Part shown: positions 1-56,697 of the stretch, piece by piece
Position numbering within the stretch: position 1 is the stretch's first letter
Layout of the letters: each line of letters opens with the position of its first letter
Sequence record: PZ513998.1
Source of the DNA: a phage
Reading direction: 5' to 3' (one strand)
Length of the DNA stretch: 56,697 nucleotides
Notes under the pieces: generated by a model
The model's database searches: none
Seen by the model: the letters and a program-made list of their open reading frames with translations, nothing else
What the model was told of the DNA's origin: nothing
Position numbers and translations under genes: made by a program

Positions 1-180
1 ATGGTGATCAGGGAAAAGAAAAACTGGTATTATTGTTCATGCGGTAAGCCGTTTAGATCTGAGGCTCGCAGTAGTAACGGGCTAGTTTTGTTTCGATTAA
101 AGTGCGTATCCTGTGGGATATATTCACCGTGGCGCGGTTCAATTGGGCTATGTGTAGCGACGCTTGACAGCACCACGTAA
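1..180 (+). CDS. hypothetical small Cys-rich protein (zinc-ribbon-like CxCG ... CxxCG)
   Basis: 59-codon ATG..TAA ORF at window start, below the ORF-track size cutoff; translation MVIREKKNWYYCSCGKPF...KCVSCGIY; its first 7 nt ATGGTGA repeat the last 7 nt of ORF 181-546. Confidence 0.3.
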   Translation: MVIREKKNWYYCSCGKPFRSEARSSNGLVLFRLKCVSCGIYSPWRGSIGLCVATLDSTT

Positions 181-546
181 ATGGGTAACTCAGTAAATTG
201 TTTCAAATTTTATGAGGTTTGTAATGAGTTTCTAAATCTACCGGTAGTGGCTATCGGGAGGCCTAGCAACGATTTATCATTACCGGAATTTAATTACTCT
301 TATGGCGTGGTGTTCCATGTTAACAACAAGTTGCTTAGAGTCCTAACCGTCCGATATTCTTATGGACACCGGAGGGCATACGTTAGGATCGACGACGTAA
401 GAACGGATTACCCTAATGTCACTTATCCGGTTTACGAGCCGGTTCTTTTCTCGGGGGAGATCGCCGGCGAATGGATACGAGGCGCAAAAAATTTATACCG
501 GAGTTATAGGGACACGCTAACGAACGTAAGGGGGTCTGTATGGTGA
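181..546 (+). CDS. hypothetical protein
   Basis: 121-aa frame-1 ORF; no motif recognised; lies between the two halves of the portal gene if the window is circularised. Confidence 0.3.
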   Translation: MGNSVNCFKFYEVCNEFLNLPVVAIGRPSNDLSLPEFNYSYGVVFHVNNKLLRVLTVRYSYGHRRAYVRIDDVRTDYPNVTYPVYEPVLFSGEIAGEWIRGAKNLYRSYRDTLTNVRGSVW

Positions 547-1671
547 ATGAAATCAATCAAGGAACTTGTCGCGAGAAGTGCGAACAATCCCCCGGAGGTT
601 AAAGCACAAGGCGGTTATGAGGGTGCTCAGCGAAACTCGCGAGAAATGTATCGCTGGACGCCCGCAATAGTCTCTCCGGATCAGGAATTAGACGGCGGAC
701 AAAAAGAATTAGCCGATGCCCGGGTTCAAAACGTTATCCAGAATGACGGTTTTGCGTCCGGTGCCGTATCGATACATCGAGATAATATCGTCGGCTCTCA
801 ATACATGCTAAACGCTAAGCCGAATTTGTCCGCGCTAGGACTAAAAGGAGCTGACGCCGAAGCATGGGAGGAGGAGTTTCAAGACGTCGTAGAGTCGAAA
901 TTCAACGTGGCTGCGGACTCAACGGAAAACTGGTTTGATGTCACACGACGCAATTCTTTTACCGGCTTGGTTCGCCTCGCGGTGGCCCAAGCACTGATTT
1001 CCGGTGAAGTATTGGCATCGGCAGAATGGTCAAGAACCGCAGGTCGTCCTTTCAATACGGCCATTCAAATGATTAGCCCGCATCGACTGAGCAACCCGAA
1101 TAACTCGGCCAACACGAAAAACATTCGAGGCGGTGTTCATGTCGATGCGTTCGGACGACCAATCGGGTACTACATTCAAAACAGTTTCCCGGGAGAGAGT
1201 TTAATCAACGGTGAGAATCAAATGTGGCGATATGTTCCATCACGCAAACCGTGGGGACGTCGACAGGTTATTCACATCATGGAGCAAATTCTCCCGCACC
1301 AAAATCGCGGTATCTCAGACATGGTTGCAGCATTGAAGACCATTAGAATGACTAAGAACTTTCAGGAGATAACGCTACAAAACGCGGTAATCAATGCCTC
1401 GTATGCAGCCGCAATTGAGTCGGAGCTACCACCGGAAGCCGTTTACGCTCAGTTAGGTTTAGGGCAACGTCCGTTCGGCGAGATTATCCATGAGATGATG
1501 ACGAACGCAGCATCGTACTACGCGACTGCTAAAAACATGGAAATAGACGGCGCCAAGATCCCGCATTTAATGCCCGGCACTAAGTTGAACTTAAAACCGA
1601 TGGGGACTCCCGGCGGGATCGGCACGGACTTTGAGGAGTCGTTACTACGCCACATCGCAGCATCGTTATAA
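547..1671 (+). CDS. portal protein, lambda gpB family, N-terminal ~70% (ends at in-frame TAA)
   Basis: 374 aa colinear with lambda B from the N-terminus to the ...SLLRYIAAGL region (motifs MISPHRLSNPNN, NAVINASYAAAIESEL, AKIPHLMPG, SLLRHIAASL); homologs continue past this point; continuation found at 56182-56697. Confidence 0.8.
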   Translation: MKSIKELVARSANNPPEVKAQGGYEGAQRNSREMYRWTPAIVSPDQELDGGQKELADARVQNVIQNDGFASGAVSIHRDNIVGSQYMLNAKPNLSALGLKGADAEAWEEEFQDVVESKFNVAADSTENWFDVTRRNSFTGLVRLAVAQALISGEVLASAEWSRTAGRPFNTAIQMISPHRLSNPNNSANTKNIRGGVHVDAFGRPIGYYIQNSFPGESLINGENQMWRYVPSRKPWGRRQVIHIMEQILPHQNRGISDMVAALKTIRMTKNFQEITLQNAVINASYAAAIESELPPEAVYAQLGLGQRPFGEIIHEMMTNAASYYATAKNMEIDGAKIPHLMPGTKLNLKPMGTPGGIGTDFEESLLRHIAASL

Positions 1672-1947
1672 ATGAGCCGTCCATGCGATGAAACTCTCGC
1701 AGTATTAAAACAGCGATATGTTGAAGCGAGCCGAGCATATCACGATTTACAAATCGGGGTGTCTGGCCGAGTGTTTGTCGACCAAAATAGCGAACGTGTT
1801 GAATTCACCGCAGCTAACCGTCAGAGTCTACTTGCGTATCTTACCGGGCTACAACGTCAGATTTGTCAGTTAGCCCCGAACGACCCGATCTGTAATTGCG
1901 GTGTCGGCTTCGGGTCAATTTCCGCACCACTAGGGGCGTTATTCTAA
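1672..1947 (+). CDS. head-tail joining protein, lambda gpW-like
   Basis: 91 aa; central segment ...RAYHDLQIGVSGRVFVDQNSERVEFTAANRQSLLAYLTGLQ resembles gpW (…[39 protein letters not shown]); sits between large terminase and portal. Confidence 0.45.
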   Translation: MSRPCDETLAVLKQRYVEASRAYHDLQIGVSGRVFVDQNSERVEFTAANRQSLLAYLTGLQRQICQLAPNDPICNCGVGFGSISAPLGALF

Positions 1948-4014
1948 ATGGCTAAATACAAAAATCTCTTTGAGATCGCGGTCAAGATGTCGGATAACTT
2001 ACGACCCCCGGAAAGGTTGACCGTTTCTAATGCAGCATCTCAATATCGATATGTAAATTCTCCCGGGTCGTATGTAGGCCCGTGGTTGAATACAACAACG
2101 CCGTATATGGTCGAACCAATGGACGTATTAACTTCGCGCAATCACAGCAAGATGGCGTTTGTAGGCCCGGCACAGTCAGGTAAAACCGACGCGATTATCA
2201 TTAATGGCGTGTCATACTCAATCAAAGTCTCACCGATGGATACAATGGTATTCTGTCCGACAATGGCAGCCGCCCGAGACTTTTCTATGCGACGTATTGA
2301 TCGTCTTCACCGACACAGCCCGCTAATCGGCGAGCAATTGTTGAAAGGTAGAGACACCGACAATAAATTCGATAAACAATACATTACAGGTATGATGTTA
2401 ACTATCACATACCCTACCGTGACCGAATTGGCCGGACGACCGGTTCCAAGAATATTGATGACCGACTTTGACCGTATGGACGACGATATCGGCGGTGATG
2501 GTAATCCATTTGACTTGGCAACACAGCGTACAACAACCTTTGGTTCGTTTGCTATGACTATGGCCGAATCGTCCCCGTCGAGAGAGATTCTTGACCCGCA
2601 CTGGATAGCTAAGTCACCGCATGAGGCTCCGCCGTGTACCGGTATTATTGCGCTTTACAACCGTGGGGATAGACGACGTTGGCAATGGCCGTGTCCTCAC
2701 TGTGACGAATATTTCGAGGGTAAATTCGAGCATCTAACGTGGGACAACGGAAAACAGCTATCTAACCGAGAGAAAGCAGAAACCGTACAAATGGTATGCC
2801 CGGAATGTGGTTGTTTGATCCACCCCGACGAACGCTTTGAAATGAATTTATTCGGAGTGTGGGTTCCGGAGGGTTGTAAAGTTGATAAGAGCGGGAGACT
2901 TACGGGCAAAGCCCCTCATACCGACTTCATTTCTTACTGGCTCCGCGGTACGGCAGCCGCCTTTACGACATGGCAAAAACTGGTAAACATCTACCTCGAT
3001 GCCCTTGACGAATATCAACGGACGTACTCAGAAGAAGCCTTGAAGAAATTCTGGAATAACAACATGGGTGAGCCGTATCAGCCTAAGTCGTTAGAATCAG
3101 TCCGCGCACCGGAAGCACTGAAAAGCCGGTCATCAGATTACCCGCTAGGCATGGTTCCGAATGACGTTCGATTCCTCGTAGCAACGATAGACGTTCAATT
3201 GAATAGCTTCGTAGTACAGGTGTTCGGTATTTCCCCGGGTTCACCGTATGACACTCATGTTATAGACCGGTTCTTCATCAACAAGTCGGAGCGTAAGGAC
3301 GAAGACGGCGACGCAATGATCTTACAGCCGGCGACATACGAAGAAGACTGGAAACTTATCGAAAAACAGGTAATAGATAAAGAGTATCCGTTGTCAGACG
3401 GTAGCGGTAGAATGATGTCAATTAAGATGACCGGTTGTGACTCCGGGGGTAAATCTGGCGTAACCGGCATGGCATACGCGTTCTATCGATATTTGAAGAC
3501 AAAGAATAAACATGCTCGCTTCATCTTATTGAAAGGTGGCACACGAGTAACAGACCCGAGAACCCGTATTAGCTATCCGGACTCTAACCGGAAAAACGAT
3601 AAGAATGCAGCTAGAGGAGAAATCCCGGTATTATTCTTAAACTCGAACTTGTTGAAAGACGCATTAAACGGACGACTAGATTGTATTGAGCCTCACAAGG
3701 GCTATTATAATATGACTAGGGAATTACCGGACGAATTTTTCTCGGAGCTATGCGCCGAAACGAGAACCGCGAAAGGTTGGGAGAATTTAGCGCAAGCCCG
3801 AAACGAAGCATGGGACTTAAGCTACTACTGTTTGGGCCTTTGTACGTCTCCGGAGTTATTACGAGTAGAGTCGATAAATTGGGACAACCCCCCAACGTGG
3901 GCGGAGGAATGGGATAATAATACGATGGTCAGGGAACCCGAGGAAGAAAAACCATTCGCCTTTCAACCTCGACCGATGTTAGACTTTAGCCGTTTAGGTG
4001 AACTATTAGGATAG
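1948..4014 (+). CDS. terminase large subunit (GpA family)
   Basis: 688 aa; Walker A-like FVGPAQSGKTDA; Cys pairs CPHCDEYF...CPECGC typical of GpA zinc ribbon; adjacent to Nu1-like, gpW-like and portal genes; first 8 nt ATGGCTAA repeat 4592-4599. Confidence 0.8.
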   Translation: MAKYKNLFEIAVKMSDNLRPPERLTVSNAASQYRYVNSPGSYVGPWLNTTTPYMVEPMDVLTSRNHSKMAFVGPAQSGKTDAIIINGVSYSIKVSPMDTMVFCPTMAAARDFSMRRIDRLHRHSPLIGEQLLKGRDTDNKFDKQYITGMMLTITYPTVTELAGRPVPRILMTDFDRMDDDIGGDGNPFDLATQRTTTFGSFAMTMAESSPSREILDPHWIAKSPHEAPPCTGIIALYNRGDRRRWQWPCPHCDEYFEGKFEHLTWDNGKQLSNREKAETVQMVCPECGCLIHPDERFEMNLFGVWVPEGCKVDKSGRLTGKAPHTDFISYWLRGTAAAFTTWQKLVNIYLDALDEYQRTYSEEALKKFWNNNMGEPYQPKSLESVRAPEALKSRSSDYPLGMVPNDVRFLVATIDVQLNSFVVQVFGISPGSPYDTHVIDRFFINKSERKDEDGDAMILQPATYEEDWKLIEKQVIDKEYPLSDGSGRMMSIKMTGCDSGGKSGVTGMAYAFYRYLKTKNKHARFILLKGGTRVTDPRTRISYPDSNRKNDKNAARGEIPVLFLNSNLLKDALNGRLDCIEPHKGYYNMTRELPDEFFSELCAETRTAKGWENLAQARNEAWDLSYYCLGLCTSPELLRVESINWDNPPTWAEEWDNNTMVREPEEEKPFAFQPRPMLDFSRLGELLG

Positions 4015-4599
4015 ATGGCAAAGGCACCGGTAACAACAAGACGTCGTAGCAATCAGCTAGACCGTGAATCCGAGTCGATGATCTTCGACGGGGTTAACAT
4101 TACTCAGATCGCAAAGATATTTAACATGGAGCGTAGAGACGTTACGCCCAAGATCCGAGAAGTTCCTCCTTGCGGGGAACGAGGCGGGTATCCGATTTAC
4201 AAATTAAATGAAGTGGCGCCATACCTAGTAAAGCCCCTGTATGATGTCGAAACCTACATTAAGCGAATGCACCCCAACGAGCTTCCTAAAATGCTCTCTA
4301 AAGAGTTCTGGAACGGAATGAAAGCTAAGCAGGACTACGAGTTGAGAGAGGGTGAGCTATGGCCTACCGACCAAGTAGAAGCGCTAATGTCGGAGTCTTT
4401 TAAACACTTACGCATGTCATTACTCTTAGTAACGGACTCACTGGAACGTGAATCCACCCTCACCGATCATCAAAGAACCCGCATCACGGAAATGATAGAC
4501 GGCGCGCTAAATGAGATGGCGCAAACACTCGTTGAGGCATTCGGAGACCGGGCTAAGACGGAAGTCAAAGAGAGTACCGTAGGTGGCAAGAATGGCTAA
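4015..4599 (+). CDS. putative terminase small subunit (Nu1-like HTH protein)
   Basis: 194 aa; N-terminal HTH-like segment GVNITQIAKIFNMERRDVTPKI followed by GERGGYPIYKL, similar in layout to lambda Nu1; adjacent to large terminase. Confidence 0.45.
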   Translation: MAKAPVTTRRRSNQLDRESESMIFDGVNITQIAKIFNMERRDVTPKIREVPPCGERGGYPIYKLNEVAPYLVKPLYDVETYIKRMHPNELPKMLSKEFWNGMKAKQDYELREGELWPTDQVEALMSESFKHLRMSLLLVTDSLERESTLTDHQRTRITEMIDGALNEMAQTLVEAFGDRAKTEVKESTVGGKNG

Positions 4600-6123
4600 A
4601 TGCGAAAGAAATTCTCGAAACGTACGGTTGGGAAGACTAAAGTTAACCTACTTGAAGAAATCAGGAAAGGTAGAAAACTTGTTGAAAGACAACGGGAAGA
4701 CTTACACGAGTATCAAGTTGAAGCCCGACAACTGGCGCATGACATTCCATTCTGCGGATTATTCCTCGAAATGGGTATAGGCAAAACCGTAATAACCGGA
4801 ACGCTGATCGCCGACTTACTTGATAACTTTGAAGTAGATAGAGTTCTCATTATAGGCCCTCGTAGGGTGGCTAAAGTAACATGGCCGGACGAATTCATGG
4901 AGTGGGGTCATCTATGTGGGTATAAAGTAACGCCGGCAGTCGGAACACCCAAGGAAAGACTAGCGGTACTAAATAGCAATAGTCCTATCGTATCCATAAA
5001 CCGAGAGAATGTAAGCTGGCTAGTAAACTATTACAAAGGCAAGTGGCCGTTCGATATGGTGGTCATAGACGAGTCGAGTTCCTTTAAGTCTCACAAATCT
5101 AAGCGGTTTAAGGACTTAACTAAAGTCAGACCGAGGATAAAACGACTAATCGAGTTGACGGCCACCCCAAATGGCGAGGGATTTACTTCGTTCTTTTCTC
5201 AAATATATTTACTTGATTACGGTAAACGGTTCGGCCGTAGCTTCAATAAGTTTAGGGATAAATACTTCGAGTACAACCCGTATAACCACAGCATCAAGCC
5301 GAGAGAAGATACGGAGATGCGTATCTTAGAAAAGATAAAAGATATATGCGTAGTTATGCGAGCAGAAGACTATCTCGATCGAGTACCGTATGAGCCAAAG
5401 GTGATCCCGGTAAAACTCAATAAGAAGATCACCAAGGAGTATTTCGACTTCCAAAAGAATTTAGTCATGATGATACCCGAAGCGGAAAACGTCATAGTGG
5501 AAGCGCAATCGGCAGCGATACTCGCATTGAAACTGCTACAAATGTGCTCCGGCGTTATTTACAACACGTACTATGACGGGATAGATGAGAACGAGGAGCC
5601 GATAAGGAAGACCGACATCTATGATATCCACGAGGAGAAACTAGACGCGCTCGAAGTGTTTCTGGAAGAAGCAAAGGAAGCCGGAAAGAATGTTTTCCTT
5701 GGGTATCACTTTCGGTCATCACGAGAAAGAATATTAGCCCGATTCCCGGATATCGTCGAGATGGATAAAGACGGAAATAACATAAAACAATGGAACGCGG
5801 GGCGAATAAAAGTTTACATGGCACACCCTCAAAGTGCGGGGCACGGCTTGAATTTACAGCGGGGCGGACATACAATTCTTTTCTATGACATTCCGTATTC
5901 GTTCGAGAACTATGACCAATTTATCGGCCGGCTCGATAGGCAAGGTCAAAAGCACCGAGTAACAGTACACCACTTAGTTGCGGTCGGAACAAATGAAGAT
6001 GGCCGAACAGTCCAACTAGCCGACCGCCACGTTTATAACAATCTGAGACGTAAGGAAGAAAACCAAGATTGGGCCTTGAAGACCTTACGTGATCTCAGAA
6101 AAGCGATGAAAAAGGAAGTTTAG
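4600..6123 (+). CDS. SNF2-family helicase
   Basis: 507 aa; Walker A LEMGIGKTVITG, DExx box VVIDESSSF, C-terminal helicase motif QFIGRLDRQGQ; first 41 nt identical to 6371-6411. Confidence 0.8.
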   Translation: MRKKFSKRTVGKTKVNLLEEIRKGRKLVERQREDLHEYQVEARQLAHDIPFCGLFLEMGIGKTVITGTLIADLLDNFEVDRVLIIGPRRVAKVTWPDEFMEWGHLCGYKVTPAVGTPKERLAVLNSNSPIVSINRENVSWLVNYYKGKWPFDMVVIDESSSFKSHKSKRFKDLTKVRPRIKRLIELTATPNGEGFTSFFSQIYLLDYGKRFGRSFNKFRDKYFEYNPYNHSIKPREDTEMRILEKIKDICVVMRAEDYLDRVPYEPKVIPVKLNKKITKEYFDFQKNLVMMIPEAENVIVEAQSAAILALKLLQMCSGVIYNTYYDGIDENEEPIRKTDIYDIHEEKLDALEVFLEEAKEAGKNVFLGYHFRSSRERILARFPDIVEMDKDGNNIKQWNAGRIKVYMAHPQSAGHGLNLQRGGHTILFYDIPYSFENYDQFIGRLDRQGQKHRVTVHHLVAVGTNEDGRTVQLADRHVYNNLRRKEENQDWALKTLRDLRKAMKKEV

Positions 6124-6411
6124 ATGACTGTTAGAGAGAGCAAAGTCGAATCGGATATCCGAAAATACGCTTTGGCCCGAGGCTGGTGGGTTTCTAAATT
6201 TACTAGCCCCGGTAAACGAGGCGTACCAGACCGGATATTCATTAAAAACAGTTTTGTAGTTTTTATCGAAATCAAACGCCCCGGAGAGAAGCCGTCGAAG
6301 CAACAAGAATTACGCATGGCCGAGATGAAGCGCTACGGGGCTTTAGTATATTGGGTGGATAATTTAAACGATGCGAAAGAAATTCTCGAAACGTACGGTT
6401 GGGAAGACTAA
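6124..6411 (+). CDS. VRR-NUC domain nuclease
   Basis: 95 aa; PD-(D/E)xK-like core GVPDRIFIKNSFVVFIEIKRPGEKPSKQQ typical of VRR-NUC; classic partner of phage SNF2 helicases. Confidence 0.65.
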   Translation: MTVRESKVESDIRKYALARGWWVSKFTSPGKRGVPDRIFIKNSFVVFIEIKRPGEKPSKQQELRMAEMKRYGALVYWVDNLNDAKEILETYGWED

Positions 6412-8445
6412 GTGGAATCGAAAAGAACGTTAATTTTTGACTATGAAACATATAGCGAACTAGACATAAAGAAAGTAGGCGGTCACAAGTATGCACAGCA
6501 CCCGTCTACTGAAATTCTAATGGTAGCGTGGAAGTTTACTGACTCGGACGAAATCGGTTTTTGGGACAACACAATGCCCGAAGAAGATTTAGACGAGTTA
6601 AAGGGATATTTGCGCGACGATAACATCATAAAACGGGCATTCAACGCGCAGTTTGAGCGGTTGATCACTAAACACGTCCTAGGTATCGACACACCGTATG
6701 ACGTCTGGCGTTGTACGATGGTGGCTGCGTACCACCGAGGTTTTACCGGCGGGTTAGACATGGTTGGTAAGGCTCTAGGTTTTAAAGGGGATAAAGCAAA
6801 AGACGCAGCAGGTAAACGCCTAATTCAGAAATTTTGTAAACCAAGAAAGCCAACTAAACTCGACAAAAGTACAAGACACGATGCGGAATCACACCCGGAA
6901 GAATGGGAAGCATTCGGAGCCTATTGCCGACAAGACGTGATAGCCGAAGAAAATATCGACCGCCGTCTGAGTGACATCAAGTATGACATGATCGAATTTG
7001 AGTGGGAAGTTTACGCGTTAGACCAGAAAATTAATGACCGCGGAATAAATATCGATAACGACTTCATCGAAGCAGCAATAAAGATGGCCGAGACACGCAA
7101 GCCACAGATTATCGATGAAATGCGAGAACTTACAGGGCTAGCCAATCCCGGGTCTCAGAAACAACTATTAGCGTGGCTACAACAAGAGGGATACCCGTTC
7201 AACGACCTATTAGCTGACACCGTGAAAAAAGTCATAAACGAGTATCCGGACAATGGGATCACAGAAAAAGCGTGTCGAGTTCTTAAACTTCGTCGTAAAT
7301 CTAACAAAACCTCTCTAAAGAAATACAACAAAATGTTAGATATTGAAAACGACGACGGTAGGGTACGCGGAACAATTCAATGCTACGGGGGTTCTCGAAC
7401 CGGACGATTCGCCGGGCGGGGCTTACAAACTCACAACTTCGTAAGAACACCGAAGATACTTGAAGACGTCGAAGCTACGGAAATCGCTAAAAAGCTAGTT
7501 CTCGACCAAGACATGTGGGCTTTAAACGTTTTTGCTGGCGAACCCATGGATATGTTGCCGGGGCTACTACGATCCGCACTAATCCCAACGGTAGGTCGTC
7601 GCTTCGTTGTAGCGGACTTGTCATCAATTGAATCGGTAGTAATAGGTTGGCTTACCGGCTGTAAGTGGTTCCTAGATACCTTGCGGGCTAAAAAAGACTT
7701 ATATCGCGCATTCGCCTCAGCATGGCTAAAAATTCCTTACGAAGACACCCTCCCATTCCGAGGAAAGGCAAAACCGGCCACACTAGGTTGCGGATATCGA
7801 CTAGGCGGTGGCGAACTTATTGACGGTAAGAAAACCGGACTTTGGGGTTACGGTGAAAACATGGGAGTCATGCTAACACAAGAGGAGGCTCACGCTTCGG
7901 TAGACGCATTCCGAGAGTTGTGCCCTGAGATTGTTGACGGTTGGTATAAACTTGAAGATTGCGTAAAAACCACCATTAAGACGCACAAGACAACCCGATG
8001 GAGATCGTTAGTATTCGGGTTTAAAAAACCGTTCTTATGGATTAAGTTGCCATCGGGGCGGAAACTTTATTACTACCGCCCACGCTTAGTAACAAACACC
8101 TACAAGAACCGCAGAGGTGAGACGTACACTCGTCAAGAAATAATGTACGAGGGTAAAAAAGATCAAGGCGGTTGGGGTGTTCAAACCACGCACGGCGGGA
8201 AATTGATTGAGAATATCGTTCAAGCCATAGCAAGAGATGTCCTAGTAAACGGCATGTTTAATGCGGAAGAAATAGGTTTCGATATCGTATTCCACGTTCA
8301 CGATGAAATCATAACGGAAGTCGACGAAGATGACCTGTTAGGGCTAGACGACCTCATTGATTGTATGGCAGCACCGATATCGTGGGCGCCGGGACTACCA
8401 TTAGGAGCAGCAGGGTGGGAGGGGTATTTTTACCGTAAAGATTAA
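6412..8445 (+). CDS. DNA polymerase, family A-like with 3'-5' exonuclease domain
   Basis: 677 aa, GTG start; exo motif FDYETYSE, motif A-like VADLSSIESVV, motif B-like RGKAKPATLGCGYRLG, motif C HVHDEI. Confidence 0.75.
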   Translation: MESKRTLIFDYETYSELDIKKVGGHKYAQHPSTEILMVAWKFTDSDEIGFWDNTMPEEDLDELKGYLRDDNIIKRAFNAQFERLITKHVLGIDTPYDVWRCTMVAAYHRGFTGGLDMVGKALGFKGDKAKDAAGKRLIQKFCKPRKPTKLDKSTRHDAESHPEEWEAFGAYCRQDVIAEENIDRRLSDIKYDMIEFEWEVYALDQKINDRGINIDNDFIEAAIKMAETRKPQIIDEMRELTGLANPGSQKQLLAWLQQEGYPFNDLLADTVKKVINEYPDNGITEKACRVLKLRRKSNKTSLKKYNKMLDIENDDGRVRGTIQCYGGSRTGRFAGRGLQTHNFVRTPKILEDVEATEIAKKLVLDQDMWALNVFAGEPMDMLPGLLRSALIPTVGRRFVVADLSSIESVVIGWLTGCKWFLDTLRAKKDLYRAFASAWLKIPYEDTLPFRGKAKPATLGCGYRLGGGELIDGKKTGLWGYGENMGVMLTQEEAHASVDAFRELCPEIVDGWYKLEDCVKTTIKTHKTTRWRSLVFGFKKPFLWIKLPSGRKLYYYRPRLVTNTYKNRRGETYTRQEIMYEGKKDQGGWGVQTTHGGKLIENIVQAIARDVLVNGMFNAEEIGFDIVFHVHDEIITEVDEDDLLGLDDLIDCMAAPISWAPGLPLGAAGWEGYFYRKD

Positions 8446-9051
8446 ATGGCAAAACTTAAACCAGTAAAACGTATTAAACATGAAGGTAAAACAGTAGCGG
8501 TAATCTATGAAGACGGCCACGTCCGAATTGATAATGTTCGCTTGTCATACCCACACTTAGCAACACCACAAGAGGGTGATGACGGCAGTAAAAAGTTCGG
8601 TGCTACATTCTTATTAGACAAGGACATTCATTCTGAAACAGCCGAAGTCTTAAAAGATTTAGCAGCTAAAACAGCGAAAAACGCGAAAGTGAAAGTCCCG
8701 TCATCGAAGTATTTCATCAAAGATGGTGACGAAGAATTTTCGGACAAACCTGAATGTGAAAATATGTTTGTTATCTCCGCCCGGGAAAAGAAACGTCCTG
8801 TTTGTCGAGATGCTGACAAAGAAGAAATCGACGTAGACGATATTGAAGAAATCCTATACGGCGGTTGCTATGTTAGTGCCTTGATTGGTCTTTGGGTTCA
8901 AGATAACAAATACGGAAAACGAGTTAACGCTAACCTCCGTTCAATCAAATTCATCAAAGACGGCGAGCCGTTCGGTGCTGAAAGAATCGATGATTCCGAA
9001 GCGTGGGACGACGAAGACGAATGGGGTGAAGGCGAAGAAGACGACATCTAA
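8446..9051 (+). CDS. DUF2815-like phage ssDNA-binding protein
   Basis: 201 aa; acidic C-terminal tail DDSEAWDDEDEWGEGEEDDI as in SSBs; conserved position between DUF2800-like nuclease and DNA polymerase. Confidence 0.5.
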   Translation: MAKLKPVKRIKHEGKTVAVIYEDGHVRIDNVRLSYPHLATPQEGDDGSKKFGATFLLDKDIHSETAEVLKDLAAKTAKNAKVKVPSSKYFIKDGDEEFSDKPECENMFVISAREKKRPVCRDADKEEIDVDDIEEILYGGCYVSALIGLWVQDNKYGKRVNANLRSIKFIKDGEPFGAERIDDSEAWDDEDEWGEGEEDDI

Positions 9052-10380
9052 ATGGATAAATCATTTTTACATCGACTTATGTTGGCTTGCGAAAATGACG
9101 GACATTCGATATTCGCACCGTCATACTCCGCAACTTGGATGAATTGCCCCGGGTCGCTAGTACCTAGCATCTTGGAGGAAGATTCAGCCGGGTTCGAGGC
9201 AGCCGAGGGAACCATCGCCCACGCTATTGCTGAGGAGTGGTTGAGAACCGGGAACAGGCCCGACCACTTATTAAATACAACTCAGGTACACGAGGAGAAC
9301 GGAAATCGATTCGAGATCCCGGTCGACCACGAAATGTTCGAGTATCTTCAAGAATACATTAAGATGTGCGGTGAGAACAAAGGCGATCAGTTTGTAGAAA
9401 CTAAAGTGTGGTTCACGGACTTAATGCCGATCGCCAACCCGGACGCAGACGAGCTAAACGGGGAAGATGAAAGCCCGATTAAGTTTATCCGACAAGGCGG
9501 TACGTGTGACCACGCTGTATGCCAACCCGGTAAATTAATCATAACCGATTTGAAATACGGGCAATTCATTCACGTTTCTACTGACGACAATACTCAATTG
9601 AAATTGTACGCATACGGATTCTTTAGAGAGTTCGACGAAAAGTATCACTTCGAAGATATAGAGATCCGTATCTGTCAACCGAGAAAATATAATTTTGGCC
9701 GGTTTAAGATGACCCGTTCGGAGATTATCGCTTTCGGGGAGCGAGTGAAAAAAGCCACCAAAGAAGCGTGGAGTATGGACGCTCTACGTTACCCAAGTGA
9801 AAAGGCTTGCGAGTGGTGTAAGATATCCTACAAATGCCCGGCGAACTTCGCAAGAATACTAGATCTCAAGAACGGCAGATACAGCCCTAACCCATTCGGA
9901 TACTCGGCGGACGACATGGCAAGTATAAAAGATCTCCTCAGAGAAGAACTAAATTTACAATTAAAAGAGACTTCCCTATTGACATGGGAGGAAATTTCGT
10001 TAATATACCCACATCGCAAGCCGATAGAGAAGTGGTTCAAAGATGTTGAGAAAGCAGCATCAAAACGGATCATGGAGGGTAAGCCGATAAAAGGCTTGAA
10101 GATGGTAGCGAAAAGAGGGACTCGGCAGTTTGTTGAGGAGTCCACGGCCACGGAAGAACTAGAATTTGTAGGGCTAGACGAAAGTCAAATAAACCCCACA
10201 AAGATGATATCCCCGAAACAGGCCGAAACACTATTGAAAAAGCTAGGATATGATAAAGATGTTGTTAAAAGCATCTTGTCTGACCTGACTTTTACAAAAC
10301 CGGGCGAACCGACGTTAGTTACAGAGGACGACCCACGAAAAGACCTAAACGAGAAGTATCAAGAAGTTTGGGACGATTAA
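9052..10380 (+). CDS. DUF2800-like PD-(D/E)xK (Cas4-like) nuclease
   Basis: 442 aa; N-terminal MDKSFLHRLMLACENDGHSIFAPSYSATWMNCPGS; Cys cluster CEWCKISYKCP; conserved partner of DUF2815 and PolA. Confidence 0.55.
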   Translation: MDKSFLHRLMLACENDGHSIFAPSYSATWMNCPGSLVPSILEEDSAGFEAAEGTIAHAIAEEWLRTGNRPDHLLNTTQVHEENGNRFEIPVDHEMFEYLQEYIKMCGENKGDQFVETKVWFTDLMPIANPDADELNGEDESPIKFIRQGGTCDHAVCQPGKLIITDLKYGQFIHVSTDDNTQLKLYAYGFFREFDEKYHFEDIEIRICQPRKYNFGRFKMTRSEIIAFGERVKKATKEAWSMDALRYPSEKACEWCKISYKCPANFARILDLKNGRYSPNPFGYSADDMASIKDLLREELNLQLKETSLLTWEEISLIYPHRKPIEKWFKDVEKAASKRIMEGKPIKGLKMVAKRGTRQFVEESTATEELEFVGLDESQINPTKMISPKQAETLLKKLGYDKDVVKSILSDLTFTKPGEPTLVTEDDPRKDLNEKYQEVWDD

Positions 10381-10863
10381 ATGTCACAACAAAACGGCGT
10401 TTTAGAAATGTTATTAGCTAGCTTCGCAACTTTAAACGAGAATATCGAGAAGTTAAACGGAAACATCGAAGCGTTGGTAGCTAACGGCGTAGCATCGGGT
10501 AAAACTGAAACTAATGCCGACACTAAAGCTGAAAGCAAATCTGAAACTAAAGCAGAAAGCAAGTCAGAGACTAAGACAGAAGAAAAGAAAGCGGATAAAA
10601 AATCTAATTCTAAAAAATCTGAAAAACAAGCTGACAAGCCGGCGGATAAACCTAAATACACTAAATCAGACATCACCGAAGCGCTTCGCAAAGTTCGAGC
10701 TGATATCGACAAAGAAGAAGCGGTTCGCATCATCAATGAAGTCGGCGGTGTTGAGAAGATGGGCCAGATCCCAGAAGATAAGTATGAAGCTGTTTTCCAA
10801 GCGTGTGAAGCATCTCTTAACGGTGAATCAGATGACGACTCAGGCGATGACGACGATATGTAA
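10381..10863 (+). CDS. hypothetical acidic protein with KSETK repeats
   Basis: 160 aa; repeats ESKSETKAESKSETKTEEKK and Asp-rich C-terminus SDDDSGDDDDM; function unknown. Confidence 0.35.
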   Translation: MSQQNGVLEMLLASFATLNENIEKLNGNIEALVANGVASGKTETNADTKAESKSETKAESKSETKTEEKKADKKSNSKKSEKQADKPADKPKYTKSDITEALRKVRADIDKEEAVRIINEVGGVEKMGQIPEDKYEAVFQACEASLNGESDDDSGDDDDM

Positions 10864-11199
10864 TTGACTGGATTGTCTCGTTTCGACACGGCCTATAATA
10901 CTCGTTATGAAATCCCTGTCAACACCTTTTTGACGAAATTTTTATATCGGGTATCCACCTCAATGTTAGGCCACCCGAAAAGTTTCATTGCCGGTAAGAT
11001 GTTTATCGCCTTTTAGGTGATACTTTTATCCTCTCAACTGATATCGCTCTCAGGTGGCCGTAGATTTAAGTCCGTTCACGTATTGACTTTCTGTTTTAAG
11101 TGGAATATCCCGCGCGTTGACTTATCTATAATTCTTGCGGTATTATCTGCGTCTACCCTCGGGTTAGATTTATCACAACTAAGGAGCAAGTATTTATGA

Positions 11200-11484
11200 A
11201 TGAAAGAGAGTAATTTCCCATCGTGGGCGAAGAACAATAAAACGGGTCGACTTAAATTCATGATCCGGCATTTAGCCAGTTTCGCTTCGGAGGAGGGCCA
11301 CCTAGTTTTCCTGTGCCGAGACGCTAAACTGTCGGTTCGTGGTGTCTCACAAGCAATCGACCGAGGAGAATTCACCTTTCAAATGGCGGATAAACTCGTT
11401 AAGGCTGCAAGCGTTGCTGGAAACCCGGACGTCACAGTTATGAACCTATTAAAACCTATGGAATCATTTAAAGAGGACAAATAA
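11200..11484 (+). CDS. hypothetical protein
   Basis: 94-aa ORF; AAGGAG 9-13 nt upstream (11182-11187). Confidence 0.3.
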   Translation: MKESNFPSWAKNNKTGRLKFMIRHLASFASEEGHLVFLCRDAKLSVRGVSQAIDRGEFTFQMADKLVKAASVAGNPDVTVMNLLKPMESFKEDK

Positions 11485-14160
11485 ATGTCTAACGTTTTCA
11501 AATCTCGTGGCCCTGAACTTTTCGACAATGGATACGAAGTCGTACCTATTACTCGTATCGACGCAACTGACAGCAAAGGGAAATTATTGTCTGGCGCGGG
11601 TAAAGCCCCGGCGTTAAAAGGGTGGCAGAAAATAGAGATCACTTCTGACATCGTTAATGAATGGGCGACGGGTAGTCGCTCTCGCTGTGGTGTGGGTATT
11701 CGTACCCACCGTAACCCTGCTGTCGATATCGACTGTTTAGACGCCGAAGCGTCAGAACACATGACGGCTTTCGTTGAGTCGGAAGTGGGCTTTGCTCCTA
11801 TCCGTGTTGGGCGTGAACCTAAAGCGCTACTCCTCTATTATACAGAACGTCCTTTCACAAAAGTAAAATCAACCATCTTCGTTGATGAAAACGGGAATGA
11901 AAACGCTGTCGAGATATTAGGAAGCGGGCAACAATTCGTTGCTTACGGTATCCACCCGGGAACTAAGAAACCGTATAAATGGGTTACTAAAGGCGAGTCG
12001 CCTGCGGAAAACCAAGCGGATTTTGACCTTGAAGAAATCACACTAGAAGACGCGAGAAAAATTATTGCGGAATTCGACCGGTATGCGAAAGAGCGCGGTT
12101 GGAAACCTTTAAAAAGTAAAAGCGGTACGGTCATCAAGCCATCTTTGGGCTACTACTTAGATGCTCCGGAAGAACTATCAGACTGGTCGGACGAGTCGGA
12201 CTTTGACGATGATGAAGACGATTGGGTCACTACTGATGATATCACCGATAAATGGGACGGTACTTACGAAGAACTTTACGAAATCTTCGAAAATGATATC
12301 GAACCATCTTACGATTACCACACTTGGATTCCTGTTCTGGCTGCACTTAAAGACGCCGAACGTGAGCCGGACGAGTTTAAAGAGATCGCGAGAATGTGGT
12401 CTGCTCGGGCCGAGGAGTCTTTCGATAACGATGCCTTTGAAGATAAATGGGAAAACGGTAATTTCAATCGTGTTGGTAAATACGCTAAGACATTACGAGG
12501 AGTAATTGCCGAAGCGGAAAAGATCCAAGGCGTTCGCGAAATTGAGGACGTAGTTATACCTTTATTCGAAAAAGCTACTGACTTGGCCGAGTGGACTTTA
12601 GCTGCCGACCGCCTACGTGAAACGTGGGCTTTCGGTTTAGAAAGAGAGACGGCCATAAACATTGCTTGCGAAAAGTATAAGAAAGTCACTAACGGGTTAA
12701 AACTTACGGACGTTCAAAAGAAACGATATCTTAGTATCGATTACTCTCTCTTTGACGCTCCCGAATGGTTGGCTCCTTGGGTTTATTGTACTACGGATAA
12801 CGAGTTTATTAACTTAGACAATAGAACCAGAATGAACCCTAAATCTTTCGCGAATGCCTATAACCGAGAAACTGTGAAGAAATTCGGGGTAGCTGCGGAC
12901 GTTTTCGCCACGGTTGAAAGACCCGTTCCTGTTATCCACGATACGATGTATTACCCGTTGATGCACGGTGAGATGCCTAAGAACAAATGGAAGCGGGTTC
13001 CGGGTATTAATGACAAGCGTGTTTTCGAATACAACGGTTTGACGTTCTTAAATACCTTTGACCATCGTTCCATGCCTGAGACCGCAACAAAAATTTCGAC
13101 CGCTGGATATAAGGCGATCGGGGAGGTAAAACGATACTTCGAAATACAGTATCCAGATCCAGACGAACGAAGACATGCGATGGACTGGATCGCGTGGGTT
13201 ATCAATAATCCTGTTAGAAAGATTAACTATATGCTTCTCGTTCTTGGTGGTCAGGGTTCCGGTAAAACCATCGTTAAGAAGTTTATGGAACACATGCTCG
13301 GCTCTGATAACGTCTCTACGATTTCGAATAAGGTTATCCATGGTAATTTTACCGGGTGGCAGTCTGGTCACATGCTCAAAGTTATTGAGGAAATATCGGT
13401 GAGTGGTCATCGCTACGACGTTATGAACTCATTGAAAGAGCCGATATCGAATGAAACGTTACAGATCGAAGCGAAGTACCGTGACCCACGCCAGTGTGTG
13501 AATACTTCGTCGTATATGGCATTTACCAATGATGTTGGTGCTTTGCCTCTTACATCAAGTGACCGTCGCTTCTTGTTAGTTCGTAGTGCGTTCCAGCACA
13601 AGCGTGAAGTCACTGAATACCTACGGAAAGACCCTAATTACTTTAAACGGTTTGAGAAAGCCTTTACTAAACACGCACCGGAGATCCGCAAATGGTTTAG
13701 CGAGTGGGAGTATTCCGAGGGCTTCAAACACGATGGTAACGCTCCTGAAACGGTGAGTATGGGAAGCATGTCTTTAGCGTCAGAAGACGATTTCACCTCC
13801 GTAGTAATGGGGGCCGTAGATGATTGTGAGAAAGAGTTAGAATTTACATCGGGGATCACAGACGAAGTAATTTTCATTCCATCGGCAGTAGATTTAGTCC
13901 GAGATAGGTCTAAGGTTCCTAACGGGAAAATAATATATCGCATACTCGCTGAATATGGTTTCTTCCGGCCTGTGGATTCTCGTACACAAATAAGATTTAA
14001 TGACGTAAGAGGACAAGTTGTTGTCGCGAATAGACATAAATGGCTCTATCCTGATGGGAGTGTCAACGTAGATAAGATTAAAGAGCATTTAGAGGAGAAC
14101 GAACGCCGGGTAGAAGAACAAGAAAGCAAGAGAGAGTTAGAAGAAACTGACGTTTTCTAA
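11485..14160 (+). CDS. DNA primase-polymerase (prim-pol) fused to D5/P-loop helicase
   Basis: 891 aa; N-terminal prim-pol-like segment (GKAPALKGW, VGIRTHRNPAVDIDCLD, EILGSGQQFVAYGIHP); C-terminal Walker A LVLGGQGSGKT. Confidence 0.75.
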   Translation: MSNVFKSRGPELFDNGYEVVPITRIDATDSKGKLLSGAGKAPALKGWQKIEITSDIVNEWATGSRSRCGVGIRTHRNPAVDIDCLDAEASEHMTAFVESEVGFAPIRVGREPKALLLYYTERPFTKVKSTIFVDENGNENAVEILGSGQQFVAYGIHPGTKKPYKWVTKGESPAENQADFDLEEITLEDARKIIAEFDRYAKERGWKPLKSKSGTVIKPSLGYYLDAPEELSDWSDESDFDDDEDDWVTTDDITDKWDGTYEELYEIFENDIEPSYDYHTWIPVLAALKDAEREPDEFKEIARMWSARAEESFDNDAFEDKWENGNFNRVGKYAKTLRGVIAEAEKIQGVREIEDVVIPLFEKATDLAEWTLAADRLRETWAFGLERETAINIACEKYKKVTNGLKLTDVQKKRYLSIDYSLFDAPEWLAPWVYCTTDNEFINLDNRTRMNPKSFANAYNRETVKKFGVAADVFATVERPVPVIHDTMYYPLMHGEMPKNKWKRVPGINDKRVFEYNGLTFLNTFDHRSMPETATKISTAGYKAIGEVKRYFEIQYPDPDERRHAMDWIAWVINNPVRKINYMLLVLGGQGSGKTIVKKFMEHMLGSDNVSTISNKVIHGNFTGWQSGHMLKVIEEISVSGHRYDVMNSLKEPISNETLQIEAKYRDPRQCVNTSSYMAFTNDVGALPLTSSDRRFLLVRSAFQHKREVTEYLRKDPNYFKRFEKAFTKHAPEIRKWFSEWEYSEGFKHDGNAPETVSMGSMSLASEDDFTSVVMGAVDDCEKELEFTSGITDEVIFIPSAVDLVRDRSKVPNGKIIYRILAEYGFFRPVDSRTQIRFNDVRGQVVVANRHKWLYPDGSVNVDKIKEHLEENERRVEEQESKRELEETDVF

Positions 14161-14294
14161 ATGTTGTACAAAAATCACCCAACACACATGATCGAATTAC
14201 CTTTATATAGCTTATATATATATTTTTCTATTTTTCCTTTCCTATCTATTTTTTCTTTCTTCTGGAATTTCTATTTTATTATCTATTACTGTGT

Positions 14295-14350
14295 TTGCTG
14301 TGTCAGAAAGAAAGTAATATAGTTGCTGTGTCAGAAAGAAAGTAATATAG
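14295..14350. repeat. tandem direct repeat, 2 x 28 bp (TTGCTGTGTCAGAAAGAAAGTAATATAG)
   Basis: two perfect adjacent copies at 14295-14322 and 14323-14350, inside an AT-rich stretch. Confidence 0.9.
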
Positions 14351-15090
14351 TAAAAACAATAACTTACCTTGGAACACCTATTGGAACATCAGCCGGCACA
14401 GCAATTTCCTGTGACACACCACCAGCCATGGTAATACCTAAAACGGCGCATAACTATTTGATATTATTACGGAATTACCTAAAATACCGGTCATTACGGT
14501 AAATGATGTCCCCTATTGCTAAAGCCTGTGCGTCGCTCTCCGTGCTTTCTAGAGAAGAATCACTTTTAAATCGAAAAAGGTACTTGGACGAGTTGTCCGG
14601 TTGGGCGGGGGTGCGCAGAGCCGTCTTCCAGAAATTTGTCCGGGATCTGCCATAGATGTTTGGGTGTTCGGGTGGGCGGTGTTGTGGGTTAGATGTGCTT
14701 CAAATTGTAAGCGTGTGCGATTGTGCGAGGCGATCGCGGTGTTAGTTGTCGGTCGTATCCGTTGAGCGGGGGTATAGCGCCTCGGGTGAACACGCCGATC
14801 GGGAACGTCGTTTTTACGTTTTGTGCGGGTGTTCGGGTGTGCGGTTGTACCGCATGACGTTTTTACAAATATAAATGCGGTCGCGCCAGCGCCTACCCAC
14901 CCAACACCACCACCCCAAGCCCTCACTCTCCCCCATTCCCCCCCACCCTATGGAAAATTGCCGTAAAGCCATGTGTTGCGTCCTCAGCGTGTTTTGCCCG
15001 CTAGGTAAGGCCGATGTATTACCTACGATGAGTTATGCCCGTGTGGTTCGATTGAGGGCGGAAGACGGCGCTTTGTTTGTTCCGACTTAA

Positions 15091-15330
15091 ATGAGCATTC
15101 TCAAGATGCTACTCTCCGGTGTGTACAACGTGGGCGCCGTGTGTTTCTTCGGCCTAATTTCGATTTATATTCTCTCGTTCTTTTTCCGCGCCCTACAAAA
15201 CCACGGTTTCGACGGTCTACACCGCACTACGTTAGTTCTCGAATCAATCGGCGCTATCATGATGGTCGTCTTCATGGTTTGCGTTGCGATCTTGGTGTTC
15301 GCCGGAGGCGTCGCCCTAACAATCCGGTAG
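15091..15330 (+). CDS. hypothetical small membrane protein (2 predicted TM helices)
   Basis: 79 aa; hydrophobic stretches GAVCFFGLISIYILSFFF and IGAIMMVVFMVCVAILVFAGGVAL. Confidence 0.3.
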   Translation: MSILKMLLSGVYNVGAVCFFGLISIYILSFFFRALQNHGFDGLHRTTLVLESIGAIMMVVFMVCVAILVFAGGVALTIR

Positions 15331-15909
15331 ATGAGTTGTAACTGTTTCGATCGTATTCAAAAATCGATGGCTGATCGGGTGGCCGGTAAGTTGCCGAACG
15401 GCGCAATAATACACTCGGCGGAGTGGAAAACAGAAGTGTTAGCTATTGAAAATAAAAAGTTGAAAACCCGATATTTTCTAGACTTCACCATAGAGTATCA
15501 AGAGCGTAGACCGGACGGGACGCTCTACTCGACGGTAACAAAATCTGATTTTCCTGTGTTTATGAATTATTGCCCGTTCTGTGGCGTAAAGTTCGAGGAG
15601 GACGAACAAACTCAGGATCAGGAAGACCGTTTTAAATTCCCTGCGCTAGTCTACGTCAAAAATGGAAAAGACCCCATCGCACACACGGGGGCAACGTTAC
15701 AACGAAGTGGGACAGAACACCCTCGCGGAATGTTTGCGGAGTACGTGAACGTGCGAACCAATGAGCGGATTTACTTTTCTGAGTCGTTGATGTCCTCCCG
15801 CCTAGACGGTGGCGATTACGTCGAGATCCCCGACGACTGGGAACAACTCAGCGACTATTGCCAGAAAGACATAATCGCAGAACGAAAAGCACGAGGCGGT
15901 CGAAAATGA
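15331..15909 (+). CDS. hypothetical protein with Cys pairs (CNCF ... CPFCG)
   Basis: 192-aa ORF; possible zinc ribbon; no family recognised. Confidence 0.3.
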   Translation: MSCNCFDRIQKSMADRVAGKLPNGAIIHSAEWKTEVLAIENKKLKTRYFLDFTIEYQERRPDGTLYSTVTKSDFPVFMNYCPFCGVKFEEDEQTQDQEDRFKFPALVYVKNGKDPIAHTGATLQRSGTEHPRGMFAEYVNVRTNERIYFSESLMSSRLDGGDYVEIPDDWEQLSDYCQKDIIAERKARGGRK

Positions 15910-16122
15910 ATGGAAATAATCAACGCTTGGCCGTTTTGTCTCGGTGTCGTTTTGATGGTGTTAGGGTTCGGCGTGGCTGTCCTGTGTATCGTGGGGACGA
16001 ACAAAGCGACCCGAAGCGAAACCTTTGAGAAATTACGCGCTGTAAGTTTAGCCGGAATCACCTTTGTGATGGTGGGCGCGTGTTTCGTCATCTACTCGTC
16101 TGTTAGGAGTCAATTATTATGA
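15910..16122 (+). CDS. hypothetical small membrane protein
   Basis: 70 aa; two hydrophobic helices (WPFCLGVVLMVLGFGVAVLCIV, LAGITFVMVGACFVIY). Confidence 0.3.
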   Translation: MEIINAWPFCLGVVLMVLGFGVAVLCIVGTNKATRSETFEKLRAVSLAGITFVMVGACFVIYSSVRSQLL

Positions 16123-16812
16123 ATGATCGTATTAACTGGTTGTACTCAAAACACGTTTGACATGAAGATCCACACTAAAGCGGGCGCCGTTTTCCATACA
16201 AATATTAGCTTTGAAGATTTCCGCACTAAAGCCAGTGGGGCTTCGTACCACTTGCATAAAATGGGTCATGAACTGGGCGACGTTGAGTCTCTTGGCATGG
16301 TTCCGGAAGATAGGTTTAACCGTGTGCGCTTTTGGGCGCATGGCATGGAAAAGCTGATCGTAGCGCATAATACCGGCTTTCACTCGTTCGACTTTCTCCA
16401 CGTTGATTTATTGCCGATAAATACACTACTAGGTGAGGTCAAAACGCCGTTAATCATTCCGTCGTTGATTGGTGGCGTGAATCTCGGCACATGGAAAAAC
16501 GATTGTTATTTAATTACCTCACCCTTGGCGAAAGATAACGGTAAATCGGTTCTAGTATGTCAAGGGGAGAAAGTTCTAGAGGACGAGGAACTAACGCAAT
16601 CAGAGCTAGACGCGGGGGAGAACTTGAACACACTCACCGTATTAACTGACCTGCAAACACTCCGCCAGCCTTACCTAGTCAGCGATGGCGATTTATTTTG
16701 CGACCAGTTCGATTCTAGCGTGGGGATTGTGTTAAACGTTGTCGCGGACACCTACGGGGATATTGTCATTAACCCACACGGAATAGCAAATACTCAATTT
16801 ATGGATCGCTAG
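16123..16812 (+). CDS. hypothetical protein
   Basis: 229-aa ORF; no motif recognised. Confidence 0.3.
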   Translation: MIVLTGCTQNTFDMKIHTKAGAVFHTNISFEDFRTKASGASYHLHKMGHELGDVESLGMVPEDRFNRVRFWAHGMEKLIVAHNTGFHSFDFLHVDLLPINTLLGEVKTPLIIPSLIGGVNLGTWKNDCYLITSPLAKDNGKSVLVCQGEKVLEDEELTQSELDAGENLNTLTVLTDLQTLRQPYLVSDGDLFCDQFDSSVGIVLNVVADTYGDIVINPHGIANTQFMDR

Positions 16813-17613
16813 ATGAAAAAGATTACTATCGGTGCTTCAGAACGTGCGGAATTACGTCAAATTTGTAACGTTATCAAAGCTAATCCTACGCACTATGAAA
16901 CGGTTACTTACACGAATAAAGACGCGACCGCATCTATCAAAGTTAAATATTCCGCCGGCGAAAAACTAACGTATAAAGCCTTTATCACCGTTATCGTGGG
17001 CGAGAAAGTGGCAACCGAAACCGTAGAAGCCGGAAGTTTTAATATCGTCGAGAACAAGATCCGTGCGTGTGGTTCTGTTGACTACTTGACCGAGTTATCA
17101 AATAAAACCGTATCCCTAGATAAACCGCTTCACGTATCATTGCGTAAATCAATGCAACCAAGCGCACAGCAACGTAGAGGAATCAAGGAGATGACGCGTA
17201 AAGCGGAGAAAGCCGACCCATTGGATTTAGTGCTTATGGATAGCCTCTTGATCGTTCGCAAGTCGTTTGGTGTCGTATATCGTGGCCAAGTTCTAAACTT
17301 CAAAAGTGCTATAAACAATCAAGGGGCGATCAAGATTATCGTGTCTATAAATACGATGTTTAATAACGACTTACAATATGTGTGGTCAATGATATACACC
17401 CTCGACCGTTTGGCCTACGATATACGCAATGGGAACCTCGCCATTCTATCGCATAGTGCGCCGACGAAAGTTTTACGGGTGTACGGTTGGCGCGGTGACT
17501 ATGAGACTATCGCAGTAAACCAGAAAGCCCGACTGTCATCAGTGATCGAGAATTTCATGATTGAGGGTGGTTCTCGTCGCATTGAGTTTCGCCCGTTACC
17601 TCAAAGAAACTAA
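16813..17613 (+). CDS. hypothetical protein
   Basis: 266-aa ORF. Confidence 0.3.
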   Translation: MKKITIGASERAELRQICNVIKANPTHYETVTYTNKDATASIKVKYSAGEKLTYKAFITVIVGEKVATETVEAGSFNIVENKIRACGSVDYLTELSNKTVSLDKPLHVSLRKSMQPSAQQRRGIKEMTRKAEKADPLDLVLMDSLLIVRKSFGVVYRGQVLNFKSAINNQGAIKIIVSINTMFNNDLQYVWSMIYTLDRLAYDIRNGNLAILSHSAPTKVLRVYGWRGDYETIAVNQKARLSSVIENFMIEGGSRRIEFRPLPQRN

Positions 17614-17835
17614 ATGAAGCCGGTAAATAATCCAACCTTGGATAAGACGATCGAGATTTACCAAGAGCGAGGCGAAAATATTTATTACGTTGTTGCGGGC
17701 GGTGTATGGATCGGGACGATTGCCAAGACACCACACCACCTCAAGCCGTGGACTTTCTGCGGGCAAGGTGTGAGCCTTGGCGGGGATTCCTTGGAAATGG
17801 TTAAAAAATCCGTGGTTACGATGCTCACACGGTAA
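17614..17835 (+). CDS. hypothetical protein
   Basis: 73-aa ORF. Confidence 0.25.
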   Translation: MKPVNNPTLDKTIEIYQERGENIYYVVAGGVWIGTIAKTPHHLKPWTFCGQGVSLGGDSLEMVKKSVVTMLTR

Positions 17836-18477
17836 ATGAGACGCGTTGATCCTAAAGACTGTTTAGACATAATCCTAAACTACCATTATGCGAAACGTCG
17901 ACCTAGCATATCTTACGCTTTCGGGTTCTTCGAAGACGAGGAGCTTGTCGGGGTTCTAACTATCGGTAAGCCGGCCAGCAACCCGCTATGTGTTGGAATA
18001 TTGGGCGAGGAGTACAAAAGCCACGTTTTTGAGTTAAACCGACTTTGTTTTATTCGTCCAATCCGTAACGCTCCGTCGCAGTTGATCGCCTTCGCTATGG
18101 CTGAGTTGAAAAGTGAAAACCTTGTCATCGTGTCGTATGCGGATCGCGGTATGAACCACAACGGATATATTTATCAAGCGTCTAATTTCATCTACACGGG
18201 GGCGACGAAAGCGCGCACCGATAAATACACGGAGCAAGGTAAACACTCTCGGCATTATCAAGGAAAGGAAAGCAAGACGTATCGACAAGTCAGAACATCT
18301 AAGCATCGTTACGTTTATTTTACGGGGAGCCGTTCGGTCGTGAAGAAGTATAAAAAGTTGCTTCGATATCCGGTATTGCCTTATCCCAAGGAAGAAAATA
18401 AAAATTATGTGCTCGGATCCGAGTACAAGCAAGAACTCGTTAAGATTAAAGGGGGAGAAAATGAAGCCGGTAAATAA
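17836..18477 (+). CDS. hypothetical protein, possibly GNAT-fold / Mom-like modification enzyme
   Basis: 213 aa; pattern NYHYAKRRP...YAFGFF...GVLTIGKPASNPL...ELNRLCF...LVIVSYAD...HNGYIYQASNF recalls acyltransferase-like phage proteins; recall-based and weak. Confidence 0.25.
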   Translation: MRRVDPKDCLDIILNYHYAKRRPSISYAFGFFEDEELVGVLTIGKPASNPLCVGILGEEYKSHVFELNRLCFIRPIRNAPSQLIAFAMAELKSENLVIVSYADRGMNHNGYIYQASNFIYTGATKARTDKYTEQGKHSRHYQGKESKTYRQVRTSKHRYVYFTGSRSVVKKYKKLLRYPVLPYPKEENKNYVLGSEYKQELVKIKGGENEAGK

Positions 18478-19218
18478 ATGACTTTCATTTCTAACGTTGT
18501 AACCGATAACAGCCCTTTTGATATGCCCGAAAGTGTTCGTAATTATATTTTGACAGTTAACCCTCGCGCCAAGGTGGGCGATGTTAAAACATTATCGGGG
18601 GCGATAGCATTAATTGCGGATTTCGATAAATTCATTCCACTAGCACGTTACCTATTTGAGAGCGTCGAGGTGAGCGTGTTCGATCATGGTGCGAGCTGTC
18701 ATATGGCCAATGATGCGGACTTATCCGCACGAACTATCGCCGTAATGAAAGCGCTGGGGTTCTCTTTAGACCTTGATAAATCTCACGGAGCGACAACATT
18801 TGCGAAAACAATCGACGGGAAAGAATTAAAAGCCATATTTTTTAGCCGTGGCGAAGAAGCCGAAGGTTGGGACATAACTTTCACGATCGGCGGGTGTGTG
18901 ACGCTTAAACGTAACGCGGTTAGCGATTTAGACGCCTTGATCTTGGCGTCACTCCCTGAAAGTTTCGACACAATGCGCCCACTGTTAGACGGCCTGTCAA
19001 GCCTTGGTTTCGAAGTGAACAACGAAGCATCAGTTGACGGGCTTACAGTGTTCTACTGCGAAGACGACGGGCGAGAAATCCACGTGAAAGATGGCGACGT
19101 GTTCGGGCATTTTTTCGCGGTCTACTTCGTTGATGGTAAAGACGTTGCGATACGCGCGAATCGTCCGGCCGAAATTATTGTTCGTGACGCCTCAGAATCG
19201 TGGACGTGGGAGGGTTAA
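18478..19218 (+). CDS. hypothetical protein
   Basis: 246-aa ORF. Confidence 0.3.
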   Translation: MTFISNVVTDNSPFDMPESVRNYILTVNPRAKVGDVKTLSGAIALIADFDKFIPLARYLFESVEVSVFDHGASCHMANDADLSARTIAVMKALGFSLDLDKSHGATTFAKTIDGKELKAIFFSRGEEAEGWDITFTIGGCVTLKRNAVSDLDALILASLPESFDTMRPLLDGLSSLGFEVNNEASVDGLTVFYCEDDGREIHVKDGDVFGHFFAVYFVDGKDVAIRANRPAEIIVRDASESWTWEG

Positions 19219-19285
19219 GTGAGTAATATAATACTACCGCTTTCAGGTGTCAACAAGTTTTTTATAAATATTTTAGGCAATAAAA

Positions 19286-19327
19286 AACCTCTTACCGTGG
19301 CACCGAATAAGAGGTTTTAGTTGTTTT
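19286..19327 (+). terminator. intrinsic terminator-like hairpin (AACCTCTTA / TAAGAGGTT stem, 13-nt loop) followed by a T-rich run
   Basis: perfect 9-bp inverted repeat at 19286-19294 and 19308-19316, then TTTTAGTTGTTTTC; lies just after ORF 18478-19218. Confidence 0.5.
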
Positions 19328-19404
19328 CATGTTTTCAAATCAAGGCTATATTAACGGATATTTTTCAACTTGTAAACAATAAATTTCTCAGCGGAAAAGA
19401 AAAA

Positions 19405-19422
19405 AGCCCGCATATACGGGCT
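19405..19422 (-). terminator. hairpin AGCCCG-CATATA-CGGGCT preceded by an A-run (terminator-like on the minus strand)
   Basis: 6-bp stem, 6-nt loop; AAAAGAAAAA immediately upstream on +, i.e. a T-run after the hairpin on the minus strand. Confidence 0.35.
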
Positions 19423-19425
19423 TAA

Positions 19426-19995
19426 ATGGCAGAATTAGCATACACTAAAGCGTCTATCTTCCAATCTATCGTTGATGATGTTAGTACGGGTCTACCTAAA
19501 GGAACTTCATTAGATACCCGCGGAGATTTCGAAAATCAATTACGCGACCTTTTCGAAGAAAATAATCTTATGAATGCGCCGGAATGTATCAGCGTCGACT
19601 ACTTCGGGGAAGCATGGGAGATCGTCCAGTCTAGCGAGTTTGATTCTGTTGAGCTAGAAACGCCTTTAGATTTCAGCGGGTGCAAAAGTTCATTAAAATG
19701 TTTGATGATGGAAGCTAACGCATTAATAAGCGCGTCTTGGCGTGAACAAGTGGAAGCCTACATCGAAGAACTGGCCGAAGCACTGGAAGAAGTTGTCGAG
19801 GGTTGCGAGGAGTTCGGAACAATCGACGAACTGGTAATCACTGGCGGGTGCCGTTTCGGTCACATTCCACACCTAAGAGAGTTCGATGCTGGCGACTTTT
19901 CTGTGTGCATGTGGGCGCCGAACGAAGCCGGAGAGTCTGAAATTTATTATAATTTCCGAGGTCTGGAACTGCGCGGGGTTGTATATCATGGGTAA
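19426..19995 (+). CDS. hypothetical acidic protein
   Basis: 189-aa ORF. Confidence 0.3.
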   Translation: MAELAYTKASIFQSIVDDVSTGLPKGTSLDTRGDFENQLRDLFEENNLMNAPECISVDYFGEAWEIVQSSEFDSVELETPLDFSGCKSSLKCLMMEANALISASWREQVEAYIEELAEALEEVVEGCEEFGTIDELVITGGCRFGHIPHLREFDAGDFSVCMWAPNEAGESEIYYNFRGLELRGVVYHG

Positions 19996-20373
19996 GTGGA
20001 CGGTGTGACATACTTTTCATCAGTTCCTAAAGATACCAATTCACGCCGGGCGAGATCCCGGCTTTCTTCGTTCTTGAGTCCGCACGAAAAAGAGTTACAA
20101 CTATCTACGCACGACATACAGACTATTTTAAACCTAGCTAATGCGTTTTACTTCCGAGCTGATCCGGAGAGTAAACCGGCTTACTCAGACAACAAAACTA
20201 TTGTAAGCCTTCGCATATCCGGAATAGTCGAAGATGATCGGGGCTGGCTCATTATCCGCCGGCATTTCCTTAATTCTGGTCAGTGCTGGAAGACGTTGCA
20301 CTTAGAGGTTATTTTTACCCACATAGAAAATCTGACCTTATGTGAGTGTAAAATTCCCTATTTCCCCGATTGA
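19996..20373 (+). CDS. hypothetical protein
   Basis: 125-aa ORF, GTG start. Confidence 0.25.
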   Translation: MDGVTYFSSVPKDTNSRRARSRLSSFLSPHEKELQLSTHDIQTILNLANAFYFRADPESKPAYSDNKTIVSLRISGIVEDDRGWLIIRRHFLNSGQCWKTLHLEVIFTHIENLTLCECKIPYFPD

Positions 20374-20565
20374 ATGATGAAGAATAAAATCACATTAAAC
20401 AGCGGTATGATTTTAATCGCTGACGACGAAAAAGTTACGGTAAACGCAGACGGTTCGCTATTCTGTCCGGCGTGGGATATGCGCTTTATGTTAACTCGTA
20501 ACATTTCATATAATCGAACGGTTACACATCGAGAGGTGAAAAGTTTTGAGCGATTATACAGTTGA
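20374..20565 (+). CDS. hypothetical protein
   Basis: 63-aa ORF. Confidence 0.2.
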   Translation: MMKNKITLNSGMILIADDEKVTVNADGSLFCPAWDMRFMLTRNISYNRTVTHREVKSFERLYS

Positions 20566-20808
20566 ATGGCTAAGAAATTAAATAATTTAGAGGCTCGCGG
20601 GGCGTTTGGTTTTGTCGTCGCGTCTCTTTGTGCGGTAGGGTTCGCGGGGGCGGTGGGAACTTTGGCCGTATATGGTGATCTAACCGTCGCGCGTTTCTGT
20701 CTTTATGGGGTAGCGTTTGGGGTGGTCGGCGGGATTGCGTGGCCTGATCAGGAGAGCGGGGAGGCGTTTATATCTGCGATACGTGGGGGCGGTAATGATG
20801 AAGAATAA
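20566..20808 (+). CDS. hypothetical small membrane protein
   Basis: 80 aa; Gly/Ala-rich hydrophobic helices (FGFVVASLCAVGFAGAVGTLAVYG, VAFGVVGGIAW). Confidence 0.25.
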   Translation: MAKKLNNLEARGAFGFVVASLCAVGFAGAVGTLAVYGDLTVARFCLYGVAFGVVGGIAWPDQESGEAFISAIRGGGNDEE

Positions 20809-21135
20809 ATGAGCAAACAAATTCCTTTCGATCTTTTCCGTTCTGCGCATCGTCTGACTGTCACAGGGATCGAGGCGAACTATGAGCAATATGTCGTTCT
20901 CTCCCATAAAGCCGACGCGGATTATCTGGAAAAGTTCATCGATAACTTATTGAATGATTTCCCTTTCCCTGTTGCGATATCAGAAGAAAGAGTGAGTAGC
21001 CCGTCTTCTGTAATTATCCGGTCGGGCTTGATGGTGTCCGAGATTAAAAAGGATATAAAAAGCGGTAAGGTGGCTAATATGTATTTATCGGAGCCGGTTC
21101 GAACTCGCAACGATAATATTATTATTCACCCGTAA
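20809..21135 (+). CDS. hypothetical protein
   Basis: 108-aa ORF. Confidence 0.25.
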   Translation: MSKQIPFDLFRSAHRLTVTGIEANYEQYVVLSHKADADYLEKFIDNLLNDFPFPVAISEERVSSPSSVIIRSGLMVSEIKKDIKSGKVANMYLSEPVRTRNDNIIIHP

Positions 21136-21204
21136 ATGTATGTACGGGCGCACCGGTGGGCGCGTTTCCTTTGTTCCGTCAGAATTTTTATAGATAAAAA
21201 CTTG

Positions 21205-21233
21205 TTGACACCGGCCCGAGGTGTTGCTAATAT
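21205..21233 (+). promoter_or_regulatory. sigma70-like promoter candidate (TTGACA - 17 nt - TAATAT)
   Basis: consensus -35 TTGACA at 21205-21210, 17-nt spacer, -10 TAATAT at 21228-21233. Confidence 0.45.
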
Positions 21234-21262
21234 TCTCAGCACACAAACAAACTGATTGTACT

Positions 21263-21450
21263 TATCTACAAAAATTTCGGGCTTACTTCAAAAACCTCGC
21301 GGGCCGATGATTTTCTGTGACGATTTAAAAACTTTTCCGGCCGGCTTACTTCAAAAACCTCGCGGGCTGAAAAAATTCCCGTGAGTGAGAAATAAAAACC
21401 GGCCAATGGATTTATCTACAAAAATTAGAACCTTACTTCAAAAACCTCGC
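21263..21450 (+). repeat. three direct copies of a 19-bp motif CTTACTTCAAAAACCTCGC plus two copies of TTATCTACAAAAATT
   Basis: 19-mer at 21282-21300, 21345-21363, 21432-21450; TTATCTACAAAAATT at 21263-21277 and 21412-21426. Confidence 0.85.
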
Positions 21451-21474
21451 CGGTTGACGGAAATCCTCGGGTAA

Positions 21475-21906
21475 ATGATCGAGTCAGAAGATATTATTTT
21501 CGTAAACGGCGACAAACCTAAAATCGATAACTCGCCAGCGCTAGAAAGACGCAACACGGTTAGTGTAGAACTAGAACGAGAGTTAACCGCAGCGTCTTCG
21601 ATTCCGGACAAACTTACAGTAGTACCAACAAAAGGGAGACCAACCAGCATGGTAGGTATGATCGTATCGTTAGATGTCGGAGACGTGTTCACTAAATCCG
21701 AGTTTATTCTTGAAGTTTCAGGTCTCGACGCCATGAGCGAGAGCGTAGACCTGACTACACGAAAAGAAAAACTCAGACAAAGCGTAAAAGCGTCTATGAC
21801 ACACGCTAAAAAGAAAACTAAGGGCGAATATACTTTAGAAACGCACCACTTTATTACGCCGTTGGGTCGCCTTTACATTCAAGTTTTAGTGACCCGTATT
21901 TCCTGA
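21475..21906 (+). CDS. hypothetical protein
   Basis: 143-aa ORF. Confidence 0.3.
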   Translation: MIESEDIIFVNGDKPKIDNSPALERRNTVSVELERELTAASSIPDKLTVVPTKGRPTSMVGMIVSLDVGDVFTKSEFILEVSGLDAMSESVDLTTRKEKLRQSVKASMTHAKKKTKGEYTLETHHFITPLGRLYIQVLVTRIS

Positions 21907-22218
21907 ATGGAACGCAACGACAATTTAGAGCACACCACCCCCGCAGACCCGGATACGCAAATCGTCAAGTTGTTAGAGGGGAACCCGGATCTTTTAAAGC
22001 ACTTTTATAAACTTTCCGCATTAGCGGGAAACGTGGGGGAGATGGAACGCTCTTTCGAAGAACGAGTTGACGCCGTGTTTAAAGTAGGTATCCGCCTAGT
22101 CATGGTCGCGAGCAACCGGAAAAACCTTATCGTAACCGATGACGATGTGGCAAAGGCGGAGAACTCAACACTGGAAGTTAGCGAAAATAACGGCAATGTT
22201 AAATATATGATCAAGTAG
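21907..22218 (+). CDS. hypothetical protein
   Basis: 103-aa ORF. Confidence 0.3.
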   Translation: MERNDNLEHTTPADPDTQIVKLLEGNPDLLKHFYKLSALAGNVGEMERSFEERVDAVFKVGIRLVMVASNRKNLIVTDDDVAKAENSTLEVSENNGNVKYMIK

Positions 22219-22539
22219 ATGAAAAATTCAAACGTAGCACTCGCCATTGATTCCGTTTTGGTAAAAAAGAAAATTGATATTATCCCGGTTTTTAAATCGT
22301 TAGAGGAAGAATATCAAATGCGGATACAAGCGTCGTGGTCAGGCATCACCGCGCACACGCCAGAACGACGCATCTACACCCACGGCCACCCGACTACTAA
22401 GATGGCAACAACACCGGAACAACGTACAACGTATCGCCTCCGTCTATTGAAATTCCTACGGTGGCTCTACGCGAACAACTACACAACGGGGCCACTGTTA
22501 GAAATCAAATCGTGGCTAGAGGAGCAAGAGGAATGGTAA
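22219..22539 (+). CDS. hypothetical protein
   Basis: 106-aa ORF. Confidence 0.3.
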   Translation: MKNSNVALAIDSVLVKKKIDIIPVFKSLEEEYQMRIQASWSGITAHTPERRIYTHGHPTTKMATTPEQRTTYRLRLLKFLRWLYANNYTTGPLLEIKSWLEEQEEW

Positions 22540-22887
22540 ATGGTAAAGGTCTTATACAACAGCGAACAAGCGCAAGTAAACCAGTTGCGAGACCAGATTA
22601 AATCGCACACTGAGTCGTTTGAAACAGCGATGGCCGAAGTCGACCAGATCATTAAAGAAAATATCGAGACATACCTAAACGATATATCCGGGTTAATGAT
22701 GTCGATAGTTAGAGTGTATGACAACGCGGAGATTGAGGACAAAGCGGTGGCCTTAGATCTTGTTCACTCTAAAGCGGTAACTCGTTTAGCTGCTATCGAA
22801 GATAAGAGCATAGAACTACGCGCCCATATTGAAAACTTAGTATCCACCATTAAAACCGGAGTGATTAAAAACAATGAAACCATTTGA
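22540..22887 (+). CDS. hypothetical protein
   Basis: 115-aa ORF, predicted helical. Confidence 0.3.
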   Translation: MVKVLYNSEQAQVNQLRDQIKSHTESFETAMAEVDQIIKENIETYLNDISGLMMSIVRVYDNAEIEDKAVALDLVHSKAVTRLAAIEDKSIELRAHIENLVSTIKTGVIKNNETI

Positions 22888-23976
22888 ATGAAACCATTTG
22901 ATAAATTTATTGCTTTTGCAATATCTGAACCAGCAGACCCTAACAATACGACTTCGTTTTCCGCATTAGCTAACGGGACAGAAGACCAACTAAAACAACT
23001 AGGCCGAGAACTAGAAACAAGCCTGAGAAACTTACCGATCGGAGACCCAAGCGCTATGCAGTGGACGCGCCACGGTTTTGCTAAACCCGACGAGAACGCC
23101 GAACCGATCACCGTTGTAGATGAAGTCCTAGGGGACATGGAAGACACACCATACGTTATGATAGACGAAGCGGGTAAATATCTTGTGTTCACTTTCGAAG
23201 AACGTGCTCGAATGCTAAGCCCGACAACGATCAAGGACGAATTAGAGGTTAAAGTAAAAGATTGGATAGAACGAGTTGGTGACACCCCGACAAAACGTGA
23301 ACGTAATGATATGCGCGATGAAATCATCAATGACTTGTTGCCAAAGGCCACAATAAAGCGCACCAAGACATACGCCATGATCATCAAGGGTGTTCTTATT
23401 GTCTTCGCCGGTAGCAATAACATCGGTGAAAAAGTAGCATCGGCCGTAAGAAAGGTAGTAGGGTCTCTCCCAGTAGTACCATGGTTTGAGCATTCGGCCC
23501 TCATTACGGAGTTTCTAAAGAAAATCGCTACGGTAGACTTTGACCCGGAAGATGCAGTAGGCCAAGCGCTAGATAAATTTGAGATTGTCCGTAGTGCTAA
23601 AGTCTCCGCTGAAACCGGTGCGTACACTTTCAAAGATGTTTTTGACATCACGAATGACGTTTCCTTCAAAGAAGCGCTAGGACAAACTAACGGATACTCA
23701 TACCCTCTCGGGATCACCGAAGCGAATTTAGAATTACGACATGACGCCACAGACAGCCCTATCGGTTTTGTTCTTACGGCCAAAGGCGTTTTAAAGAGCG
23801 TAAATTGGAATGACGAGCCGGAAAATATTTTCGACGACTCAGTGTTTGACACGAACGAGGAACGGGAGCGTGCTCGATTTATTTTCTCTACGTGGGACGC
23901 TTACACCTTAGTTACGGCCGTGCTAGGAGCGCTACACAACGCAAACGCAAACCGATTTGTAGAAGACGATATGTAA
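22888..23976 (+). CDS. RdgC-like recombination-associated protein
   Basis: 362 aa; segment KRERNDMRDEIINDLLPKA...AVRKVVGSLPVVPWFEHS matches the RdgC core (…LKDEVLHSLLPRAF…LLRKSLGSLPVVPLSMEN). Confidence 0.6.
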   Translation: MKPFDKFIAFAISEPADPNNTTSFSALANGTEDQLKQLGRELETSLRNLPIGDPSAMQWTRHGFAKPDENAEPITVVDEVLGDMEDTPYVMIDEAGKYLVFTFEERARMLSPTTIKDELEVKVKDWIERVGDTPTKRERNDMRDEIINDLLPKATIKRTKTYAMIIKGVLIVFAGSNNIGEKVASAVRKVVGSLPVVPWFEHSALITEFLKKIATVDFDPEDAVGQALDKFEIVRSAKVSAETGAYTFKDVFDITNDVSFKEALGQTNGYSYPLGITEANLELRHDATDSPIGFVLTAKGVLKSVNWNDEPENIFDDSVFDTNEERERARFIFSTWDAYTLVTAVLGALHNANANRFVEDDM

Positions 23977-24177
23977 ATGAATACAGAACGTAAAAAACTG
24001 GCGTCTAACCTGACAAGACTAAAAGTCGGAGAGTCTTTCTTCGTAGAATGTCTTCCGAAAGACCTAGCCCACGTTCGACGCCTAGCTTATAAGCTGAATA
24101 TTAAGTTATCCATGGTTCGTGTCGATGTCGACCCGATCTACGGTACATTGGGGACGAGGATATCTCGCGTCAAGTAA
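23977..24177 (+). CDS. hypothetical protein
   Basis: 66-aa ORF. Confidence 0.25.
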   Translation: MNTERKKLASNLTRLKVGESFFVECLPKDLAHVRRLAYKLNIKLSMVRVDVDPIYGTLGTRISRVK

Positions 24178-24996
24178 ATGATTAAACTTATGCACTATGC
24201 GGATTACGACTACCGCGACCCAAGTAAACATGAACACCGAATATTCCCGGTTCCGGCCGGAATTAGAGTCGGGGTGATCATTAAACGCGTTAAGTCCATC
24301 GCGAACCCAACAAAGATTGAGGTGTGGCAATACGACGAAAAAGGTAACGCGATTACTGACCTTACCGGCTTCGCCCCACACATCGAGGAAATATGTTTAA
24401 AAGCGTACCAATGGCTTACAGAACATACATTATCTCTATCCGGGATCTCTGATACTGAGTCCGATGCGTATGACTCCGGGATCGTAATCGATGGGTATTT
24501 CCAAGATATCCGTCCCAACTATGGAACGGCCGACGAGACATTAGACCAGTTGGAAGAATGGTTATTAGATGAATTCGAGACGACGGACGAAACTAAAACC
24601 ATATTTCAATATCTGGCCGTTACGACCTACGAGTCAGCGCTTCGCGGTAAAGACGGTAAAGACATTCATCTACGCCGTTCTAACCTACGCCATGCGTTGT
24701 GCGCATCGAACAATGCTGACCACACCCGAGCAAATATCTCTGTCTCGGATAATGTGCCACGTTTTACCGTGTGGCCGATGTCTATGTCACCTCGTTCTTG
24801 GGATATGAGCAAGCCCGGCCCGAACGCTTGGGACTCCATGGCGGGCGTCGCAGCACCAAGAGGTCAACAATTCGAAGACCAGTTAAATACATGCTTTGAG
24901 CGCGGTTTTATCGGCGGGCTAGATATGCGAGCGTTTCACGGCTGGAATACAAGAGTTACCGCGTACCAGTTTATTACTGAGGACGCAACGTTATGA
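24178..24996 (+). CDS. hypothetical protein
   Basis: 272-aa ORF. Confidence 0.3.
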   Translation: MIKLMHYADYDYRDPSKHEHRIFPVPAGIRVGVIIKRVKSIANPTKIEVWQYDEKGNAITDLTGFAPHIEEICLKAYQWLTEHTLSLSGISDTESDAYDSGIVIDGYFQDIRPNYGTADETLDQLEEWLLDEFETTDETKTIFQYLAVTTYESALRGKDGKDIHLRRSNLRHALCASNNADHTRANISVSDNVPRFTVWPMSMSPRSWDMSKPGPNAWDSMAGVAAPRGQQFEDQLNTCFERGFIGGLDMRAFHGWNTRVTAYQFITEDATL

Positions 24997-25764
24997 ATGA
25001 TTGACGGGGAATTGGATATTATGGCACTACCACAGATTAAAGACTTTGCCGGATACGATGGCCCGTTAGACCACCCGATCATTATGCCTGTTCCGTCCCT
25101 CATGAGGGCGGAAGTCTATGTATCCCACGATTTAAAGGATATAGAAATCAACGGCGTTTTTCGCGACGGAACCTATTCTGCGTCGAGATGGACGGGGTTA
25201 TGCCCGGAATTAGAAGAACAATTTTTATTCCTAGCGGAGTTGTTGAAAGACGACTTTAAGGAAAAATGTATCCTCCCATTTAGAGTTGGTCGAGACAAGT
25301 CCGAACTACGGGAAGTCGATAGATTTATCCCGGGGATCACCGGAAACATCGGTTTTGAAGTGTATTTACATGACACCGGGGATTTCGGCACCAAGTATAC
25401 TCAGAAATACTTAGCCAACAGTAAGATGACGGGAGAGAAAGACGACGGCGGGCTAGTATCCGCCTCGATCGTGAGCGCTTACGGGTTCGGGGAACTAACG
25501 CCAGTTTCGCGCGAGGTAATAGACGTTGTGCGGATTTACGAAAGACGTTATCAGATTAGCCACCGACTCAACCTCATGGACGACGAGGGGTATTTGCTGT
25601 CATTAGCTCCCGGAGAACTGAAACGCGTTGACGCGGTACGAACTGCTGAATTCTATTTCGAACAAGGATACCCCAACGTGATTATTCTCAATTCCGGACG
25701 TCCGTACAACTCCGACGCTACCGGACAAATGTATTACTATTCACCGGAGACATACGACTTATGA
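24997..25764 (+). CDS. hypothetical protein
   Basis: 255-aa ORF. Confidence 0.3.
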   Translation: MIDGELDIMALPQIKDFAGYDGPLDHPIIMPVPSLMRAEVYVSHDLKDIEINGVFRDGTYSASRWTGLCPELEEQFLFLAELLKDDFKEKCILPFRVGRDKSELREVDRFIPGITGNIGFEVYLHDTGDFGTKYTQKYLANSKMTGEKDDGGLVSASIVSAYGFGELTPVSREVIDVVRIYERRYQISHRLNLMDDEGYLLSLAPGELKRVDAVRTAEFYFEQGYPNVIILNSGRPYNSDATGQMYYYSPETYDL

Positions 25765-26211
25765 ATGACCGAGCACAAGAAATTAACCCGCGTGTACGGC
25801 GCTAACCTTTGTACTTTTTGCGGTAGAGCATGGGAAGACGGAGAAGAAATCCCCGATTGCGTTGCGCCCCAAGAGGAGGTTCAAAAAACACGCAAGAAAT
25901 TTTTCCGGGCATACTTCCCGGCGCCAACCCACTTTACCGCATGGTTGTTATATGGGAATAACGGTAAAGCGATGGTCGCCTATGCGGATCATCGGGAGGT
26001 GGCTTTACGCATCGGGTATTATTGGACGAGAAACAGAAAAGATATTGTAAAGGTAGAAGAATCGGCGGAGCTAACCCGTTTTGCTGTTTGGCAATCCGTA
26101 CCCTATATTGAGATTAATCCGGTAATTATTAATAAACTAAACCAGTTAAGCAAAAAAGGGGATAACATAATAATATCTCCCGCTAATTTTAAAAAGGCCA
26201 TTTATGACTAA
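25765..26211 (+). CDS. hypothetical protein
   Basis: 148-aa ORF. Confidence 0.3.
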   Translation: MTEHKKLTRVYGANLCTFCGRAWEDGEEIPDCVAPQEEVQKTRKKFFRAYFPAPTHFTAWLLYGNNGKAMVAYADHREVALRIGYYWTRNRKDIVKVEESAELTRFAVWQSVPYIEINPVIINKLNQLSKKGDNIIISPANFKKAIYD

Positions 26212-26844
26212 ATGACTAAGTTAGATGAAGTACGCAAATTATCATACTCGTTCAAACTGCCCGAAGATGTCCGAGAGGGAACCTATGTAGTTTTACGCTT
26301 CGAATCTGAGGTAGGAAAGTGGTATCAGAACGCAAATATTGTTAGCTATATGCTCGGTGTTATCAGCCACACTACTAAGACACAATTCCAAGTTTCTTGT
26401 GAGGGTTTATCCTCCCCGATGCGTTTCGGGCGCGATGGCGGTATCCGCGCAGACAGCAAGGGACAAGTTGGTGGCGCACTAAGAACGTCAGTATTCCTTG
26501 CCGGTAGTGCAGATACCGCAGAAGAATACATCAAGGGCCAAGTAGAACAACACAACGACCCCGAAGTAGTAAGACGCGAGCCAACGTTCCACTTAAAAAA
26601 TGCTGACGATTTGATAGGTATCATCGTCAAGCTGGACAAGCTGATAAACGATGCGACAACGCTATGGGGCGCAATACCTGAAAAATGGAAAGGCCGAGAG
26701 CAACGACGTAGCCGAAACGACCGAATACCGCATGATATGTTAGTAGCGATCTTGTGTAATCCGGACGCATCGGACATATTAGCAGACCTATTTAAGTCCA
26801 TAGCTAAAGCATTCGGAGTATCAACCAAAAAAGAGGAAGAATGA
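26212..26844 (+). CDS. hypothetical protein
   Basis: 210-aa ORF. Confidence 0.3.
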   Translation: MTKLDEVRKLSYSFKLPEDVREGTYVVLRFESEVGKWYQNANIVSYMLGVISHTTKTQFQVSCEGLSSPMRFGRDGGIRADSKGQVGGALRTSVFLAGSADTAEEYIKGQVEQHNDPEVVRREPTFHLKNADDLIGIIVKLDKLINDATTLWGAIPEKWKGREQRRSRNDRIPHDMLVAILCNPDASDILADLFKSIAKAFGVSTKKEEE

Positions 26845-27585
26845 ATGATGATCAATCCCTACGCGGTGGAATTACAGAAATTGAAAGACGCCAAGAAACA
26901 CATTCCAAAGCAGATAAAAGACCAATGGCGTACTCCGGACTGGCTTTTCTACGCGCTAAACTCTTTATACGGCCCGTTCTTGGTAGATTTGTTTTCAGAT
27001 GGACAGAATGCTAAGTGCTCCCGGTATTTCATGGCCGAGGATAATGCGCTACAACAGAACTGGAAAGAAGCACTAGAAGACGCCAAGTTTGAATTCCTTA
27101 TCGATGCAGACTGTGCGGGGTACGATGCTACTGACGATCTAAAGACGGCCAAGTGTTTTGCTAACCCGCCATACAGCCCGGCTAAGTATATCGGTAAAGG
27201 GCGTAAGAATAGAATACCGCTCTGTGGTATGCGAAATATCATGGCTAAGGCCTACGAGGAACACAAGGCCGGTTGCCCTTCATTCTGGTTGCTTAAATCC
27301 GCCACGTCAGAAGATTGGTGGCCTAACGAGACCGCAAGCCAGATAATCCACATCAAGGGTAGAATTGCTTTCGAGAAACCGGTGTGGTTTAGAGATGAGG
27401 TCGTAGACCGCGTGGAAAGTAGTGCTGCTTTCGGTGCGTCCGTTGCTATTTTTAACGGAATAAACGATATTCAAGAACCGGAAGCCTACATCAGTCGAGA
27501 TACCTTAAAATTAATAGGGGAGCCACTTGCTGAAATTAATGCGGAAAGACGCGCCGAGTGGATAGCTAGTTTCGACGATCTATAA
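26845..27585 (+). CDS. DNA N6-adenine methyltransferase (phage Dam family)
   Basis: 246 aa; N-terminal WRTPDWLF motif and catalytic NPPY (CFANPPYSP) as in phage Dam-type MTases. Confidence 0.75.
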   Translation: MMINPYAVELQKLKDAKKHIPKQIKDQWRTPDWLFYALNSLYGPFLVDLFSDGQNAKCSRYFMAEDNALQQNWKEALEDAKFEFLIDADCAGYDATDDLKTAKCFANPPYSPAKYIGKGRKNRIPLCGMRNIMAKAYEEHKAGCPSFWLLKSATSEDWWPNETASQIIHIKGRIAFEKPVWFRDEVVDRVESSAAFGASVAIFNGINDIQEPEAYISRDTLKLIGEPLAEINAERRAEWIASFDDL

Positions 27586-27816
27586 GTGGCCTCCCTATTA
27601 AAAGGTAAATCCCGTGAAAATTCTAAAGTATACATTGCTTGTGTTGATTGTGATTTCTGCGGTTGTCGGCTCATACATGGCAATACGATCAACCTCATGC
27701 GCGGAGTATGGCCAGAAGAACAAAGTTGCGACCGAATACTCATTGTACGAGGGTTGTGTGATAAAAAACTCCGGCCACCCGTAAAAAAGTTCACCTCAAG
27801 CGAGAAAAATAGTTGA
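27586..27816 (+). CDS. hypothetical protein
   Basis: 76-aa ORF, GTG start. Confidence 0.2.
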   Translation: MASLLKGKSRENSKVYIACVDCDFCGCRLIHGNTINLMRGVWPEEQSCDRILIVRGLCDKKLRPPVKKFTSSEKNS

Positions 27817-28350
27817 ATGGATCATAAGTACAAGGTTTCGGACAGGAATACCGTCGCCCGAGTAGTGGGCCGTCATCGCCAATGGTGCGACGCATACGTT
27901 GAGGTAAAACGTATCGTTCGTGAAATGTCCGAAAAAGGGATAACCGATCTGGAAGTTGACGCGATGCCGATCCACGCGCACCTAAACCGGATTGCTGGTT
28001 TCAACTCATTTTTTGCCAACACTCAAAACGAATGGTGGCTAAGATTTAGACCATTTGAAGCCTACCCACAAGATAACGGGAAGACGCTAATTAAGTACCG
28101 CGACTCCCACCCGTGTAACATCTGGCGAAAAGTAGAAAAGATGGAATTCGACCGAGAAGATTTAGAACGAAGAATAAGTCGTATCGAACAAATATTACAA
28201 GGACAGCCGGAAACAATCGCATACGATAGAAAAGTATTTCGAATTCGTAGAACACAAGAATTATCTCAAACCGGCATGTCAAACCGAAAAGCGAGAAAAA
28301 TCGCATGGGAGGAAGCCGGTAGAGAATTCCCGGGAGAAGACCATGTTTGA
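27817..28350 (+). CDS. hypothetical protein
   Basis: 177-aa ORF. Confidence 0.3.
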   Translation: MDHKYKVSDRNTVARVVGRHRQWCDAYVEVKRIVREMSEKGITDLEVDAMPIHAHLNRIAGFNSFFANTQNEWWLRFRPFEAYPQDNGKTLIKYRDSHPCNIWRKVEKMEFDREDLERRISRIEQILQGQPETIAYDRKVFRIRRTQELSQTGMSNRKARKIAWEEAGREFPGEDHV

Positions 28351-28602
28351 ATGTTTGATGAAATACGGAGAATAAAACGGAAATATGAAATGTTGCCTCC
28401 CGGAGATAACATACCTCTGTATGGCGATTTCATTGAGTTTAAGGACGAATTTAACGGAGCAACATATATTGGGGAGGTGTTAGATCACCATTTCAGTTCA
28501 ACACCTCACGATCAAATTTGGAATGTCTTCGTAGACGGCGTGACCATATCTGCGAAACAATCTGAGATAACAAGAGTATACCGACGCAAACGGAGAAAAT
28601 AG
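28351..28602 (+). CDS. hypothetical protein
   Basis: 83-aa ORF. Confidence 0.25.
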   Translation: MFDEIRRIKRKYEMLPPGDNIPLYGDFIEFKDEFNGATYIGEVLDHHFSSTPHDQIWNVFVDGVTISAKQSEITRVYRRKRRK

Positions 28603-29466
28603 ATGAAAGACCTAACAAAACCTTTAGTAGAAATCGATATCGACGTTAGAACGGATTACCTACCTCACGGTGTTTTATCCGTTGATATCAAAACCGAGGA
28701 AATATCTCACGAACTAAAATCGTTACTAGCCGATACATTTGAAGCCATGGTAGTTCGTTTGATTTCTTCGGAGAGAAAATACCAAAGAGGGAACTCTTAC
28801 CAGAACGAAGAACTAGCGCAAAGCGGTGAACTCGCATTCCGGATCGCCGACCGGCTTAAAAATTTCCAAGATATTGACGCCATGAATTTGATTATGTTTT
28901 CCATGTACCATCAGGCGTATTCTGGACAACAAATTCATCTAATGGATAGTTGTATTAAAGATTTCCATCGCGGGGTGGTAGACGCGTATAACTTCATTGA
29001 TTCTACTTGCCCTCCCGGTTGTGCTGAGGAAGCGTTCCGAACACTGCTTATGAGCGAGTTAGTCGACACTACCATGAAAGAACTCGGCAAAGGCGATAAA
29101 ACCTCATACAAGATGTTAGGTGGCGATACGGCCAAGTTATCCGTTAACCCCCCTAAGTCCCTAAAAGCATTTGCGGATCAACTAGGCGACGAGGAGCTTT
29201 ACATCTATAACATTCTAGGCATGAATTTTGTGATCCCATGGTGGGGCGATACCGTAGTAGCGAATAAGGAAAAACAACTACTCGTGTTCCCGGGTGTACC
29301 ATATGTTGATCGAGAGACCGATAGATGGCGTTCACCAGACTGTGAAGATTTCCAAAAAGACGGTCTCGTTATCGGCACAATAGATGTCTCGAAAGAAAGA
29401 GAATATCTCATTGATGGTTTTATTCTATCTCTGTCCGCATTCAACCGCAAACCGCTAGAGGGCTAA
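28603..29466 (+). CDS. hypothetical protein
   Basis: 287-aa ORF. Confidence 0.3.
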   Translation: MKDLTKPLVEIDIDVRTDYLPHGVLSVDIKTEEISHELKSLLADTFEAMVVRLISSERKYQRGNSYQNEELAQSGELAFRIADRLKNFQDIDAMNLIMFSMYHQAYSGQQIHLMDSCIKDFHRGVVDAYNFIDSTCPPGCAEEAFRTLLMSELVDTTMKELGKGDKTSYKMLGGDTAKLSVNPPKSLKAFADQLGDEELYIYNILGMNFVIPWWGDTVVANKEKQLLVFPGVPYVDRETDRWRSPDCEDFQKDGLVIGTIDVSKEREYLIDGFILSLSAFNRKPLEG

Positions 29467-29931
29467 ATGAAATTAGTATACATAGCTGGCCCATACCGCG
29501 CAGACACCAAAGAGGGCGTGGCTGAAAATATCCGTAAGGCACAAGTAATCGGGCTATCTCTAACCACCAACGGACATACATTAGGGGTATTCCCCGTGAT
29601 CCCTCACATGAATACGGCGCACTTTGAGACCCACACTTTAACCGTATCACAAAAATTCAGCGCTTTTATTGAGCCGGTGCCAGATGAATACTGGCTACAA
29701 GGAACAATGGCATTGATGGAAAAATGCGATGCGGTTTTATTGACGCACCCACAAGCCGGCATAACAAGCAAGGGAACGCGGGCGGAGGTTATGCGCGCTA
29801 TTGAGTTGGGTATTCCTGTTTATGACCACATAAACGGTCTACTATCTGACCTTAGAGACGAATCAACGCCTCTACGAAGTATTAATGTTTTGAATGACAA
29901 GCGAGAATTTCTCGGGGCGGTTGATGAGTGA
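29467..29931 (+). CDS. nucleoside 2-deoxyribosyltransferase-like protein (DUF1937/DUF4406-type)
   Basis: 154 aa; N-terminal KLVYIAGPYRAD and C-terminal CDAVLLTHPQAGITSKGTRAEVMRAIELGIPVYD typical of this Rossmann-like family. Confidence 0.45.
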   Translation: MKLVYIAGPYRADTKEGVAENIRKAQVIGLSLTTNGHTLGVFPVIPHMNTAHFETHTLTVSQKFSAFIEPVPDEYWLQGTMALMEKCDAVLLTHPQAGITSKGTRAEVMRAIELGIPVYDHINGLLSDLRDESTPLRSINVLNDKREFLGAVDE

Positions 29932-29969
29932 ATGACAAGCGAGAATTTCTCGGGGCGGTTGATGAGTGA
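29894..29969 (+). repeat. perfect tandem duplication, 2 x 38 bp (ATGACAAGCGAGAATTTCTCGGGGCGGTTGATGAGTGA)
   Basis: copy 1 at 29894-29931 is the 3' end of ORF 29467-29931; copy 2 at 29932-29969 is the 5' end of the next frame-1 ORF, read in a different codon phase. Confidence 0.9.
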
Positions 29970-30147
29970 TGTAGCGTACTTAATAGTCGTTGCGATGTGT
30001 GCCTTAGTTATAACACTAGGGATACGGAAATAAATGCCCCTTTACTTTATTATCAAAACCGGCAAGACCGCTCACCGTCTTCACCACCCCAACCGCACAA
30101 CCTTTGTCCTAGGCAGTTATGAAATAAAACTTGGTCGGCCGTTTTAG

Positions 30148-30402
30148 ATGTCCTTTTGGGCTAAAATCAAGGCGATGGCTCTAGGGGTCGTCGCCTTTTT
30201 TGTCCTCCTATTCCTAACGTGGCGTAAAGGAAAACAGGACGGAAAGAACGAGAAAGTTATCGAAGATATTATCGATAACCATATTGAACAAGAACGAGTT
30301 AATGAGGTAAAACAAGATGTCGATTCGGGGATTAATAGCTTACCGGACGGCGGTAGTTCTGATCGTCTTCGCAGTGGTTGGTTGCGTAAAGACCGTAAAT
30401 AA
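30148..30402 (+). CDS. putative lysis-associated membrane protein (holin- or spanin-like)
   Basis: 84 aa; single N-terminal TM helix (AMALGVVAFFVLLFLTW) then charged helical tail; next to putative lysin. Confidence 0.3.
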   Translation: MSFWAKIKAMALGVVAFFVLLFLTWRKGKQDGKNEKVIEDIIDNHIEQERVNEVKQDVDSGINSLPDGGSSDRLRSGWLRKDRK

Positions 30403-31107
30403 ATGGCGAATTTAAAGCCTAAAGGTATCAGACAAAATAACCCGGGTAACTTGGAGTGGGGATCTCCTTGGCAGGGGCTAGTACCGAAAGCGGAGAGAAC
30501 GTCTCCTCGCTTTTGTGAATTCGTAAATCCGGTTTATGGTATTCGTGCGATCGCAGTAACGTTAATCACGTATTACGATAAGCGCAAATCAAAGAACGGC
30601 TCTCGCATCGACTCCGCGCGTGAAATCGTTGAGCGTTGGGCGCCGGGGTCGGAGAAAGGGAATAATACCAACGTATACGCTAAAAACTTAGCAGACCTAC
30701 TAGGCGTTGGCCCGGACGACGAAGTTATCGATATGCACGACTACGACCAGTTGTTTTTATTGGTGTCAGGCATCATCGGTACAGAAAACGGCTTCAATGG
30801 GCCACTCAAAGGCAAAACGGTAAACACTTGGTATTCTGACGAGACTATCGAAGAAGCCCTCCGTATGGCCGGGGTGACTAAGAAACCGAAAGTCGTTAAT
30901 TCTACTGCAACCGTAGCAGCCGGCACCGCAGCACTAGGCGTCGCTCAGTTGGTTGAGGTCGTCCAGCCGGTCAAGGAGGCGGTACACAATGCCTCGGGAG
31001 ACCTTTCATCTGGCGACTACGCTAGAATCTTCCTCGGCGTCGCCACCGTCGGGATCGGGATTTACCTCGGCTATGTCCGCTACCGTAAATTCAAATTGGG
31101 GCAGTGA
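30403..31107 (+). CDS. putative cell-wall hydrolase (endolysin-like) with C-terminal membrane anchor
   Basis: 234 aa; N-terminal IRQNNPGNLEW motif; C-terminal hydrophobic helix RIFLGVATVGIGIYLGYV; flanked by small TM proteins. Confidence 0.3.
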   Translation: MANLKPKGIRQNNPGNLEWGSPWQGLVPKAERTSPRFCEFVNPVYGIRAIAVTLITYYDKRKSKNGSRIDSAREIVERWAPGSEKGNNTNVYAKNLADLLGVGPDDEVIDMHDYDQLFLLVSGIIGTENGFNGPLKGKTVNTWYSDETIEEALRMAGVTKKPKVVNSTATVAAGTAALGVAQLVEVVQPVKEAVHNASGDLSSGDYARIFLGVATVGIGIYLGYVRYRKFKLGQ

Positions 31108-31422
31108 ATGGCGGGTAGAGATGGAGGTACGGGAGGCGTTCGCATTGACTTGGCGATCAATATCCCGACTATCCTTTCGCTAATAGCAGCGTTGTGTAGC
31201 GGTATAATGTGGGTTAATAACCAGTTTAGCAATGTTAGAAACGATGTTTTGTTGGTCACGGCTGACGTTAGAGTCCTAGAACAACGAACAACGCAAGCCG
31301 AGCGGGAAATCGCCGATATAAAACATAATACCGCACAACAAATAAACCAGTTTCGAGGTGAAGTTCGCGAAGACCTTAGAGACATTAAAACTAGCGTTCA
31401 AAAACTCGCAGATAAAAAATAG
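31108..31422 (+). CDS. membrane-anchored coiled-coil protein (spanin-like)
   Basis: 104 aa; TM helix IPTILSLIAALCSGIMWV followed by heptad-like charged helix. Confidence 0.3.
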   Translation: MAGRDGGTGGVRIDLAINIPTILSLIAALCSGIMWVNNQFSNVRNDVLLVTADVRVLEQRTTQAEREIADIKHNTAQQINQFRGEVREDLRDIKTSVQKLADKK

Positions 31423-33408
31423 ATGGCAGTCAACGCAAGGAACACTTCGCGGGCTGTCGTTTATCAGATCTTGCCTGACTTTAGGGCAAGGTCTACCCAC
31501 CGGAATGTTCTATATCAGGTCTCCGCGAAACTGCGTTTTCGGTCGCAGCACCGAAACGTGGTCTACCAAATACCGCCATTTCGTGCTAGGTCGGTCGTTT
31601 CTAATATAGTATATAGTACCGATTCAACTGCAAGAACGGTAATTACTGTCCCACAAGCGCTAAACCAAGTTGTCTATAACACGTCGTACCAGTTTGAGAT
31701 TTCAAACAATATCATTGGTGGGGTAATAAATACCGCGACCTATTCATGGGTTGAAGCGTTGCCGATCTCTAAACTTGATGTGAAGTCTTTTACGCAACTG
31801 GTGGTCGTTGGTACGGAATACGACACTACGTCCATGAAGTTTATCGGGCAAAACGTCCACCTCGTAAACCAAGGGCTACCGCAACCCCGCCCGGTCGATA
31901 CATGGTCGAACACGGAGATGGGTTCCGAGGTTATGCTCGTTTGTCAGTCTTTGGATATCGAATATATCCCGAGATCCGGGGTTGACTCTCCTAGCGTTGT
32001 ATCGTTGGTTTCCTACTCATCTCCGATAAAATGGGAGACAAGACCGGCTGACGTCGGTACGGTAACACATTTAGCATCGGTTCCGACGGATTTGTTCGGC
32101 CTCCCTAACTCTTTCACATCTTCCGGGAGTGTCGTTCAATTGTCGTCGTACCCGTCCACACCTCCGGCACGAGTAGGGGTTGAAAACGTCCCTCAGATTG
32201 TCAGTTTAGCCTCGATACCGGTAGGCGATGATCCGACCGTCGGAGTGGAGAAATCGTCTCAGGTTTTCACTCAAGCGATTCTGTCATCGGATTATGTATA
32301 TCCGCAATCCGATACTGATGTCGGCCAAGTTTTATTGTCACAAGTTGAGTCGGTCATTGATGAACTACCGATTTCCCCGGAGGACGTTAGTTCCGTTGTG
32401 TCCTTATCGGCGATTGGGGTCGACGCAACATGGAGTTGGTCAGATATATCTTCACCGTCAGTTAATATTTTGGCCGTACAAGATAGCCCGCAACCTCCGC
32501 TAGAGTCGTACTTCGTTTTAAATGCGGTAGGGTCTGCTACGGTGGCGATGTTATTAGAATCGGACTTCGGGCCGGCACACAAAGACAGTTACACCGAAAC
32601 GTATTCCGTACCGATCCTATCGTTGATGACTGCGCCTAAACGGTTTTACCCGCCTCTTGATAACGTGGTAGAACTTGAGAAAGGAAACCATGTTACTCAA
32701 TACGTTACGTCTACTGCGATGAAACGTGACGACGGTATGCCGATATCTACGGAAGATGTCGCCTCACTATCCATTGTTTCCGGGATAAAATCTCCGATGC
32801 CAACTCCGGACGAAGTTGCGAGGAAAGGCGACTTTATTTCGGGCCTATCGCAACACACCATGGTTACGAGTTCGTTCCCGTCTACGGAAGAACCTCAGAG
32901 TTATGTTGAAACGGGTAGTTTAGCTAAAAATATCGCGGTAACGGCATCGTACCCTGATATTCGTCTACCGATGACAGTTGGCCAAACGGACTTAGTAGCA
33001 TTTAATATCGCTAACTCGGTTGACTACCCGCCGGTGAAATCGTTTTTAATGTATGATTTCGCGGGATTAGTAACACAAAATATCGCGTGTAAGGCTAACT
33101 ATTTGCCCGCAAATACGCTAAACTCCTTATCGTTGACGACACAAACTTCGGCTAACGTTGCGTTCTCGGCCAGATACCCTGATAAAAGTACGGTTTATTC
33201 GCGAATTAATTCCGCTCAGGTTTCATCTTCGCTGGCAACGGTAGCTGAGTACCCGGATAAAGACTCAGTTCTTTCAGACATAAAGTCTACGTCCGTGTAT
33301 CAAAATGTTGTGCGCGTCGATTCTTCGTTATATCACATGCCACACCCACCGCAGAGACATCGCGTTAGGATCGTGTGTAAGATGATATATGGATATAAGA
33401 ACCGATAA
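31423..33408 (+). CDS. repeat-containing tail fibre-like structural protein
   Basis: 661 aa; N-terminal repeated RNVxYQ motif and recurring xYPD/YPP motifs; Ser/Thr/Val-rich; sits in tail-fibre position. Confidence 0.4.
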   Translation: MAVNARNTSRAVVYQILPDFRARSTHRNVLYQVSAKLRFRSQHRNVVYQIPPFRARSVVSNIVYSTDSTARTVITVPQALNQVVYNTSYQFEISNNIIGGVINTATYSWVEALPISKLDVKSFTQLVVVGTEYDTTSMKFIGQNVHLVNQGLPQPRPVDTWSNTEMGSEVMLVCQSLDIEYIPRSGVDSPSVVSLVSYSSPIKWETRPADVGTVTHLASVPTDLFGLPNSFTSSGSVVQLSSYPSTPPARVGVENVPQIVSLASIPVGDDPTVGVEKSSQVFTQAILSSDYVYPQSDTDVGQVLLSQVESVIDELPISPEDVSSVVSLSAIGVDATWSWSDISSPSVNILAVQDSPQPPLESYFVLNAVGSATVAMLLESDFGPAHKDSYTETYSVPILSLMTAPKRFYPPLDNVVELEKGNHVTQYVTSTAMKRDDGMPISTEDVASLSIVSGIKSPMPTPDEVARKGDFISGLSQHTMVTSSFPSTEEPQSYVETGSLAKNIAVTASYPDIRLPMTVGQTDLVAFNIANSVDYPPVKSFLMYDFAGLVTQNIACKANYLPANTLNSLSLTTQTSANVAFSARYPDKSTVYSRINSAQVSSSLATVAEYPDKDSVLSDIKSTSVYQNVVRVDSSLYHMPHPPQRHRVRIVCKMIYGYKNR

Positions 33409-34986
33409 ATGTTGACGGGAGGTTATAGCGATGAAAGTTGGTTGCCTGACGATTCTTACGCTCCTAATGGCTCTCTAGACGTATCTAAGATCCCGCTATT
33501 CACGGTAGATAGTCGTGGCTTATTTAATGGCGGTAATACTGGGGCTATGTTGTATACTTTTAGAGCTTCCGGCCTCTATGCTCCCGTATCCGCACCGTGG
33601 TCGCCTAGCTACCCTTTCGGGTATCCGTTCAATAGTCCGAGTATTCGACCGGAGTTATCCCCGAGCGGTTTTTCTATTGTACCTTGCCCGACTAGACCCG
33701 GAAGAAAGCGCTTCATGTTCCCCGGAAAAAAGATGGTCGGTAGACCCCTTACTTCTACAAGTAGCAGTGATAACTGGTCGGGGTCTCCTAACTGCTTCTC
33801 AATTCGCTATCGCATTCCTAGACCGTCGGTATCGGCTCCGGCAGGGCGTCAAACTAGCATATCTTTTGTAGCTAGATTTAATAGACGTACGGATAAGACC
33901 ACTAGACTAGCTTGGTATTTTTCTGTCGGATACCCGTCGATTAAGGTTCGACCGGGATACCAAACTAACTGGAGGAATTATGGGCTATCCAGTTTATGTC
34001 CGGGGTTCTTCGCTAGTTATATAATTTTTGGGAGTTCTAAACGTATAAATCTAGGGTCAGGAACACCGGGAGATACGGAGACTTGCACTTATTCAGATGG
34101 TCTTCCGTGGGTGTGCTTAAGACCTAACAACGAATTAGCTACGGATATACCCAACCCGACGGTACCGGGGAGAGACGGTCATTTTTTCAAATTTGAGTTC
34201 GACCGAGATTACCATATAGAAATTTTGTTGAGGATAAACTCCGCTACAAACAATTATGTAACTCGACCCTCCGTGAAAGTATTCATCGATGGGGAACCCG
34301 TCAGCAGTTGGAACGTTTCTGGAGCCAATGACGAGTTCTGGATTCCGCCCGAGGATACGTCAAATTTAGCTACTTCGGATCGGGTAAACTCAGAGAACTT
34401 TCTTACAGGGTTGCAGTTTAATTTTCAGATGAATCATAAGTACAACGTGTCAGTTTACCCGACGTATCACTATCCGGAGATGGCGGAGGAGTCCGGCCCG
34501 GTATTGATTAGTGATATCGTGGTAGGGGAGTCCAGTGCTTCCGACGGAGAAGTTGTCTTCGGGCCGTCAACTCGCGTATGGGGAGACGCTCCTAACTCGG
34601 ATATCGAGACATCATTCAAACGGCCACAAAGTTTCGATTCTAATGCTAGCGTGGTTGGTGCCCCCATGGGGTCGAATGTTGTTGATGAGGGGGCCGAGTT
34701 ATCCGGTGGGGCTGGAGACCGAGACATGTATAAAACCGATGGTAGTTCTATGCCGGATTTCGCCGGGAATATCTTAGGAGTTCAAGTAAAATCGATAGTT
34801 CGTGCCCCGTCCGCTGACGGCGAGGTCGTATCGCTACTAGGAGAAAGAGAATTGGGGTCTACCGAACTAAAGGCTTCGAATGGCGGGCGCTATTCGTCCG
34901 TAGCTCACACGATTACTTATACAACCCCCACCTCTCCTGAAGAAATATCCAATACTGCTTACGGTATATCAGTGAAAGAGGTATAA
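33409..34986 (+). CDS. putative tail fibre / receptor-binding structural protein
   Basis: 525-aa ORF adjacent to fibre-like genes; no catalytic motif recognised. Confidence 0.35.
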   Translation: MLTGGYSDESWLPDDSYAPNGSLDVSKIPLFTVDSRGLFNGGNTGAMLYTFRASGLYAPVSAPWSPSYPFGYPFNSPSIRPELSPSGFSIVPCPTRPGRKRFMFPGKKMVGRPLTSTSSSDNWSGSPNCFSIRYRIPRPSVSAPAGRQTSISFVARFNRRTDKTTRLAWYFSVGYPSIKVRPGYQTNWRNYGLSSLCPGFFASYIIFGSSKRINLGSGTPGDTETCTYSDGLPWVCLRPNNELATDIPNPTVPGRDGHFFKFEFDRDYHIEILLRINSATNNYVTRPSVKVFIDGEPVSSWNVSGANDEFWIPPEDTSNLATSDRVNSENFLTGLQFNFQMNHKYNVSVYPTYHYPEMAEESGPVLISDIVVGESSASDGEVVFGPSTRVWGDAPNSDIETSFKRPQSFDSNASVVGAPMGSNVVDEGAELSGGAGDRDMYKTDGSSMPDFAGNILGVQVKSIVRAPSADGEVVSLLGERELGSTELKASNGGRYSSVAHTITYTTPTSPEEISNTAYGISVKEV

Positions 34987-36003
34987 ATGTTAAAACATCA
35001 AGACGGTTTCGACCACTACGCAGATATCGGCAAGAAAGGTTCCGTAGTCGAGCCGTACTTAAAAGCAGCCGGGTATGATATCCGAAATGCTACTGACGAT
35101 ACGTTCCAGATTGACCTAGGTCGTCGTGACGGCGCTAAGAGCCTTAAATTTACCGTAGAACGTAACTCCGCAACCAATGCGTCGCTATCATGGGGGTTCA
35201 CTCCGGCCGGAAACTACGCGTGTTTCGGTTTCGCGATGAAAGCCAATGGTTCTCGTATGCGAGTATGTCGGGTTGAGAACTTGGTCGACGTGGAGTGGGA
35301 TAGCGAAGACGGTAAGCTAGAAATTGATGGCCAAAAAGGGGTAAACCCGCTGATCCTTAATGCGTGGTATTTTTTCGAGATAGAACTTGATAAGTCCGCT
35401 AAGAAAGTAACCGTATGGGTTAATAACGAAAAGCAAATCGAGGCGACCCTTACTACTTCTTGGCCTGAAAAACTCGTTCTGGTATGGGGGCAAGTGGGTA
35501 CAGCGCCCAATGCGGGTATCCAGTACCTAGATGATTTTTACGCTATGGACGATTCGGGGTCGGTAAACACTTCCCGCCTAGGGCCGATTGAGGTTGCTAC
35601 CCGCGCTCCTACTTCTGATGTTACGACCGAATGGGAGATCGTTAACGGCACTAACGAAAATCACTACCAAGTTGCCTCCCAACTGGAGCCGGGGAGACCT
35701 AACGCACCGTATTTACAGTCTAACAAGTCGGGAGCTAAAGACATTTTCCGTTCTAATACGATCCTACCGACTAACAACAAGGTTTTCGGCGTGTCGGTGA
35801 TTGCGTATGCCCGTAAAGGGGACTTAGACGACCGCAAACTCGGTATGGTGATCCAGACTGACGGGGGTTCTGAGAAAGAAGTCCAAGTACCGTTGACCGA
35901 AGACTATAAATACTACCAAGTTACCCACGAACAAACTCCGGGTAATACCGACTGGAATAAAGGCGCTGTCGAAGCATTGCAGTTCGGCATCGTGACTCGA
36001 TAG
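34987..36003 (+). CDS. tail-associated protein, paralog 1 of 3
   Basis: 338 aa; shares motifs with the next two ORFs (GFD near N-terminus, WYFFEIEL, RLGPIEVATRAPTSDVTTEW, C-terminal FGIV). Confidence 0.4.
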   Translation: MLKHQDGFDHYADIGKKGSVVEPYLKAAGYDIRNATDDTFQIDLGRRDGAKSLKFTVERNSATNASLSWGFTPAGNYACFGFAMKANGSRMRVCRVENLVDVEWDSEDGKLEIDGQKGVNPLILNAWYFFEIELDKSAKKVTVWVNNEKQIEATLTTSWPEKLVLVWGQVGTAPNAGIQYLDDFYAMDDSGSVNTSRLGPIEVATRAPTSDVTTEWEIVNGTNENHYQVASQLEPGRPNAPYLQSNKSGAKDIFRSNTILPTNNKVFGVSVIAYARKGDLDDRKLGMVIQTDGGSEKEVQVPLTEDYKYYQVTHEQTPGNTDWNKGAVEALQFGIVTR

Positions 36004-36987
36004 ATGATGCAATTTATGGACGGTTTCGACCAGCTAAAAGATATGCCGTCGGATAAGATGGTAAATTTACTCAACAACTCGGGGTACAACGCAGTACCGC
36101 CGATCCGTATTGCGGAGGGACGTAATACAGAAACCCGATGCTTATACCTAGGTGATGTAAACGAGAACGCAGCAAGCCCGGCAACACTGTCTCGACTTTT
36201 TAACTCCGAGACTAACCGTGTGGTTATCGGTTTTGCGTATTGTGCGGACAAAGTGCGGGACGATATTATCCGTATTCCCGGTTTTGGGGTGCTCGCTTGG
36301 AACCGCGACAATGGTAAAGTCTCCTTGGCCGGTGTTACGGGTCAAGCTATCTTGCTCCTAGGTATCTGGTACTATTTCGAGATCGTCATCAACAAAGAAA
36401 CAAATACTTTCCAAGTTTTTATTAATAACGGTGCGGACTTAGCTGGACAACTACCGGATAGTGTTCGTTTCATGACAGACTACAAATGCGAATGGCCGGG
36501 CGGTTCTGGCGGTAAAAAATTAGATGATATCGTTTTTATCGATGCGCAAGCCGGCAAATACGTTGACCGAGTTGGCCCGATTGAAATACTCACCCGAATG
36601 CCGACGGTGGACGTGGTGAGCGAATGGTCGCCATCGAAAGGCGATAACCACTGGTCTCTTGTCAGTAATCGCCCTCCGAAAGAGGACGAATATATTCAGT
36701 CTAACGTCTCCGGCGCGATGGATACTTTCAAAAGTGAAATCCCGCTCGACGCTAAAGGCGACATCTTGGCCGTGAGTGTCACCGCGATCAACCGTAAATC
36801 TGACGTAGATAATAGACAACTCGGGTTGGTGGTTGGCGAGAAAGACAAACAGTTGGAAAAGGTAGATGAAAAACTTACCTTGACTGACAAAATAAGTTAT
36901 GCTGTATTCGAAAATTCTCCGCTCGGCGCTAATTGGGATCGCGATAATATCCCTGAAACTCCGTTCGGTGTAGTTATTAGACCATAA
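36004..36987 (+). CDS. tail-associated protein, paralog 2 of 3
   Basis: 327 aa; WYYFEIVINK, RVGPIEILTRMPTVDVVSEW, FGVV shared with neighbours. Confidence 0.4.
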   Translation: MMQFMDGFDQLKDMPSDKMVNLLNNSGYNAVPPIRIAEGRNTETRCLYLGDVNENAASPATLSRLFNSETNRVVIGFAYCADKVRDDIIRIPGFGVLAWNRDNGKVSLAGVTGQAILLLGIWYYFEIVINKETNTFQVFINNGADLAGQLPDSVRFMTDYKCEWPGGSGGKKLDDIVFIDAQAGKYVDRVGPIEILTRMPTVDVVSEWSPSKGDNHWSLVSNRPPKEDEYIQSNVSGAMDTFKSEIPLDAKGDILAVSVTAINRKSDVDNRQLGLVVGEKDKQLEKVDEKLTLTDKISYAVFENSPLGANWDRDNIPETPFGVVIRP

Positions 36988-37908
36988 ATGTTTTTCTTCG
37001 AGGGGTTCGAACAGTTCGCCTTCGATGGGGATTCCCCGGCTTTCATGCGTAGAGCCGGGTATACCGTTTCGGGGTCTTTCGGCTTCGGCGCAGGACGTAA
37101 GAACGGCGCAAGCGTCCTACTCGGCCGAGGTCGAATATCCCGAGATTTCCCATCTGATACCGGCAATTTTACCGTAGGTTTCGCGTTCAATATGACCACG
37201 AGAGGAAATCTCGTAGGCATCTCAGGCGGGGATAGTACGCTTAAAGTTGGTGTAGACCAGACCACAGGGTTATTACAGTCCGAGGGAGAGTCAGGTTACG
37301 TTATCCCATTGCGTAACAACTGGTACTATCTAGAAGTGGAAGTAAACAAAGACGCAAAGACGGCCGACGTCTATATCAATGGTAAAAAAGACATTACGGT
37401 TTCGATACCAGATGGCGTAGCGACGGCAGACACGCTCACAATAACATTGCGGGACTTCGACGAGTCGGATTTTGCGGACATTCGCTTCGATGACTTGTAT
37501 TATGCCGACACTACGAGAGTCGGGCCTATCACCGTCACTACTCGCGTTCCGACGAAAGACGTATCGAAAGATTGGGGTGTTTCCGGTGGGGAATCTCACC
37601 ATGAGGTCGTAGCTCCCGCACTACCGAACTTAGTTGACCGGTTCATCTATACGGGGACGAATGGTGCTACGGATTCTTTCACCTCGGAAACCGTGCTATC
37701 AGAGGAGACAGAAGTAAAAGGTGTTTCGGTGATAACACTCCTCCGAAAAGCCACCGTAGATCCAGTTAGCGTAGATGTGTTCACAAACGAGCTAGTTAAA
37801 AACGAAGCTACGTTACCTCGTGATTGGGAGTACCGCTACTCAGAACTTGGAGTGCTCCCGGAGCACGTAATACCGGACTCAACTTTCGGAATAACTCTAA
37901 AAGCGTAA
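36988..37908 (+). CDS. tail-associated protein, paralog 3 of 3
   Basis: 306 aa; WYYLEVEVNK, RVGPITVTTRVPTKDVSKDW, FGIT shared with neighbours. Confidence 0.4.
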   Translation: MFFFEGFEQFAFDGDSPAFMRRAGYTVSGSFGFGAGRKNGASVLLGRGRISRDFPSDTGNFTVGFAFNMTTRGNLVGISGGDSTLKVGVDQTTGLLQSEGESGYVIPLRNNWYYLEVEVNKDAKTADVYINGKKDITVSIPDGVATADTLTITLRDFDESDFADIRFDDLYYADTTRVGPITVTTRVPTKDVSKDWGVSGGESHHEVVAPALPNLVDRFIYTGTNGATDSFTSETVLSEETEVKGVSVITLLRKATVDPVSVDVFTNELVKNEATLPRDWEYRYSELGVLPEHVIPDSTFGITLKA

Positions 37909-38646
37909 ATGAAAATTGCCCCTAACATGGGGCTTTCCTATGGTTGGGTGAGAGGCGAGGATTTTTGGGGTGGCCCAATGAACGAGACGCTAACCACCTT
38001 AGATACTGTTACGTTTCTACGCCTACAATCTATCACGTTTAGTGCGCCACCGGCTGACGCTAAAAACGGCGACACCTATTTTATCTATAAAAACCCGACT
38101 GGCCCTTGGGTTGGCCAAGAAAGAAAACTGGCCGTATTGATCGACGGCGTGTGGCAATTCATCGAACCCAAACGAGGTTGGCGAGCATTCTTAGACCCGA
38201 CCAGTGAGTTTATCTGGTGGGACGGGGAGACGTGGCGTATTGAGAATACCGGAGTTGACCCGATCAACCCTAACCCATCTCCCGATGTTGTACCTATGGC
38301 GTTTGATGTATCCGCGACTATTTCGGAGAAGATGTATCCATCGGAAGTGCTCGTACACTTGCCAATTATCGACAATATGTACCTACCGGCTAACATGGCA
38401 CAATCTCAATTCGACGCCCGTAGTGCTTTTCTCGATAAAGCTAAGTTCACTGTGCAGAGAAATAACCAAACTGTCGGCACATTCACTGTCGATCGGGGGC
38501 AATATAACGCCACTTTCGTGACGTCTGGTAGCGTTGCCGTGAGATTTTTCAAAGGTGACAGGCTGACAATCTTAGCTCCGGTTGATACAATCGACTCAGC
38601 CGTTAACTTCGGCTTTATTATTAGATTAATGATTCAGGGGGCTTAA
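37909..38646 (+). CDS. hypothetical tail-associated protein
   Basis: 245-aa ORF between the paralog triplet and the J-like protein. Confidence 0.3.
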   Translation: MKIAPNMGLSYGWVRGEDFWGGPMNETLTTLDTVTFLRLQSITFSAPPADAKNGDTYFIYKNPTGPWVGQERKLAVLIDGVWQFIEPKRGWRAFLDPTSEFIWWDGETWRIENTGVDPINPNPSPDVVPMAFDVSATISEKMYPSEVLVHLPIIDNMYLPANMAQSQFDARSAFLDKAKFTVQRNNQTVGTFTVDRGQYNATFVTSGSVAVRFFKGDRLTILAPVDTIDSAVNFGFIIRLMIQGA

Positions 38647-41600
38647 ATGGGGCTACACATGGGGATCGGCCGTGGCCCTATTGATGAATTGATGGAAATC
38701 GAGGTCGGCGGAAGAACCGCTTGGCGTGGTTCCGTTAAAGAGTCCTCGTTCTTTCGGATACGGGCTGAAAATCTTTTCGGGGGTAAGAAAGCGGAGGGAG
38801 GCATTGAGGGTGGTTTCGAACTCTACATGGGCGATAAGGATCAGGTCGTTAGCGACAAACTTAAATCCATGTTGGGCGGTGGGAGCCAACCGGAGTTTCG
38901 CGGAGTAGCTACCGGCTATTTCGATGGTTTAGTGTCGGCCATGAACCCATACCCGAAAGCGTGGCGATTTAAAATACGTCGCATCTTAAAAGGTTGGGAC
39001 GGTGGGGTGTGGTATCCGGAAAAAGCGGTCATAGAACTTACCGGCCACGATGACGAGGGGAAAGAGTATCCCATCAAGGCGATGAACCCGGCTCACGTTA
39101 TTTACGAGTGTATGACAAACCGAGATTGGGGCCGAGGTATCTCTCGTGACCTACTGTTTGACTCGGAGTTCCGAAAGGTGGCCGATACGTTGTTCGAGGA
39201 GGGGTTCGGGATCTGTATTGCGTGGAGACGCCAAGACACCCTAGAGTCTTTTATCCAGAATATACTTAACCACATTTCAGGCGTGTTATACGTCGATAAG
39301 TTTACCGGTACTTTCAAACTCAAGTTACTTCGTAATGACTACGATGCGGATAACTTGCCGGTGTACGGTTTTGAGAGCGGGTTACTACAAATCGAGGAAG
39401 CGACTAACGGCGCAATCCATGGTCTGATGAATGAGTGTGTCGTTAAATGGTTCAACCCGATCGTCGGTAAAGAGAGTCAAGTTCGAGCACAGAACCTAGC
39501 CCTGATTCAGACTTCCGGCGCCATCAAAAGCGACACATTCACGTATGAGGGGGTGCCAACCGCAAAACTGGCCACTATCATAGCAGAAAGAGACTTACGT
39601 GTTGCGTCTACTAACGTCCGCCGGTTCACCCTAGTTTGTGACCGTCGAGCATGGCGAGTACAACCGGGAGACGTTTTGAAGATTTCCGACCCAAAGACAC
39701 GCGGACTTGAGAGCGTAATCGTTCGTGTAGCGGACACAGAGGAGAGTAAACAATCCGATGGTCAGATACGATTATCTTGCGTACAAGACACGTTCTCGTT
39801 CGACCTGAACACGTTTACTGGTGTTCAAGACCCGTCTTTCCCTAAACCGAACCTAAACCCGGTTCCGGCCAGACGTTTAGTTTATGAGGCGACATACGCA
39901 GAATTGTCGTCCCTATTCCCACTAGGAGAGTTTGAGGCCATCAAGCCGTCTTTCGGGTATTTGCGGGCACAGGCGGAAAAAGGCTCACCGGTAACGATGG
40001 CGTTCGAGATGCACGTCCAAAACCCGACCACTGGAAAGTATGAGAAAACAGGTGCGGGGGATTTCACTGCGCTATTCGAATTACCGGTTGACCTTGGATA
40101 TTTAGACCGCTATATCCGAATGAAAGATCCGGTAGATGAAGACTTGATTGAAGTCGGGGACGTTTTTTACGTCAACCAAGAAATAATCATGATCCAGTCT
40201 ATCGAGGAAGACGGGTTAGTCGAAATACGTCGAGGCGTGTACGACACCGTACCTCACCAACACCCCGCTGGCTCCGTAGTGTGGGATATGGTTCAAGGTG
40301 GCGGGCTTGACCTGACAACCCGACAAGCGGGAGAAACCTTATCGGTGAAGATACTCCCATGGACGCTATCGGGTGGGGTTCTCGACGAGTCTAACGTGTC
40401 CGAAGATGAACTGACTTTCAATTACCGATTCTACCGCCCATACGCTCCGGGTAAAGTAGAACTCACCTCAGTGGAAAGCACGGAACCGAACCCTTGGTTT
40501 AATGGCCATGTTTTACGAGCGGACGTCGGAGAGGCCGAAGTGCCTGACGCCTTGACGATAACGTGGGCGCACCGAGATAGACCGATGCAACAAGACAAGC
40601 CTATTTATCATGAGCAAGATAGTATCGGGCCGGAGCCGGGAACGACATACCGAATTAGTATCCTAAACGCTAAGGGTGAAGTAATCCGCAGAGAAAACGG
40701 GATTACCGGCACACAGTTTGTCTACACTTACGGCCAAGCGAGCCTAGATTTGAACGTGGAAGCGTCAGCCATAGATCCGGTTGCTGGGTACTTGAGATTA
40801 GAGTCTATGCGCGACGGGTTCGAATCGTGGCAAAACTACTTAATACCGATCACCGTTTTCAAGAAACCGCCTCAAATGGCGTATGTTAGTTTCTTAAACC
40901 AATCTGTCGCTCAGGTGTCCGATAAAATCGACCCCGAAGATAAAGACGGAGAGACGGCCGTAGACGCAAAAGCCATGGTTAGTTTTGTCAACCAATCCGT
41001 AGCACAGGAGAGCGAAGATCTATCTTCCGGTGGCGGGGGCCTACCTGATGGCGTGAATGTTAGCTATGTGCGACAACCGGTTTCGCAACAAGGCAAATTA
41101 GTTCCTATCGTAGATAGCCAACTGTTTGAGTTCCCTTACTTAATGTTGCTACGCCATGGGTTCGAACCGTCCGCCTCACAATTCTTCGCTACGGTAGCTA
41201 GACCGTCAGACCGTGTAACCGACGGGTACGATTTGTTCGAGAAAGAGAAGAACGATACAGAGTACGTGAACCAAGGGGCGCAACCGTGGACGCCGTGGGG
41301 GATTCTGTCTAAGGCAATCTCATATCTGGATAATGAGATAATCCTCGATGCTACGTCGGATTCTGACGGGGTTCCTACTGAGGACGCGATGCCGGGCGAC
41401 GTGATTTTCGTCGGAGCCGAAGCGATGGTGATCCGGGGCATCGATGGTAAACGTATTACGGTTGGCCGTGGTTGTGTTGATACAATCCCCGCACTTCATG
41501 GGAAAGGTCAAGTTGTGTGGTTTGTCGACAAACAAATAGCTTCCGGGCAACGTAAATATCACGACGGCCAGACTTGCGTAGTTGCCGTAAGGCCTCATTC

Positions 41601-42426
41601 TCTCGCAGCAGAAATCCAGCCTAAAGACGTGGTAAACAAACAACTGGAAGTGAAACTACGCGCGGATAGACCATATCCACCGGGGTTCTTGCTCGGCAAC
41701 GGTGAGCACTTTTTCAAAGGGTGGGACGCACTGGCCGATAACTTTGACTACTATGACCCGCAAGGCAAAGACTTAGTGATGACGTGGGCGCACCGTAACC
41801 GAGTTCGTCAAGGGGAAACCGTGTTAGACCATCTTGATGTGGGACAACAACGGCCAAGCGACGTAATGTATCGAGTGTGGATCGGGAAACGATATACTCC
41901 TAGATACAGCAATCGCACAGTTACTATCACCATGGGGACGTATTATACTCGCGACGCAGGAATGACGATCAAGGCCGAAGACTTACACGCGTTCGGCAGA
42001 CGAGTAGGGATCTTGACGGAATCCACCGGCTACGTCTATGTTTCGATCACGGTATCCGCTGTCGATGAAAACGAGCTTAGTAGCTGGCAAGGATATAATA
42101 CTCAGTGTAAAGTACCCTCAATTCCGGCCAAGCGAGATGTTGACCCCAATCCGGGAAGACCTGACCCGGGAACTGGCGGTGGCGAAACTGGCGGTGGCGG
42201 AACTGGCGGTGGTACGAACCCCGGCAATCCAGATCCGGGTCAGCCTGATAGACCGAACCCCGACCCCGACCCGGGCAACCCTGATCCAGAACCTAATCCG
42301 GGCAACCCTGACCCTGATCCGGTCGAGCCTCCGCCACCGTTGGTTGTTGCCGGTTGGTCAAACAAGTGGGATCATGATTGGGCGGAACGACTACCAGACC
42401 AAGACGTCAAAGAGGATACTGAATAA
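38647..42426 (+). CDS. host specificity / central tail fibre protein (lambda gpJ-like)
   Basis: 1259 aa; N-terminus MGLHMGIGRGPIDEL resembles the start of J-like tip proteins; size and position relative to tape measure fit; Pro/Gly/Asp-rich repeat tail at C-terminus. Confidence 0.55.
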   Translation: MGLHMGIGRGPIDELMEIEVGGRTAWRGSVKESSFFRIRAENLFGGKKAEGGIEGGFELYMGDKDQVVSDKLKSMLGGGSQPEFRGVATGYFDGLVSAMNPYPKAWRFKIRRILKGWDGGVWYPEKAVIELTGHDDEGKEYPIKAMNPAHVIYECMTNRDWGRGISRDLLFDSEFRKVADTLFEEGFGICIAWRRQDTLESFIQNILNHISGVLYVDKFTGTFKLKLLRNDYDADNLPVYGFESGLLQIEEATNGAIHGLMNECVVKWFNPIVGKESQVRAQNLALIQTSGAIKSDTFTYEGVPTAKLATIIAERDLRVASTNVRRFTLVCDRRAWRVQPGDVLKISDPKTRGLESVIVRVADTEESKQSDGQIRLSCVQDTFSFDLNTFTGVQDPSFPKPNLNPVPARRLVYEATYAELSSLFPLGEFEAIKPSFGYLRAQAEKGSPVTMAFEMHVQNPTTGKYEKTGAGDFTALFELPVDLGYLDRYIRMKDPVDEDLIEVGDVFYVNQEIIMIQSIEEDGLVEIRRGVYDTVPHQHPAGSVVWDMVQGGGLDLTTRQAGETLSVKILPWTLSGGVLDESNVSEDELTFNYRFYRPYAPGKVELTSVESTEPNPWFNGHVLRADVGEAEVPDALTITWAHRDRPMQQDKPIYHEQDSIGPEPGTTYRISILNAKGEVIRRENGITGTQFVYTYGQASLDLNVEASAIDPVAGYLRLESMRDGFESWQNYLIPITVFKKPPQMAYVSFLNQSVAQVSDKIDPEDKDGETAVDAKAMVSFVNQSVAQESEDLSSGGGGLPDGVNVSYVRQPVSQQGKLVPIVDSQLFEFPYLMLLRHGFEPSASQFFATVARPSDRVTDGYDLFEKEKNDTEYVNQGAQPWTPWGILSKAISYLDNEIILDATSDSDGVPTEDAMPGDVIFVGAEAMVIRGIDGKRITVGRGCVDTIPALHGKGQVVWFVDKQIASGQRKYHDGQTCVVAVRPHSLAAEIQPKDVVNKQLEVKLRADRPYPPGFLLGNGEHFFKGWDALADNFDYYDPQGKDLVMTWAHRNRVRQGETVLDHLDVGQQRPSDVMYRVWIGKRYTPRYSNRTVTITMGTYYTRDAGMTIKAEDLHAFGRRVGILTESTGYVYVSITVSAVDENELSSWQGYNTQCKVPSIPAKRDVDPNPGRPDPGTGGGETGGGGTGGGTNPGNPDPGQPDRPNPDPDPGNPDPEPNPGNPDPDPVEPPPPLVVAGWSNKWDHDWAERLPDQDVKEDTE

Positions 42427-42636
42427 ATGGAAAAAAGAATTTACATCAAACATGTTCGTCAAGCCGGATATTGTGCTAACGGCGTAGGCCGGGTATTAGA
42501 GCGGATCGGTGTTGACGAAAGAGACTTTTTACAGAACGGGTTGCTGATCACCCCGCAACTGGCTAACAACACAAACCCGATGATACGACGTGTGGTAGAA
42601 ATCGCACTCGCTGATAGTGAGGTAAAACGTGGGTAA
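42427..42636 (+). CDS. hypothetical protein
   Basis: 69-aa ORF. Confidence 0.25.
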   Translation: MEKRIYIKHVRQAGYCANGVGRVLERIGVDERDFLQNGLLITPQLANNTNPMIRRVVEIALADSEVKRG

Positions 42637-42873
42637 ATGGGTATCGAATGGGCTTTAGCAGCCATGGTCGCAAGTTTGCTGATCTCAATTGCGTTAACCC
42701 CGAAACCGGCTTCGGCAAAACCGCCGACGTTTGATGACTCTAACATACCTCAGATTGAAGACGGCACACCGCAAACCGTATATTTCGGGGAGTGCTGGAC
42801 AGGAGATTGGCAGGTGTTAGGTTACGGCGATATGAGAACTTCAAAAATCAAAGCAAGTCAGGCTAAAAAATAA
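42637..42873 (+). CDS. hypothetical protein with N-terminal hydrophobic helix
   Basis: 78-aa ORF. Confidence 0.25.
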   Translation: MGIEWALAAMVASLLISIALTPKPASAKPPTFDDSNIPQIEDGTPQTVYFGECWTGDWQVLGYGDMRTSKIKASQAKK

Positions 42874-43689
42874 ATGGCATATAATCAACTAGAAATATCC
42901 ACTGATGACGGTCAGCCGATTTACTTATATGAGTTTCGGCTGAACGACAATTATTGGCGATACACTTCCGCTAAAAAAGATATCCAGATGTTAGGGCAAA
43001 CTTGGCTTGGCACCCCCATGGAAGATGACGGGATACGCCAAACAAGTGACGCCCAATCGGATAGCCTAACCATCTTAATGCCTCAGTCGGCGGTAATAGT
43101 CGATTTGTTCCGGGGCACACCACCAATCAATGCAGTAACGTTAAAGATCCGCAGGTTCCACCGTGGCGATACCGAAGCAGCCGTCTGTTACGTCGGCGAA
43201 GTGCTACAACTAGATACTGCTAACGCTGCCGCAGCTAAGATTACGTGTAACACCCTTTCCGCGTCGATGGAGCAAAACGGTTTACGTTTAGCGTGGTCTC
43301 GCTCGTGCCCCCACGCGTTATACAATTCGTCATGTGGCGTAAACCCGGCCGAGTTTATGGTCGAAGCTACGATACAAAGCGTCGGGTCAAACAATATCAT
43401 GTCTAAGGATTTAGCACCTTACGGGGAATCCTATTTCGCCGGCGGATACATCGAATGGGTAGATAAACTCCGCGGGGTGGAGAGACGCGCTATTCAGGCA
43501 CACAGCTACGACTCAATAGAAATTTTCGGAACCGTGGGCGGAATTACCGGCGGAATGATCATAAAGGTATTTCCCGGCTGTCCTCGAACCGTGGCATCTT
43601 GCCGAGATAAGTTTAATAACCTCGCTAATTATGGCGGAATACCATCAATGCCGGGGCGTTCTCCGTTTGACGGAAATCCGGTTTACTAA
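42874..43689 (+). CDS. minor tail protein with C-terminal Cys cluster (lambda gpL-like)
   Basis: 271 aa; four Cys in the C-terminal half (SCPHALYNSSCG ... GCPRTVASCRD) as in Fe-S-binding gpL-type proteins; position next to tape measure. Confidence 0.4.
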   Translation: MAYNQLEISTDDGQPIYLYEFRLNDNYWRYTSAKKDIQMLGQTWLGTPMEDDGIRQTSDAQSDSLTILMPQSAVIVDLFRGTPPINAVTLKIRRFHRGDTEAAVCYVGEVLQLDTANAAAAKITCNTLSASMEQNGLRLAWSRSCPHALYNSSCGVNPAEFMVEATIQSVGSNNIMSKDLAPYGESYFAGGYIEWVDKLRGVERRAIQAHSYDSIEIFGTVGGITGGMIIKVFPGCPRTVASCRDKFNNLANYGGIPSMPGRSPFDGNPVY

Positions 43690-45378
43690 ATGGCACTATT
43701 AGGATTACGGCCGTTTAGGGAGACAAATTCCGAGGGGTTGGCGCCAGAACAGAGCGCCCGCCTTTCGGGGGCGTACCAAATATTCGCCCAAGAAATCTAT
43801 GACAAGCCCGACGTCGGTCAAAAATATTACGGGTCTAAATGGACTCGTTTTCCGGCGGGGGAATATACGATATCGATGATCGCTAACGGCTTCGGCGGTG
43901 TTGGTCTTGAGGGAACCGTCATCGCGGATAATGTTAGTAACGGTGGGTCTTGGACTACGCCCACTACCGCAAAATTTTCGATAACGGCCAACGCGGTAAT
44001 TAAATTCGATATCTGGTATACGGCCAACGCGACTAATGAGCCAGCGTATTTCATCTACGTGATACATGATAGTACCGGAGAAGTATTTGAAGTATCGAGA
44101 GCGAATGAGTATATAGGGAATATCGTTCCTATCGAAATGGAAGATATGCCCCCACGACCTCCGTTCTCGGTAGACAATCGACTACAATTGCCGGTGTTCC
44201 TACCGAAACCAAACTGGAAAGATGGCGTAGTTGAGGGGCTATCGTGGCTCACTGACGTTCTTCAATCAGAAACGGGCGCGGAACAACGTAGACGACTAAG
44301 AGAGCAACCGAGACAACACTTGACGGCGAGTTTTGCTAGTTTCGGAGTAACGAGAAACCTAATTGACGGATACCTTACGGCCGTTGGCCCTAACGAGGGT
44401 TTAGTCCCCTTATGGTTTTACGAAGAAGTCGTAGACAACAAACTAACCGTGGCTACCGTGGAAGTGTTGGGGGACTTTAAAGACATACCGCTACGCGTTA
44501 ATGATACGGTGATCATTAGAGAACCTTACGACATGCTCGCTTTTGAGTTGAATGTCATCAAAGAATACTCCGACAATAAAATCGTATTACGGTATGGTTT
44601 ACAAAGAGATTTCATTCTCGGTAGCACAATAACGCCTATGCGACAATCTCGCGTGGAACTAACGGCCGAAGTATCGCAACTCACGGATCAAGTTAGCACG
44701 ACTCAACTACAATTCAGCGTAACCGAAGACCCGACAATATTTGAGAAGTGGGACGCTCCGGTTTACAAAAATACCGGATTGCGTGTGTTCACTATGGAAC
44801 CTAACTTTAGGGATATCGCATTTACATACGGGTCGAATGCAGTATTTTTCGATGGTCAGGTGGGCGGTATTTCAATGGCCTATCCGGGAGGTCAAGCGCA
44901 ACAATGGGAACGACTCGGGTTCCATATTAACGGCCGTGAGGATATGCGTAAATTCGTAGAGATGATCCACACAATGAATGGCCGGTGGAAATCATTTCAC
45001 TTACCGACGTACCGAGATGAATTTGAACTGATACAAGATATCAATACCAACGACGGGGCGCTTAGAGTACACCCATCAGGCTATACGCTTTACGGCCAAA
45101 GTAGCCAGAACACCCGAAAACACATCATGATCGAGTTGTTTGACGGCCGAGTTTTTTACAACACGATAATCTCAAGTAGAACTATGCGAGGGGAGGAGTG
45201 GCTATTCTTAGCAGAGACACTACCTAACATTGCAATGAGTGACGTTCGTCGTGTATGCTATATGCCGATAACTCGCTTAGATATAGATTCTATTGAGTTC
45301 CAACGATTAACTGATAGTCGGGGAGTAAGCACAGTTACGCTCGTATTCGTAAATATTCCGATGGAGCGAACCGTTTAG
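43690..45378 (+). CDS. tail component protein (distal tail region)
   Basis: 562-aa ORF abutting the tape measure gene; assignment by position only. Confidence 0.3.
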   Translation: MALLGLRPFRETNSEGLAPEQSARLSGAYQIFAQEIYDKPDVGQKYYGSKWTRFPAGEYTISMIANGFGGVGLEGTVIADNVSNGGSWTTPTTAKFSITANAVIKFDIWYTANATNEPAYFIYVIHDSTGEVFEVSRANEYIGNIVPIEMEDMPPRPPFSVDNRLQLPVFLPKPNWKDGVVEGLSWLTDVLQSETGAEQRRRLREQPRQHLTASFASFGVTRNLIDGYLTAVGPNEGLVPLWFYEEVVDNKLTVATVEVLGDFKDIPLRVNDTVIIREPYDMLAFELNVIKEYSDNKIVLRYGLQRDFILGSTITPMRQSRVELTAEVSQLTDQVSTTQLQFSVTEDPTIFEKWDAPVYKNTGLRVFTMEPNFRDIAFTYGSNAVFFDGQVGGISMAYPGGQAQQWERLGFHINGREDMRKFVEMIHTMNGRWKSFHLPTYRDEFELIQDINTNDGALRVHPSGYTLYGQSSQNTRKHIMIELFDGRVFYNTIISSRTMRGEEWLFLAETLPNIAMSDVRRVCYMPITRLDIDSIEFQRLTDSRGVSTVTLVFVNIPMERTV

Positions 45379-48300
45379 GTGGCAAATAGAGACGTAGAAC
45401 TACGGATCAGAGCCAGAGATGATAGTCAGAAAACGCTAAAGCAAGTATCAAAGACGTTAGATGACTTAACATCGGCGCAGACCCGTAACGCGGACGCAGC
45501 GAAACGAGGTGACGCTTCGGTCAGAGAACTAGAACAACAATATAAGAAATTAGAGAATGCCGGACAACAATTGCTCCGGCTTAATTCTTTAACAGAGATG
45601 TTTACCCGCCAGAAAGAGGCGCTTAATAAGGTAAACACTCAATTGGCCGAAGCCAAGAAAAAACATAGTGACCTTTCCTCCGCTATGAACGGTGCGTCTA
45701 ATGTCACTAAGAAAATGCAGTCCGACTTAGACAAAGCAGAACGAGCGGTAAAGCGTTTGACCGACCAACAAGACCGGTCGACCAAGAGCGTACAAAAGAC
45801 CGCCAAGGAACTATCTCGTTTCGGGATTTCGTCGAATGATATTGCGACCGCACAGAAAAGAATACGTGATGAAGTAACCCGGACAAACCAAGCGCTAGCC
45901 CGCCAAGAGAAGATCATAGGTGACGTGCCGACTCGCGCACAGAAAGCCCACGCCCAACTACTAGCAAGTTTGAAGTTACAAGCAAACCAACTGGTAGCGA
46001 GCACGAAAGGCTATCAAACACTTGGCCGAGTGATCTCGTCTTTACCGTCAATGTCCGGGCAAATGGCCGACTTGATGGCTCCGGCAGAAGCAGCTAGGCG
46101 TAAGATAGGTACACTAGAAAAACAGATAAACGATTTAGCTACGGCATCAAAACGTTGGCGCAAAGACGCTAGCGGTATGAATTCAGACCTAAAGGCCCTA
46201 GAAGCCTCCGCGAAATCGGCGATAGGAATGTCCCGCATGATCGAGACTTTCCAACGTCAAACCGAAGCGGTGAGAAAAGCGAGAGCGGAATACCGATCAG
46301 CACAGGCCGACGCTAAGAACTTAGCAAATCAGGTAAGACAAGCCGGCACAGCGAATGCCGAGATGGGCGCAAAACTTCAAGCGTCTAATGCTCGACTACG
46401 CGAAGCAAGCCAAGCGTTACGGAATGAAACGGCTTCCGCTAGACAGACTCAATCCGCGTTACGGTCAGCCGGTATTGATACTAGAAACCTAGGAGCGGAA
46501 CAACAACGACTCCGGGGATTAGTACAAAACTCGGTGGGCGGTATTAATAACCTCCGAGCATCGTTAGAGCGGTTGTCCGGTAGCGCCCGATCTTCCGGCA
46601 AAGCCTTTTCATTCTTCCGAGACGAGGGACGTACCACGTTGTCATTCATGCAGAGAATGCGTGGTGACGTTCTTAGTCTGGCGTCAGCCTACATCGGGGT
46701 TCAAGGCGCCGTAGACATGGCGAAAGGTGCGGTAGAGGCCTTTAAGGTTCAACAACAAGCCATGGTTAAAATCGGAACGGTGGTGGGGTCTGGCCCGGAA
46801 GAACGAGCGAAAGAATGGGAGTATATGTTAGGCCTCTCAGATGCGCTCGGTATTAAAATTGAAACACTAAGTAAGGCATATACCAAGTTTGCGGTATCGG
46901 CTAAGGAAGTAGGCCTATCGCAGAAAGAAGCTAAATTTATCTTTGAGAATATCGCAAAGACGGCTCGCGTATATCACCTATCCGACGATGATATGAACGG
47001 CGTGTTCTTGGCCTTGGAACAAATGCTCTCGAAAGGACAAGTTTATGCAGAGGAGTTGAGGCAACAATTAGGTGAACGTCTCCCCGGCGCCGTAGCGATG
47101 TTCGCGAAAAGTTTAGGTAAGACCATACCCGAATTTACAAAGATGATGGAGAATGGCGAGGTAGACGCCAGATCCGTGATTAACTTCGCGAACGAACAAG
47201 GCAAAGCTATCGAAGCGCAACTCGCCGAAGCGCAAAAAGGCGTAGATGCGATCGAAGCTAGAGCATCAAATGCGATGTTCAACCTCAAACTGGCGATATC
47301 AAAATCCGGGTTCATCGAAGCGTATACCTCGATGTTGGAGAAACTGACGGAGTTCATCACATCAGACCGAGGTAAAGAAGCAGCCGAAAAACTCGGAACA
47401 GCGTTCTCCGCGATTGCCGACGGGGTGATATGGGCCGTGGATAATGTAGACCTACTAATAGACGCCCTAAAGGTCTTAGCATCGATAAAGGTGATAAAGA
47501 TCTTAGTATCCACCGGCCGGAATTTGATATCCGTATTCAAGGAAGTTAAGGGCGTCATTTCAACGGTATTGCCTCTAGGAAAACGCTTGGTAGGAGGTAT
47601 CGGATCTCTAATTGCTAGCACAGGACTACTCACCGGTGCGCTGAAACTTCTACTAAGAGCGATACCGTTTGTCGGGGTGGCCCTGTTAGCGTGGGATATG
47701 GTTTCCATTCTCTACGAGAACAACGAAGCGTTCCGGAAGTTTTGCGACGAGACGATCGAGCGGGCTAAGTACCTCGGCAAGATGCTAATCGATTATGCGA
47801 AAGTACCGGGTACTGCGATATATGATTTATTAGTGTCGTTCGTCAGGCCAATAACTACGTTGTTCGGTGATTCCATCAAACAAGTTGGCAAGTGGTTGGC
47901 AGACCTGTTAGGAATGTTACCTGTGGTGGGGGACTCACTAAGCGCATGGGTCATGGGTATTACTGACGACCTGACGAAAGCTGACCGTGAGATATTCGAG
48001 TCTTCGAATAAGCTCAGCAAAGATATCGTAGACAATTGGGATAAGATGACCGGCGACGTATCTTATGTCCACGAAAAAGCCATGGAAACGGTGGCAGACA
48101 ATGCCGGAAAGACCGCCGGAGCCGTAATCGGTTCAATGGAACTGGTGAGCAAGGCTGCAGAACAGTTAGCCAAGAAACAAAGCGGATTCGAGTTTCAGAA
48201 AGACCCCGGAACGGGAATAGGTCAAAGAGACCTCGACATGCGTGCGTTGAAAAAGGAGATCGAGAAACGCCAGAACGCGGAGGAGAAAGCCGACCTAGCA

Positions 48301-49710
48301 GCCAGAAAAGCAGCACAACGTAAGAGCCTCGCAGGACGCCTACAAATCATCGATGAAGAATACGCTAAGATGTATGAAAAAGCGAAAGCCATCGGTGGCA
48401 AAGAGGGCGACGAGATGAAAAAGCAAATCGACGACCTAGTAGCTCACGCGAAACGGTCAGAGACGATGCTATTCAATGCTCAACAAAGTTCTAGCGGTGG
48501 CCTAGATAAGCGTAAGCGCAAGATCGATGCTATCACGCAAGCGCTTGAAAGAATGAACGCAGAAGTTAACAGACGTCAAACTAAGGCTGATCCGGAGTCG
48601 TCTCTCGATGACCGAATTAACGCGGAGATCGAGAAGTCAAACGTTAAGATTAATGCGTTGAAAAAAGAGGCCCTAGCCATAGGCGGACAAGAGGGCAAAC
48701 AACTGGCCGACAACTTGGAGAAGCTACGAGAGAAAACAAACCTCTATCTCTCAGAGAAAATGCAAGTCGAGGAGGTTAAGCGTCTTCAAGATGCAGTTAA
48801 TGCGCAATTAGAGATCAAAAAGAACAAGATTGAAGAAATCAACGCCAAAAGAAAAGCGGGCTTGATTGATGACCAGCAACAAGCTGACGCGATCAAGGCC
48901 ATAAATGAGGGGTCAATAGGGGCGATATCTTCATCACTAGACGCTCTTAGCAACCAAGTGGCGCAGTCATCTACATTATTCAGTGAAGAAGAACTAGTCC
49001 GGATAACAACTGGTATTAGTAAAATACGTTCCGAACTACAAGGCGTTGAGGGTGAATTCACTAAACTAGACAGCCAAGTTGTAAACGGGGTTCTAGGAGG
49101 TTTCGACACGGCGATCAACTCGGCTTATGATGGGATCGTTAAAGTCGCAACTGGGGCAGAAAGTATCGGAGACGCATTCGCAAACCTAGGCGTCGCAGTG
49201 GCTCAGTTTTTCGCAGATTTCCTAAAACAAATAGCTATGGCAATAATGCAACAAATGGTACTCAATGCGATAGCCGGCATGGGTGGAGGGGTAGGAGCAG
49301 CAGCAGTATCGATGGGCGGTGTGGTAGCCCCGGTAAAACACTCCGGCGGTGCGGTCGGGAGCGGAGGTAGGTCTAGAACCGTGGCTCCCTCTACATTTGC
49401 ATCGGCTCCGAAGTTCCATAACGGGGGAATGCCCGGAATTAAGCCTAACGAAATACCGACAATATTAGAGCGAGGGGAAGAAGTCTTATCCAAGAACGAC
49501 CCTAGAAATATCGCAAATGGCGGACAGGCAGCAAGACCGGGAGGACAAGCCGGCCCGACAAACATCAAACTAGTAGCAGTTGATGACCGTAGCAAGATAC
49601 CGGAAGCCATGGCAACGGCCGAGGGCGAGCAGGTTATGATTGTTAACTTAAACCGAAAATCACCCGCGATCCGTAGCATATTAAATCGCGGAAGCTCTAA
49701 GAGGACATAA
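45379..49710 (+). CDS. tail tape measure protein
   Basis: 1443 aa, GTG start; long Ala/Gln/Lys/Glu-rich coiled-coil regions, internal hydrophobic segment, Gly-rich C-terminal region. Confidence 0.8.
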   Translation: MANRDVELRIRARDDSQKTLKQVSKTLDDLTSAQTRNADAAKRGDASVRELEQQYKKLENAGQQLLRLNSLTEMFTRQKEALNKVNTQLAEAKKKHSDLSSAMNGASNVTKKMQSDLDKAERAVKRLTDQQDRSTKSVQKTAKELSRFGISSNDIATAQKRIRDEVTRTNQALARQEKIIGDVPTRAQKAHAQLLASLKLQANQLVASTKGYQTLGRVISSLPSMSGQMADLMAPAEAARRKIGTLEKQINDLATASKRWRKDASGMNSDLKALEASAKSAIGMSRMIETFQRQTEAVRKARAEYRSAQADAKNLANQVRQAGTANAEMGAKLQASNARLREASQALRNETASARQTQSALRSAGIDTRNLGAEQQRLRGLVQNSVGGINNLRASLERLSGSARSSGKAFSFFRDEGRTTLSFMQRMRGDVLSLASAYIGVQGAVDMAKGAVEAFKVQQQAMVKIGTVVGSGPEERAKEWEYMLGLSDALGIKIETLSKAYTKFAVSAKEVGLSQKEAKFIFENIAKTARVYHLSDDDMNGVFLALEQMLSKGQVYAEELRQQLGERLPGAVAMFAKSLGKTIPEFTKMMENGEVDARSVINFANEQGKAIEAQLAEAQKGVDAIEARASNAMFNLKLAISKSGFIEAYTSMLEKLTEFITSDRGKEAAEKLGTAFSAIADGVIWAVDNVDLLIDALKVLASIKVIKILVSTGRNLISVFKEVKGVISTVLPLGKRLVGGIGSLIASTGLLTGALKLLLRAIPFVGVALLAWDMVSILYENNEAFRKFCDETIERAKYLGKMLIDYAKVPGTAIYDLLVSFVRPITTLFGDSIKQVGKWLADLLGMLPVVGDSLSAWVMGITDDLTKADREIFESSNKLSKDIVDNWDKMTGDVSYVHEKAMETVADNAGKTAGAVIGSMELVSKAAEQLAKKQSGFEFQKDPGTGIGQRDLDMRALKKEIEKRQNAEEKADLAARKAAQRKSLAGRLQIIDEEYAKMYEKAKAIGGKEGDEMKKQIDDLVAHAKRSETMLFNAQQSSSGGLDKRKRKIDAITQALERMNAEVNRRQTKADPESSLDDRINAEIEKSNVKINALKKEALAIGGQEGKQLADNLEKLREKTNLYLSEKMQVEEVKRLQDAVNAQLEIKKNKIEEINAKRKAGLIDDQQQADAIKAINEGSIGAISSSLDALSNQVAQSSTLFSEEELVRITTGISKIRSELQGVEGEFTKLDSQVVNGVLGGFDTAINSAYDGIVKVATGAESIGDAFANLGVAVAQFFADFLKQIAMAIMQQMVLNAIAGMGGGVGAAAVSMGGVVAPVKHSGGAVGSGGRSRTVAPSTFASAPKFHNGGMPGIKPNEIPTILERGEEVLSKNDPRNIANGGQAARPGGQAGPTNIKLVAVDDRSKIPEAMATAEGEQVMIVNLNRKSPAIRSILNRGSSKRT

Positions 49711-49729
49711 ATGGTACAGGCCGAAGTAG
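49711..49729 (+). repeat. 19-bp exact repeat ATGGTACAGGCCGAAGTAG (second copy at 49947-49965)
   Basis: start of frame-1 ORF 49711-49869 is identical to the last 19 nt of frame-1 ORF 49870-49965. Confidence 0.9.
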
Positions 49730-49965
49730 ACATTGTTATCAAGCGAGTTAATAATCAAATAGCAACGGAAGCAATATTAATGCAACAATGTATCGCCTCC
49801 GCCGTATGGGGGAAAGAGGGCGCTAAGATTTTCAACAAGACGATAAAGGGGCTACAAGGTGGCAAATAGATGCGGAGAAAATCAGGGAGGGGGTTAGCCT
49901 CCTCCTGTCCCACGGTCATACGTTCGCACGACACTACCCGATCGGCATGGTACAGGCCGAAGTAG

Positions 49966-50418
49966 ATGTCATTATCCGCATTCGAACCAACGAAAAAAAG
50001 CGTAACTATCAATGATTCTATTTCCATCGAAGTTCGAGGCTTATCACTAAACGATATCTCTCGATTAATCCAGTTACACGCCCAAGATTTAGACGGCGTA
50101 TTCGACTTATATTCACAAGGAGTTGGGGCCGGGAAAGAATTAGATAGTTTAGTATTCGCTAACTACTTGCTCACCCTGATATCCTCCGCACCGGGGCTAA
50201 TTAGTAGCATTATCGCGGTTTCTGCGGACGAACCTACCATGGCCGATAAAGCCTCCCTCCTACCGATAACGGCGCAATACGATTTAATGATGGCCGTATT
50301 TGAGTTAACTTTCTCGGACATTGCTACGCTAAAAAAGATCATGGCGAACGTAATGGAGAAAGTGGGAGAAGCGAACGGGAAAACAGTTCCGGCCAAGAAA
50401 GCCAAGAAAAAGGGTTAA
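49966..50418 (+). CDS. putative tail assembly chaperone (gpG-position)
   Basis: 150-aa acidic protein with Lys-rich C-terminus next to the tape-measure region; K-rich run AAGAAAAAGGG near its 3' end. Confidence 0.4.
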   Translation: MSLSAFEPTKKSVTINDSISIEVRGLSLNDISRLIQLHAQDLDGVFDLYSQGVGAGKELDSLVFANYLLTLISSAPGLISSIIAVSADEPTMADKASLLPITAQYDLMMAVFELTFSDIATLKKIMANVMEKVGEANGKTVPAKKAKKKG

Positions 50419-51606
50419 ATGGCACAACCATGTACAAGCAGCAACGACCAGAATTACGTCGTAGGGCGTGGTCGACTATTCTTCGACAAGTTCGTCGACG
50501 GTTGTAACAACTCCGAGCATGGCGAAATGTATTTCGGTAATACCCCGGAGTTATCACTATCTTCTGACACAGAAACGTTAGACCATTATTCGTCTGATTA
50601 TGGTATGCGTGAAAAAGACCTAACCGTGATGCTAGAGCATTCTCGTTCTGGTTCATTCACAACCGACCATATCTCCGCGGACAACCTAGCGTTGTTCTTC
50701 CTAGGGGACAAAACGCATGTTACTCAGACTCAGGTGACAGGCAACAAAGAAGTATTCGAAAACGTGGCATTAGGTCGTCACTACCAACTCGGCACAACGG
50801 ATATCCTACCGATGGGCGTTCGTAACATCGAGAATCTGTTAGTTTACGTGGCGGACGGTGATACAACCATCAACCTAGGCGATGGCGATGTGTCAACTAT
50901 CGACGGTGTAACTAAAGTAAATTTTGCCGGCCAGATCGACTACGACCTAGAGTTAGGACGTATCTATATCGAACCTACCGCTACTGAAATTAAAAACGGT
51001 CAGCAGTTAGTAGTCCAGTATGACATCGAGGCGCAGGCTCGCGAAATCATCATTGCCCGTAACCGCATGATCTACGGCTCACTGCGATTCTTGTCAGCTA
51101 ACCCGGTAGGTAGCGCGAAAGATTTCTACTGGCCCAAAGTCATGTTACAACCTGACGGAGACTATGCACTTAAAGGTGACGACTGGCAACAAATTGGGTT
51201 TACCTTTAGCGTTCTTCGCAAAAACCGCAAAGTGGAGCAGGTTTACATCGAGTCAGCGATGGCAAGAGCATCTACGCCCCCAAAGCCTGATCCGGAGCCG
51301 GAATACCGTCTAACTCTTAGCGTTACTCCGACCTCCGGTACTGAGGGTGATACTTTAGTAGCTAAGGTAAAAGCTACGAAAGACGGCGCTCCGAGAAAAA
51401 CAAAAGTGGTCTTTGCCTTTAGCTCCGACGAGGTGGAACTGGCCGATAGTCACCCTGACGGTGTAGAGACAGACGGGGTTACGGGAGAGGCCACTGTGAA
51501 TCTTACGGTAGGCCCCGTGTCCGGTTCCGCGACAAAAGTTACGATAACAGTAACCGATAGCGACGGAGGAAGTGCGACGGAGGAAGTTACCGTCAACCCA
51601 AAGTAA
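50419..51606 (+). CDS. major tail protein with C-terminal Ig-like domain
   Basis: 395 aa; C-terminal ~100 aa Thr/Val-rich beta-strand pattern (TLSVTPTSGTEGDTLVAKVKATKDG ... TKVTITVTDSDGGSATEEVTVNPK) typical of Ig-like decoration on major tail proteins. Confidence 0.5.
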   Translation: MAQPCTSSNDQNYVVGRGRLFFDKFVDGCNNSEHGEMYFGNTPELSLSSDTETLDHYSSDYGMREKDLTVMLEHSRSGSFTTDHISADNLALFFLGDKTHVTQTQVTGNKEVFENVALGRHYQLGTTDILPMGVRNIENLLVYVADGDTTINLGDGDVSTIDGVTKVNFAGQIDYDLELGRIYIEPTATEIKNGQQLVVQYDIEAQAREIIIARNRMIYGSLRFLSANPVGSAKDFYWPKVMLQPDGDYALKGDDWQQIGFTFSVLRKNRKVEQVYIESAMARASTPPKPDPEPEYRLTLSVTPTSGTEGDTLVAKVKATKDGAPRKTKVVFAFSSDEVELADSHPDGVETDGVTGEATVNLTVGPVSGSATKVTITVTDSDGGSATEEVTVNPK

Positions 51607-52119
51607 ATGGCAAGTAAAAAATTAGAAATACTAAAAGCACTAACGTCTCTACTAGAAACAGTATCATCGGACGGTAACGAAAATATACGGCCGTATAGTT
51701 TGGCCGGAAGTGTCTATCGCGGTAGAACCGTTTTTGGAGATAACGACCCCGTACCTTTGGTGAGTATACTTGAAGCGAAAGGGGCTAATTACGCTGATTA
51801 CGCTGATGACTTCAAGATCATAAACAAAACCGGCTGGAACCTATTAATACAAGGGTGGGTCGACCCGATAGACCCTAAACAAGAAACCGACCCGGTATAC
51901 GAGCTAGTACAAGACGTAATATGTGCGTTACAAAAGATTAATGCGGTACGGCCGGAGACCGGTAAACCGCTATACCCGGAGTATTATCGACTAGGTGGGC
52001 GGATTTTTGAATTAACTTTAGGTGACGAGGTTGTCAGACCAAGCGAAGTTGAGGTATCATCTAAGGCGTTTTTCTACCTCCCGATAGTAATCGGCATCAC
52101 TAATCAAGCAAGAGGGTAA
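51607..52119 (+). CDS. putative tail terminator / head-tail joining protein
   Basis: 170-aa ORF; assignment by position between capsid and major tail genes. Confidence 0.3.
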   Translation: MASKKLEILKALTSLLETVSSDGNENIRPYSLAGSVYRGRTVFGDNDPVPLVSILEAKGANYADYADDFKIINKTGWNLLIQGWVDPIDPKQETDPVYELVQDVICALQKINAVRPETGKPLYPEYYRLGGRIFELTLGDEVVRPSEVEVSSKAFFYLPIVIGITNQARG

Positions 52120-52737
52120 ATGGCGATATCGGTGGAGACGGTGGGCGTTAATGCGTTAAAACTGTATTTCGACGGTATGCCGAAGATGACGGCGCGGTCT
52201 ATGCGTTTAGCGATAAATACGGTAGTCCGCCGGTCAGGCATGAAAGCGCTACGGGACGGAATGTTGGCCGAGATAAGTTTCCCTAGGGGATACCTAAAAG
52301 GTGACAGACTGAAAGTGGCTCGATACGCCTCAGACAATAAACTAGAAGCGACAATACTCGCGAGGAAAAGGGCCACCAGCCTAGCGCGTTTTGCCACCTC
52401 CGGAACGATGGGTAAGTCCGGGGTAACAGTTAAAGTTCGTCGGGGGAGAACAACCTTTCTTAAGAAAGCGTTTCTTGTTAAACTGAAAGCAGGTGCGAGT
52501 ATGTCAGAAGACAATTACAACACCGGACTAGCAGTTCGTCTCTCTCCCGGGGAGAAACTTAACAACAAAGCAAGCGCCCACAAAGCGTGGCTTGTTCCCG
52601 GGCGAGTGGCCCTCCTTTACGCCCCATCGGTAAATCAGGTTATGGAAACTACGGCCGGAAAAGTGTCACCTCAGATCGCGAAGTTAGTTGAAGGCGAGTT
52701 CTTCCGGCAGTTTGAGAGATTAAGCAATGGCAAGTAA
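52120..52737 (+). CDS. putative head-tail connector / tail completion protein
   Basis: 205-aa ORF; positional assignment. Confidence 0.3.
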   Translation: MAISVETVGVNALKLYFDGMPKMTARSMRLAINTVVRRSGMKALRDGMLAEISFPRGYLKGDRLKVARYASDNKLEATILARKRATSLARFATSGTMGKSGVTVKVRRGRTTFLKKAFLVKLKAGASMSEDNYNTGLAVRLSPGEKLNNKASAHKAWLVPGRVALLYAPSVNQVMETTAGKVSPQIAKLVEGEFFRQFERLSNGK

Positions 52738-53091
52738 ATGACCGCTTGGGCTAGACAAAAATATAAAATGAGAAAGGCGGTTCATTCCGCCTTTCGCCTA
52801 TCTGCTATCTTGATAAGAGGGAATCAGGAGCCGGTCGCCCTGTATGTCCGATATCACAATAAGATAGCAATCATGGGCGACCTCATGGAAGCGGGCTATT
52901 CAGAAGTTATTGACGGAGTAGACCGAATGATCTTCGATAGAGACGAACTGAAAGAAAAAGGTGTCGTACTAGCATACGGAAATATCATTCAATTGACAGA
53001 CCCGGGATTCGAAGATATCCGAGTGTCGTTGGTAGCGCAAGAGCCGTACAACGGCCCGGTCGAATCAAAGTGGCAAGTTAAAAGGATATAA
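52738..53091 (+). CDS. putative head-tail adaptor protein
   Basis: 117-aa ORF; positional assignment. Confidence 0.3.
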   Translation: MTAWARQKYKMRKAVHSAFRLSAILIRGNQEPVALYVRYHNKIAIMGDLMEAGYSEVIDGVDRMIFDRDELKEKGVVLAYGNIIQLTDPGFEDIRVSLVAQEPYNGPVESKWQVKRI

Positions 53092-53439
53092 ATGTCAGAG
53101 ACCAAAGAAACTGTAGTACAACGCGTGGCGCTTCAAACGATCATCTTACGTCGTAACGGCCAGCAATTCGTTCCGGCCATCGGCGATGTAGTTGAACTCA
53201 CAACCTCCGAGTTAGAACAGATTAACGCAACTAACCCTAGCGCTATCGGCCACATTAAGATTAATCAATCTGTGGCAAAGGCCCTCGTCGAAAAGACGGT
53301 TGATATGGAAGCCATCAAACGAGAAGCACTAGAACAAGCCCGTGCAGAACTCGCAGCCGAACAAGCTAAATCCGCAGACACGGCAAAGAGCAATAAGAAA
53401 GGAGCCAAAGCGAAGACCGACGCTGACGACGATCTATAA
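53092..53439 (+). CDS. putative head completion / DNA stabilisation protein
   Basis: 115-aa ORF with Ala/Lys-rich helical C-terminus, adjacent to major capsid gene; positional assignment. Confidence 0.3.
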   Translation: MSETKETVVQRVALQTIILRRNGQQFVPAIGDVVELTTSELEQINATNPSAIGHIKINQSVAKALVEKTVDMEAIKREALEQARAELAAEQAKSADTAKSNKKGAKAKTDADDDL

Positions 53440-54507
53440 ATGGCTGGACAGTATTCAACCGTACAACTTTTACCGGTATTGCGTAAAATCGAATCGCTAC
53501 CGTCGTTTTTCTTAGGGTTCTTCCCGAACACGATCAACTTTGATACCGACGAAATCGCGATCGATAAAGTAAGCGACAACTACAAACGCGTAGCACCGTT
53601 CGTCGCTCCTAACGTACAAGGCGTGGTGATCAAAGAGAAAGGTTTCCACACCGTAGCGTTTAAACCGGCGTACCTGAAACCTAAACATGCTATCGACCCA
53701 TCGATGGTGTTTCCTCGTCGCCCGGGCGAAAACCTACTAACTGGTTCCTTGACGCCAGACCAAAAATTCAAGATGGCCGTCGCAGAAACGCTACGCAAAC
53801 ATAAGTCAATGATCGAGAATACGTTCGAGGTTATGGCAGCGTCAGCGGTGATCTATGGCTACGTTGATGTTGAAGGGCCGGACTATCCGAAAACCCGTGT
53901 AGACTTCCGACGTGACCCGTCGCTGACCATCACAACCGACTGGACGGCTCCCGGCATCACATCGGAGCAGACCTTTAAAGACTTACGCTTAGGCAAGCAA
54001 CTGGTTAATGACAAGTCTGCTAGCGGTACGGTTGTTCGTGACTACATCTTCGGCCAAGACGCTTGGGATTTATTCGTCAAGATCAACAAAGACGAATTGT
54101 TCGGCGATCACGGCTTGATGGATACTCGTTTCAAAGGTTCTGAAACATTGATTACGCGTATCTCAGATGGCCTTGAGGGCATTGAATACATGGGCCGTAT
54201 CGCGGGTGTAAATGGCGCGGGTGCAATGGATATCTACGTCAACACGCAGAAATTCGTTAACCAAGACGGCAAAGAAGAATACCTAGTACCACAAGGCGGT
54301 ATCGTAGGTGTATCTCGTGCTATCGAGGGCTACCGTTGCTTCGGTGCAATCCACGACAAGAAAGCGGGCTTCCGTTCATTAGAAATGTTCCCTAAAATGT
54401 GGGAAGAAGAAGACCCAAGTGTTGATTATGTGATGACGCAATCGGCTCCGTTAATGGTTCCACGCGATCCTAACACTTCATTCTTACTGATGGTATCCAC
54501 CAAGTAA
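53440..54507 (+). CDS. major capsid protein (lambda gpE family)
   Basis: 355 aa; size and overall pattern typical of E-family capsid proteins; flanked by D-like decoration protein and S49 protease. Confidence 0.8.
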   Translation: MAGQYSTVQLLPVLRKIESLPSFFLGFFPNTINFDTDEIAIDKVSDNYKRVAPFVAPNVQGVVIKEKGFHTVAFKPAYLKPKHAIDPSMVFPRRPGENLLTGSLTPDQKFKMAVAETLRKHKSMIENTFEVMAASAVIYGYVDVEGPDYPKTRVDFRRDPSLTITTDWTAPGITSEQTFKDLRLGKQLVNDKSASGTVVRDYIFGQDAWDLFVKINKDELFGDHGLMDTRFKGSETLITRISDGLEGIEYMGRIAGVNGAGAMDIYVNTQKFVNQDGKEEYLVPQGGIVGVSRAIEGYRCFGAIHDKKAGFRSLEMFPKMWEEEDPSVDYVMTQSAPLMVPRDPNTSFLLMVSTK

Positions 54508-54903
54508 ATGTTAGCAGGTTCTCGCGACCTTAACGCATGGGAACCAACTCAGATTTTCGCCGGCGAGTCACCGATCCATACGGACAACGGCGTGGCGTCA
54601 AGCGATATCGATATGTACCAAGTGGTATATCGTAAAGAAGACGGCACTATCGCAGCATTTGACGACACGGTTTATCCGGGTACGGGTTCCGGCGGTGACG
54701 AGGGTGAGGGGACTGCAACGGCGATATTACCAGTCGGGATCTCGGCACAAGCAACGAAAAGCGGTCAGACAGTACAGTTCTACACCGGCGGTACGTTTAA
54801 TATCGATGCGATCACATGGCCGAAAGCCATTGATGACCTAGTGAAAGCCAAATCGCTTTTCGAGTTAGGTCGCTCAACAATCATTATCAAAAAACTGTAT
54901 TAA
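54508..54903 (+). CDS. head decoration protein (lambda gpD-like)
   Basis: 131 aa; LNAWEP ... ILPVGISAQATKSGQTVQFYTGGTFNIDAITWPKA parallels gpD LVAWDG ... [31 protein letters not shown]. Confidence 0.6.
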   Translation: MLAGSRDLNAWEPTQIFAGESPIHTDNGVASSDIDMYQVVYRKEDGTIAAFDDTVYPGTGSGGDEGEGTATAILPVGISAQATKSGQTVQFYTGGTFNIDAITWPKAIDDLVKAKSLFELGRSTIIIKKLY

Positions 54904-56181
54904 ATGACGCAAGGCACTTATCAAGCTGCTGCCGTACAAGCGGTACAAGCTATTAATCTACGCCCGGCGTTTCTGGACGAACGTTCAGTCGGTTCTATGG
55001 GGAGTAACTTACAGTTGCTAGCTAACGTAGAGGCCGACATGACTGACGAAACTTGGTCAACAATGCTAAACAACGTGTGTATGACGTATGGGGTGTCTAA
55101 CAGCGCACCAACTAACAAACCATACGGATTCTCTAACGGAACCGCTTTCATTCCGGTACACGGCTCTCTAATTAACCGCTTCGGCGGTTCTTGGGGATTC
55201 GTTACAGGATATAGCTATATTCGTAGAGCACACGCAATGGCCTTGAATGATCCGGACGTCGAGAGAATCGTCTATGACGTTAATTCGGGTGGAGGCGAGG
55301 CAGCCGGTTGTATGGAACTATCGGACGAGATTTTCAGTCGTCGCGGTGAAAAACCTACACTGGCCGTCATCAACTCAAGTTGCTATTCTGCTGCTTACGC
55401 GATCGCAAGTGCGTGTGACGCGATAAGTATCACGCCCTCGGGTGGCGCGGGTTCAATTGGGGCGTTGATTATTCACGCTGATATGTCTAAAATGTTGTCT
55501 GACGTAGGAATTAAAGTATCTGTGATACGCGCCGGCGACAGAAAGGCAGAAACCAACCCTTTCGAGGAACTTAGCGATCAAGCGAGAGCAGAGCTACAAT
55601 CAGGCGTCAACGCTTGTAGAAAAACGTTTGTAGCAACCGTAGCAAGAAATCGCGGTTTGTCGGAAAAGCTAGTATTCGACACCGAAGCGAAAACATACGA
55701 CGCGAATGATGCTAAAGACTTAGGTCTAGTTGACCGCGTTGAATCGCCAGAAATGGCATTACACAACTTCATTAACGGAACAGAGAGCGAAACTGATATG
55801 GCCGTAAAAAACACAAACGCGGAGCAACCGACAATCAATGCGTCCGAAGAACAAGCTAAAGGTGCGAAAGCAGAACAAGCGCGTATCAAGGGCATTCTTG
55901 GTTGTGATGAAGCAAAAGGGCGCGAATCGTTAGCACAACACATCGCGTTCAACACCTCAATGAGCGAAGAAGATGCTAAGGCAATGCTTAACGCTTCTCC
56001 GGTTGAGAAAGCGGAAGAACCAAAGCAAGAAGAAAAGCCGAACGCTTTTAAGAAAGCAATGGACGAAGGCGAACAGCCGGGCATCAAAGCCGAGCCACAG
56101 GACACGGATAAGCCCTTAGCAACGGACGAGAATAACTCGTTATTAGACGACCTTTCAGGTCTTGGCTATTTCGGTAACTAA
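54904..56181 (+). CDS. S49-family head maturation protease / scaffold (lambda gpC-like)
   Basis: 425 aa; SppA/S49-like core (VNSGGGEAAGCMELSDEI, INSSCYSAAYAIASACD, GSIGAL); C-terminal RIKGILGCDEAKGRE matches gpC RIMGILNCEEAHGRE; ATGA at 54904-54907 repeats the last 4 nt of the window. Confidence 0.8.
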   Translation: MTQGTYQAAAVQAVQAINLRPAFLDERSVGSMGSNLQLLANVEADMTDETWSTMLNNVCMTYGVSNSAPTNKPYGFSNGTAFIPVHGSLINRFGGSWGFVTGYSYIRRAHAMALNDPDVERIVYDVNSGGGEAAGCMELSDEIFSRRGEKPTLAVINSSCYSAAYAIASACDAISITPSGGAGSIGALIIHADMSKMLSDVGIKVSVIRAGDRKAETNPFEELSDQARAELQSGVNACRKTFVATVARNRGLSEKLVFDTEAKTYDANDAKDLGLVDRVESPEMALHNFINGTESETDMAVKNTNAEQPTINASEEQAKGAKAEQARIKGILGCDEAKGRESLAQHIAFNTSMSEEDAKAMLNASPVEKAEEPKQEEKPNAFKKAMDEGEQPGIKAEPQDTDKPLATDENNSLLDDLSGLGYFGN

Positions 56182-56697
56182 AACCTTTCATACGAACAGT
56201 TTAGCCGAGACTACACGAAGACTAACTATTCTTCCGCGAGAGCCTCAATGGGGGAAACATGGAAATTCATGCAGTCTCGCAAAAAGATCATTGCTGATGC
56301 TTTCGCTACAAACATTTATGCGTTGTGGTTAGAGGAGATGATAAACAAAAACGAAATCCCGTTGCCACGAGGAAAAACGAGCGACTGGTTTTACGAACCG
56401 TTAGTGAAAGACTGTTTAATTCGTTGCGACTGGATAGGTGCAGCCCGCGGTCAAATCGACGAGAAGAAAGAGACCGAAGCAGCTATCATGAGAATTAACA
56501 GTGGTCTGAGCACTCGTGAGAAAGAAATCGCTCGACTCGGCGAAGACTGGAGAGAGATTTTTAGGCAGTTAGAACGAGAAAAACGAATAAAAGATAAATA
56601 CGGGCTTGTTTTCTCCGGAGATGTGAGTAATATATCCGCTAACGAGAAAACAAACTCGGAAGATGACGAAGAAACTAACAGTGGGGATTCGGAATGA
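56182..56697 (+). CDS. portal protein, lambda gpB family, C-terminal fragment lacking a start codon
   Basis: open in frame 1 directly after the protease stop; first ATG only at 56248; translation NLSYEQFSRDYTKTNYSSARAS...CDWIGAARGQIDEKKETEAAIMRINSGLSTREKE is colinear with gpB residues following ...IAAGL (GVSYEQLSRNY...CDWIGSGRMAIDGLKEVQEAVMLIEAGLSTYEKE); continues exactly where ORF 547-1671 stops. Confidence 0.75.
   Translation, partial: NLSYEQFSRDYTKTNYSSARASMGETWKFMQSRKKIIADAFATNIYALWLEEMINKNEIPLPRGKTSDWFYEPLVKDCLIRCDWIGAARGQIDEKKETEAAIMRINSGLSTREKEIARLGEDWREIFRQLEREKRIKDKYGLVFSGDVSNISANEKTNSEDDEETNSGDSE

Follow-up and report, generated by a model that had tools for sequence, protein, structure and literature searches.

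Eighty-five predicted coding sequences of Escherichia phage E21 joined in one reading frame: a very probable in-silico concatenation

The stretch of phage DNA analysed here (the window, 56,697 nt) consists of 85 predicted coding sequences (CDSs) of Escherichia phage E21, which are joined stop to start in one frame and all lie in sense orientation. The window is almost certainly an in-silico product, and its single frame a data-processing artefact. Every tile of the window was mapped to the parent genome, nearly all of the junctions between the tiles were non-native, and one gene was cut at the origin of the parent record.

Single-frame tiling of the window

The length of the window is divisible by 3, its first codon is ATG, and its final codon is TGA. 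Frames +1, +2, and +3 contained 85, 1250, and 1408 stop codons, respectively, and the three minus-strand frames contained 989, 556, and 1148. Splitting of frame +1 at its stops produced 85 tiles covering 1-56697 without a gap, all of them terminated by a stop, and zero bases separated any stop from the next start (Table 1). These results bore out the claim of the first-pass annotation that one reading frame runs across the window. The start coordinates given in that annotation were all exact tile starts with the codon as listed, but its count of about 70 tiles and its minimum of 30-35 codons were too low and too high, respectively, since there are 85 tiles, 53 of which have at least 100 codons, and the smallest are 90 nt long (29 codons plus the stop; 14656-14745 and 21385-21474). 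The tiles began with ATG (72), GTG (7), TTG (5), or AAC (1). The statement that ATG, GTG, or TTG follows every stop held at 83 of the 84 internal junctions and failed at 56182, where the codon is AAC. Start-type codons represented 5.3% of the frame-1 codons, and the chance of starts at 83 of 84 junctions was approximately 1e-106, which places the pattern far outside chance. No ribosome-binding sites, promoters, or terminators were found between the genes of the window, from which intergenic regulatory DNA is absent.

Table 1. Blocks of tiles along the window and their positions in the E21 record MN604053.1
Feature	Window position	Window strand	Record position (record strand)	Content
Whole window	1-56697	+		85 predicted E21 CDSs, sense orientation, stop to start in one frame
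Tiles 1-2	1-546	+	19875-20054 and 20048-20413 (-)	
Tile 3	547-1671	+	reverse complement of 1-1122	5' part of the portal gene, then added TAA at 1669-1671
9 tiles	1672-10863	+	1128-10438 (-)	head-tail adaptor, TerL, TerS, helicase, VRR-NUC, DNA polymerase, ssDNA-binding protein, exonuclease, hypothetical; ascending record coordinate, the reverse of transcription order
6 tiles	10864-14502	+	10459-14391 (+)	include the sole native junction and the primase gene
12 tiles	14503-19218	+	14465-19498 (-)	
2 tiles	19219-19425	+	19547-19761 (+)	33 and 34 aa, probably non-coding DNA
6 tiles	19426-21255	+	20406-22351 (-)	
20 tiles	21256-30147	+	22366-31515 (+)	include RdgC and a Dam-type methyltransferase
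26 tiles	30148-56181	+	31575-58024 (-)	lysis, tail, tape measure, capsid, and protease genes
Tile 85	56182-56697	+	58536-58021 (-)	3' part of the portal gene
Checked tile starts	181, 547, 1672, 1948, 4015, 10864 (TTG), 11017 (GTG), 14161 (ATG), 14323 (TTG), 14503, 19219 (GTG), 19321 (TTG), 21256 (TTG), 21385 (GTG), 29932, 30034, 49711, 49870, 54904, 56182	+		

Parent genome and junctions between the tiles

The parent was identified as Escherichia phage E21 (MN604053.1 = NC_052983.1; 58,536 bp), the exemplar genome of the species Lavrentievavirus E21 (Casjensviridae). Tile 3 was an exact substring of MN604053.1 followed by the added TAA, and the other 84 of the 85 tiles were exact substrings throughout. 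Megablast of the window showed 100% identity to E21, yet only as 25 and 21 separate pieces, and the next relatives were Proteus phages with 96-99% identity. The tiles came from both strands of the parent (28 from the plus strand and 57 from the minus strand) and from all six frames (20, 17, and 20 tiles on the minus strand; 12, 8, and 8 on the plus strand). Only one of the 84 junctions, at window 11016/11017 (record 10611/10612), is contiguous in the parent. The 83 non-native junctions comprised 6 strand switches, 12 sites with the spacer removed, 12 with the overlap duplicated, and 53 pairs of minus-strand tiles, whose order is inverted relative to transcription. In the plus-strand block at 21256-30147, spacers were gone and overlaps were doubled, and in the minus-strand block at 30148-56181 the gene order was the reverse of transcription.

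The window is made up of 56,417 unique bases from the parent, another 277 duplicated at 29 gene overlaps, and the 3 added bases of the TAA. Compared with the E21 record, it contained all 64 annotated genes and was identical at 100% in every base but those 3, whereas 2,119 intergenic bases in 53 gaps were missing, the overlap bases were gained, two tiles were displaced, and the 57 minus-strand genes were flipped and listed in reverse transcriptional order. The first-pass annotation had suggested that sense-strand CDS sequences were concatenated and had named the search for a parent genome as a check. The parent was found, its strands, frames, and coordinates differ from the tile order, and the proposal was supported by the exact tiles from six frames together with the lone native junction.

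One of the junctions of the window is spanned by GATGACGACGATATGTAATTGACTGGATTGTCTCGT (window 10846-10881). Two junction 36-mers were absent from IMG/VR, in which an internal 36-mer used as positive control found the 58,536-bp E21 contig. None of the phage records or IMG/VR contigs carried the tested junctions, and the best records matched in 21-25 pieces. A parent contig contiguous over the window, which according to the first-pass annotation would have spoken against its reading, was thus not seen in phage records or IMG/VR. A literature search on phage E21 or MN604053 returned no relevant paper on the phage among the top-ranked results.

The single-frame pattern, taken alone, would also agree with a native contiguous locus whose genes share frame and strand, as in a polyprotein-like arrangement or a translationally coupled super-operon. 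However, the same sequences are present at 100% in a real phage, where they occupy six frames and both strands and are either separated by spacers or overlapping in the ordinary way, and native relatives have the ordinary layout too. The inverted gene order of the minus-strand operons, the splitting of the portal gene between one tile close to the start of the window and another at its end, and the lack of the junctions in phage records and IMG/VR are also in conflict with it. The exact mapping of the tiles to E21 ruled out the native locus, the probability of which we consider vanishingly small.

Gene calls compared with the deposited annotation

Comparison of the tiles with the 64 deposited E21 CDSs showed that 48 were identical, 16 had the same stop and another start (shifted by -63 to +207 nt), and 21 were extra. 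If the window had been joined from the CDS features that GenBank or RefSeq lists for E21, this would account for the stop that each of the 64 shares with a tile and for the 48 identities, but not for 85 tiles against 64 features, the 21 tiles with no deposited counterpart, or the 16 other starts. The deposited portal fragment covers 58021-58470, whereas tile 85 extends to the record end. Such a source is highly improbable, and for the two records examined it was ruled out by the number of features and by the starts. The earlier reading of the window as joined CDSs is refined in this respect, in that the tiles are ORFs predicted de novo by a gene caller and not deposited CDS features.

A mechanical extraction of maximal ORFs, taking the first start after each stop with no gene model, would fit the 59 of 85 tiles that used the most upstream ATG, GTG, or TTG of the ORF. 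The remaining 26 began downstream of an available start codon, which led to the rejection of naive longest-ORF extraction. Moreover, the tiles formed one nearly non-overlapping path through the genome, with 29 overlaps of at most 41 nt and none between opposite strands, and this path left out the numerous long ORFs in antisense orientation (up to 378 aa). We therefore give this extraction very little credence; the choice of tiles is what a scoring gene caller produces. The call was denser than the deposited annotation and, since intergenic DNA was filled with ORFs down to 90 nt, appears to have been PHANOTATE-like. The densely annotated GenBank records of the close relatives OR699184, OR699185, and OR699186 contained tiny ORFs of the same sizes (29, 31, 33, 34, 42, 50, 52, and 60 aa) at corresponding positions in intergenic regions. 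They also shared with the tiles the start of the 131-aa decorator and the 31-aa and 52-aa ORFs ahead of the tape measure gene.

The codon usage of 16 small tiles was like that of non-coding DNA, with scores of at most 0.02 bit per codon, so that about 16 of the 85 called genes are probably non-coding DNA. The four leading tiles of the block at 14503-19218 (14503-15090) were small ORFs with such non-coding-like codon usage. In a PHROG scan of 20 extra small tiles, no match or only a weak one was found for 19. The two matches were those of the 52-aa tile, which is the C-terminus of a chaperone frameshift product, and a weak TciB-like match of a 33-aa tile; the 21st extra tile, the N-terminal fragment of the portal protein, lay outside the scan. 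The chaperone frameshift product is missed by the deposited E21 annotation. Side observations were a candidate G-T frameshift product of 234 aa and a 121-aa ORF.

Outside frame +1, the ten longest ORFs of the window were nine antisense ORFs of up to 378 aa and one ORF in frame +2; none of them had a Pfam match, and all 64 deposited genes were covered by frame-1 tiles. Real genes outside frame +1 were rejected on these grounds; the first-pass annotation had stated that well-supported genes there would argue against its reading, and none were seen among these ten ORFs. Codon bias commonly leaves the antisense frame open. No tRNA and no Rfam family was found in either the window or the parent.

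Portal gene and origin of the concatenation

The portal gene was severed exactly at the arbitrary origin of the record (1/58536), which produced two partial tiles; both lie at edges of the record, and in the window one is close to the start and the other at the end. Tile 3 matched record 1-1122 at 100% identity by blastn, and the parent continues with AAC instead of TAA. Tile 85 was cut by the record end, hence it begins with AAC and contains no start codon. The two pieces encode 374 aa with an artificial stop and 171 aa with no start, and they are 54.5 kb apart. Joined, they form a protein of 545 aa in which the Pfam Phage_portal_2 match (residues 31-407) spans the joint, and in relatives the portal is one contiguous gene of 547 aa. 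The split at the record origin shows that the database record was the starting material of the window. As the source of the extra TAA, a stop-spacer pad such as TTAATTAATTAA was rejected by reasoning, since it would add 12 nt in this frame and not 3. The 171-aa partial tile was not recorded as an exact gene product in a public gene-call collection. In the deposited E21 annotation, the portal gene lacks its N-terminal two thirds.

A physically built construct that had been sequenced afterwards, such as an ORFeome concatemer or a refactored phage genome, would also contain the 277 nt of duplicated overlap bases, as the separation of genes in this way is also practised in genome refactoring, and a file and a molecule are indistinguishable from sequence alone. 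The synthetic phage genomes T7.1 and refactored phiX174 resemble the window in that overlapping genes were separated by doubling the shared bases, but they keep regulatory elements, gene order, and intact genes, whereas the window contains no regulatory DNA and a broken portal gene. With the portal gene split and capped by TAA, the construct could not make virions, and the essential genes of a functional synthetic or refactored genome would be intact and expressible. Ribosome-binding sites, promoters, and terminators between genes are wanting, the 57 minus-strand genes stand in inverted operon order, and the break in the portal gene coincides with an arbitrary record origin. A designer would not include the 16 non-coding-like tiles or the extra small tiles with no PHROG match or a weak one. 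Vector, linker, and barcode sequences are absent, and every base but the TAA comes from the parent. A built and sequenced construct is accordingly most unlikely, and it is just as doubtful that the window is a real synthesized "all-ORF" concatemer of E21, made for example to study translational reinitiation or to serve as the insert of an ORFeome library.

In the in-silico concatenation that we favor, a gene caller would have been run on the linear E21 record MN604053.1 / NC_052983.1, each of the 85 predicted CDSs would have been output as a nucleotide sequence in sense orientation, and the CDSs would then have been joined head to tail, essentially by left coordinate; a script presumably appended TAA to the CDS lacking a stop. 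Because each CDS consists of whole codons from start to stop, the joined genes all fall in frame 1, with each start directly after the previous stop; the joining also deletes intergenic DNA, duplicates overlap bases, and flips minus-strand genes. The features of a concatenation were found in the window, including exact substrings of one record, a change from both strands and several frames to one, non-contiguous junctions, and dependence on the linearisation of the record. Pseudo-sequences of concatenated CDSs, in which the nucleotide FASTA of a gene caller is joined, serve as input for sequence models at the codon level or for codon-usage statistics. The window shares with them the one frame, the start after each stop, the sense orientation of all genes, the partial genes at the edges, and the minimum ORF of 90 nt, but differs from them in the two tiles out of order and the stop added to one partial CDS. 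Two observations count against the in-silico reading. The coordinate order is imperfect, since tiles 1-2 (record 19875-20413) belong between window 19425 and 19426 and were placed at the front, and none of the sort keys tried (left end, 5' end, string order) explains this position. In addition, the 3'-truncated tile received a stop, yet the 5'-truncated tile received no start. Neither the displacement of the two tiles nor the added stop is known to be a standard output of any tool.

The single frame is of value for quality control only and is not a biological feature. The warning of the first-pass annotation against spacing-based inference was correct, and any other finding from the window is invalid where it depends on promoters, terminators, or ribosome-binding sites, on distance, overlaps, strand, or gene order, or on intergenic motifs or GC skew. 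Findings confined to one tile, for instance those on protein content, stay valid, and the true genome of the phage is MN604053.1.

A single reading frame assembled from the E21 genome

Frame +1 of the window contained 85 stop codons, compared with 1250 and 1408 in frames +2 and +3 and with 989, 556, and 1148 in the three minus-strand frames, which confirmed the view of the first-pass annotation that the whole stretch runs in a single reading frame. The length of 56,697 nt is a multiple of 3, the first codon is ATG and the last is TGA, and splitting frame +1 at its stops gave 85 segments (tiles, numbered from the window start) that covered the window fully with zero spare bases. The tiles started with ATG (72), GTG (7), TTG (5), and AAC (1, at 56182). 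The ORF starts read by eye were all true tile starts with the codons assigned to them. The claim that every stop is followed by ATG, GTG, or TTG held at 83 of the 84 junctions and failed at 56181/56182, the sole junction without a start codon; start-type codons constituted 5.3% of the frame-1 codons (P ~1e-106 for 83/84). The estimate of about 70 substantial ORFs, the shortest of 30-35 codons, needed small corrections, with 85 tiles, 53 of them of at least 100 codons and the shortest of exactly 90 nt.

Megablast of both window ends against phage records identified Escherichia phage E21 at 100% identity, with the matches fragmented into 25 and 21 separate pieces for the two ends. The record MN604053.1, identical in sequence to NC_052983.1, is a circular genome of 58,536 bp (Lavrentievavirus, Casjensviridae). 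It was reassembled, and each tile was then searched in it as an exact string. Exact substrings of the record were found for 84 tiles, the exception being tile 547-1671, which consists of record 1-1122 in reverse complement plus a terminal TAA where the genome has AAC. The tiles originated from the minus strand (57) and the plus strand (28) and occupied all six E21 frames (minus 20/17/20, plus 12/8/8); the parent genome is therefore ordinary, and the single frame was created by joining. This mapping ruled out a native single-frame locus and supported the earlier proposal that sense-strand CDSs had been concatenated. Many Proteus mirabilis phages shared 96-99% identity with E21, as did phage records bearing Salmonella and Pseudomonas names, and host labels were inconsistent across this species-level cluster.

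The window bases comprised 56,417 distinct parent bases, 277 present twice owing to 29 same-strand gene overlaps (each at most 41 nt), and 3 added. The window lacked a further 2,119 bases of the parent, distributed over 53 intergenic gaps. Among the 84 junctions, one was contiguous in the parent, six switched strand, 12 had a spacer removed, 12 had an overlap duplicated, and 53 joined minus-strand gene pairs in ascending record order, the inverse of transcription. Two 36-mers across junctions were not found in IMG/VR, where a control internal 36-mer matched a single contig, the 58,536-bp E21 genome.

Coordinates of features in the window and in the E21 record
Feature	Window	E21 record	Strand in record
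Portal 5' part (tile 3)	547-1668	1122 down to 1	-
Portal 3' part (last tile)	56182-56697	58536 down to 58021	-
Junction contiguous in parent	11016/11017	10611/10612	
121-aa ORF	181-546	20048-20413	-
125-aa ORF	19996-20373	21081-21458	-
33-aa tile	29932-30033	31288-31389	+
378-aa antisense ORF (- strand of window)	22767-23900		
Tail assembly chaperone	49711-50418	51318-52021	-
Slippery A_AAA_AAG		51656-51650	
52-aa tile	49711-49869		
31-aa tile	49870-49965		
Primase-gp12 region	14161-15090	14078-15086	both
Largest parent gap		13751-14077	
8-nt-periodic repeats		14683-14780	
21-nt repeat, two copies		13807, 14787	
Gene with conflicting names	26845-27585	28174-28914	

The divided portal gene and the source of the gene set

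The portal gene was split exactly at the linearisation point of the E21 database record, and the last tile starts with AAC because the gene was cut at the record end. The joined pieces encoded 545 aa with the joint at residue 374/375, which was spanned by a match to the lambda-family portal domain Phage_portal_2 (PF05136, full; residues 31-407, E = 1.8e-84), and close relatives carried a single unbroken 547-aa portal gene immediately after gpW. In both the GenBank and RefSeq annotations of E21, the portal is represented only by a 149-aa C-terminal fragment (58021-58470), with none at 1-1122. A break in an essential gene at the GenBank origin would be expected of a script working on a linear record and not of a functional construct. 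It is very unlikely that a physical synthetic construct had been sequenced: the window lacks regulatory DNA, inverts the order of operons, carries a broken portal gene, and includes spurious ORFs.

Each of the 64 deposited E21 CDSs (GenBank, RefSeq) ended at the stop of a tile. Of these, 48 matched a tile exactly and 16 had a different start (offsets of -63 to +207 nt); no deposited counterpart existed for 21 tiles, and simple concatenation of the 64 deposited features into 85 tiles was thus rejected. Naive ORF extraction was rejected as well, since 26 tiles started downstream of a usable upstream start codon and were not maximal ORFs. The tiles formed one nearly non-overlapping path through the genome and reached a minimum length of 90 nt, which common gene callers use as a threshold. 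The annotations of the near-identical relatives OR699184, OR699185, and OR699186 shared the start of the 131-aa decorator with the tiles and contained tiny ORFs (29, 31, 33, 34, 42, 50, 52, and 60 aa) of the same sizes in the corresponding intergenic regions; these were absent from the sparser Logan gene calls on assembled run contigs. We infer that a dense, PHANOTATE-like phage caller produced the tiles. Tiles 1-2 (record 19875-20413) preceded the tile of record 1-1122, their slot by coordinate lying between window 19425 and 19426, and the CDS without a stop received one, but the CDS without a start did not receive a start; none of this affects the main conclusion.

Small tiles and alternative frames

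A codon-usage log-odds score trained on long annotated tiles was at least 0.11 bit per codon in 64/64 annotated tiles. Gene-like scores among the 21 extra tiles were limited to the 52-aa tile (0.42) and the portal fragment (0.27); three were intermediate (0.06-0.08), and 16 scored 0.02 or less. A PHROGs scan of 20 extra small tiles left 19 with no match or a weak one. The impression that the frame runs even through apparently non-coding stretches was therefore correct, and these stretches are probably non-coding DNA tiled with ORFs by the caller. The 121-aa ORF, absent from the E21 annotation, had an intermediate score (0.075) and no PHROG match; gene calls from at least four related genomes include the identical protein, with an 8-nt overlap with the upstream 189-aa gene, and this ORF probably represents a genuine gene. 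Also missing from the annotation was the 125-aa ORF (score 0.017, low; no PHROG match), at whose site relatives have a called gene of 125 or 133 aa. The 33-aa tile, whose sequence shares 38 nt with the end of the preceding gene, matched the TciB-like phrog_1470 weakly (E = 4e-5).

The deposited parent genes were all accounted for by frame 1. The most open alternative was the antisense frame with 556 stops, compared with about 1000-1150 in the other two, and its longest ORF (378 aa) lay opposite the RdgC tile and spanned an artificial junction. The ten longest ORFs outside frame 1, comprising nine antisense ORFs (this one among them) and one in frame +2, gave no Pfam family, and the openness of the antisense frame, its 378-aa ORF included, appears to be the usual by-product of codon bias. 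No tRNA or Rfam families were found in the window or the parent.

Loci of the E21 genome and use of the window

The tail assembly chaperone gene likely undergoes programmed -1 frameshifting, unannotated in the E21 records. A slippery A_AAA_AAG lay in canonical phase inside the 150-aa chaperone gene, the -1 frame was open as far as record 51318, and the modelled 234-aa G-T fusion aligned over the full length of phrog_11703 (1-232 of 232, E = 9e-64). The 52-aa tile corresponded to the C-terminus of the modelled product, and the 31-aa tile is probably spurious.

Between the primase gene and gp12, a stretch of ~1.4 kb contained six small ORFs, all with negative coding scores, beside the largest parent gap missing from the window. 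This region, with its ACCCGAAC/ACCCAAAC-like repeats and a 21-nt repeat in copies 980 nt apart, may serve, as non-coding DNA, in regulation or replication. One further gene is named "DNA methyltransferase" in GenBank but "phosphoadenosine phosphosulfate reductase" in RefSeq; the homologous 246-aa gene of relatives has a precomputed Pfam match to PF05869 (Dam).

The single frame of the window is an artefact of data construction and not biology. Inferences drawn on the window from spacing, strand, or order are therefore invalid and should be discarded or redone on MN604053.1, and the practical value of the single-frame finding is as a flag on such inferences.

Follow-up and report, generated by a model that had tools for sequence, protein, structure and literature searches.

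Proteus phage PM87 and about 25 other members of the genus Lavrentievavirus carry their head genes in the order TerS, TerL, adaptor, portal, protease, decoration protein and major head protein. The PM87 portal protein (YP_009998007.1) is 547 aa long and is annotated whole, as the PM87 record is linearised elsewhere in the genome. Among solved structures, the closest match by sequence to the portal studied here is chain D of PDB 8vhx ("Portal", 560 aa), which comes from a different phage, and a further homologue is gpB of phage lambda. Genes that span the origin of a circular GenBank record are annotated either as a join or as broken genes, and the portal gene of Escherichia phage E21 belongs to the broken kind. 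This phage, classified in the Casjensviridae, genus Lavrentievavirus, is represented by a record of 58,536 bp that is flagged circular (MN604053.1 = NC_052983.1), and its head genes follow the order seen in PM87. On the minus strand of the E21 record we read TerS, TerL, adaptor, portal, protease, decoration protein and major capsid.

We analyzed a stretch of 56,697 nt, hereafter the window, in which the portal gene comes in two pieces lying far apart. Reading the window agreed with the preliminary description of both: the ORF at 547-1671 (+) consists of 374 codons, the last of them encoding ...SLLRHIAASL, and a TAA, while the segment at 56182-56697 (+) directly follows the protease stop, opens with the codon AAC rather than with a start codon, and encodes NLSYEQFSRDY... 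in 171 codons followed by TGA. As a description of the window, the split holds. When placed on the E21 record, portal codons 1-374 (window 547-1668, +) matched MN604053.1 positions 1122-1 on the minus strand exactly, and codons 375-545 with the TGA (window 56182-56697, +) matched positions 58536-58021 on the minus strand, also exactly. No start codon opens the C-terminal piece, since the gene simply runs on into it across the record origin. The three bases in between did not behave in the same way: MN604053.1/NC_052983.1 has no counterpart of the TAA at window 1669-1671 (+). The intact second portal gene that the preliminary description had named as evidence against its own reading was not found, as a tblastn search of the window with the joined protein as query revealed no second portal-like region (next best match E = 1.2). 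When the assembly collection was queried for a protein identical to the 374-aa fragment, no entry came back, which fits a fragment that is not a natural gene product.

The two fragments had been taken as the halves of one lambda-family portal protein, and the profile searches bore this out. The N-terminal piece matched the Pfam family PF05136 (Phage_portal_2, 354 positions) at profile positions 2-320 with an E value of 1.5e-68 and 232 bits against a cut-off of 32.9, and the C-terminal piece, which alone scored 32.5 bits against the same cut-off of 32.9, matched positions 322-353. Together they cover positions 2-353 of the 354 without overlap. The PHROG profiles gave the same picture: phrog_21 was matched at positions 35-368 by the N-terminal piece and 370-527 by the C-terminal piece, and phrog_537 at 2-69 and 70-228, respectively. 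The Pfam and PHROG spans imply that the pieces abut without overlap or gap, to a degree far beyond chance, and neither the overlap nor the large gap that had been put forward as possible counterevidence was seen in these alignments. The proposed residue-for-residue alignment with lambda (IAAGLGVSYEQL) was likewise confirmed, with no gap at the junction, around which the lambda match reads SLLRYIAAGLGVSYEQL. When the joined protein was compared with lambda gpB (PDB 8k38_A), residues 20-515 of the query aligned in a single stretch to residues 20-504 of the chain (E 4.4e-95), and the motif at the junction is conserved (SLLRHIAASLNLSYEQFSRDY vs. SLLRYIAAGLGVSYEQLSRNY). The alignment with 8vhx_D also runs in a single stretch (query 20-543 to chain 34-557, E 1.1e-208) and is ungapped at the junction; the N-terminal half of 8vhx_D carries an insertion of 5 residues and small deletions. 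The matches to 8vhx_D and 8k38_A thus indicate homology to experimentally solved subunits of portal dodecamers, and the E21 protein would be predicted to form a 12-mer.

On the circular genome, record positions 1 and 58536 are neighbours, and they fall between portal codons 374 and 375. The minus strand of E21 runs out with ...cgc cac atc gca gca tcg tta at position 1 (...GCAGCATCGTTA) and resumes with aac ctt tca tac gaa... at position 58536 (AACCTTTCATAC). Read across the circular join, ...GCATCGTTA is followed directly by AACCTTTCA..., in frame, with 0 nt in between and no stop. The joined portal is a continuous ORF of 545 codons without an internal stop, and the tryptic peptide spanning its junction is HIAASLNLSYEQFSR. 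With the TAA absent from the record and positions 1 and 58536 adjacent, the stop at window 1669-1671 is not genomic. The preliminary description had offered linearisation of the record inside the portal gene as one of two explanations, and this one proved right, the origin of MN604053.1/NC_052983.1 being located between codons 374 and 375. It had also proposed inspecting the parent record for circularity and terminal repeats: the record is indeed flagged circular, and its two ends share no direct overlap of 5-199 nt. The genes on either side place the portal in a head-morphogenesis module, between terminase and adaptor and the prohead protease. The head-tail joining (adaptor) gene (window 1672-1947, +; record 1403-1128, minus strand) lies directly upstream of the portal in the genome, and the prohead protease gene (window 54904-56181, +; record 58024-56747, minus strand) lies directly downstream, overlapping the portal stop by 4 nt in the E21 record.

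The related genomes are continuous across the same point. The PM87 portal is identical to the joined E21 protein at 544 of 545 residues, and the sole gaps in the alignment are two extra N-terminal residues in PM87, whose gene is annotated from an ATG two codons upstream (MSMKS...); the same upstream ATG is present in E21. At the DNA level, PM87 reads GCATCGTTAAACCTCTCA across the junction point and contains no TAA there. A 600-nt probe built over the circular join found a single-piece match in 25 related records, with identities of 97.0-99.8%. In 22 of the 25 the probe lies under a single annotated gene (18 portal, 4 "hypothetical protein"); one of the other three has two hypothetical proteins at the place, and two are unannotated there. 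The split was seen only in the three records that bear the name E21 (two Escherichia, one "Pseudomonas phage E21"), in each case at the record's own ends. We took the correctness of the E21 circularisation from the record flag and from the agreement with these 25 relatives, and because that agreement is exact to the base, an error in the depositors' circular closure appears very unlikely.

The form of the split is explained by the make-up of the window itself, which over its whole length (1-56697) is an artificial concatenation of Escherichia phage E21 gene calls and not natural DNA. A frame walk from base 1 resolved the 56,697 nt into 85 head-to-tail plus-strand ORFs with zero intergenic bases, each running from ATG, GTG or TTG to a stop except the last, which is without a start. 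Intergenic DNA has been dropped, some 1.8 kb of the genome (58,536 bp) is absent, and natural gene overlaps appear twice. In a megablast search against GenBank phages, window 1-4014 was 100% identical to Escherichia phage E21, positions 547-4014 corresponding to record 1-3483 on the minus strand. Of the 85 tiles, 83 are exact substrings of NC_052983.1 in ascending record order, with minus-strand genes reverse-complemented; the tile with the N-terminal portal piece equals record 1-1122 (minus strand) only once its last codon is removed. The tiles at 1-180 and 181-546 are out of record order and stand at the front of the window, whereas the other 83 are in order. The head genes appear as capsid, decoration protein, protease and C-terminal portal piece, and then, elsewhere in the window, N-terminal portal piece, adaptor and TerL, all in sense orientation. 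Lambda has these genes in the opposite order, and with every gene nonetheless reading in sense, this implies that each had been turned around separately from the minus strand. A TAA has been appended to the stop-less N-terminal portal call, and no start codon has been added to the C-terminal one; the appended TAA and the displaced tiles look like the behaviour of a pipeline. The gap-free concatenation was overlooked in the preliminary description, and a genuine interruption could therefore seem possible. Of the split portal reported there, the presence of both fragments stands, but the TAA and the adjacency of the ORFs at 1-546 do not come from the source DNA. Any finding on this window that rests on adjacency, order, strand, spacing, intergenic sequence or overlaps of stops and starts is suspect and should be rechecked against NC_052983.1.

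The second explanation offered earlier, a portal truly interrupted by about 0.55 kb carrying the ORFs at 1-180 and 181-546, did not survive comparison with the record, where these ORFs occupy positions 19875-20413 and the natural portal junction contains 0 nt and no stop. The first encodes 59 aa (window 1-180, +; record 19875-20054, minus strand) and the second 121 aa (window 181-546, +; record 20048-20413, minus strand), and both are unrelated to the portal, from which they lie some 19-20 kb away in E21. In 26 other related records they are likewise found far from the portal, at corresponding positions. Neither ORF matched Pfam or PHROG and hence neither has an endonuclease or Hint domain, and Rfam gave no match at E ≤ 1 on either strand of window 1-1800. 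The 121-aa ORF overlaps a neighbour on each side in the genome: its ATG shares bases with the end of gp20, and its TGA with the ATG of the 59-aa ORF (ATGGTGA). The second overlap suggests translational coupling of the two ORFs. The 59-aa ORF is conserved in 28 records, two E21 copies included, while belonging to no Pfam or PHROG family; its cysteine pattern CxC...CxxC (C12, C14, C35 and C38) suggests a small zinc-ribbon protein.

We are all but certain that the split is an artefact of the record origin and of the construction of the window, and that the gene is intact on circular DNA. On this reading, the depositors let the numbering of the circular record start within the minus-strand portal gene, and a gene caller running on the linear string therefore reported codons 1-374 as a 3'-open call at the left end and codons 375-545 as a 5'-open call at the right. 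When the window was built, the N-terminal call was closed with a non-genomic TAA, two unrelated small ORFs were placed ahead of it, each call was flipped to the sense orientation and the intergenic DNA was discarded. On the real circular or concatemeric DNA, an uninterrupted portal gene of 545-547 codons resides in the order TerS-TerL-adaptor-portal-protease-decoration-capsid, with no splicing, read-through or mobile insertion involved. None of the tool results contradicted this explanation.

Other explanations can be set against the same evidence. An interruption of the portal by a mobile insertion of about 0.55 kb, be it an intron or a cassette encoding, for example, a homing endonuclease, with the product spliced or made as two polypeptides, draws solely on the layout of the window, where the N-terminal piece follows two small ORFs and ends in TAA. 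Given that those ORFs lie about 19 kb away, where they overlap their natural neighbours, and are similarly remote from the portal in the 26 other records, that the TAA is absent from the record, and that the Rfam search of window 1-1800 and the Pfam and PHROG searches of both ORFs found no match, we regard its probability as negligible. Specific forms of interruption were considered separately. A group I or II intron was rejected on the 0 nt between codons 374 and 375, the absence of an Rfam match in window 1-1800 and the absence of an endonuclease or maturase ORF; an intein was rejected since the junction shows no insertion relative to the PM87, 8vhx and lambda portals and no Hint domain was found; and stop-codon read-through or recoding was rejected with the TAA absent from MN604053.1/NC_052983.1 and from PM87.

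The remaining alternatives question the record rather than the window. E21 might have been mis-circularised, a real insertion, terminal repeat or stop having gone missing at the record ends, and the arbitrary in-gene position of those ends is indeed typical of a breakpoint chosen by an assembler. We nevertheless consider this very improbable: the ends join in frame at precisely the nucleotide that 25 relatives read straight through, the record retains no direct overlap between its termini, the length of 58,536 bp falls within the 57.6-59.1 kb of the relatives, and any loss would have had to be exact to the base. There is an extremely small chance that the circle is wrong at its closure in such a way that codons 374 and 375 are parted in the phage, for example by a mobile intron or intein that varies in the population and broke the assembly precisely at its own edge; were an element present between these codons, E21 would have a rare interrupted portal gene. 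It is also extremely improbable that the record ends are physical ends of the virion DNA inside the portal gene, produced, for example, by a fixed pac or cos cut. Nothing beyond the position of the record ends speaks for such a cut, whereas the record was deposited as circular, PM87 and other relatives carry the portal intact and internal, and the records of PM87 and of no fewer than 13 further relatives have their ends at what corresponds to 14.49-14.57 kb in E21.

This last observation points to a different place for the genome termini. At least 14 relatives have record ends that cluster at E21 positions ~14486-14569, with PM87 (linear), SD-11/13/14, the vB_PmiS series, PLY284, P16-2532, SVV09-A and AS-M1_NWU among them. 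In E21 the region contains no GenBank CDS and is partly outside the gene calls of the window. From the clustering we infer that the virion termini of the genus, a cos site or a terminus region, are probably located there and not in the portal gene.

The consequences of the origin placement are visible in the annotation of the source record. Both GenBank and RefSeq versions of E21 list only a 150-aa "portal protein" (58021-58470) that begins at an internal Met, and record 1-1122, with the 374 N-terminal portal codons, has no CDS in either. The gap arises because the record origin was placed inside the gene, and in NC_052983.1 an origin-spanning CDS could close it, complement(join(58021..58536,1..1122)), or with 1..1128 should the upstream ATG annotated in PM87 be chosen. 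The start of TerL (window 1948-4014) varies as well: the window call begins at record position 3482 and gives 688 aa, GenBank and RefSeq begin at 3443 and give 675 aa, and the PM87 protein is annotated with 691 aa, implying that the start codon is inconsistently annotated across the genus.

No paper on either Escherichia phage E21 or MN604053 came up in a literature search. The sole "phage E21" paper concerns the near-identical record labelled Pseudomonas, and the accessible portion of its text neither discusses the genome ends nor states the assembly method of PV596763.1. That record ("Pseudomonas phage E21", 58,554 bp) shares with Escherichia phage E21 its name and its linearisation point within the portal gene, and the two are 96-99% identical over the compared regions. 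The shared linearisation point may reflect a reference-ordered assembly. More broadly, genomes whose probed regions share more than 95% identity are labelled as coming from Proteus, Salmonella, E. coli, Pseudomonas, Staphylococcus ureilyticus and Enterococcus durans. Such a host spread is implausible for near-identical phages, and some of the host labels are thus probably wrong, through contamination or mis-assignment.

The portal gene of E21 is intact and encodes an ordinary lambda-family portal without biological novelty; it is typical of its genus, and its apparent split has no biological significance. Relative to lambda gpB, it is a moderately divergent homologue and not the orthologue in a lambda-like genome, E21 being, unlike lambda, a chi-like siphovirus of the Casjensviridae. 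Relative to an ordinary origin-spanning gene in a circular record, the E21 portal as seen in the window differs by a second layer of artefact, in which the gene calls were concatenated, a stop was appended to one of them and two ORFs were displaced.

Follow-up and report, generated by a model that had tools for sequence, protein, structure and literature searches.

Gene content and order of the window

The window, that is the whole stretch of 56,697 nucleotides analysed here, is covered from base 1 to base 56697 by 85 open reading frames on the + strand, placed head-to-tail with no gaps. At 84 of 84 junctions a stop codon is followed at once by the next frame (each frame is called a tile below), leaving zero intergenic bases. 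The earlier note had the feature begin at 1948, but the tiling starts at the first base. The GC skew stays positive throughout the window.

Gene families were assigned using Pfam and PHROGs (Table 1). Packaging genes and the replication module, which ends with a gene for a hypothetical protein, lie towards the left end. The right-hand part runs through lysis genes, tail fibre, J-like, tail assembly, tape measure, pre-tape-measure chaperone, major tail, terminator, neck, capsid E, decoration D and S49 protease. This placement of the families on 85 + strand tiles confirms the earlier description of a gene order that mirrors conserved phage order with every gene on the + strand. The head, tail and replication modules are indeed reversed, but not all modules are, as 28 tiles in three blocks retain their native order. 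The VRR-NUC call made previously agrees with the GenBank name of the endonuclease, which falls in phrog_93, although the tile has no VRR-NUC match in Pfam at E<=0.001. The Enc34 ssDNA-binding family, PF10991, is presumably the 'DUF2815' of the earlier note. The tiles of 33 and 34 aa are likely to be false gene calls over a minus-strand promoter-like and terminator-like site.

Table 1. Features of the window and their positions in the record of Escherichia phage E21 (NC_052983.1)
Feature	Window position	Strand	E21 record position (strand)	Basis or remark
Displaced tile 1, 59 aa	1-180	+	19875-20054 (-)	Exact match; no PHROG match
Displaced tile 2, 121 aa	181-546	+	20048-20413 (-)	Exact match; no PHROG match
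Portal N-terminal part, 374 codons	547-1668	+	1122..1 (-)	blastn 1122/1122 identical
Portal N-terminal tile, lambda-family	547-1671	+		PF05136 profile positions 2-320 of 354
Appended TAA	1669-1671	+		Not in parent record; stop codon on 3'-truncated portal fragment
Packaging tiles	1672-4599	+	1128-4059 (-)	Transcription order reversed
gpW-like adaptor	1672-1947	+		PF02831
Large terminase, GpA ATPase and nuclease	1948-4014	+		Pfam
Small terminase, DUF1441	4015-4599	+		Pfam
Replication module	4600-10863	+	4062-10438 (-)	Order reversed
SNF2 helicase	4600-6123	+		
Endonuclease	6124-6411	+		phrog_93; GenBank name VRR-NUC
DNA_pol_A (PolA)	6412-8445	+		
Enc34 ssDNA-binding protein	8446-9051	+		PF10991
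DUF2800	9052-10380	+		
Six tiles including primase	10864-14502	+	10459-14391 (+)	Native order; Pfam Prim-Pol, DUF5906
Twelve early-gene tiles including Mom-like gene	14503-19218	+	14465-19498 (-)	Reversed
Two tiny tiles, 33 and 34 aa	19219-19425	+	19547-19761 (+)	
Six tiles	19426-21255	+	20406-22351 (-)	Reversed
Twenty tiles including RdgC, Dam-like and nucleoside deoxyribosyltransferase genes	21256-30147	+	22366-31515 (+)	Native order
Lysis, tail and head modules	30148-56181	+	31575-58024 (-)	Exact reverse of transcription
J-like	38647-42426	+		Phage-tail_3
Tape measure	45379-49710	+		TMP_3
Chaperone	49966-50418	+		Pre_tape_measure
Major tail protein	50419-51606	+		
Capsid E	53440-54507	+		Phage_cap_E
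Lambda decoration protein D	54508-54903	+		
S49 protease	54904-56181	+		Peptidase_S49
Portal C-terminal part, 171 codons and stop	56182-56697	+	58536..58021 (-)	Exact match

Source record and base accounting

By string matching, 84 tiles are identical over their full length to stretches of NC_052983.1, which is the same record as MN604053.1: the circular, 58,536 bp genome of Escherichia phage E21 (Lavrentievavirus, Casjensviridae). An IMG/VR copy of E21, IMGVR_UViG_2974716705_000001, has the same length. The 85th tile is exact except for its appended TAA, and these three are the only bases in the window without an E21 origin. The parent record that the earlier note had proposed to look for is thus identified. 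The tiles are 100% identical to E21 and cover 56,417 of its 58,536 bases, which places the sequence content in the species Lavrentievavirus E21. A further 2,119 record bases, which are intergenic, are absent from the window, and 277 bases at overlaps are present twice. The sum closes exactly, with 56,140 bases used once, 2x277 and 3 added giving 56,697.

Reverse complements of the record minus strand account for 57 tiles and direct copies of the plus strand for 28. From tile 3 to tile 85 the record coordinates are strictly ascending, while tiles 1 and 2 (record 19875-20413) are out of place. In a list of ascending coordinates with each tile in its sense orientation, modules of the minus strand come out backwards and those of the plus strand stay in native order. 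Exact string matching supports the cause proposed in the earlier note, namely that minus-strand genes were taken in order of rising coordinate and written out one by one in sense. That explanation had omitted the removal of intergenic DNA, the duplication of overlaps, the stop codon on the portal fragment and the two misordered tiles. In the E21 record, the spacing between neighbouring CDS ranges from -41 to +327 and is zero for just 2 pairs out of 84, and chance is thus excluded as the source of 84 abutments out of 84 in the window.

All 64 deposited E21 CDS are represented: 48 are identical, and the other 16 share the stop and begin at a different start. The remaining 21 tiles are calls beyond the deposited CDS, as short as 90 nt. 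The deposited annotation was considered as the origin of the tiles and rejected on these differences in number (85 versus 64), starts and extra calls. A public gene-call set identical to the tiles was also sought; this gave relatives with similarly dense calls (ORFs of 29-46 aa), and E21 was not one of the four places listed.

The divided portal gene and the displaced front tiles

The portal gene is cut at the linearisation point of the record, position 1/58536, and its fragments lie about 54.5 kb apart in the window. The C-terminal part, matching PF05136 profile positions 322-353, begins with AAC, has no start codon and runs off the record end. Natively, the N-terminal part continues across the record origin as AAC..., where the window has TAA. 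When joined, the two fragments (547-1668 and 56182-56697) make one 545-aa ORF identical to the native origin-spanning ORF. In Proteus phage ASh-2020a the portal fragments are contiguous and the gene is intact. The TAA on one fragment and the lack of a start codon on the other are not accounted for by coordinate sorting.

The native slot of the two front tiles is between window positions 19425 and 19426, and their placement is the sole break in the ascending order. Their homologues in ASh-2020a occupy the native position. Tile 2 shares 8 nt with its native neighbour, and these bases are duplicated in the window. Plain coordinate sorting gives no account of the front placement. Lexicographic order, 5'-end coordinate, strand runs, rotation and a reverse-complemented source were considered as sorting keys, by reasoning rather than computation, and none fits.

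Junctions and regulatory sequence

Only one of the 84 junction 24-mers is present in circular E21; the mid-tile 24-mers are present in 85 of 85 cases. The junction 24-mer between the capsid E stop and the D start, the one junction searched for in IMG/VR, had 0 matches in its 2.9 million viral contigs, and an equally long within-gene control 24-mer matched the IMG/VR copy of E21. The native 20 nt of upstream sequence is kept by one of 84 tiles and lost for the other 83. This exact test was used in place of a Shine-Dalgarno comparison, in which a loose and weakly discriminating motif was found at 42 of 83 tiles in the record and 21 of 83 in the window, against a background of 12%. The nine best promoter-like and terminator-like sites were checked, and six are wholly within DNA that is missing from the window.

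As a DNA molecule the window could not work, because the intergenic DNA with the best promoter-like and terminator-like sites has been removed, because only one gene in 84 retains its native upstream 20 nt, because the portal gene is in two fragments at opposite ends, and because the G/GT-type frameshift continuation is no longer 3' of the chaperone gene.

Comparison with related phages

A natural genome with the order of the window was sought by comparing 50 kb of it with 50,697 phage records by megablast, and none was collinear. The related records listed match the window in 23-30 pieces; in one listing every record matches in 23-24, or roughly one piece for each tile. The gene content is the same in ASh-2020a (NC_052980.1) and in other Lavrentievavirus, with tile-by-tile nucleotide identity of about 91-100%. 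On its + strand ASh-2020a carries the canonical order: DUF2800-type exonuclease, SSB, PolA, endonuclease, SNF2, TerS, TerL, Ad1/W, the intact portal, protease, D and capsid, further on major tail, chaperone and tape measure, and further on again J-like. This module order is the opposite of that in the window. Relatives with the same + strand order, which the earlier note had named as evidence against its reading, were not seen among these piecewise matches.

For plus-derived tiles, of which 22 have a match in ASh-2020a, where they lie on the minus strand, window index and ASh-2020a coordinate give a Spearman correlation of -1.0. For minus-derived tiles it is 0.48, a value that is confounded because the E21 and ASh-2020a records are mutually rotated; the order is strictly descending within each arc.

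Origin of the mirror-image order

The window is almost certainly a computational construct and not a piece of a genome, made by concatenating the CDS of phage E21 in the order of their record coordinates. In all likelihood a dense de novo gene caller, probably a PHANOTATE-like or Prodigal-like tool, was run on the linearised E21 record, giving 85 calls where the deposit has 64 CDS. Its settings would have allowed a smallest call of 90 nt and partial genes at the record ends. Every called CDS was then written out in sense, and the pieces were arranged by left record coordinate and joined without a spacer. The E21 deposit has its replication, packaging, head, tail and lysis genes in minus-strand orientation; an ascending sort lists them from last-transcribed to first-transcribed, and reverse-complementing each gene moves all of them to the + strand. 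Sorting and per-gene reverse-complementing together generate mirror-image synteny without strand inversion. Genes from the + strand of the record are unaffected and retain their native order. The behaviour of the script used is probably behind the TAA and the misplacement of the two front tiles.

One alternative is a 'refactored' phage genome, designed or synthesised on purpose so that overlapping genes are pulled apart and every gene is on the same strand. Examples of refactored genomes are T7.1 and decompressed phiX174. The co-orientation of all genes and the separation of overlaps by duplication of the common bases are as in such designs. However, a design meant to function would retain ribosome-binding sites, promoters, terminators and a packaging site or provide them anew, would not cut the portal at the record origin or reverse the operon order, and would exclude tiny calls over minus-strand promoter-like and terminator-like sites. 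No designed parts have been added, as all bases except the TAA are from the E21 record, and this origin is very improbable.

Equally improbable is that the two front tiles record a real translocation in the E21 variant used, the construct being otherwise as described. No other tile is out of order, but these two, like the rest, begin and end exactly with a CDS, adjoin the next tile without a spacer and carry the duplicated overlap of tile 2. The E21 record, its IMG/VR copy and ASh-2020a all keep the pair at the native site. There is hardly any chance that the window represents a refactored E21 genome that physically exists, or an E21 variant in which the two-gene block at 19875-20413 was really translocated.

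Least probable, and in practice already refuted, is a natural phage genome whose packaging, head, tail and replication genes were reordered singly to run backwards on the + strand: the families are all real and, apart from the portal, intact, and the positive GC skew would be expected if all coding strands faced one way, but the tiles are 100% identical to a record of canonical native order, are joined without intergenic bases and with overlap bases duplicated, have lost native upstream sequence in all cases but one, include a portal cut exactly at an arbitrary database origin and given a foreign TAA, and form, at the junction searched, a sequence found in no public contig.

Consequences for use of the window

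The mirror-image gene order is a listing artefact and is therefore uninformative on phage biology; it is not a real feature and has no biological significance. The earlier note was right in recognising the artefact from the sequence alone. The window, like any sequence built in this way, has no intergenic DNA, false adjacency and artificial co-orientation of its genes. For this reason findings from it on order, strand, spacing, promoters, terminators, ribosome-binding sites, overlaps or composition skew are unreliable, and they should be re-evaluated on MN604053.1.

Comparison with known systems

The lambda morphogenetic order is Nu1, A, W, B, C, D, E ... V, G/T, H, M, L, K, I, J. Lambda and the window share the families of the GpA terminase, gpW, lambda-family portal, S49 protease, D, capsid E, tape measure and J-like protein. 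E21 and ASh-2020a follow the lambda order, whereas the window is its exact reverse on the same strand. The reversal described earlier at the left end is real, but the order is not terminase, gpW-like, portal as listed then; it is portal N-terminal part, gpW, TerL and TerS. This is a cleaner reversal of the lambda Nu1-A-W-B order than the previous listing.

The E21 record has intergenic DNA, genes on both strands and the canonical module order on its minus strand, and the window differs from it in all three respects, as well as in its gene set from the deposited annotation. A concatenated multi-FASTA of predicted CDS, such as the nucleotide output of a gene caller or a file of the 'cds_from_genomic' type, would normally lack the two misordered entries and the added TAA. 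In other respects the window resembles such a file, in which each CDS is given in sense from its start to its stop, the entries follow their left coordinates, and partial genes stand at the sequence ends.

Parent record of the window

The mirrored lambda gene order of the window is an artefact of its assembly from a known phage, Escherichia phage E21; the observation of the earlier note is confirmed and its interpretation supported. When the two halves of the window were searched by megablast against 50,697 phage records, the parent record sought by that note was found (MN604053.1 = NC_052983.1), matching at 99.9–100% identity on the minus strand and split into 24–30 pieces. The E21 record is circular (58,536 bp; Lavrentievavirus, Casjensviridae), and an IMG/VR copy, equal in length, is linearised at the same point (IMGVR_UViG_2974716705_000001). 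By string matching, 84 of the 85 + strand ORFs, or tiles, of the window are exact substrings of this record over their full length. The other, tile 547–1671, is record 1122..1 on the minus strand (1122/1122 identical) followed by a TAA (window 1669–1671) absent from the record. A separate deposit, 'Pseudomonas phage E21' (PV596763.1; 58,554 bp), is ~97% identical to this Proteus/Escherichia-type Lavrentievavirus; its stated host, P. aeruginosa, is unexpected for so close a relative.

Tiling and base accounting

Tiles were defined by reading in frame from base 1, a new ORF being opened directly after each stop. Nearly all of the + strand ORFs listed begin on the base next to the preceding stop, and the 85 tiles cover 1–56697 exactly, with no intergenic bases. 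All but one open with ATG, GTG or TTG; the last (56182–56697) opens with AAC. GC skew is positive along the entire window, which fits coding strands that all point the same way. The minus strand of the record supplies 57 tiles (43,959 bases) and the plus strand 28 (12,738 bases), with tiles 3–85 in strictly ascending record coordinate. Record bases present once (56,140) and twice (277), plus 3 added, sum to 56,697; the doubled bases are gene overlaps written out in both tiles. The 2,119 record bases missing from the window all lie between CDSs. Only 1 of 84 junction 24-mers is found in the circular record, where two + strand calls adjoin, against 85 of 85 mid-tile 24-mers, and 1 of 84 tiles retains its native upstream 20 nt. 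The capsid stop/D start junction 24-mer had no match in 2.9 million viral contigs.

The tile set differs from the deposited annotation. Each of the 64 deposited CDSs has a counterpart, identical for 48 and differing in its start for 16; the other 21 calls go down to exactly 90 nt. Such a set suggests dense gene calling de novo, the identity of the caller being inferred; comparably dense calls are seen in deposited relatives. The RdgC tile (22888–23976, +; 362 aa) starts 168 nt before the deposited RdgC start and is mirrored almost end to end by an antisense 362-aa ORF (22764–23852, −), presumably a shadow ORF. E21 also has DNA-modification-type genes (window 17836–18477, 26845–27585 and 29467–29931), the set being Mom-like (PF25680), Dam-like (PF05869) and nucleoside 2-deoxyribosyltransferase; the Dam-like gene is labelled PAPS reductase in RefSeq but methyltransferase in GenBank.

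The only departure from ascending order is at the front, where tiles 1–180 (59 aa, with a CxC...CxxC pattern) and 181–546 (121 aa), neither with a PHROG match, correspond to record 19875–20413. A real translocation of these is unlikely: their ends coincide with CDS boundaries, as for every other tile, and E21, its IMG/VR copy and the related Proteus phage ASh-2020a (NC_052980.1) all have them at the native site. Their front position and the appended TAA both seem to stem from the script that generated the window.

The split portal gene

The Pfam portal profile is divided, with positions 2–320 in tile 3 and 322–353 in tile 85. The 3'-truncated fragment gained the TAA, and the 5'-truncated fragment gained no start codon. 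Joined, 547–1668 and 56182–56697 form a 1,638-nt ORF of 545 aa without internal stop, identical to the native ORF spanning the record origin and near-identical to the portal of ASh-2020a, in which both parts are contiguous (28658 + 1122 = 29780). The gene is thus cut at the record origin, where a database entry was arbitrarily linearised, and the split clearly bears the mark of a computational origin. In E21 the gene is complement(join(58021..58536,1..1122)), crossing the origin. The GenBank/RefSeq 'portal protein' is the 149-aa C-terminal piece only (58021..58470) and 1..1122 has no annotation; the deposited annotation is thus incomplete.

A designed, refactored genome would need added regulatory parts, but none exist, and all bases except the TAA are native. 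A genuine genome with reordered genes is excluded by zero spacing between tiles, duplicated overlap bases, a portal cut at the record origin with a foreign stop attached, and the lack of a collinear relative among the related records listed.

Lost signals

The best sigma-70-like sites of the record minus strand (TTGACA, 16–17 nt spacer, TATATT or TATTAT) and the strongest hairpins resembling terminators form two groups. Those at record 21058–21030, 17819–17791, 17881–17852, 15138–15113, 9936–9915 and 52115–52096 lie in the deleted intergenic DNA; two of these positions, 21058 and 17819, carry further copies of the promoter-like motif, absent from the window. The remaining sites lie inside tiny + strand calls and now face opposite to the genes they would serve: near-consensus minus-strand promoter-like sites (record 10517 and 19581) and a terminator-like hairpin (record 19759–19740). 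The tiny calls themselves are probably spurious and cover regulatory DNA that belongs to the leftward early operons.

The pre-tape-measure gene ends ...AAG AAA AAG GGT TAA (window 49711–50418 region; record 51318–52021, minus strand), and its −1 frame is open from within this 3' end over the ~240-nt gap to the tape-measure start. This resembles the lambda G/GT programmed frameshift. Mini-tiles 49711–49869 and 49870–49965 are pieces of this candidate frameshift region, not separate genes. The window disrupts translational coupling, the context of the chaperone frameshift and the portal gene, and a molecule built as such would do nothing useful. Findings in the window based on order, strand, spacing or signals are unreliable.

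Gene order

Features of the window, with record positions for the tiny + strand calls
Feature	Window	Strand	Record	Remark
Lambda-family portal	547–1671	+		Pfam portal profile
gpW	1672–1947	+
GpA-type large terminase (TerL)	1948–4014	+
DUF1441 small terminase (TerS)	4015–4599	+
SNF2	4600–6123	+
Endonuclease	6124–6411	+		PHROG only; no Pfam VRR-NUC match at E<=0.001
PolA	6412–8445	+
Enc34-type SSB (PF10991)	8446–9051	+
DUF2800	9052–10380	+
Tiny call	10864–11016	+	10459–10611 (+)
Tiny call	19219–19320	+	19547–19648 (+)
Tiny call	19321–19425	+	19657–19761 (+)
J-like tail protein	38647–42426	+
Tape measure	45379–49710	+
Pre-tape-measure chaperone (G-like)	49966–50418	+
Major tail protein	50419–51606	+
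Tail terminator	51607–52119	+
Capsid E	53440–54507	+
Decoration D	54508–54903	+
S49 protease	54904–56181	+
Portal C-terminus	56182–56697	+

The protein families assigned in the earlier note stand, the endonuclease by PHROG and without a Pfam VRR-NUC match. Its left-end order of terminase, gpW and portal is corrected to portal N-part, gpW, TerL, TerS, a clean lambda reverse, and the mirrored order begins at base 1 rather than 1948.

In the E21 deposit the replication, packaging, head, tail and lysis genes are on the minus strand. Listing these by ascending coordinate opposes the direction of transcription, and writing each in sense places all on the + strand, together giving a reversed order without apparent inversion. 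Tile order and strands support this mechanism, as first proposed from the sequence. The 28 plus-strand tiles are in native order (10864–14502, 19219–19425 and 21256–30147), which distinguishes ascending-coordinate listing from wholesale reversal.

Related phages sharing the + strand order of the window would have spoken against this; the order in ASh-2020a, deposited in the orientation opposite to E21, is the opposite. Its + strand carries exonuclease (DUF2800), SSB, PolA, endonuclease and SNF2, followed by TerS, TerL, Ad1/W, an intact portal of 547 aa, protease, D and capsid, and further on by major tail, chaperone, tape measure, ..., J-like. Tile index and ASh-2020a coordinate run strictly opposite inside each arc.

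Follow-up and report, generated by a model that had tools for sequence, protein, structure and literature searches.

The question raised by this stretch of DNA is why short segments at the junctions of its genes occur twice, letter for letter, once at the start of one ORF and once at the end of another. The longest such segment comprises the first 41 nt of a SNF2-family helicase ORF (4600-6123; segment 4600-4640), which return as the last 41 nt of a VRR-NUC-like endonuclease ORF (6124-6411; segment 6371-6411). A sequence-only reading had taken this and five further duplications for overlapping native genes that had been exported as separate CDS strings and abutted, and all six duplications proved to be exact, with the two 41-nt copies read in different phases (41 mod 3 = 2). 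We read the window, that is, the whole 56,697-nt stretch analysed, greedily in frame from its first base, restarting after each stop codon. It resolved into 85 abutting plus-strand ORFs, here called tiles, with 0 intergenic bases. In 84 of the 85 tiles the first codon is ATG, GTG or TTG (72, 7 and 5 tiles, respectively), and tile 85 begins with AAC.

By exact string matching on either strand, 84 of the 85 tiles were found to be 100% identical to Escherichia phage E21 (MN604053.1 / NC_052983.1; 58,536 bp, circular; Casjensviridae, Lavrentievavirus), and the sole non-exact one, tile 3, differs from E21 by one added TAA. When five tiles (1948-8445, 6.5 kb) were aligned with E21 by megablast, the identity was 99.9%, in 5 pieces, one per tile. 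The gene calls overlap 29 times in E21, always on the same strand and never by a length divisible by 3, and these overlaps sum to 277 nt. Starting from the genome length, removal of 2,119 intergenic nucleotides and addition of 277 duplicated ones and of 3 more gives the length of the window exact to the base (58,536 − 2,119 + 277 + 3 = 56,697). A model of CDS export thus reproduces this length to the base. The duplications are not physical. We regard it as nearly certain that the window is a computational concatenation of 85 predicted E21 CDSs and no natural stretch of DNA. Because the CDSs were pasted end to end, each stretch common to two overlapping gene calls was written twice, as the sequence-only reading had supposed. 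The duplications are thus an artefact of data preparation and the property of no genome, and their biological interest is low.

The way in which the copies are arranged can be followed through a simple mechanism. The CDSs are set down in the order of their record coordinates, each in its own coding sense and with nothing between them, and bases shared by two overlapping calls close the upstream gene at its 3' end and, written again, open the downstream one at its 5' end. Which of the two genes comes first depends on the strand: on the minus strand it is the downstream gene, which lies lower in the record, and on the plus strand the upstream one. In E21, the genes lie in alternating strand blocks, with 57 tiles on the minus strand (tiles 1-2, 3-12, 19-30, 33-38 and 59-85) and 28 on the plus strand (tiles 13-18, 31-32 and 39-58). 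In every pair, the downstream gene comes first in the window when the genes are on the minus strand and the upstream gene when they are on the plus strand. It had been predicted that the order of the copies would give the native gene order and that the parent genome would carry genes on both strands, and both predictions were borne out.

All copies are given here on the plus strand of the window. Among the minus-strand pairs, the 41-nt segment corresponds to E21 5585 to 5545. An 8-nt segment, ATGGCTAA, lies at 1948-1955 and 4592-4599, at the start of the large terminase tile and at the end of the small-terminase tile (4015-4599; record 3482 to 3475), and a 7-nt segment at 1-7 and 540-546 is shared by tiles 1 and 2 (record 19875-20413). 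The 4-nt ATGA occurs at 54904-54907, where the S49 prohead protease starts, and at 56694-56697, where the portal gene ends in tile 85 (record 58024 to 58021), and a 19-nt segment links the start of tile 74 (49711-49869; segment 49711-49729) to the end of tile 75 (49870-49965; segment 49947-49965; record 51458-51476). Tandem copies of 38 nt (29894-29931 and 29932-29969; record 31288-31325) stand where tile 56 ends and tile 57 starts, both genes being on the plus strand. Beyond these six, there are 10 further duplications of at least 7 nt (28, 17, 14, 14, 11, 11, 8, 8, 8 and 7 nt). Five are tandem and belong to plus-strand genes: 28 nt at 14295-14322 and 14323-14350, between the end of tile 17 and the start of tile 18 (record 14212-14239); 14 nt at 22874-22901, between the end of tile 44 and the start of tile 45; 7 nt at 22533-22539 and 22540-22546 (tiles 43/44); and 8 nt each at 26204-26219 (tiles 49/50) and 28343-28358 (tiles 53/54). 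The others are 17 nt at 17614-17630 and 18461-18477 (tile 28 start, tile 29 end), 14 nt at 20374-20387 and 20795-20808 (tile 35 start, tile 36 end), 11 nt at 51607-51617 and 52727-52737 (tile 78 start, tile 79 end), 11 nt at 49859-49869 and 45379-45389 (tile 74 end, start of the tape-measure gene in tile 73) and 8 nt at 181-188 and 19988-19995 (tiles 2 and 33). The negative record gaps between consecutive tiles equal the lengths of the duplications in the window (41, 38, 28, 19, 17, 14, 14, 11, 11, 8 and so on).

The construct resembles a CDS multi-FASTA export, in which start-to-stop records in coding sense are ordered by coordinate, overlaps are repeated, intergenic DNA is left out and partial CDSs stand at the ends of the record. 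It differs from such an export in having two tiles out of order, a TAA on a CDS truncated at its 3' end, and 85 calls against 64 deposited ones. The truncated CDS is tile 3 (547-1671), which holds the N-terminal 374 codons of the portal gene (record 1..1122, reverse-complemented) and after them, at 1669-1671, a TAA that is absent from the genome. The C-terminal 171 codons and the stop are in tile 85 (56182-56697; record 58536 to 58021). In E21, the codon after the native part of tile 3 is AAC, the first codon of tile 85, and the Pfam profile Phage_portal_2 is divided between the two tiles, with positions 2-320 matched by tile 3 and positions 322-353 by tile 85. Tiles 3 and 85 are the two halves of one 545-codon portal gene cut at the arbitrary origin of the record, and the TAA is invented. 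The gene calls probably come from a permissive caller working ab initio, which took the record as linear and so split the gene, and a later step may have put a TAA on the CDS that had no stop.

Tiles 3-85 ascend in record coordinates, while tiles 1-2 (1-546; record 19875-20413, minus strand) are out of sequence, having been moved to the front from their native place between tiles 32 and 33; the consistent tile order expected of a concatenation of CDSs is broken by these two. No PHROG family was found for tile 1 or tile 2, and a tRNA as the reason for their displacement was found nowhere in E21. A plain export in record order accounts neither for tiles 1-2 at the front nor for the non-native TAA.

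On the surface, a phage genome deliberately engineered to be "decompressed" or refactored, along the lines of T7.1 or the decompressed phiX174, would look alike, with its overlapped segments present twice and its genes free of overlap. In decompression, overlapping coding regions are copied and set side by side (PMC11527146), as they are in the window, and the original internal copies are reported to have had their start codons destroyed by point mutation (PMC11527146). In the window, however, both copies are identical, ATG included, and start-codon knock-outs are absent. All 2,119 nt of intergenic DNA, promoter and RBS regions included, are gone, the minus-strand operons stand in reverse transcriptional order, and the essential portal gene is cut at an arbitrary GenBank origin, with its halves 54 kb apart. 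Such a design would be unworkable, and we consider an engineered genome extremely improbable.

That the segments are real short direct repeats of a natural genome, left by replication slippage or recombination or related to terminal-repeat-like elements at gene boundaries, would agree with copies that are exact and non-random. All exact direct repeats of at least 15 nt in the window are at tile junctions, as had been anticipated, with two exceptions: one native cluster of genuine repeats (21257-21453) and one chance-like 15-nt match (3646-3660 and 4676-4690). Yet the segments of 41, 38, 28, 19 and 17 nt, present in two copies in the window, have one copy in E21, and every duplicated segment is single-copy in this 100%-identical source. 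In ten relatives (97.7-98.4% identity), the region matching the 6,498-nt query is likewise 6,451 nt long, as expected of a single-copy layout. Moreover, every repeat opens at the start codon and closes at the stop codon of abutting tiles, in a window that has no intergenic bases. E21 and the other Lavrentievavirus genomes differ from the window in carrying each overlap once, in having genes on both strands and in possessing roughly 2.1 kb of intergenic DNA, of which the window has none. Natural repeats are, in our view, a most unlikely source of the duplications.

Another possibility is that short gene ends, constrained in composition, match by chance. The sequence-only reading had proposed an all-against-all match of tile ends, and in our comparison the 3' end of each tile was set against the 5' ends of the remaining 84. 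Suffix/prefix matches of at least 7 nt numbered 16, with 14 among 168 ordered neighbour pairs and 2 among 6,972 non-neighbour pairs (Fisher p = 1e-21), and all of the neighbour matches are native overlaps of gene calls in E21. One of the two non-neighbour matches (19988-19995 and 181-188) is a true native 8-nt overlap in E21 as well; the other, of 8 nt, again ATGGCTAA (4592-4599 and 20566-20573), joins tiles 6 and 36, whose genes are not adjacent in the genome. Chance does hold for this last match and for the 4-nt class, ATGA, GTGA or TTGA being common to 223 tile pairs, but for all other matches of at least 7 nt it is refuted by the excess among neighbours. Within the window alone, the ATGA pair of the protease and the portal gene is at chance level; in E21 it is a real overlap (record 58021-58024) that is also drawn in GenBank.

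The concatenation of CDSs being the preferred reading, it can be asked whether the overlaps are those of native genes. Short same-strand overlaps of start and stop codons, such as ATGA and TAATG, occur in operons of prokaryotes and phages and are linked to translational coupling. The overlaps in E21 are similar, being all on the same strand and, in 14 of 29 cases, of 1 or 4 nt, and the start/stop overlaps of tightly packed phage operons would be the native source of the duplications. The GenBank and RefSeq records of E21 hold 64 CDSs each, with identical coordinates. Compared with these, 48 tiles are identical, 16 agree in the stop but not in the start, and 21 have no counterpart. The tiles are not the GenBank annotation, given its 64 CDSs, the 16 other starts and the 21 extra tiles, nor a RefSeq re-annotation, whose coordinates are the same as those of GenBank, nor the longest ORFs, since the most upstream start is used in 59 of 84 only.

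Because the deposited annotation has overlaps of only 1 and 4 nt (among them five 4-nt ATGA overlaps, including that of portal and protease), every duplication of at least 7 nt depends on gene calls that are not deposited. The large terminase, of GpA type by Pfam, illustrates this: its tile starts 39 nt upstream of the GenBank start, and the 8-nt terminase overlap exists only with the start of the tile. The gene that ends there, at 4599, is annotated in GenBank as small terminase by position; it had been labelled Nu1-like, a label we did not recover, DUF1441 (58.2 bits) being its only Pfam match up to E = 1. The description of the pairs as native overlapping genes stands for the 4-nt ATGA cases, one of which involves the protease tile, a Peptidase_S49, probably stands for the 41-nt pair as well, and is wrong for the 19-nt pair. 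Overlaps as long as 28-41 nt exceed those usually seen, and most of them hang on where the caller placed a start or on small ORFs that are doubtful. In the 38-nt pair, tile 56 is a nucleoside 2-deoxyribosyltransferase in RefSeq, and tile 57 is a 33-aa ORF absent from GenBank with a weak PHROG match (phrog_1470, E 4e-5); this may or may not be a native gene overlap. For the 28-nt pair a native overlap is doubtful: tiles 17 and 18 are small ORFs absent from GenBank, and a search of PHROG found no family for them.

If the parent sequence is restored by merging the overlaps, as the sequence-only reading had suggested, RBS spacing should become natural. Shine-Dalgarno-like motifs were present upstream of 31 of 83 genes in the native context and of 18 of 83 in the window, a difference in the expected direction that is nonetheless modest (p = 0.04). 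By strand, the motifs numbered 19 against 9 of 55 for minus-strand genes and 12 against 9 of 28 for plus-strand genes.

These results are a matter of data hygiene more than of biology. In the window all junctions are artificial, such as 4599|4600 and 6411|6412, the latter joining the stop of the endonuclease directly to the GTG of the polymerase. Regulatory DNA amounting to 2.1 kb is absent, operons of the minus strand read backwards, and the portal gene stands in two parts, one of them capped by an invented stop. Scans of it for repeats, promoters, terminators, intergenic RNAs, gene order, strand asymmetry or GC skew are analyses of a pasted construct, and other findings drawn from it need to be read again against the real genome, MN604053.1. 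As by-products, two corrections of the E21 annotation emerge, one of the start of the SNF2 helicase, provided that its overlap is genuine, and one for an unannotated, predicted frameshifted tail chaperone.

The helicase tile merits its label, with Pfam SNF2-rel_dom at 34.8 bits over a gathering score of 24.9 (residues 54-281) and Helicase_C slightly under its cut-off (21.3 vs 23.5). The label given to its neighbour fared less well in Pfam, where VRR_NUC remains under the gathering score (15.7 vs 23.8 bits, E 0.016), and yet the tile is a clear endonuclease by PHROG (phrog_93 "endonuclease", E 1e-27); GenBank names it "putative VRR-NUC domain-containing protein". The native ORF in the helicase frame opens at record 5588, and the only ATG, GTG or TTG codons before motif I in this frame are ATG 5585, the start of the tile, and ATG 5414, the GenBank start. 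The latter falls within the Walker A motif, LEMGIGKT, whose M it encodes. As the SNF2-rel_dom alignment begins at residue 54, upstream of this M, it supports the start of the tile over the deposited one. In a tblastn search with the first 87 residues of the helicase, the alignments in >600 phage records began somewhere between about residues 8 and 36, and the RefSeq record of Proteus phage PM87 (NC_052981.1), another Lavrentievavirus, draws an identical 41-nt overlap of endonuclease and helicase. In the distant Klebsiella phage Salado, homology runs into the 3' end of the endonuclease, yet there a downstream ATG also precedes motif I.

Judged from these alignments and start codons, the 41-nt overlap of endonuclease and helicase is probably real in the phage. 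It would permit translational coupling from the endonuclease to the helicase, and we lean towards, without insisting on, the view that this out-of-frame overlap is genuine, is conserved in Lavrentievavirus and couples the translation of the two replication/recombination proteins. If the overlap is genuine, the helicase start deposited for E21 in GenBank and RefSeq is 57 codons too far downstream.

The 19-nt pair belongs to a different situation, upstream of the tape-measure gene. Tile 76 matches Pfam Pre_tape_measure and has, near its 3' end and in the zero frame, a slippery A AAA AAG heptamer (50331-50337). Between record positions 51683 and 51318, from the slip site to the stop of tile 74 at the tape-measure gene, the −1 frame is uninterrupted. 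A conceptual 234-aa fusion of tiles 76 and 74 matches phrog_11703 from end to end (positions 1-232 of 232, E = 9e-64); tile 74 by itself accounts for positions 183-232 only. The heptamer of the X XXY YYZ type, the open −1 frame and the full-length family homology that go with a −1 frameshift chaperone of the lambda G/GT type are all present. From its sequence, tile 74 is the C-terminal fragment of the extension that a −1 frameshift is predicted to add to the tail chaperone. No PHROG family was found for tile 75, a call without support, and its 19-nt overlap with tile 74 is a mis-call over the predicted frameshift, which the gene caller had not modelled. The predicted frameshifted tail chaperone is missing from the E21 annotation. 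The 11-nt overlap of the extension with the start of the tape-measure gene would be real if the predicted GT protein is made.

The tail assembly chaperone region (window 49711-50418) carries a predicted -1 programmed frameshift of the lambda G/GT type, so far unannotated, which is modelled neither by the gene call of the window nor by the GenBank/RefSeq annotation of the parent genome, Escherichia phage E21 (MN604053.1). The candidate slip site, a slippery A AAA AAG at 50331-50337, is in frame with the chaperone, and the -1 frame stays open as far as the tape-measure start. A conceptual 234-aa chaperone fusion aligns with the full length of phrog_11703 (E 9e-64). Beside the frameshift, tile 75, the 75th of the abutting coding sequences (49870-49965), looks like a spurious call.

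We also compared the 5' part of the helicase gene (window 4600-4773; E21 record 5585-5412) with its deposited version. In GenBank/RefSeq, the E21 helicase CDS is 4062..5414 and starts at a methionine within the Walker A motif LEMGIGKT, so that 57 conserved N-terminal residues are missing from it. The longer call of the window and the annotation of the Lavrentievavirus relative Proteus phage PM87 look correct.

A 33-aa ORF at 29932-30033, not in GenBank, shares 38 nt with the nucleoside 2-deoxyribosyltransferase gene, at the 3' end of the latter. It has a weak match to phrog_1470 (TciB-like; E 4e-5) and so may be a genuine small gene. Six further ORFs of 29-71 aa (window 14161-15090; E21 record 14078-15086) are called, on both strands of E21, within a 1.4-kb stretch without GenBank annotation (13751-15160); no PHROGs family was found for the two of them compared, and the coding status of this segment is doubtful. 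Tiles 39 and 40 are tiny ORFs called on a direct repeat of about 47 nt, present in three copies at window 21257-21453 (E21 record 22367-22559) with spacings of 63 and 83 nt and the core CTTACTTCAAAAACCTCGC. The three copies lie a short way downstream of the point where leftward genes give way to rightward ones, and they resemble regulatory repeats more than coding sequence.

Among all tiles, only tiles 1-2 (window 1-546; E21 record 19875-20413) break the record order. Their native place is between tiles 32 and 33 (window 19425|19426), and the identity of 181-188 with 19988-19995 reflects 8 nt that they truly share with tile 33 in E21. The N-terminal half of the portal gene, truncated at its 3' end, is closed by a TAA (1669-1671) that is absent from E21, whose portal ORF runs on with AAC at this point; this AAC is the first codon of the last window tile (56182).

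Matches to window 1948-8445 included the records 'Enterococcus phage AS-M1_NWU' and 'Staphylococcus phage SVV09-A', about 98% identical to the Proteus/Escherichia phage group. Gram-positive hosts are implausible for both, and such identity under these host names suggests mis-assigned hosts or contamination.

Follow-up and report, generated by a model that had tools for sequence, protein, structure and literature searches.

A probable module for DNA replication and recombination in Escherichia phage E21 and its conserved companion protein, gp09

When genes for a primase-helicase, a polymerase, a protein that binds single-stranded DNA (SSB), two nucleases and a translocase lie end to end in a phage sequence, do they represent a genuine replication module, how is such a module laid out, and what is the place in it of an acidic protein encoded in its midst? 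These questions are raised by positions 4600-14160 of the stretch of phage DNA analysed here (the window, 56,697 nucleotides in full). It is very likely that this locus constitutes the DNA replication/recombination module of Escherichia phage E21, organised as two promoter-driven divergent operons that would specify a T7-like replisome with gp09 as an accessory.

Source genome and true layout of the module

The coding pieces of the window are 100% identical to MN604053/NC_052983, the genome of Escherichia phage E21, which belongs to the genus Lavrentievavirus within the Casjensviridae. The window itself is not natural DNA; in it, 85 coding pieces follow one another end to end in a single frame without intergenic DNA, with two of the pieces out of order and one carrying an added TAA. 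Its gene order, its common strand (all the genes described below are on the plus strand) and its zero spacing are an artefact of this joining of coding sequences. Might the cluster be an artefact too, with no real cassette implied? The single frame, the missing spacers, the misplaced pieces and the extra TAA would all suit such an explanation, which is nonetheless extremely improbable, as the nine module genes are truly contiguous in E21 (4062-13750), the window having lost only the information on strand and spacing, and as the same gene neighbourhood is present in natural contigs. As an account of the clustering itself this explanation is already refuted, with the artefact confined to window order and strand. 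The open reading frame boundaries reported in the initial annotation, which are given with each gene below, are matched exactly.

Mapping to the genome reveals two divergent operons. The rightward operon contains gp10 followed by the primase-helicase gene, transcribed divergently from the other module genes, while the leftward operon runs from gp09 through the genes for the DUF2800 nuclease, the SSB, the family-A polymerase (PolA), the VRR-NUC nuclease and the SNF2 helicase directly into the terminase genes. The synteny from primase to TerS/TerL is kept in seven IMG/VR loci. In the genome the gene for the small terminase subunit starts 2 nt after the SNF2 gene.

Between the operons lies a divergent intergenic region, given as 352 bp, to which positions 10864-11199 of the window (E21 10459-10794) belong. 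The two abutting small ORFs found there, with TTG and GTG starts, match no Pfam or PHROG family and are absent from the GenBank and RefSeq annotation, and their reading as two genes was rejected on these grounds and on that of the mapping. The region holds promoter-like sigma70 sites arranged back to back, TTGACA-16-TATTAT leftward and TTGACT-18-TATTAT rightward, which would drive both operons, and a terminator-like hairpin sits after gp09. The replication/recombination gene set is already annotated in E21, with GenBank/RefSeq labels of primase, exonuclease, Gp2.5-like SSB, DNA polymerase, endonuclease/VRR-NUC and DNA helicase/SNF2, and thus the stretch is ordinary save for the gp09 family.

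The replication and recombination proteins

Six replication families had initially been assigned to these ORFs, and each is confirmed by profile or solved-structure homology. The primase-helicase (891 aa; 11485-14160) consists of an archaeo-eukaryotic Prim-Pol domain (Pfam E 1.9e-10), PriCT_2 (3.2e-6) and a DUF5906/VapE-like SF3 P-loop helicase (DUF5906 2e-15). The proposed fusion of a Prim-Pol to a P-loop helicase is borne out by these domains and by Walker A (GGQGSGKT) and Walker B (VIEE) motifs, accompanied by VDIDC and YGIHP; the D5_N profile that had been expected gave no match, with the helicase part falling to DUF5906/VapE instead. The protein also matches phrog_1156 'DNA primase' (4.1e-134) and, over the helicase part, PDB 6K9E 'Primase' (7.6e-5), and it ends in an acidic tail (...EETDVF). 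Upstream is gp10 (94 aa; 11200-11484), the stop of which shares one base with the start of the primase gene (E21 10791-11075 and 11075-13750) and which is kept in this position in loci L005-L007. It belongs to phrog_7401, a family of unknown function (2e-30), has no match in Pfam or NCBIfam and is left without an assigned function.

The family-A DNA polymerase (677 aa, GTG start; 6412-8445) matches Pfam DNA_pol_A (E 3e-10) and phrog_17 (1.4e-120). Both sets of motifs attributed to it at the outset can be read in the sequence: FDYET, NAQFE and YCRQD in the N-terminal 3'-5' exonuclease domain, the region matched by the Pol I and DpoZ models of NCBIfam (residues 34-253), and DLSSIE, RGKAKPATLGCGY and VHDE as polymerase motifs A, B and C. 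Judged by sequence it is very divergent, as its best PDB match, Pol theta, reaches only about 1e-3 (E 9.5e-4). The neighbouring gene encodes a ssDNA-binding/annealing protein of the Enc34/T7 gp2.5 type (201 aa; 8446-9051), with matches to Enc34_ssDNA-bd, the former DUF2815 (PF10991, E 1.5e-29), phrog_112 (3.9e-47) and the structure of Enc34 ORF6 (PDB 5ODJ, E 3.9e-54), and with an acidic C-terminal tail (...EEDDI).

The DUF2800 protein (442 aa; 9052-10380; Pfam DUF2800 E 2.7e-66), for which the GenBank start is nine codons later, is a PD-(D/E)XK, Cas4-like nuclease that matches phrog_69 'exonuclease' (4.3e-96). It contains the motifs CDH, TDLKYG and QLKLY and four cysteines, one N-terminal and the others in CEWCKISYKC; a PDB search found no sequence relative. 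The standalone VRR-NUC protein (95 aa; 6124-6411) misses the Pfam cut-off (VRR_NUC E 0.016), so that the profile expected for it failed, but the assignment is upheld by phrog_93 'endonuclease' (1e-27) and by the structures 4QBO (stNUC, E 4.4e-12) and 4QBN (saNUC, 1.4e-4), and a catalytic PD...EIK motif can be read. Proteins of the standalone VRR-Nuc type act as dimers that resolve Holliday junctions (PMC4103454), and by analogy this is probably such a resolvase as well. Last in the operon is a SNF2-family helicase/translocase (507 aa; 4600-6123; E21 4062-5585, on the record's minus strand), identified through SNF2-rel_dom (E 1.3e-8), ResIII (1.3e-6), phrog_62 'DNA helicase' (8.7e-135), PDB relatives Rad54, INO80 and RapA at about 1e-9, and the motifs LHEYQ, GIGKT, DESS, TATP and GRLDRQGQ; its Helicase_C score, too, is under the curated Pfam cut-off.

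How might these proteins work together? If their biochemical roles follow those of characterised homologues, PolA, with polymerase and proofreading exonuclease activities, the primase-helicase and the gp2.5-type SSB would form a T7-like minimal replisome. The Cas4-like nuclease and the SSB, the latter in the role of an annealing protein, would provide an exonuclease/annealase pair for recombination-dependent replication and concatemer formation. The SNF2 translocase would remodel or migrate branches and the dimeric VRR-NUC resolvase would cut them, such that concatemers would lose their branches shortly before the neighbouring terminase packages them. The early suggestion of largely host-independent replication is kept here as a suggestion; the module yielded neither a ligase nor a clamp nor an RNase H, and host factors would therefore still be needed.

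The same inventory could describe a cassette mainly for recombination or repair, in which the phage is copied chiefly by the host replisome and PolA fills gaps. Four of its members, the DUF2800 nuclease, the gp2.5-like annealase, VRR-NUC and SNF2, belong to recombination or repair types, PolA is without a recognisable processivity factor in a module that encodes no clamp, and Pol theta, its best solved relative, is a repair enzyme. Against this, a fused primase-SF3 helicase adjoining a polymerase and an SSB is the hallmark of an autonomous replisome, and the slot held by a family-A polymerase in E21 and other Lavrentievaviruses is filled in six syntenic relatives at a greater distance (L006-L011, closest to Burkholderia phage AH2) by a family-B-like polymerase of replicative type, which suggests that it is a replicase slot. 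Moreover, in T7 a PolA, a primase-helicase and gp2.5 suffice, host thioredoxin excepted. A repair cassette is on balance unlikely, and a replisome with associated recombination functions is the preferred reading.

gp09, the acidic protein at the head of the leftward operon

The 160-aa acidic protein gp09 (10381-10863) had been left unassigned. It does indeed lack a Pfam family, yet it is no orphan: it matches phrog_7721 (unknown function; 2.5e-50), and a profile search collects at least 219 representatives sharing its architecture. This comprises an N-terminal helix (3-36), a disordered K/E/S/T linker, a helical domain (95-148) and an acidic tail (...GDDDDM), with the 55-aa folded helical domain confidently predicted (AF2 pLDDT >=92, residues 91-150). 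The KSETK repeat noted earlier is real, with a 24-nt unit in 3.1 copies (10500-10574), and falls inside the charged linker. The family is conserved, uncharacterised and always travels with the replication module: in 13 of 13 relatives' loci examined, including phage contigs of 90-127 kb, gp09 is in the same module and adjoins or shares an operon with DUF2800 and the Enc34-type SSB.

The SSB, gp09 and the primase-helicase each carry an acidic tail with a terminal hydrophobic residue, and the tails recur in the relatives. Such tails occur in six of the 85 E21 products, where the background per position is 0.78% (P about 6e-5, a post hoc statistic), and some gp09 family members (P0048, P0059, L010) do not have one. 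In T7 the tails of gp2.5 and gp4 dock onto the polymerase. We propose that gp09 assists the replisome or the recombination machinery as an accessory acting through its tail, which protein would self-associate via its N-terminal helix and dock on a module partner via its SSB-like tail.

Could gp09 instead be an early host-takeover or anti-defence protein, with no more than an early promoter in common with the replication genes, for instance by imitating the C-terminal tail of host SSB as a decoy and tying up SSB-binding enzymes, or through other interference with defence? Being first after the leftward promoter with the hairpin behind it, gp09 may be made early and in quantity; it carries a net acidic charge and a tail like the tips of SSBs, no enzymatic or DNA-binding fold can be recognised in it, and its linker and repeat number change quickly among close relatives. 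Anti-defence genes, however, usually lie in variable regions, whereas gp09 stands beside DUF2800, SSB and primase in all 13 loci, taken from phages of 58 to 127 kb whose early genes differ in other respects. Its C-terminal domain is well conserved, and in P0121 a gp09-like module is fused to an SNF2 helicase, although this is a single case on a 2.3-kb contig that runs to the contig end and could be a read-through error. A host-takeover role is thus a minority possibility, with a module accessory the favoured role for gp09.

Comparison with known systems

The view that these genes form a known co-occurring cassette agrees with published modules (PMC5686142, PMC8093625). One of the closest is that of Enterobacter phage Enc34 and 'Nazgul-like' phages, comprising primase, small putative regulator, DNA polymerase, VRR-NUC, helicase, DUF2815 SSB and hypothetical proteins (PMC5686142). 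The gene set of Enc34, 'Nazgul-like' phages and Casjensviridae is the same as that of E21, and the E21 SSB resembles Enc34 ORF6 with its acidic tail included. The duf2800-gp2.5-polA module has been described in phages of Firmicutes and Gram-negative bacteria (PMC8093625). E21 shares its order of DUF2800, gp2.5-like SSB/annealase and PolA, without a separate ssb gene, but adds gp09 upstream and VRR-NUC and SNF2 downstream of this trio and pairs it with a divergent primase-helicase operon. The VRR-NUC protein is like stNUC and saNUC in size (92-95 aa), full-length alignment and retained PD...ExK catalytic residues, and differs in that its junction cleavage and dimerisation are predicted and its Pfam score is below cut-off.

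The T7 set consists of gp5 PolA, gp4 primase-helicase, gp2.5 SSB, gp6 exonuclease and gp3 endonuclease I. E21 parallels it in having a proofreading PolA, primase and helicase in one polypeptide, an SSB with the gp2.5 fold, and both an exonuclease and a nuclease predicted to resolve junctions, with SSB and primase-helicase both bearing acidic C-terminal tails that end in a hydrophobic residue. Unlike T7, the E21 primase is an archaeo-eukaryotic Prim-Pol rather than DnaG/TOPRIM, the helicase is SF3 rather than SF4, gp6 and gp3 are replaced by nucleases of the DUF2800/Cas4-like and VRR-NUC types, and a SNF2 translocase and gp09 are present in addition.

Origin and genuine layout of the module

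All the long ORFs of the window lie on the plus strand in frame 1, each beginning one base past the preceding stop, across positions 1-56697. What accounts for so regular an arrangement? Cutting frame 1 at its stops yields 85 pieces, each of which is 100% identical to Escherichia phage E21 (MN604053/NC_052983; Casjensviridae, Lavrentievavirus), the genome of which is 58,536 bp. The pieces derive from both strands of E21, where they are set out with normal gaps and overlaps. It follows that the window was put together artificially, by joining predicted coding sequences head to tail in coding orientation and without intergenic DNA; it equals 96.9% of the E21 genome length. The same two-strand mapping rules out stop-codon reassignment or a polyprotein as the cause of the single frame. 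Signs of assembly are seen on mapping the pieces at window 1-546, 547-1671 and 56182-56697 to E21: the first two are out of order and map to E21 19875-20413, the portal gene is cut by the record start and its 5' part ends in an extra TAA that the E21 genome does not have, and the last piece begins with AAC. As the window is artificial, inference from its order, strand, spacing or intergenic signals is unreliable; its gene content is trustworthy, but its strand, spacing, gene order with respect to transcription and all of its intergenic signals are not.

Genomes 94-99% identical to this one have been deposited under the hosts Proteus, Salmonella, E. coli, Pseudomonas, Enterococcus and Staphylococcus. 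Such a host spread is implausible for one phage species, and some of these records may therefore be contaminated or name the wrong host.

Within E21 the genes of window 4600-14160 form two divergent operons that flank a 352-bp intergenic region (E21 10439-10790). The leftward operon runs gp09, DUF2800, SSB, PolA, VRR-NUC and SNF2, with the small terminase subunit 2 nt past SNF2, followed by the large terminase subunit and structural genes. The rightward operon holds gp10 (94 aa, window 11200-11484) and the primase-helicase, the gp10 stop and the primase start overlapping by one base. The intergenic region carries promoter-like sites, TTGACA-16-TATTAT leftward and TTGACT-18-TATTAT rightward, the pair being placed at E21 10490-10517 and 10712-10741, and a terminator-like hairpin (E21 9915-9936) follows gp09, all of these being consensus-level matches only. 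The ORF coordinates of the initial annotation coincide with ORF boundaries. Two further called ORFs (window 10864-11199), 50 and 60 aa long and starting with TTG and GTG, correspond to E21 intergenic DNA, are without homologues and are missing from both deposited annotations; they are promoter DNA and not genes. When these two ORFs, gp09 and gp10 were compared with Pfam up to E 10, nothing but low-complexity noise was returned. An Rfam scan of E21 3400-15200 returned no family, and a search for iteron-like repeats in the divergent intergenic region gave only short two-copy matches, possibly due to chance.

On the 3' side of the primase lies a 1.4-kb stretch (E21 13750-15160, partly window 14161-15090) that is without deposited gene annotation and where GC falls to 0.30; the window places six ORFs of 29-71 aa there. 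It contains several direct repeats, among them GTACAAA(A/T)TTTATACAG and AAAAACGACG(C/T)TCCCGATCGG, each present twice, together with C-rich ACCCGAACACCC repeats, and may be an origin or terminator region.

Enzymes of the replication and recombination cassette

The initial annotation had named six families for these genes, and for Prim-Pol, DUF2800, DUF2815, DNA_pol_A and SNF2 this is borne out by Pfam and PHROG searches. The primase-helicase (window 11485-14160) matches Prim-Pol (PF09250) at 41.9 bits against a cut-off of 22.8 (E 1.9e-10), with the catalytic DxD and sxH residues in the motifs VDIDC and YGIHP, and PriCT_2 at 27.9 against a cut-off of 22 (E 3.2e-6). Downstream of the primase is an SF3-type P-loop with Walker A GGQGSGKT and Walker B VIEE, in a region that matches DUF5906 at 57.9 bits (cut-off 27.6, E 2e-15) and a VapE-like model at E 1.3e-4; PDB 6K9E, labelled 'Primase', matches the helicase part (residues 543-700) at 7.6e-5, and TIGR01613 primase_Cterm matches weakly. 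The fusion of a Prim-Pol to a P-loop helicase thus stands as initially read, but its assignment to the D5 type does not, with no D5_N (PF08706) match at E up to 0.01.

The family-A polymerase (PolA, window 6412-8445) scores 40.0 bits against the DNA_pol_A (PF00476) cut-off of 34.3 (E 3e-10) and matches phrog_17 at 1.4e-120. Its translation contains all of the polymerase and exonuclease motifs that had been claimed for it. Motifs A (D..S..E), B (R..AK....G..Y) and C (HDE), aligned to Pol theta, read DLSSIE, RGKAKPATLGCGY and VHDE, the PDB match to Pol theta itself being weak. Exo I (DxE), Exo II (Nx3F[DE]) and Exo III (Yx3D) of the proofreading domain are found within residues 8-176 as FDYET, NAQFE and YCRQD; the exonuclease regions of the NCBIfam Pol I (E 3.6e-7) and DpoZ_1 (7.6e-4) models align to residues 34-253, and the Pfam exonuclease models gave no match to the protein.

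PolA fills the slot between SSB and VRR-NUC in E21 and in Providencia phage Kokobel1. In six other syntenic relatives, the nearest being Burkholderia phage AH2, this slot is taken by a family-B-like polymerase (for instance at 6883-9012 of locus L006), recognised by the motifs DVTSYYP, KIVLNG[TS]FG and NTDG, by phrog_1252 and by PDB 1S5J at 3e-4, with no Pfam match. The polymerase in this slot has undergone a non-orthologous swap within a conserved cassette.

The neighbouring product (window 8446-9051) matches Enc34_ssDNA-bd (PF10991, the renamed DUF2815) at 103.3 bits against a cut-off of 26 (E 1.5e-29), is homologous to the solved structure of ORF6 of Enterobacter phage Enc34 (PDB 5ODJ, E 3.9e-54) and ends in an acidic unstructured C-terminal tail, AWDDEDEWGEGEEDDI; it is a predicted SSB of the Enc34/T7 gp2.5 type.

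The DUF2800 protein (window 9052-10380) aligns to the full length of PF10926 (positions 1-368 of 368; 224.7 bits, E 2.7e-66) and was matched by none of the PDB sequences, even at E up to 1. The D...D/ExK...QxxxY motifs appear as CDH, TDLKYG and QLKLY, and are joined by a four-cysteine cluster, C...CEWCKISYKC, a set typical of Cas4-like nucleases. The protein is predicted from these features to be a PD-(D/E)XK Cas4-like nuclease with a putative Fe-S cluster.

The VRR-NUC assignment of the 95-aa protein (window 6124-6411) holds through structural homology, but Pfam VRR_NUC (PF08774) stays below its gathering score (15.7 bits against 23.8, E 0.016). The protein aligns over its full length to 4QBO (E 4.4e-12) and 4QBN (1.4e-4), matches phrog_93 at 1e-27 and conserves the catalytic-type residues PD...EIK of the PD...ExK pattern. 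The two structures are stNUC and saNUC respectively, which are phage standalone VRR-Nuc proteins, and standalone viral proteins of this kind are dimeric Holliday-junction resolvases (PMC4103454).

The SNF2 protein (PF00176, an SF2 ATPase; window 4600-6123) matches SNF2-rel_dom at 34.8 bits against a cut-off of 24.9 (E 1.3e-8), phrog_62 at 8.7e-135 and the PDB entries of Rad54, INO80 and RapA at about 1e-9. Motifs I, II, III and VI of the family are present as GIGKT, DESS, TATP and GRLDRQGQ, the translation also contains LHEYQ, and the C-terminal RecA-like lobe is found, with Helicase_C at 21.3 bits, slightly below its cut-off of 23.5. The deposited GenBank/RefSeq start of this gene is Met58 of the 507-aa ORF, which falls within Walker A (MGIGKT) and loses LHEYQ; the region concerned is window 4600-4770, equivalent to E21 5415-5585. 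The longer ORF of the window is the better model because the alignments begin upstream of Met58, at residue 26 with phrog_62 and at residues 47-57 with the PDB matches.

The acidic protein gp09

The 160-aa gp09 (window 10381-10863) contains a 24-nt tandem repeat of 3.1 copies (window 10500-10574), which encodes KAESKSET units and gives rise to its KSETK repeat. Copy number varies among Lavrentievavirus relatives more than 90% identical, one being a unit longer (164 aa) and others shorter through loss of units (146-155 aa), which suggests slippage in a length-tolerant linker. Apart from a few proteins at 43-49% identity, its close relatives all come from Lavrentievaviruses. Across 1.84 billion representatives, a profile search recovered 219 gp09-like proteins (E up to 1e-3), and the family comprises at least 219 clusters at 50% identity. 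Members begin with an amphipathic helix, after which come a low-complexity linker that is rich in K/E/A/T and differs in length between proteins, and a helical domain of about 55 aa marked by GGVxKMxxIPxxKYxxV; they usually also have an acidic tail with L, I, M or F as its last residue. Alignments, the profile search and an AF2 model all place this architecture in gp09 itself, the model having pLDDT of at least 92 over residues 91-150; a version built from 9 sequences was poor (mean pLDDT 59.6) and was remade with 38. A role as an Ocr-type DNA mimic is not favoured, the linker being lysine-rich (16 K/R against 12 D/E) and the tail alone strongly acidic.

All 38 aligned members match phrog_7721 and share no consistent Pfam match, and every PHROG matched by the family is labelled 'unknown function'. 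Homologues in cultured phages are termed hypothetical or given implausible names, and NCBIfam offers gp09 only weak matches (E 0.003-0.008), far under curated cut-offs.

The family is linked to the DUF2800/Enc34-SSB/primase-helicase module in 7 of 7 IMG/VR loci and 6 of 6 metagenomic contigs, a small and partly related sample. The IMG/VR order is primase (-), optionally gp10 (-), gp09-like, DUF2800, SSB, polymerase, VRR-NUC, SNF2, TerS and TerL. On the metagenomic contigs, which hold distant members and include phages of 90-127 kb, the gp09-like gene sits in an operon with DUF2800 and an Enc34-type SSB, and in five of the six it comes directly after a divergent Prim-Pol/DUF5906 gene. One protein, P0121, is a SNF2 helicase with a C-terminal gp09-like module (hhalign probability 97%), weak evidence as it comes from a 2.3-kb contig and reaches the contig end.

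On the 90-127 kb phage contigs (L012-L016) a standalone HIRAN-domain gene lies one to two genes downstream of the gp09-like gene (9547-9897 in L012, 10219-10533 in L013), and between it and DUF2800 come genes of the Tad3-like, MazG, PAP2 and deaminase types. The arrangement is a hint that functions in fork remodelling and nucleotide metabolism have been added to the module.

An acidic run with a hydrophobic last residue ends the SSB (...EEDDI), gp09 (...DDDDM) and the primase-helicase (...EETDVF). Such tails occur on six of the 85 E21 products (window 8446-9051, 10381-10863, 11485-14160, 22219-22539, 22888-23976 and 53092-53439), against about 0.7 expected (background 0.78% per position; P ~6e-5 in a post hoc test), and the six include an RdgC-like recombination protein (...VEDDM). 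Tails like these are also carried by the small terminase and the family-B polymerase of relatives. In T7 the tails of gp2.5 and gp4 dock on the polymerase, and by this analogy we propose that gp09 may act as a tail-mediated hub or competitor within the replication machinery. The main rival explanation is that gp09 is an early anti-defence or host-takeover protein. The fuller form of the hub proposal is possible but doubtful: gp09 would represent a widespread unnamed family, an obligatory accessory of the primase/DUF2800/gp2.5-SSB/polymerase module, acting as a multivalent hub or tail mimic whose SSB-like tip competes for, or bridges, the docking site of the SSB and primase-helicase tails, a site that in relatives would be shared with the polymerase and small terminase tails. 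If true, this would be a new regulatory layer in phage replisomes, built on shared acidic tails.

Relation to known replication systems

How might the components work together? PolA, the Prim-Pol/SF3 primase-helicase and the gp2.5-type SSB could make up a T7-like minimal replisome, and DUF2800 as exonuclease may pair with the SSB as annealase in recombination-dependent replication. Branches would be remodelled and resolved by SNF2 and VRR-NUC, which fits concatemer debranching before packaging because the two genes stand immediately upstream of the terminase genes. Ligase, clamp and RNase H were not found in the module, and so the initial description of replication as 'largely host-independent' is only partly justified.

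The same gene set as in E21 has been described as the replication module of Enc34 and 'Nazgul-like' phages, in a study that also established the Enc34 DUF2815 protein as a gp2.5-like, acidic-tailed SSB (PMC5686142). The duf2800-gp2.5-polA trio has been described as a module that recurs in phages both of Firmicutes and of Gram-negative bacteria (PMC8093625). The reading of these genes as a known co-occurring cassette agrees with both modules; it is thus correct and already known, the module also being annotated already in the deposited genome. The module itself is nothing new, in that a deposited Lavrentievavirus carries an Enc34-type replication and recombination cassette; what stands out is gp09, an uncharacterised but conserved part of a replication module that is very common among phages. 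If gp09 does act through its acidic tail, the tail-docking idea of T7 gp2.5 and gp4 would extend to a large group of phages.
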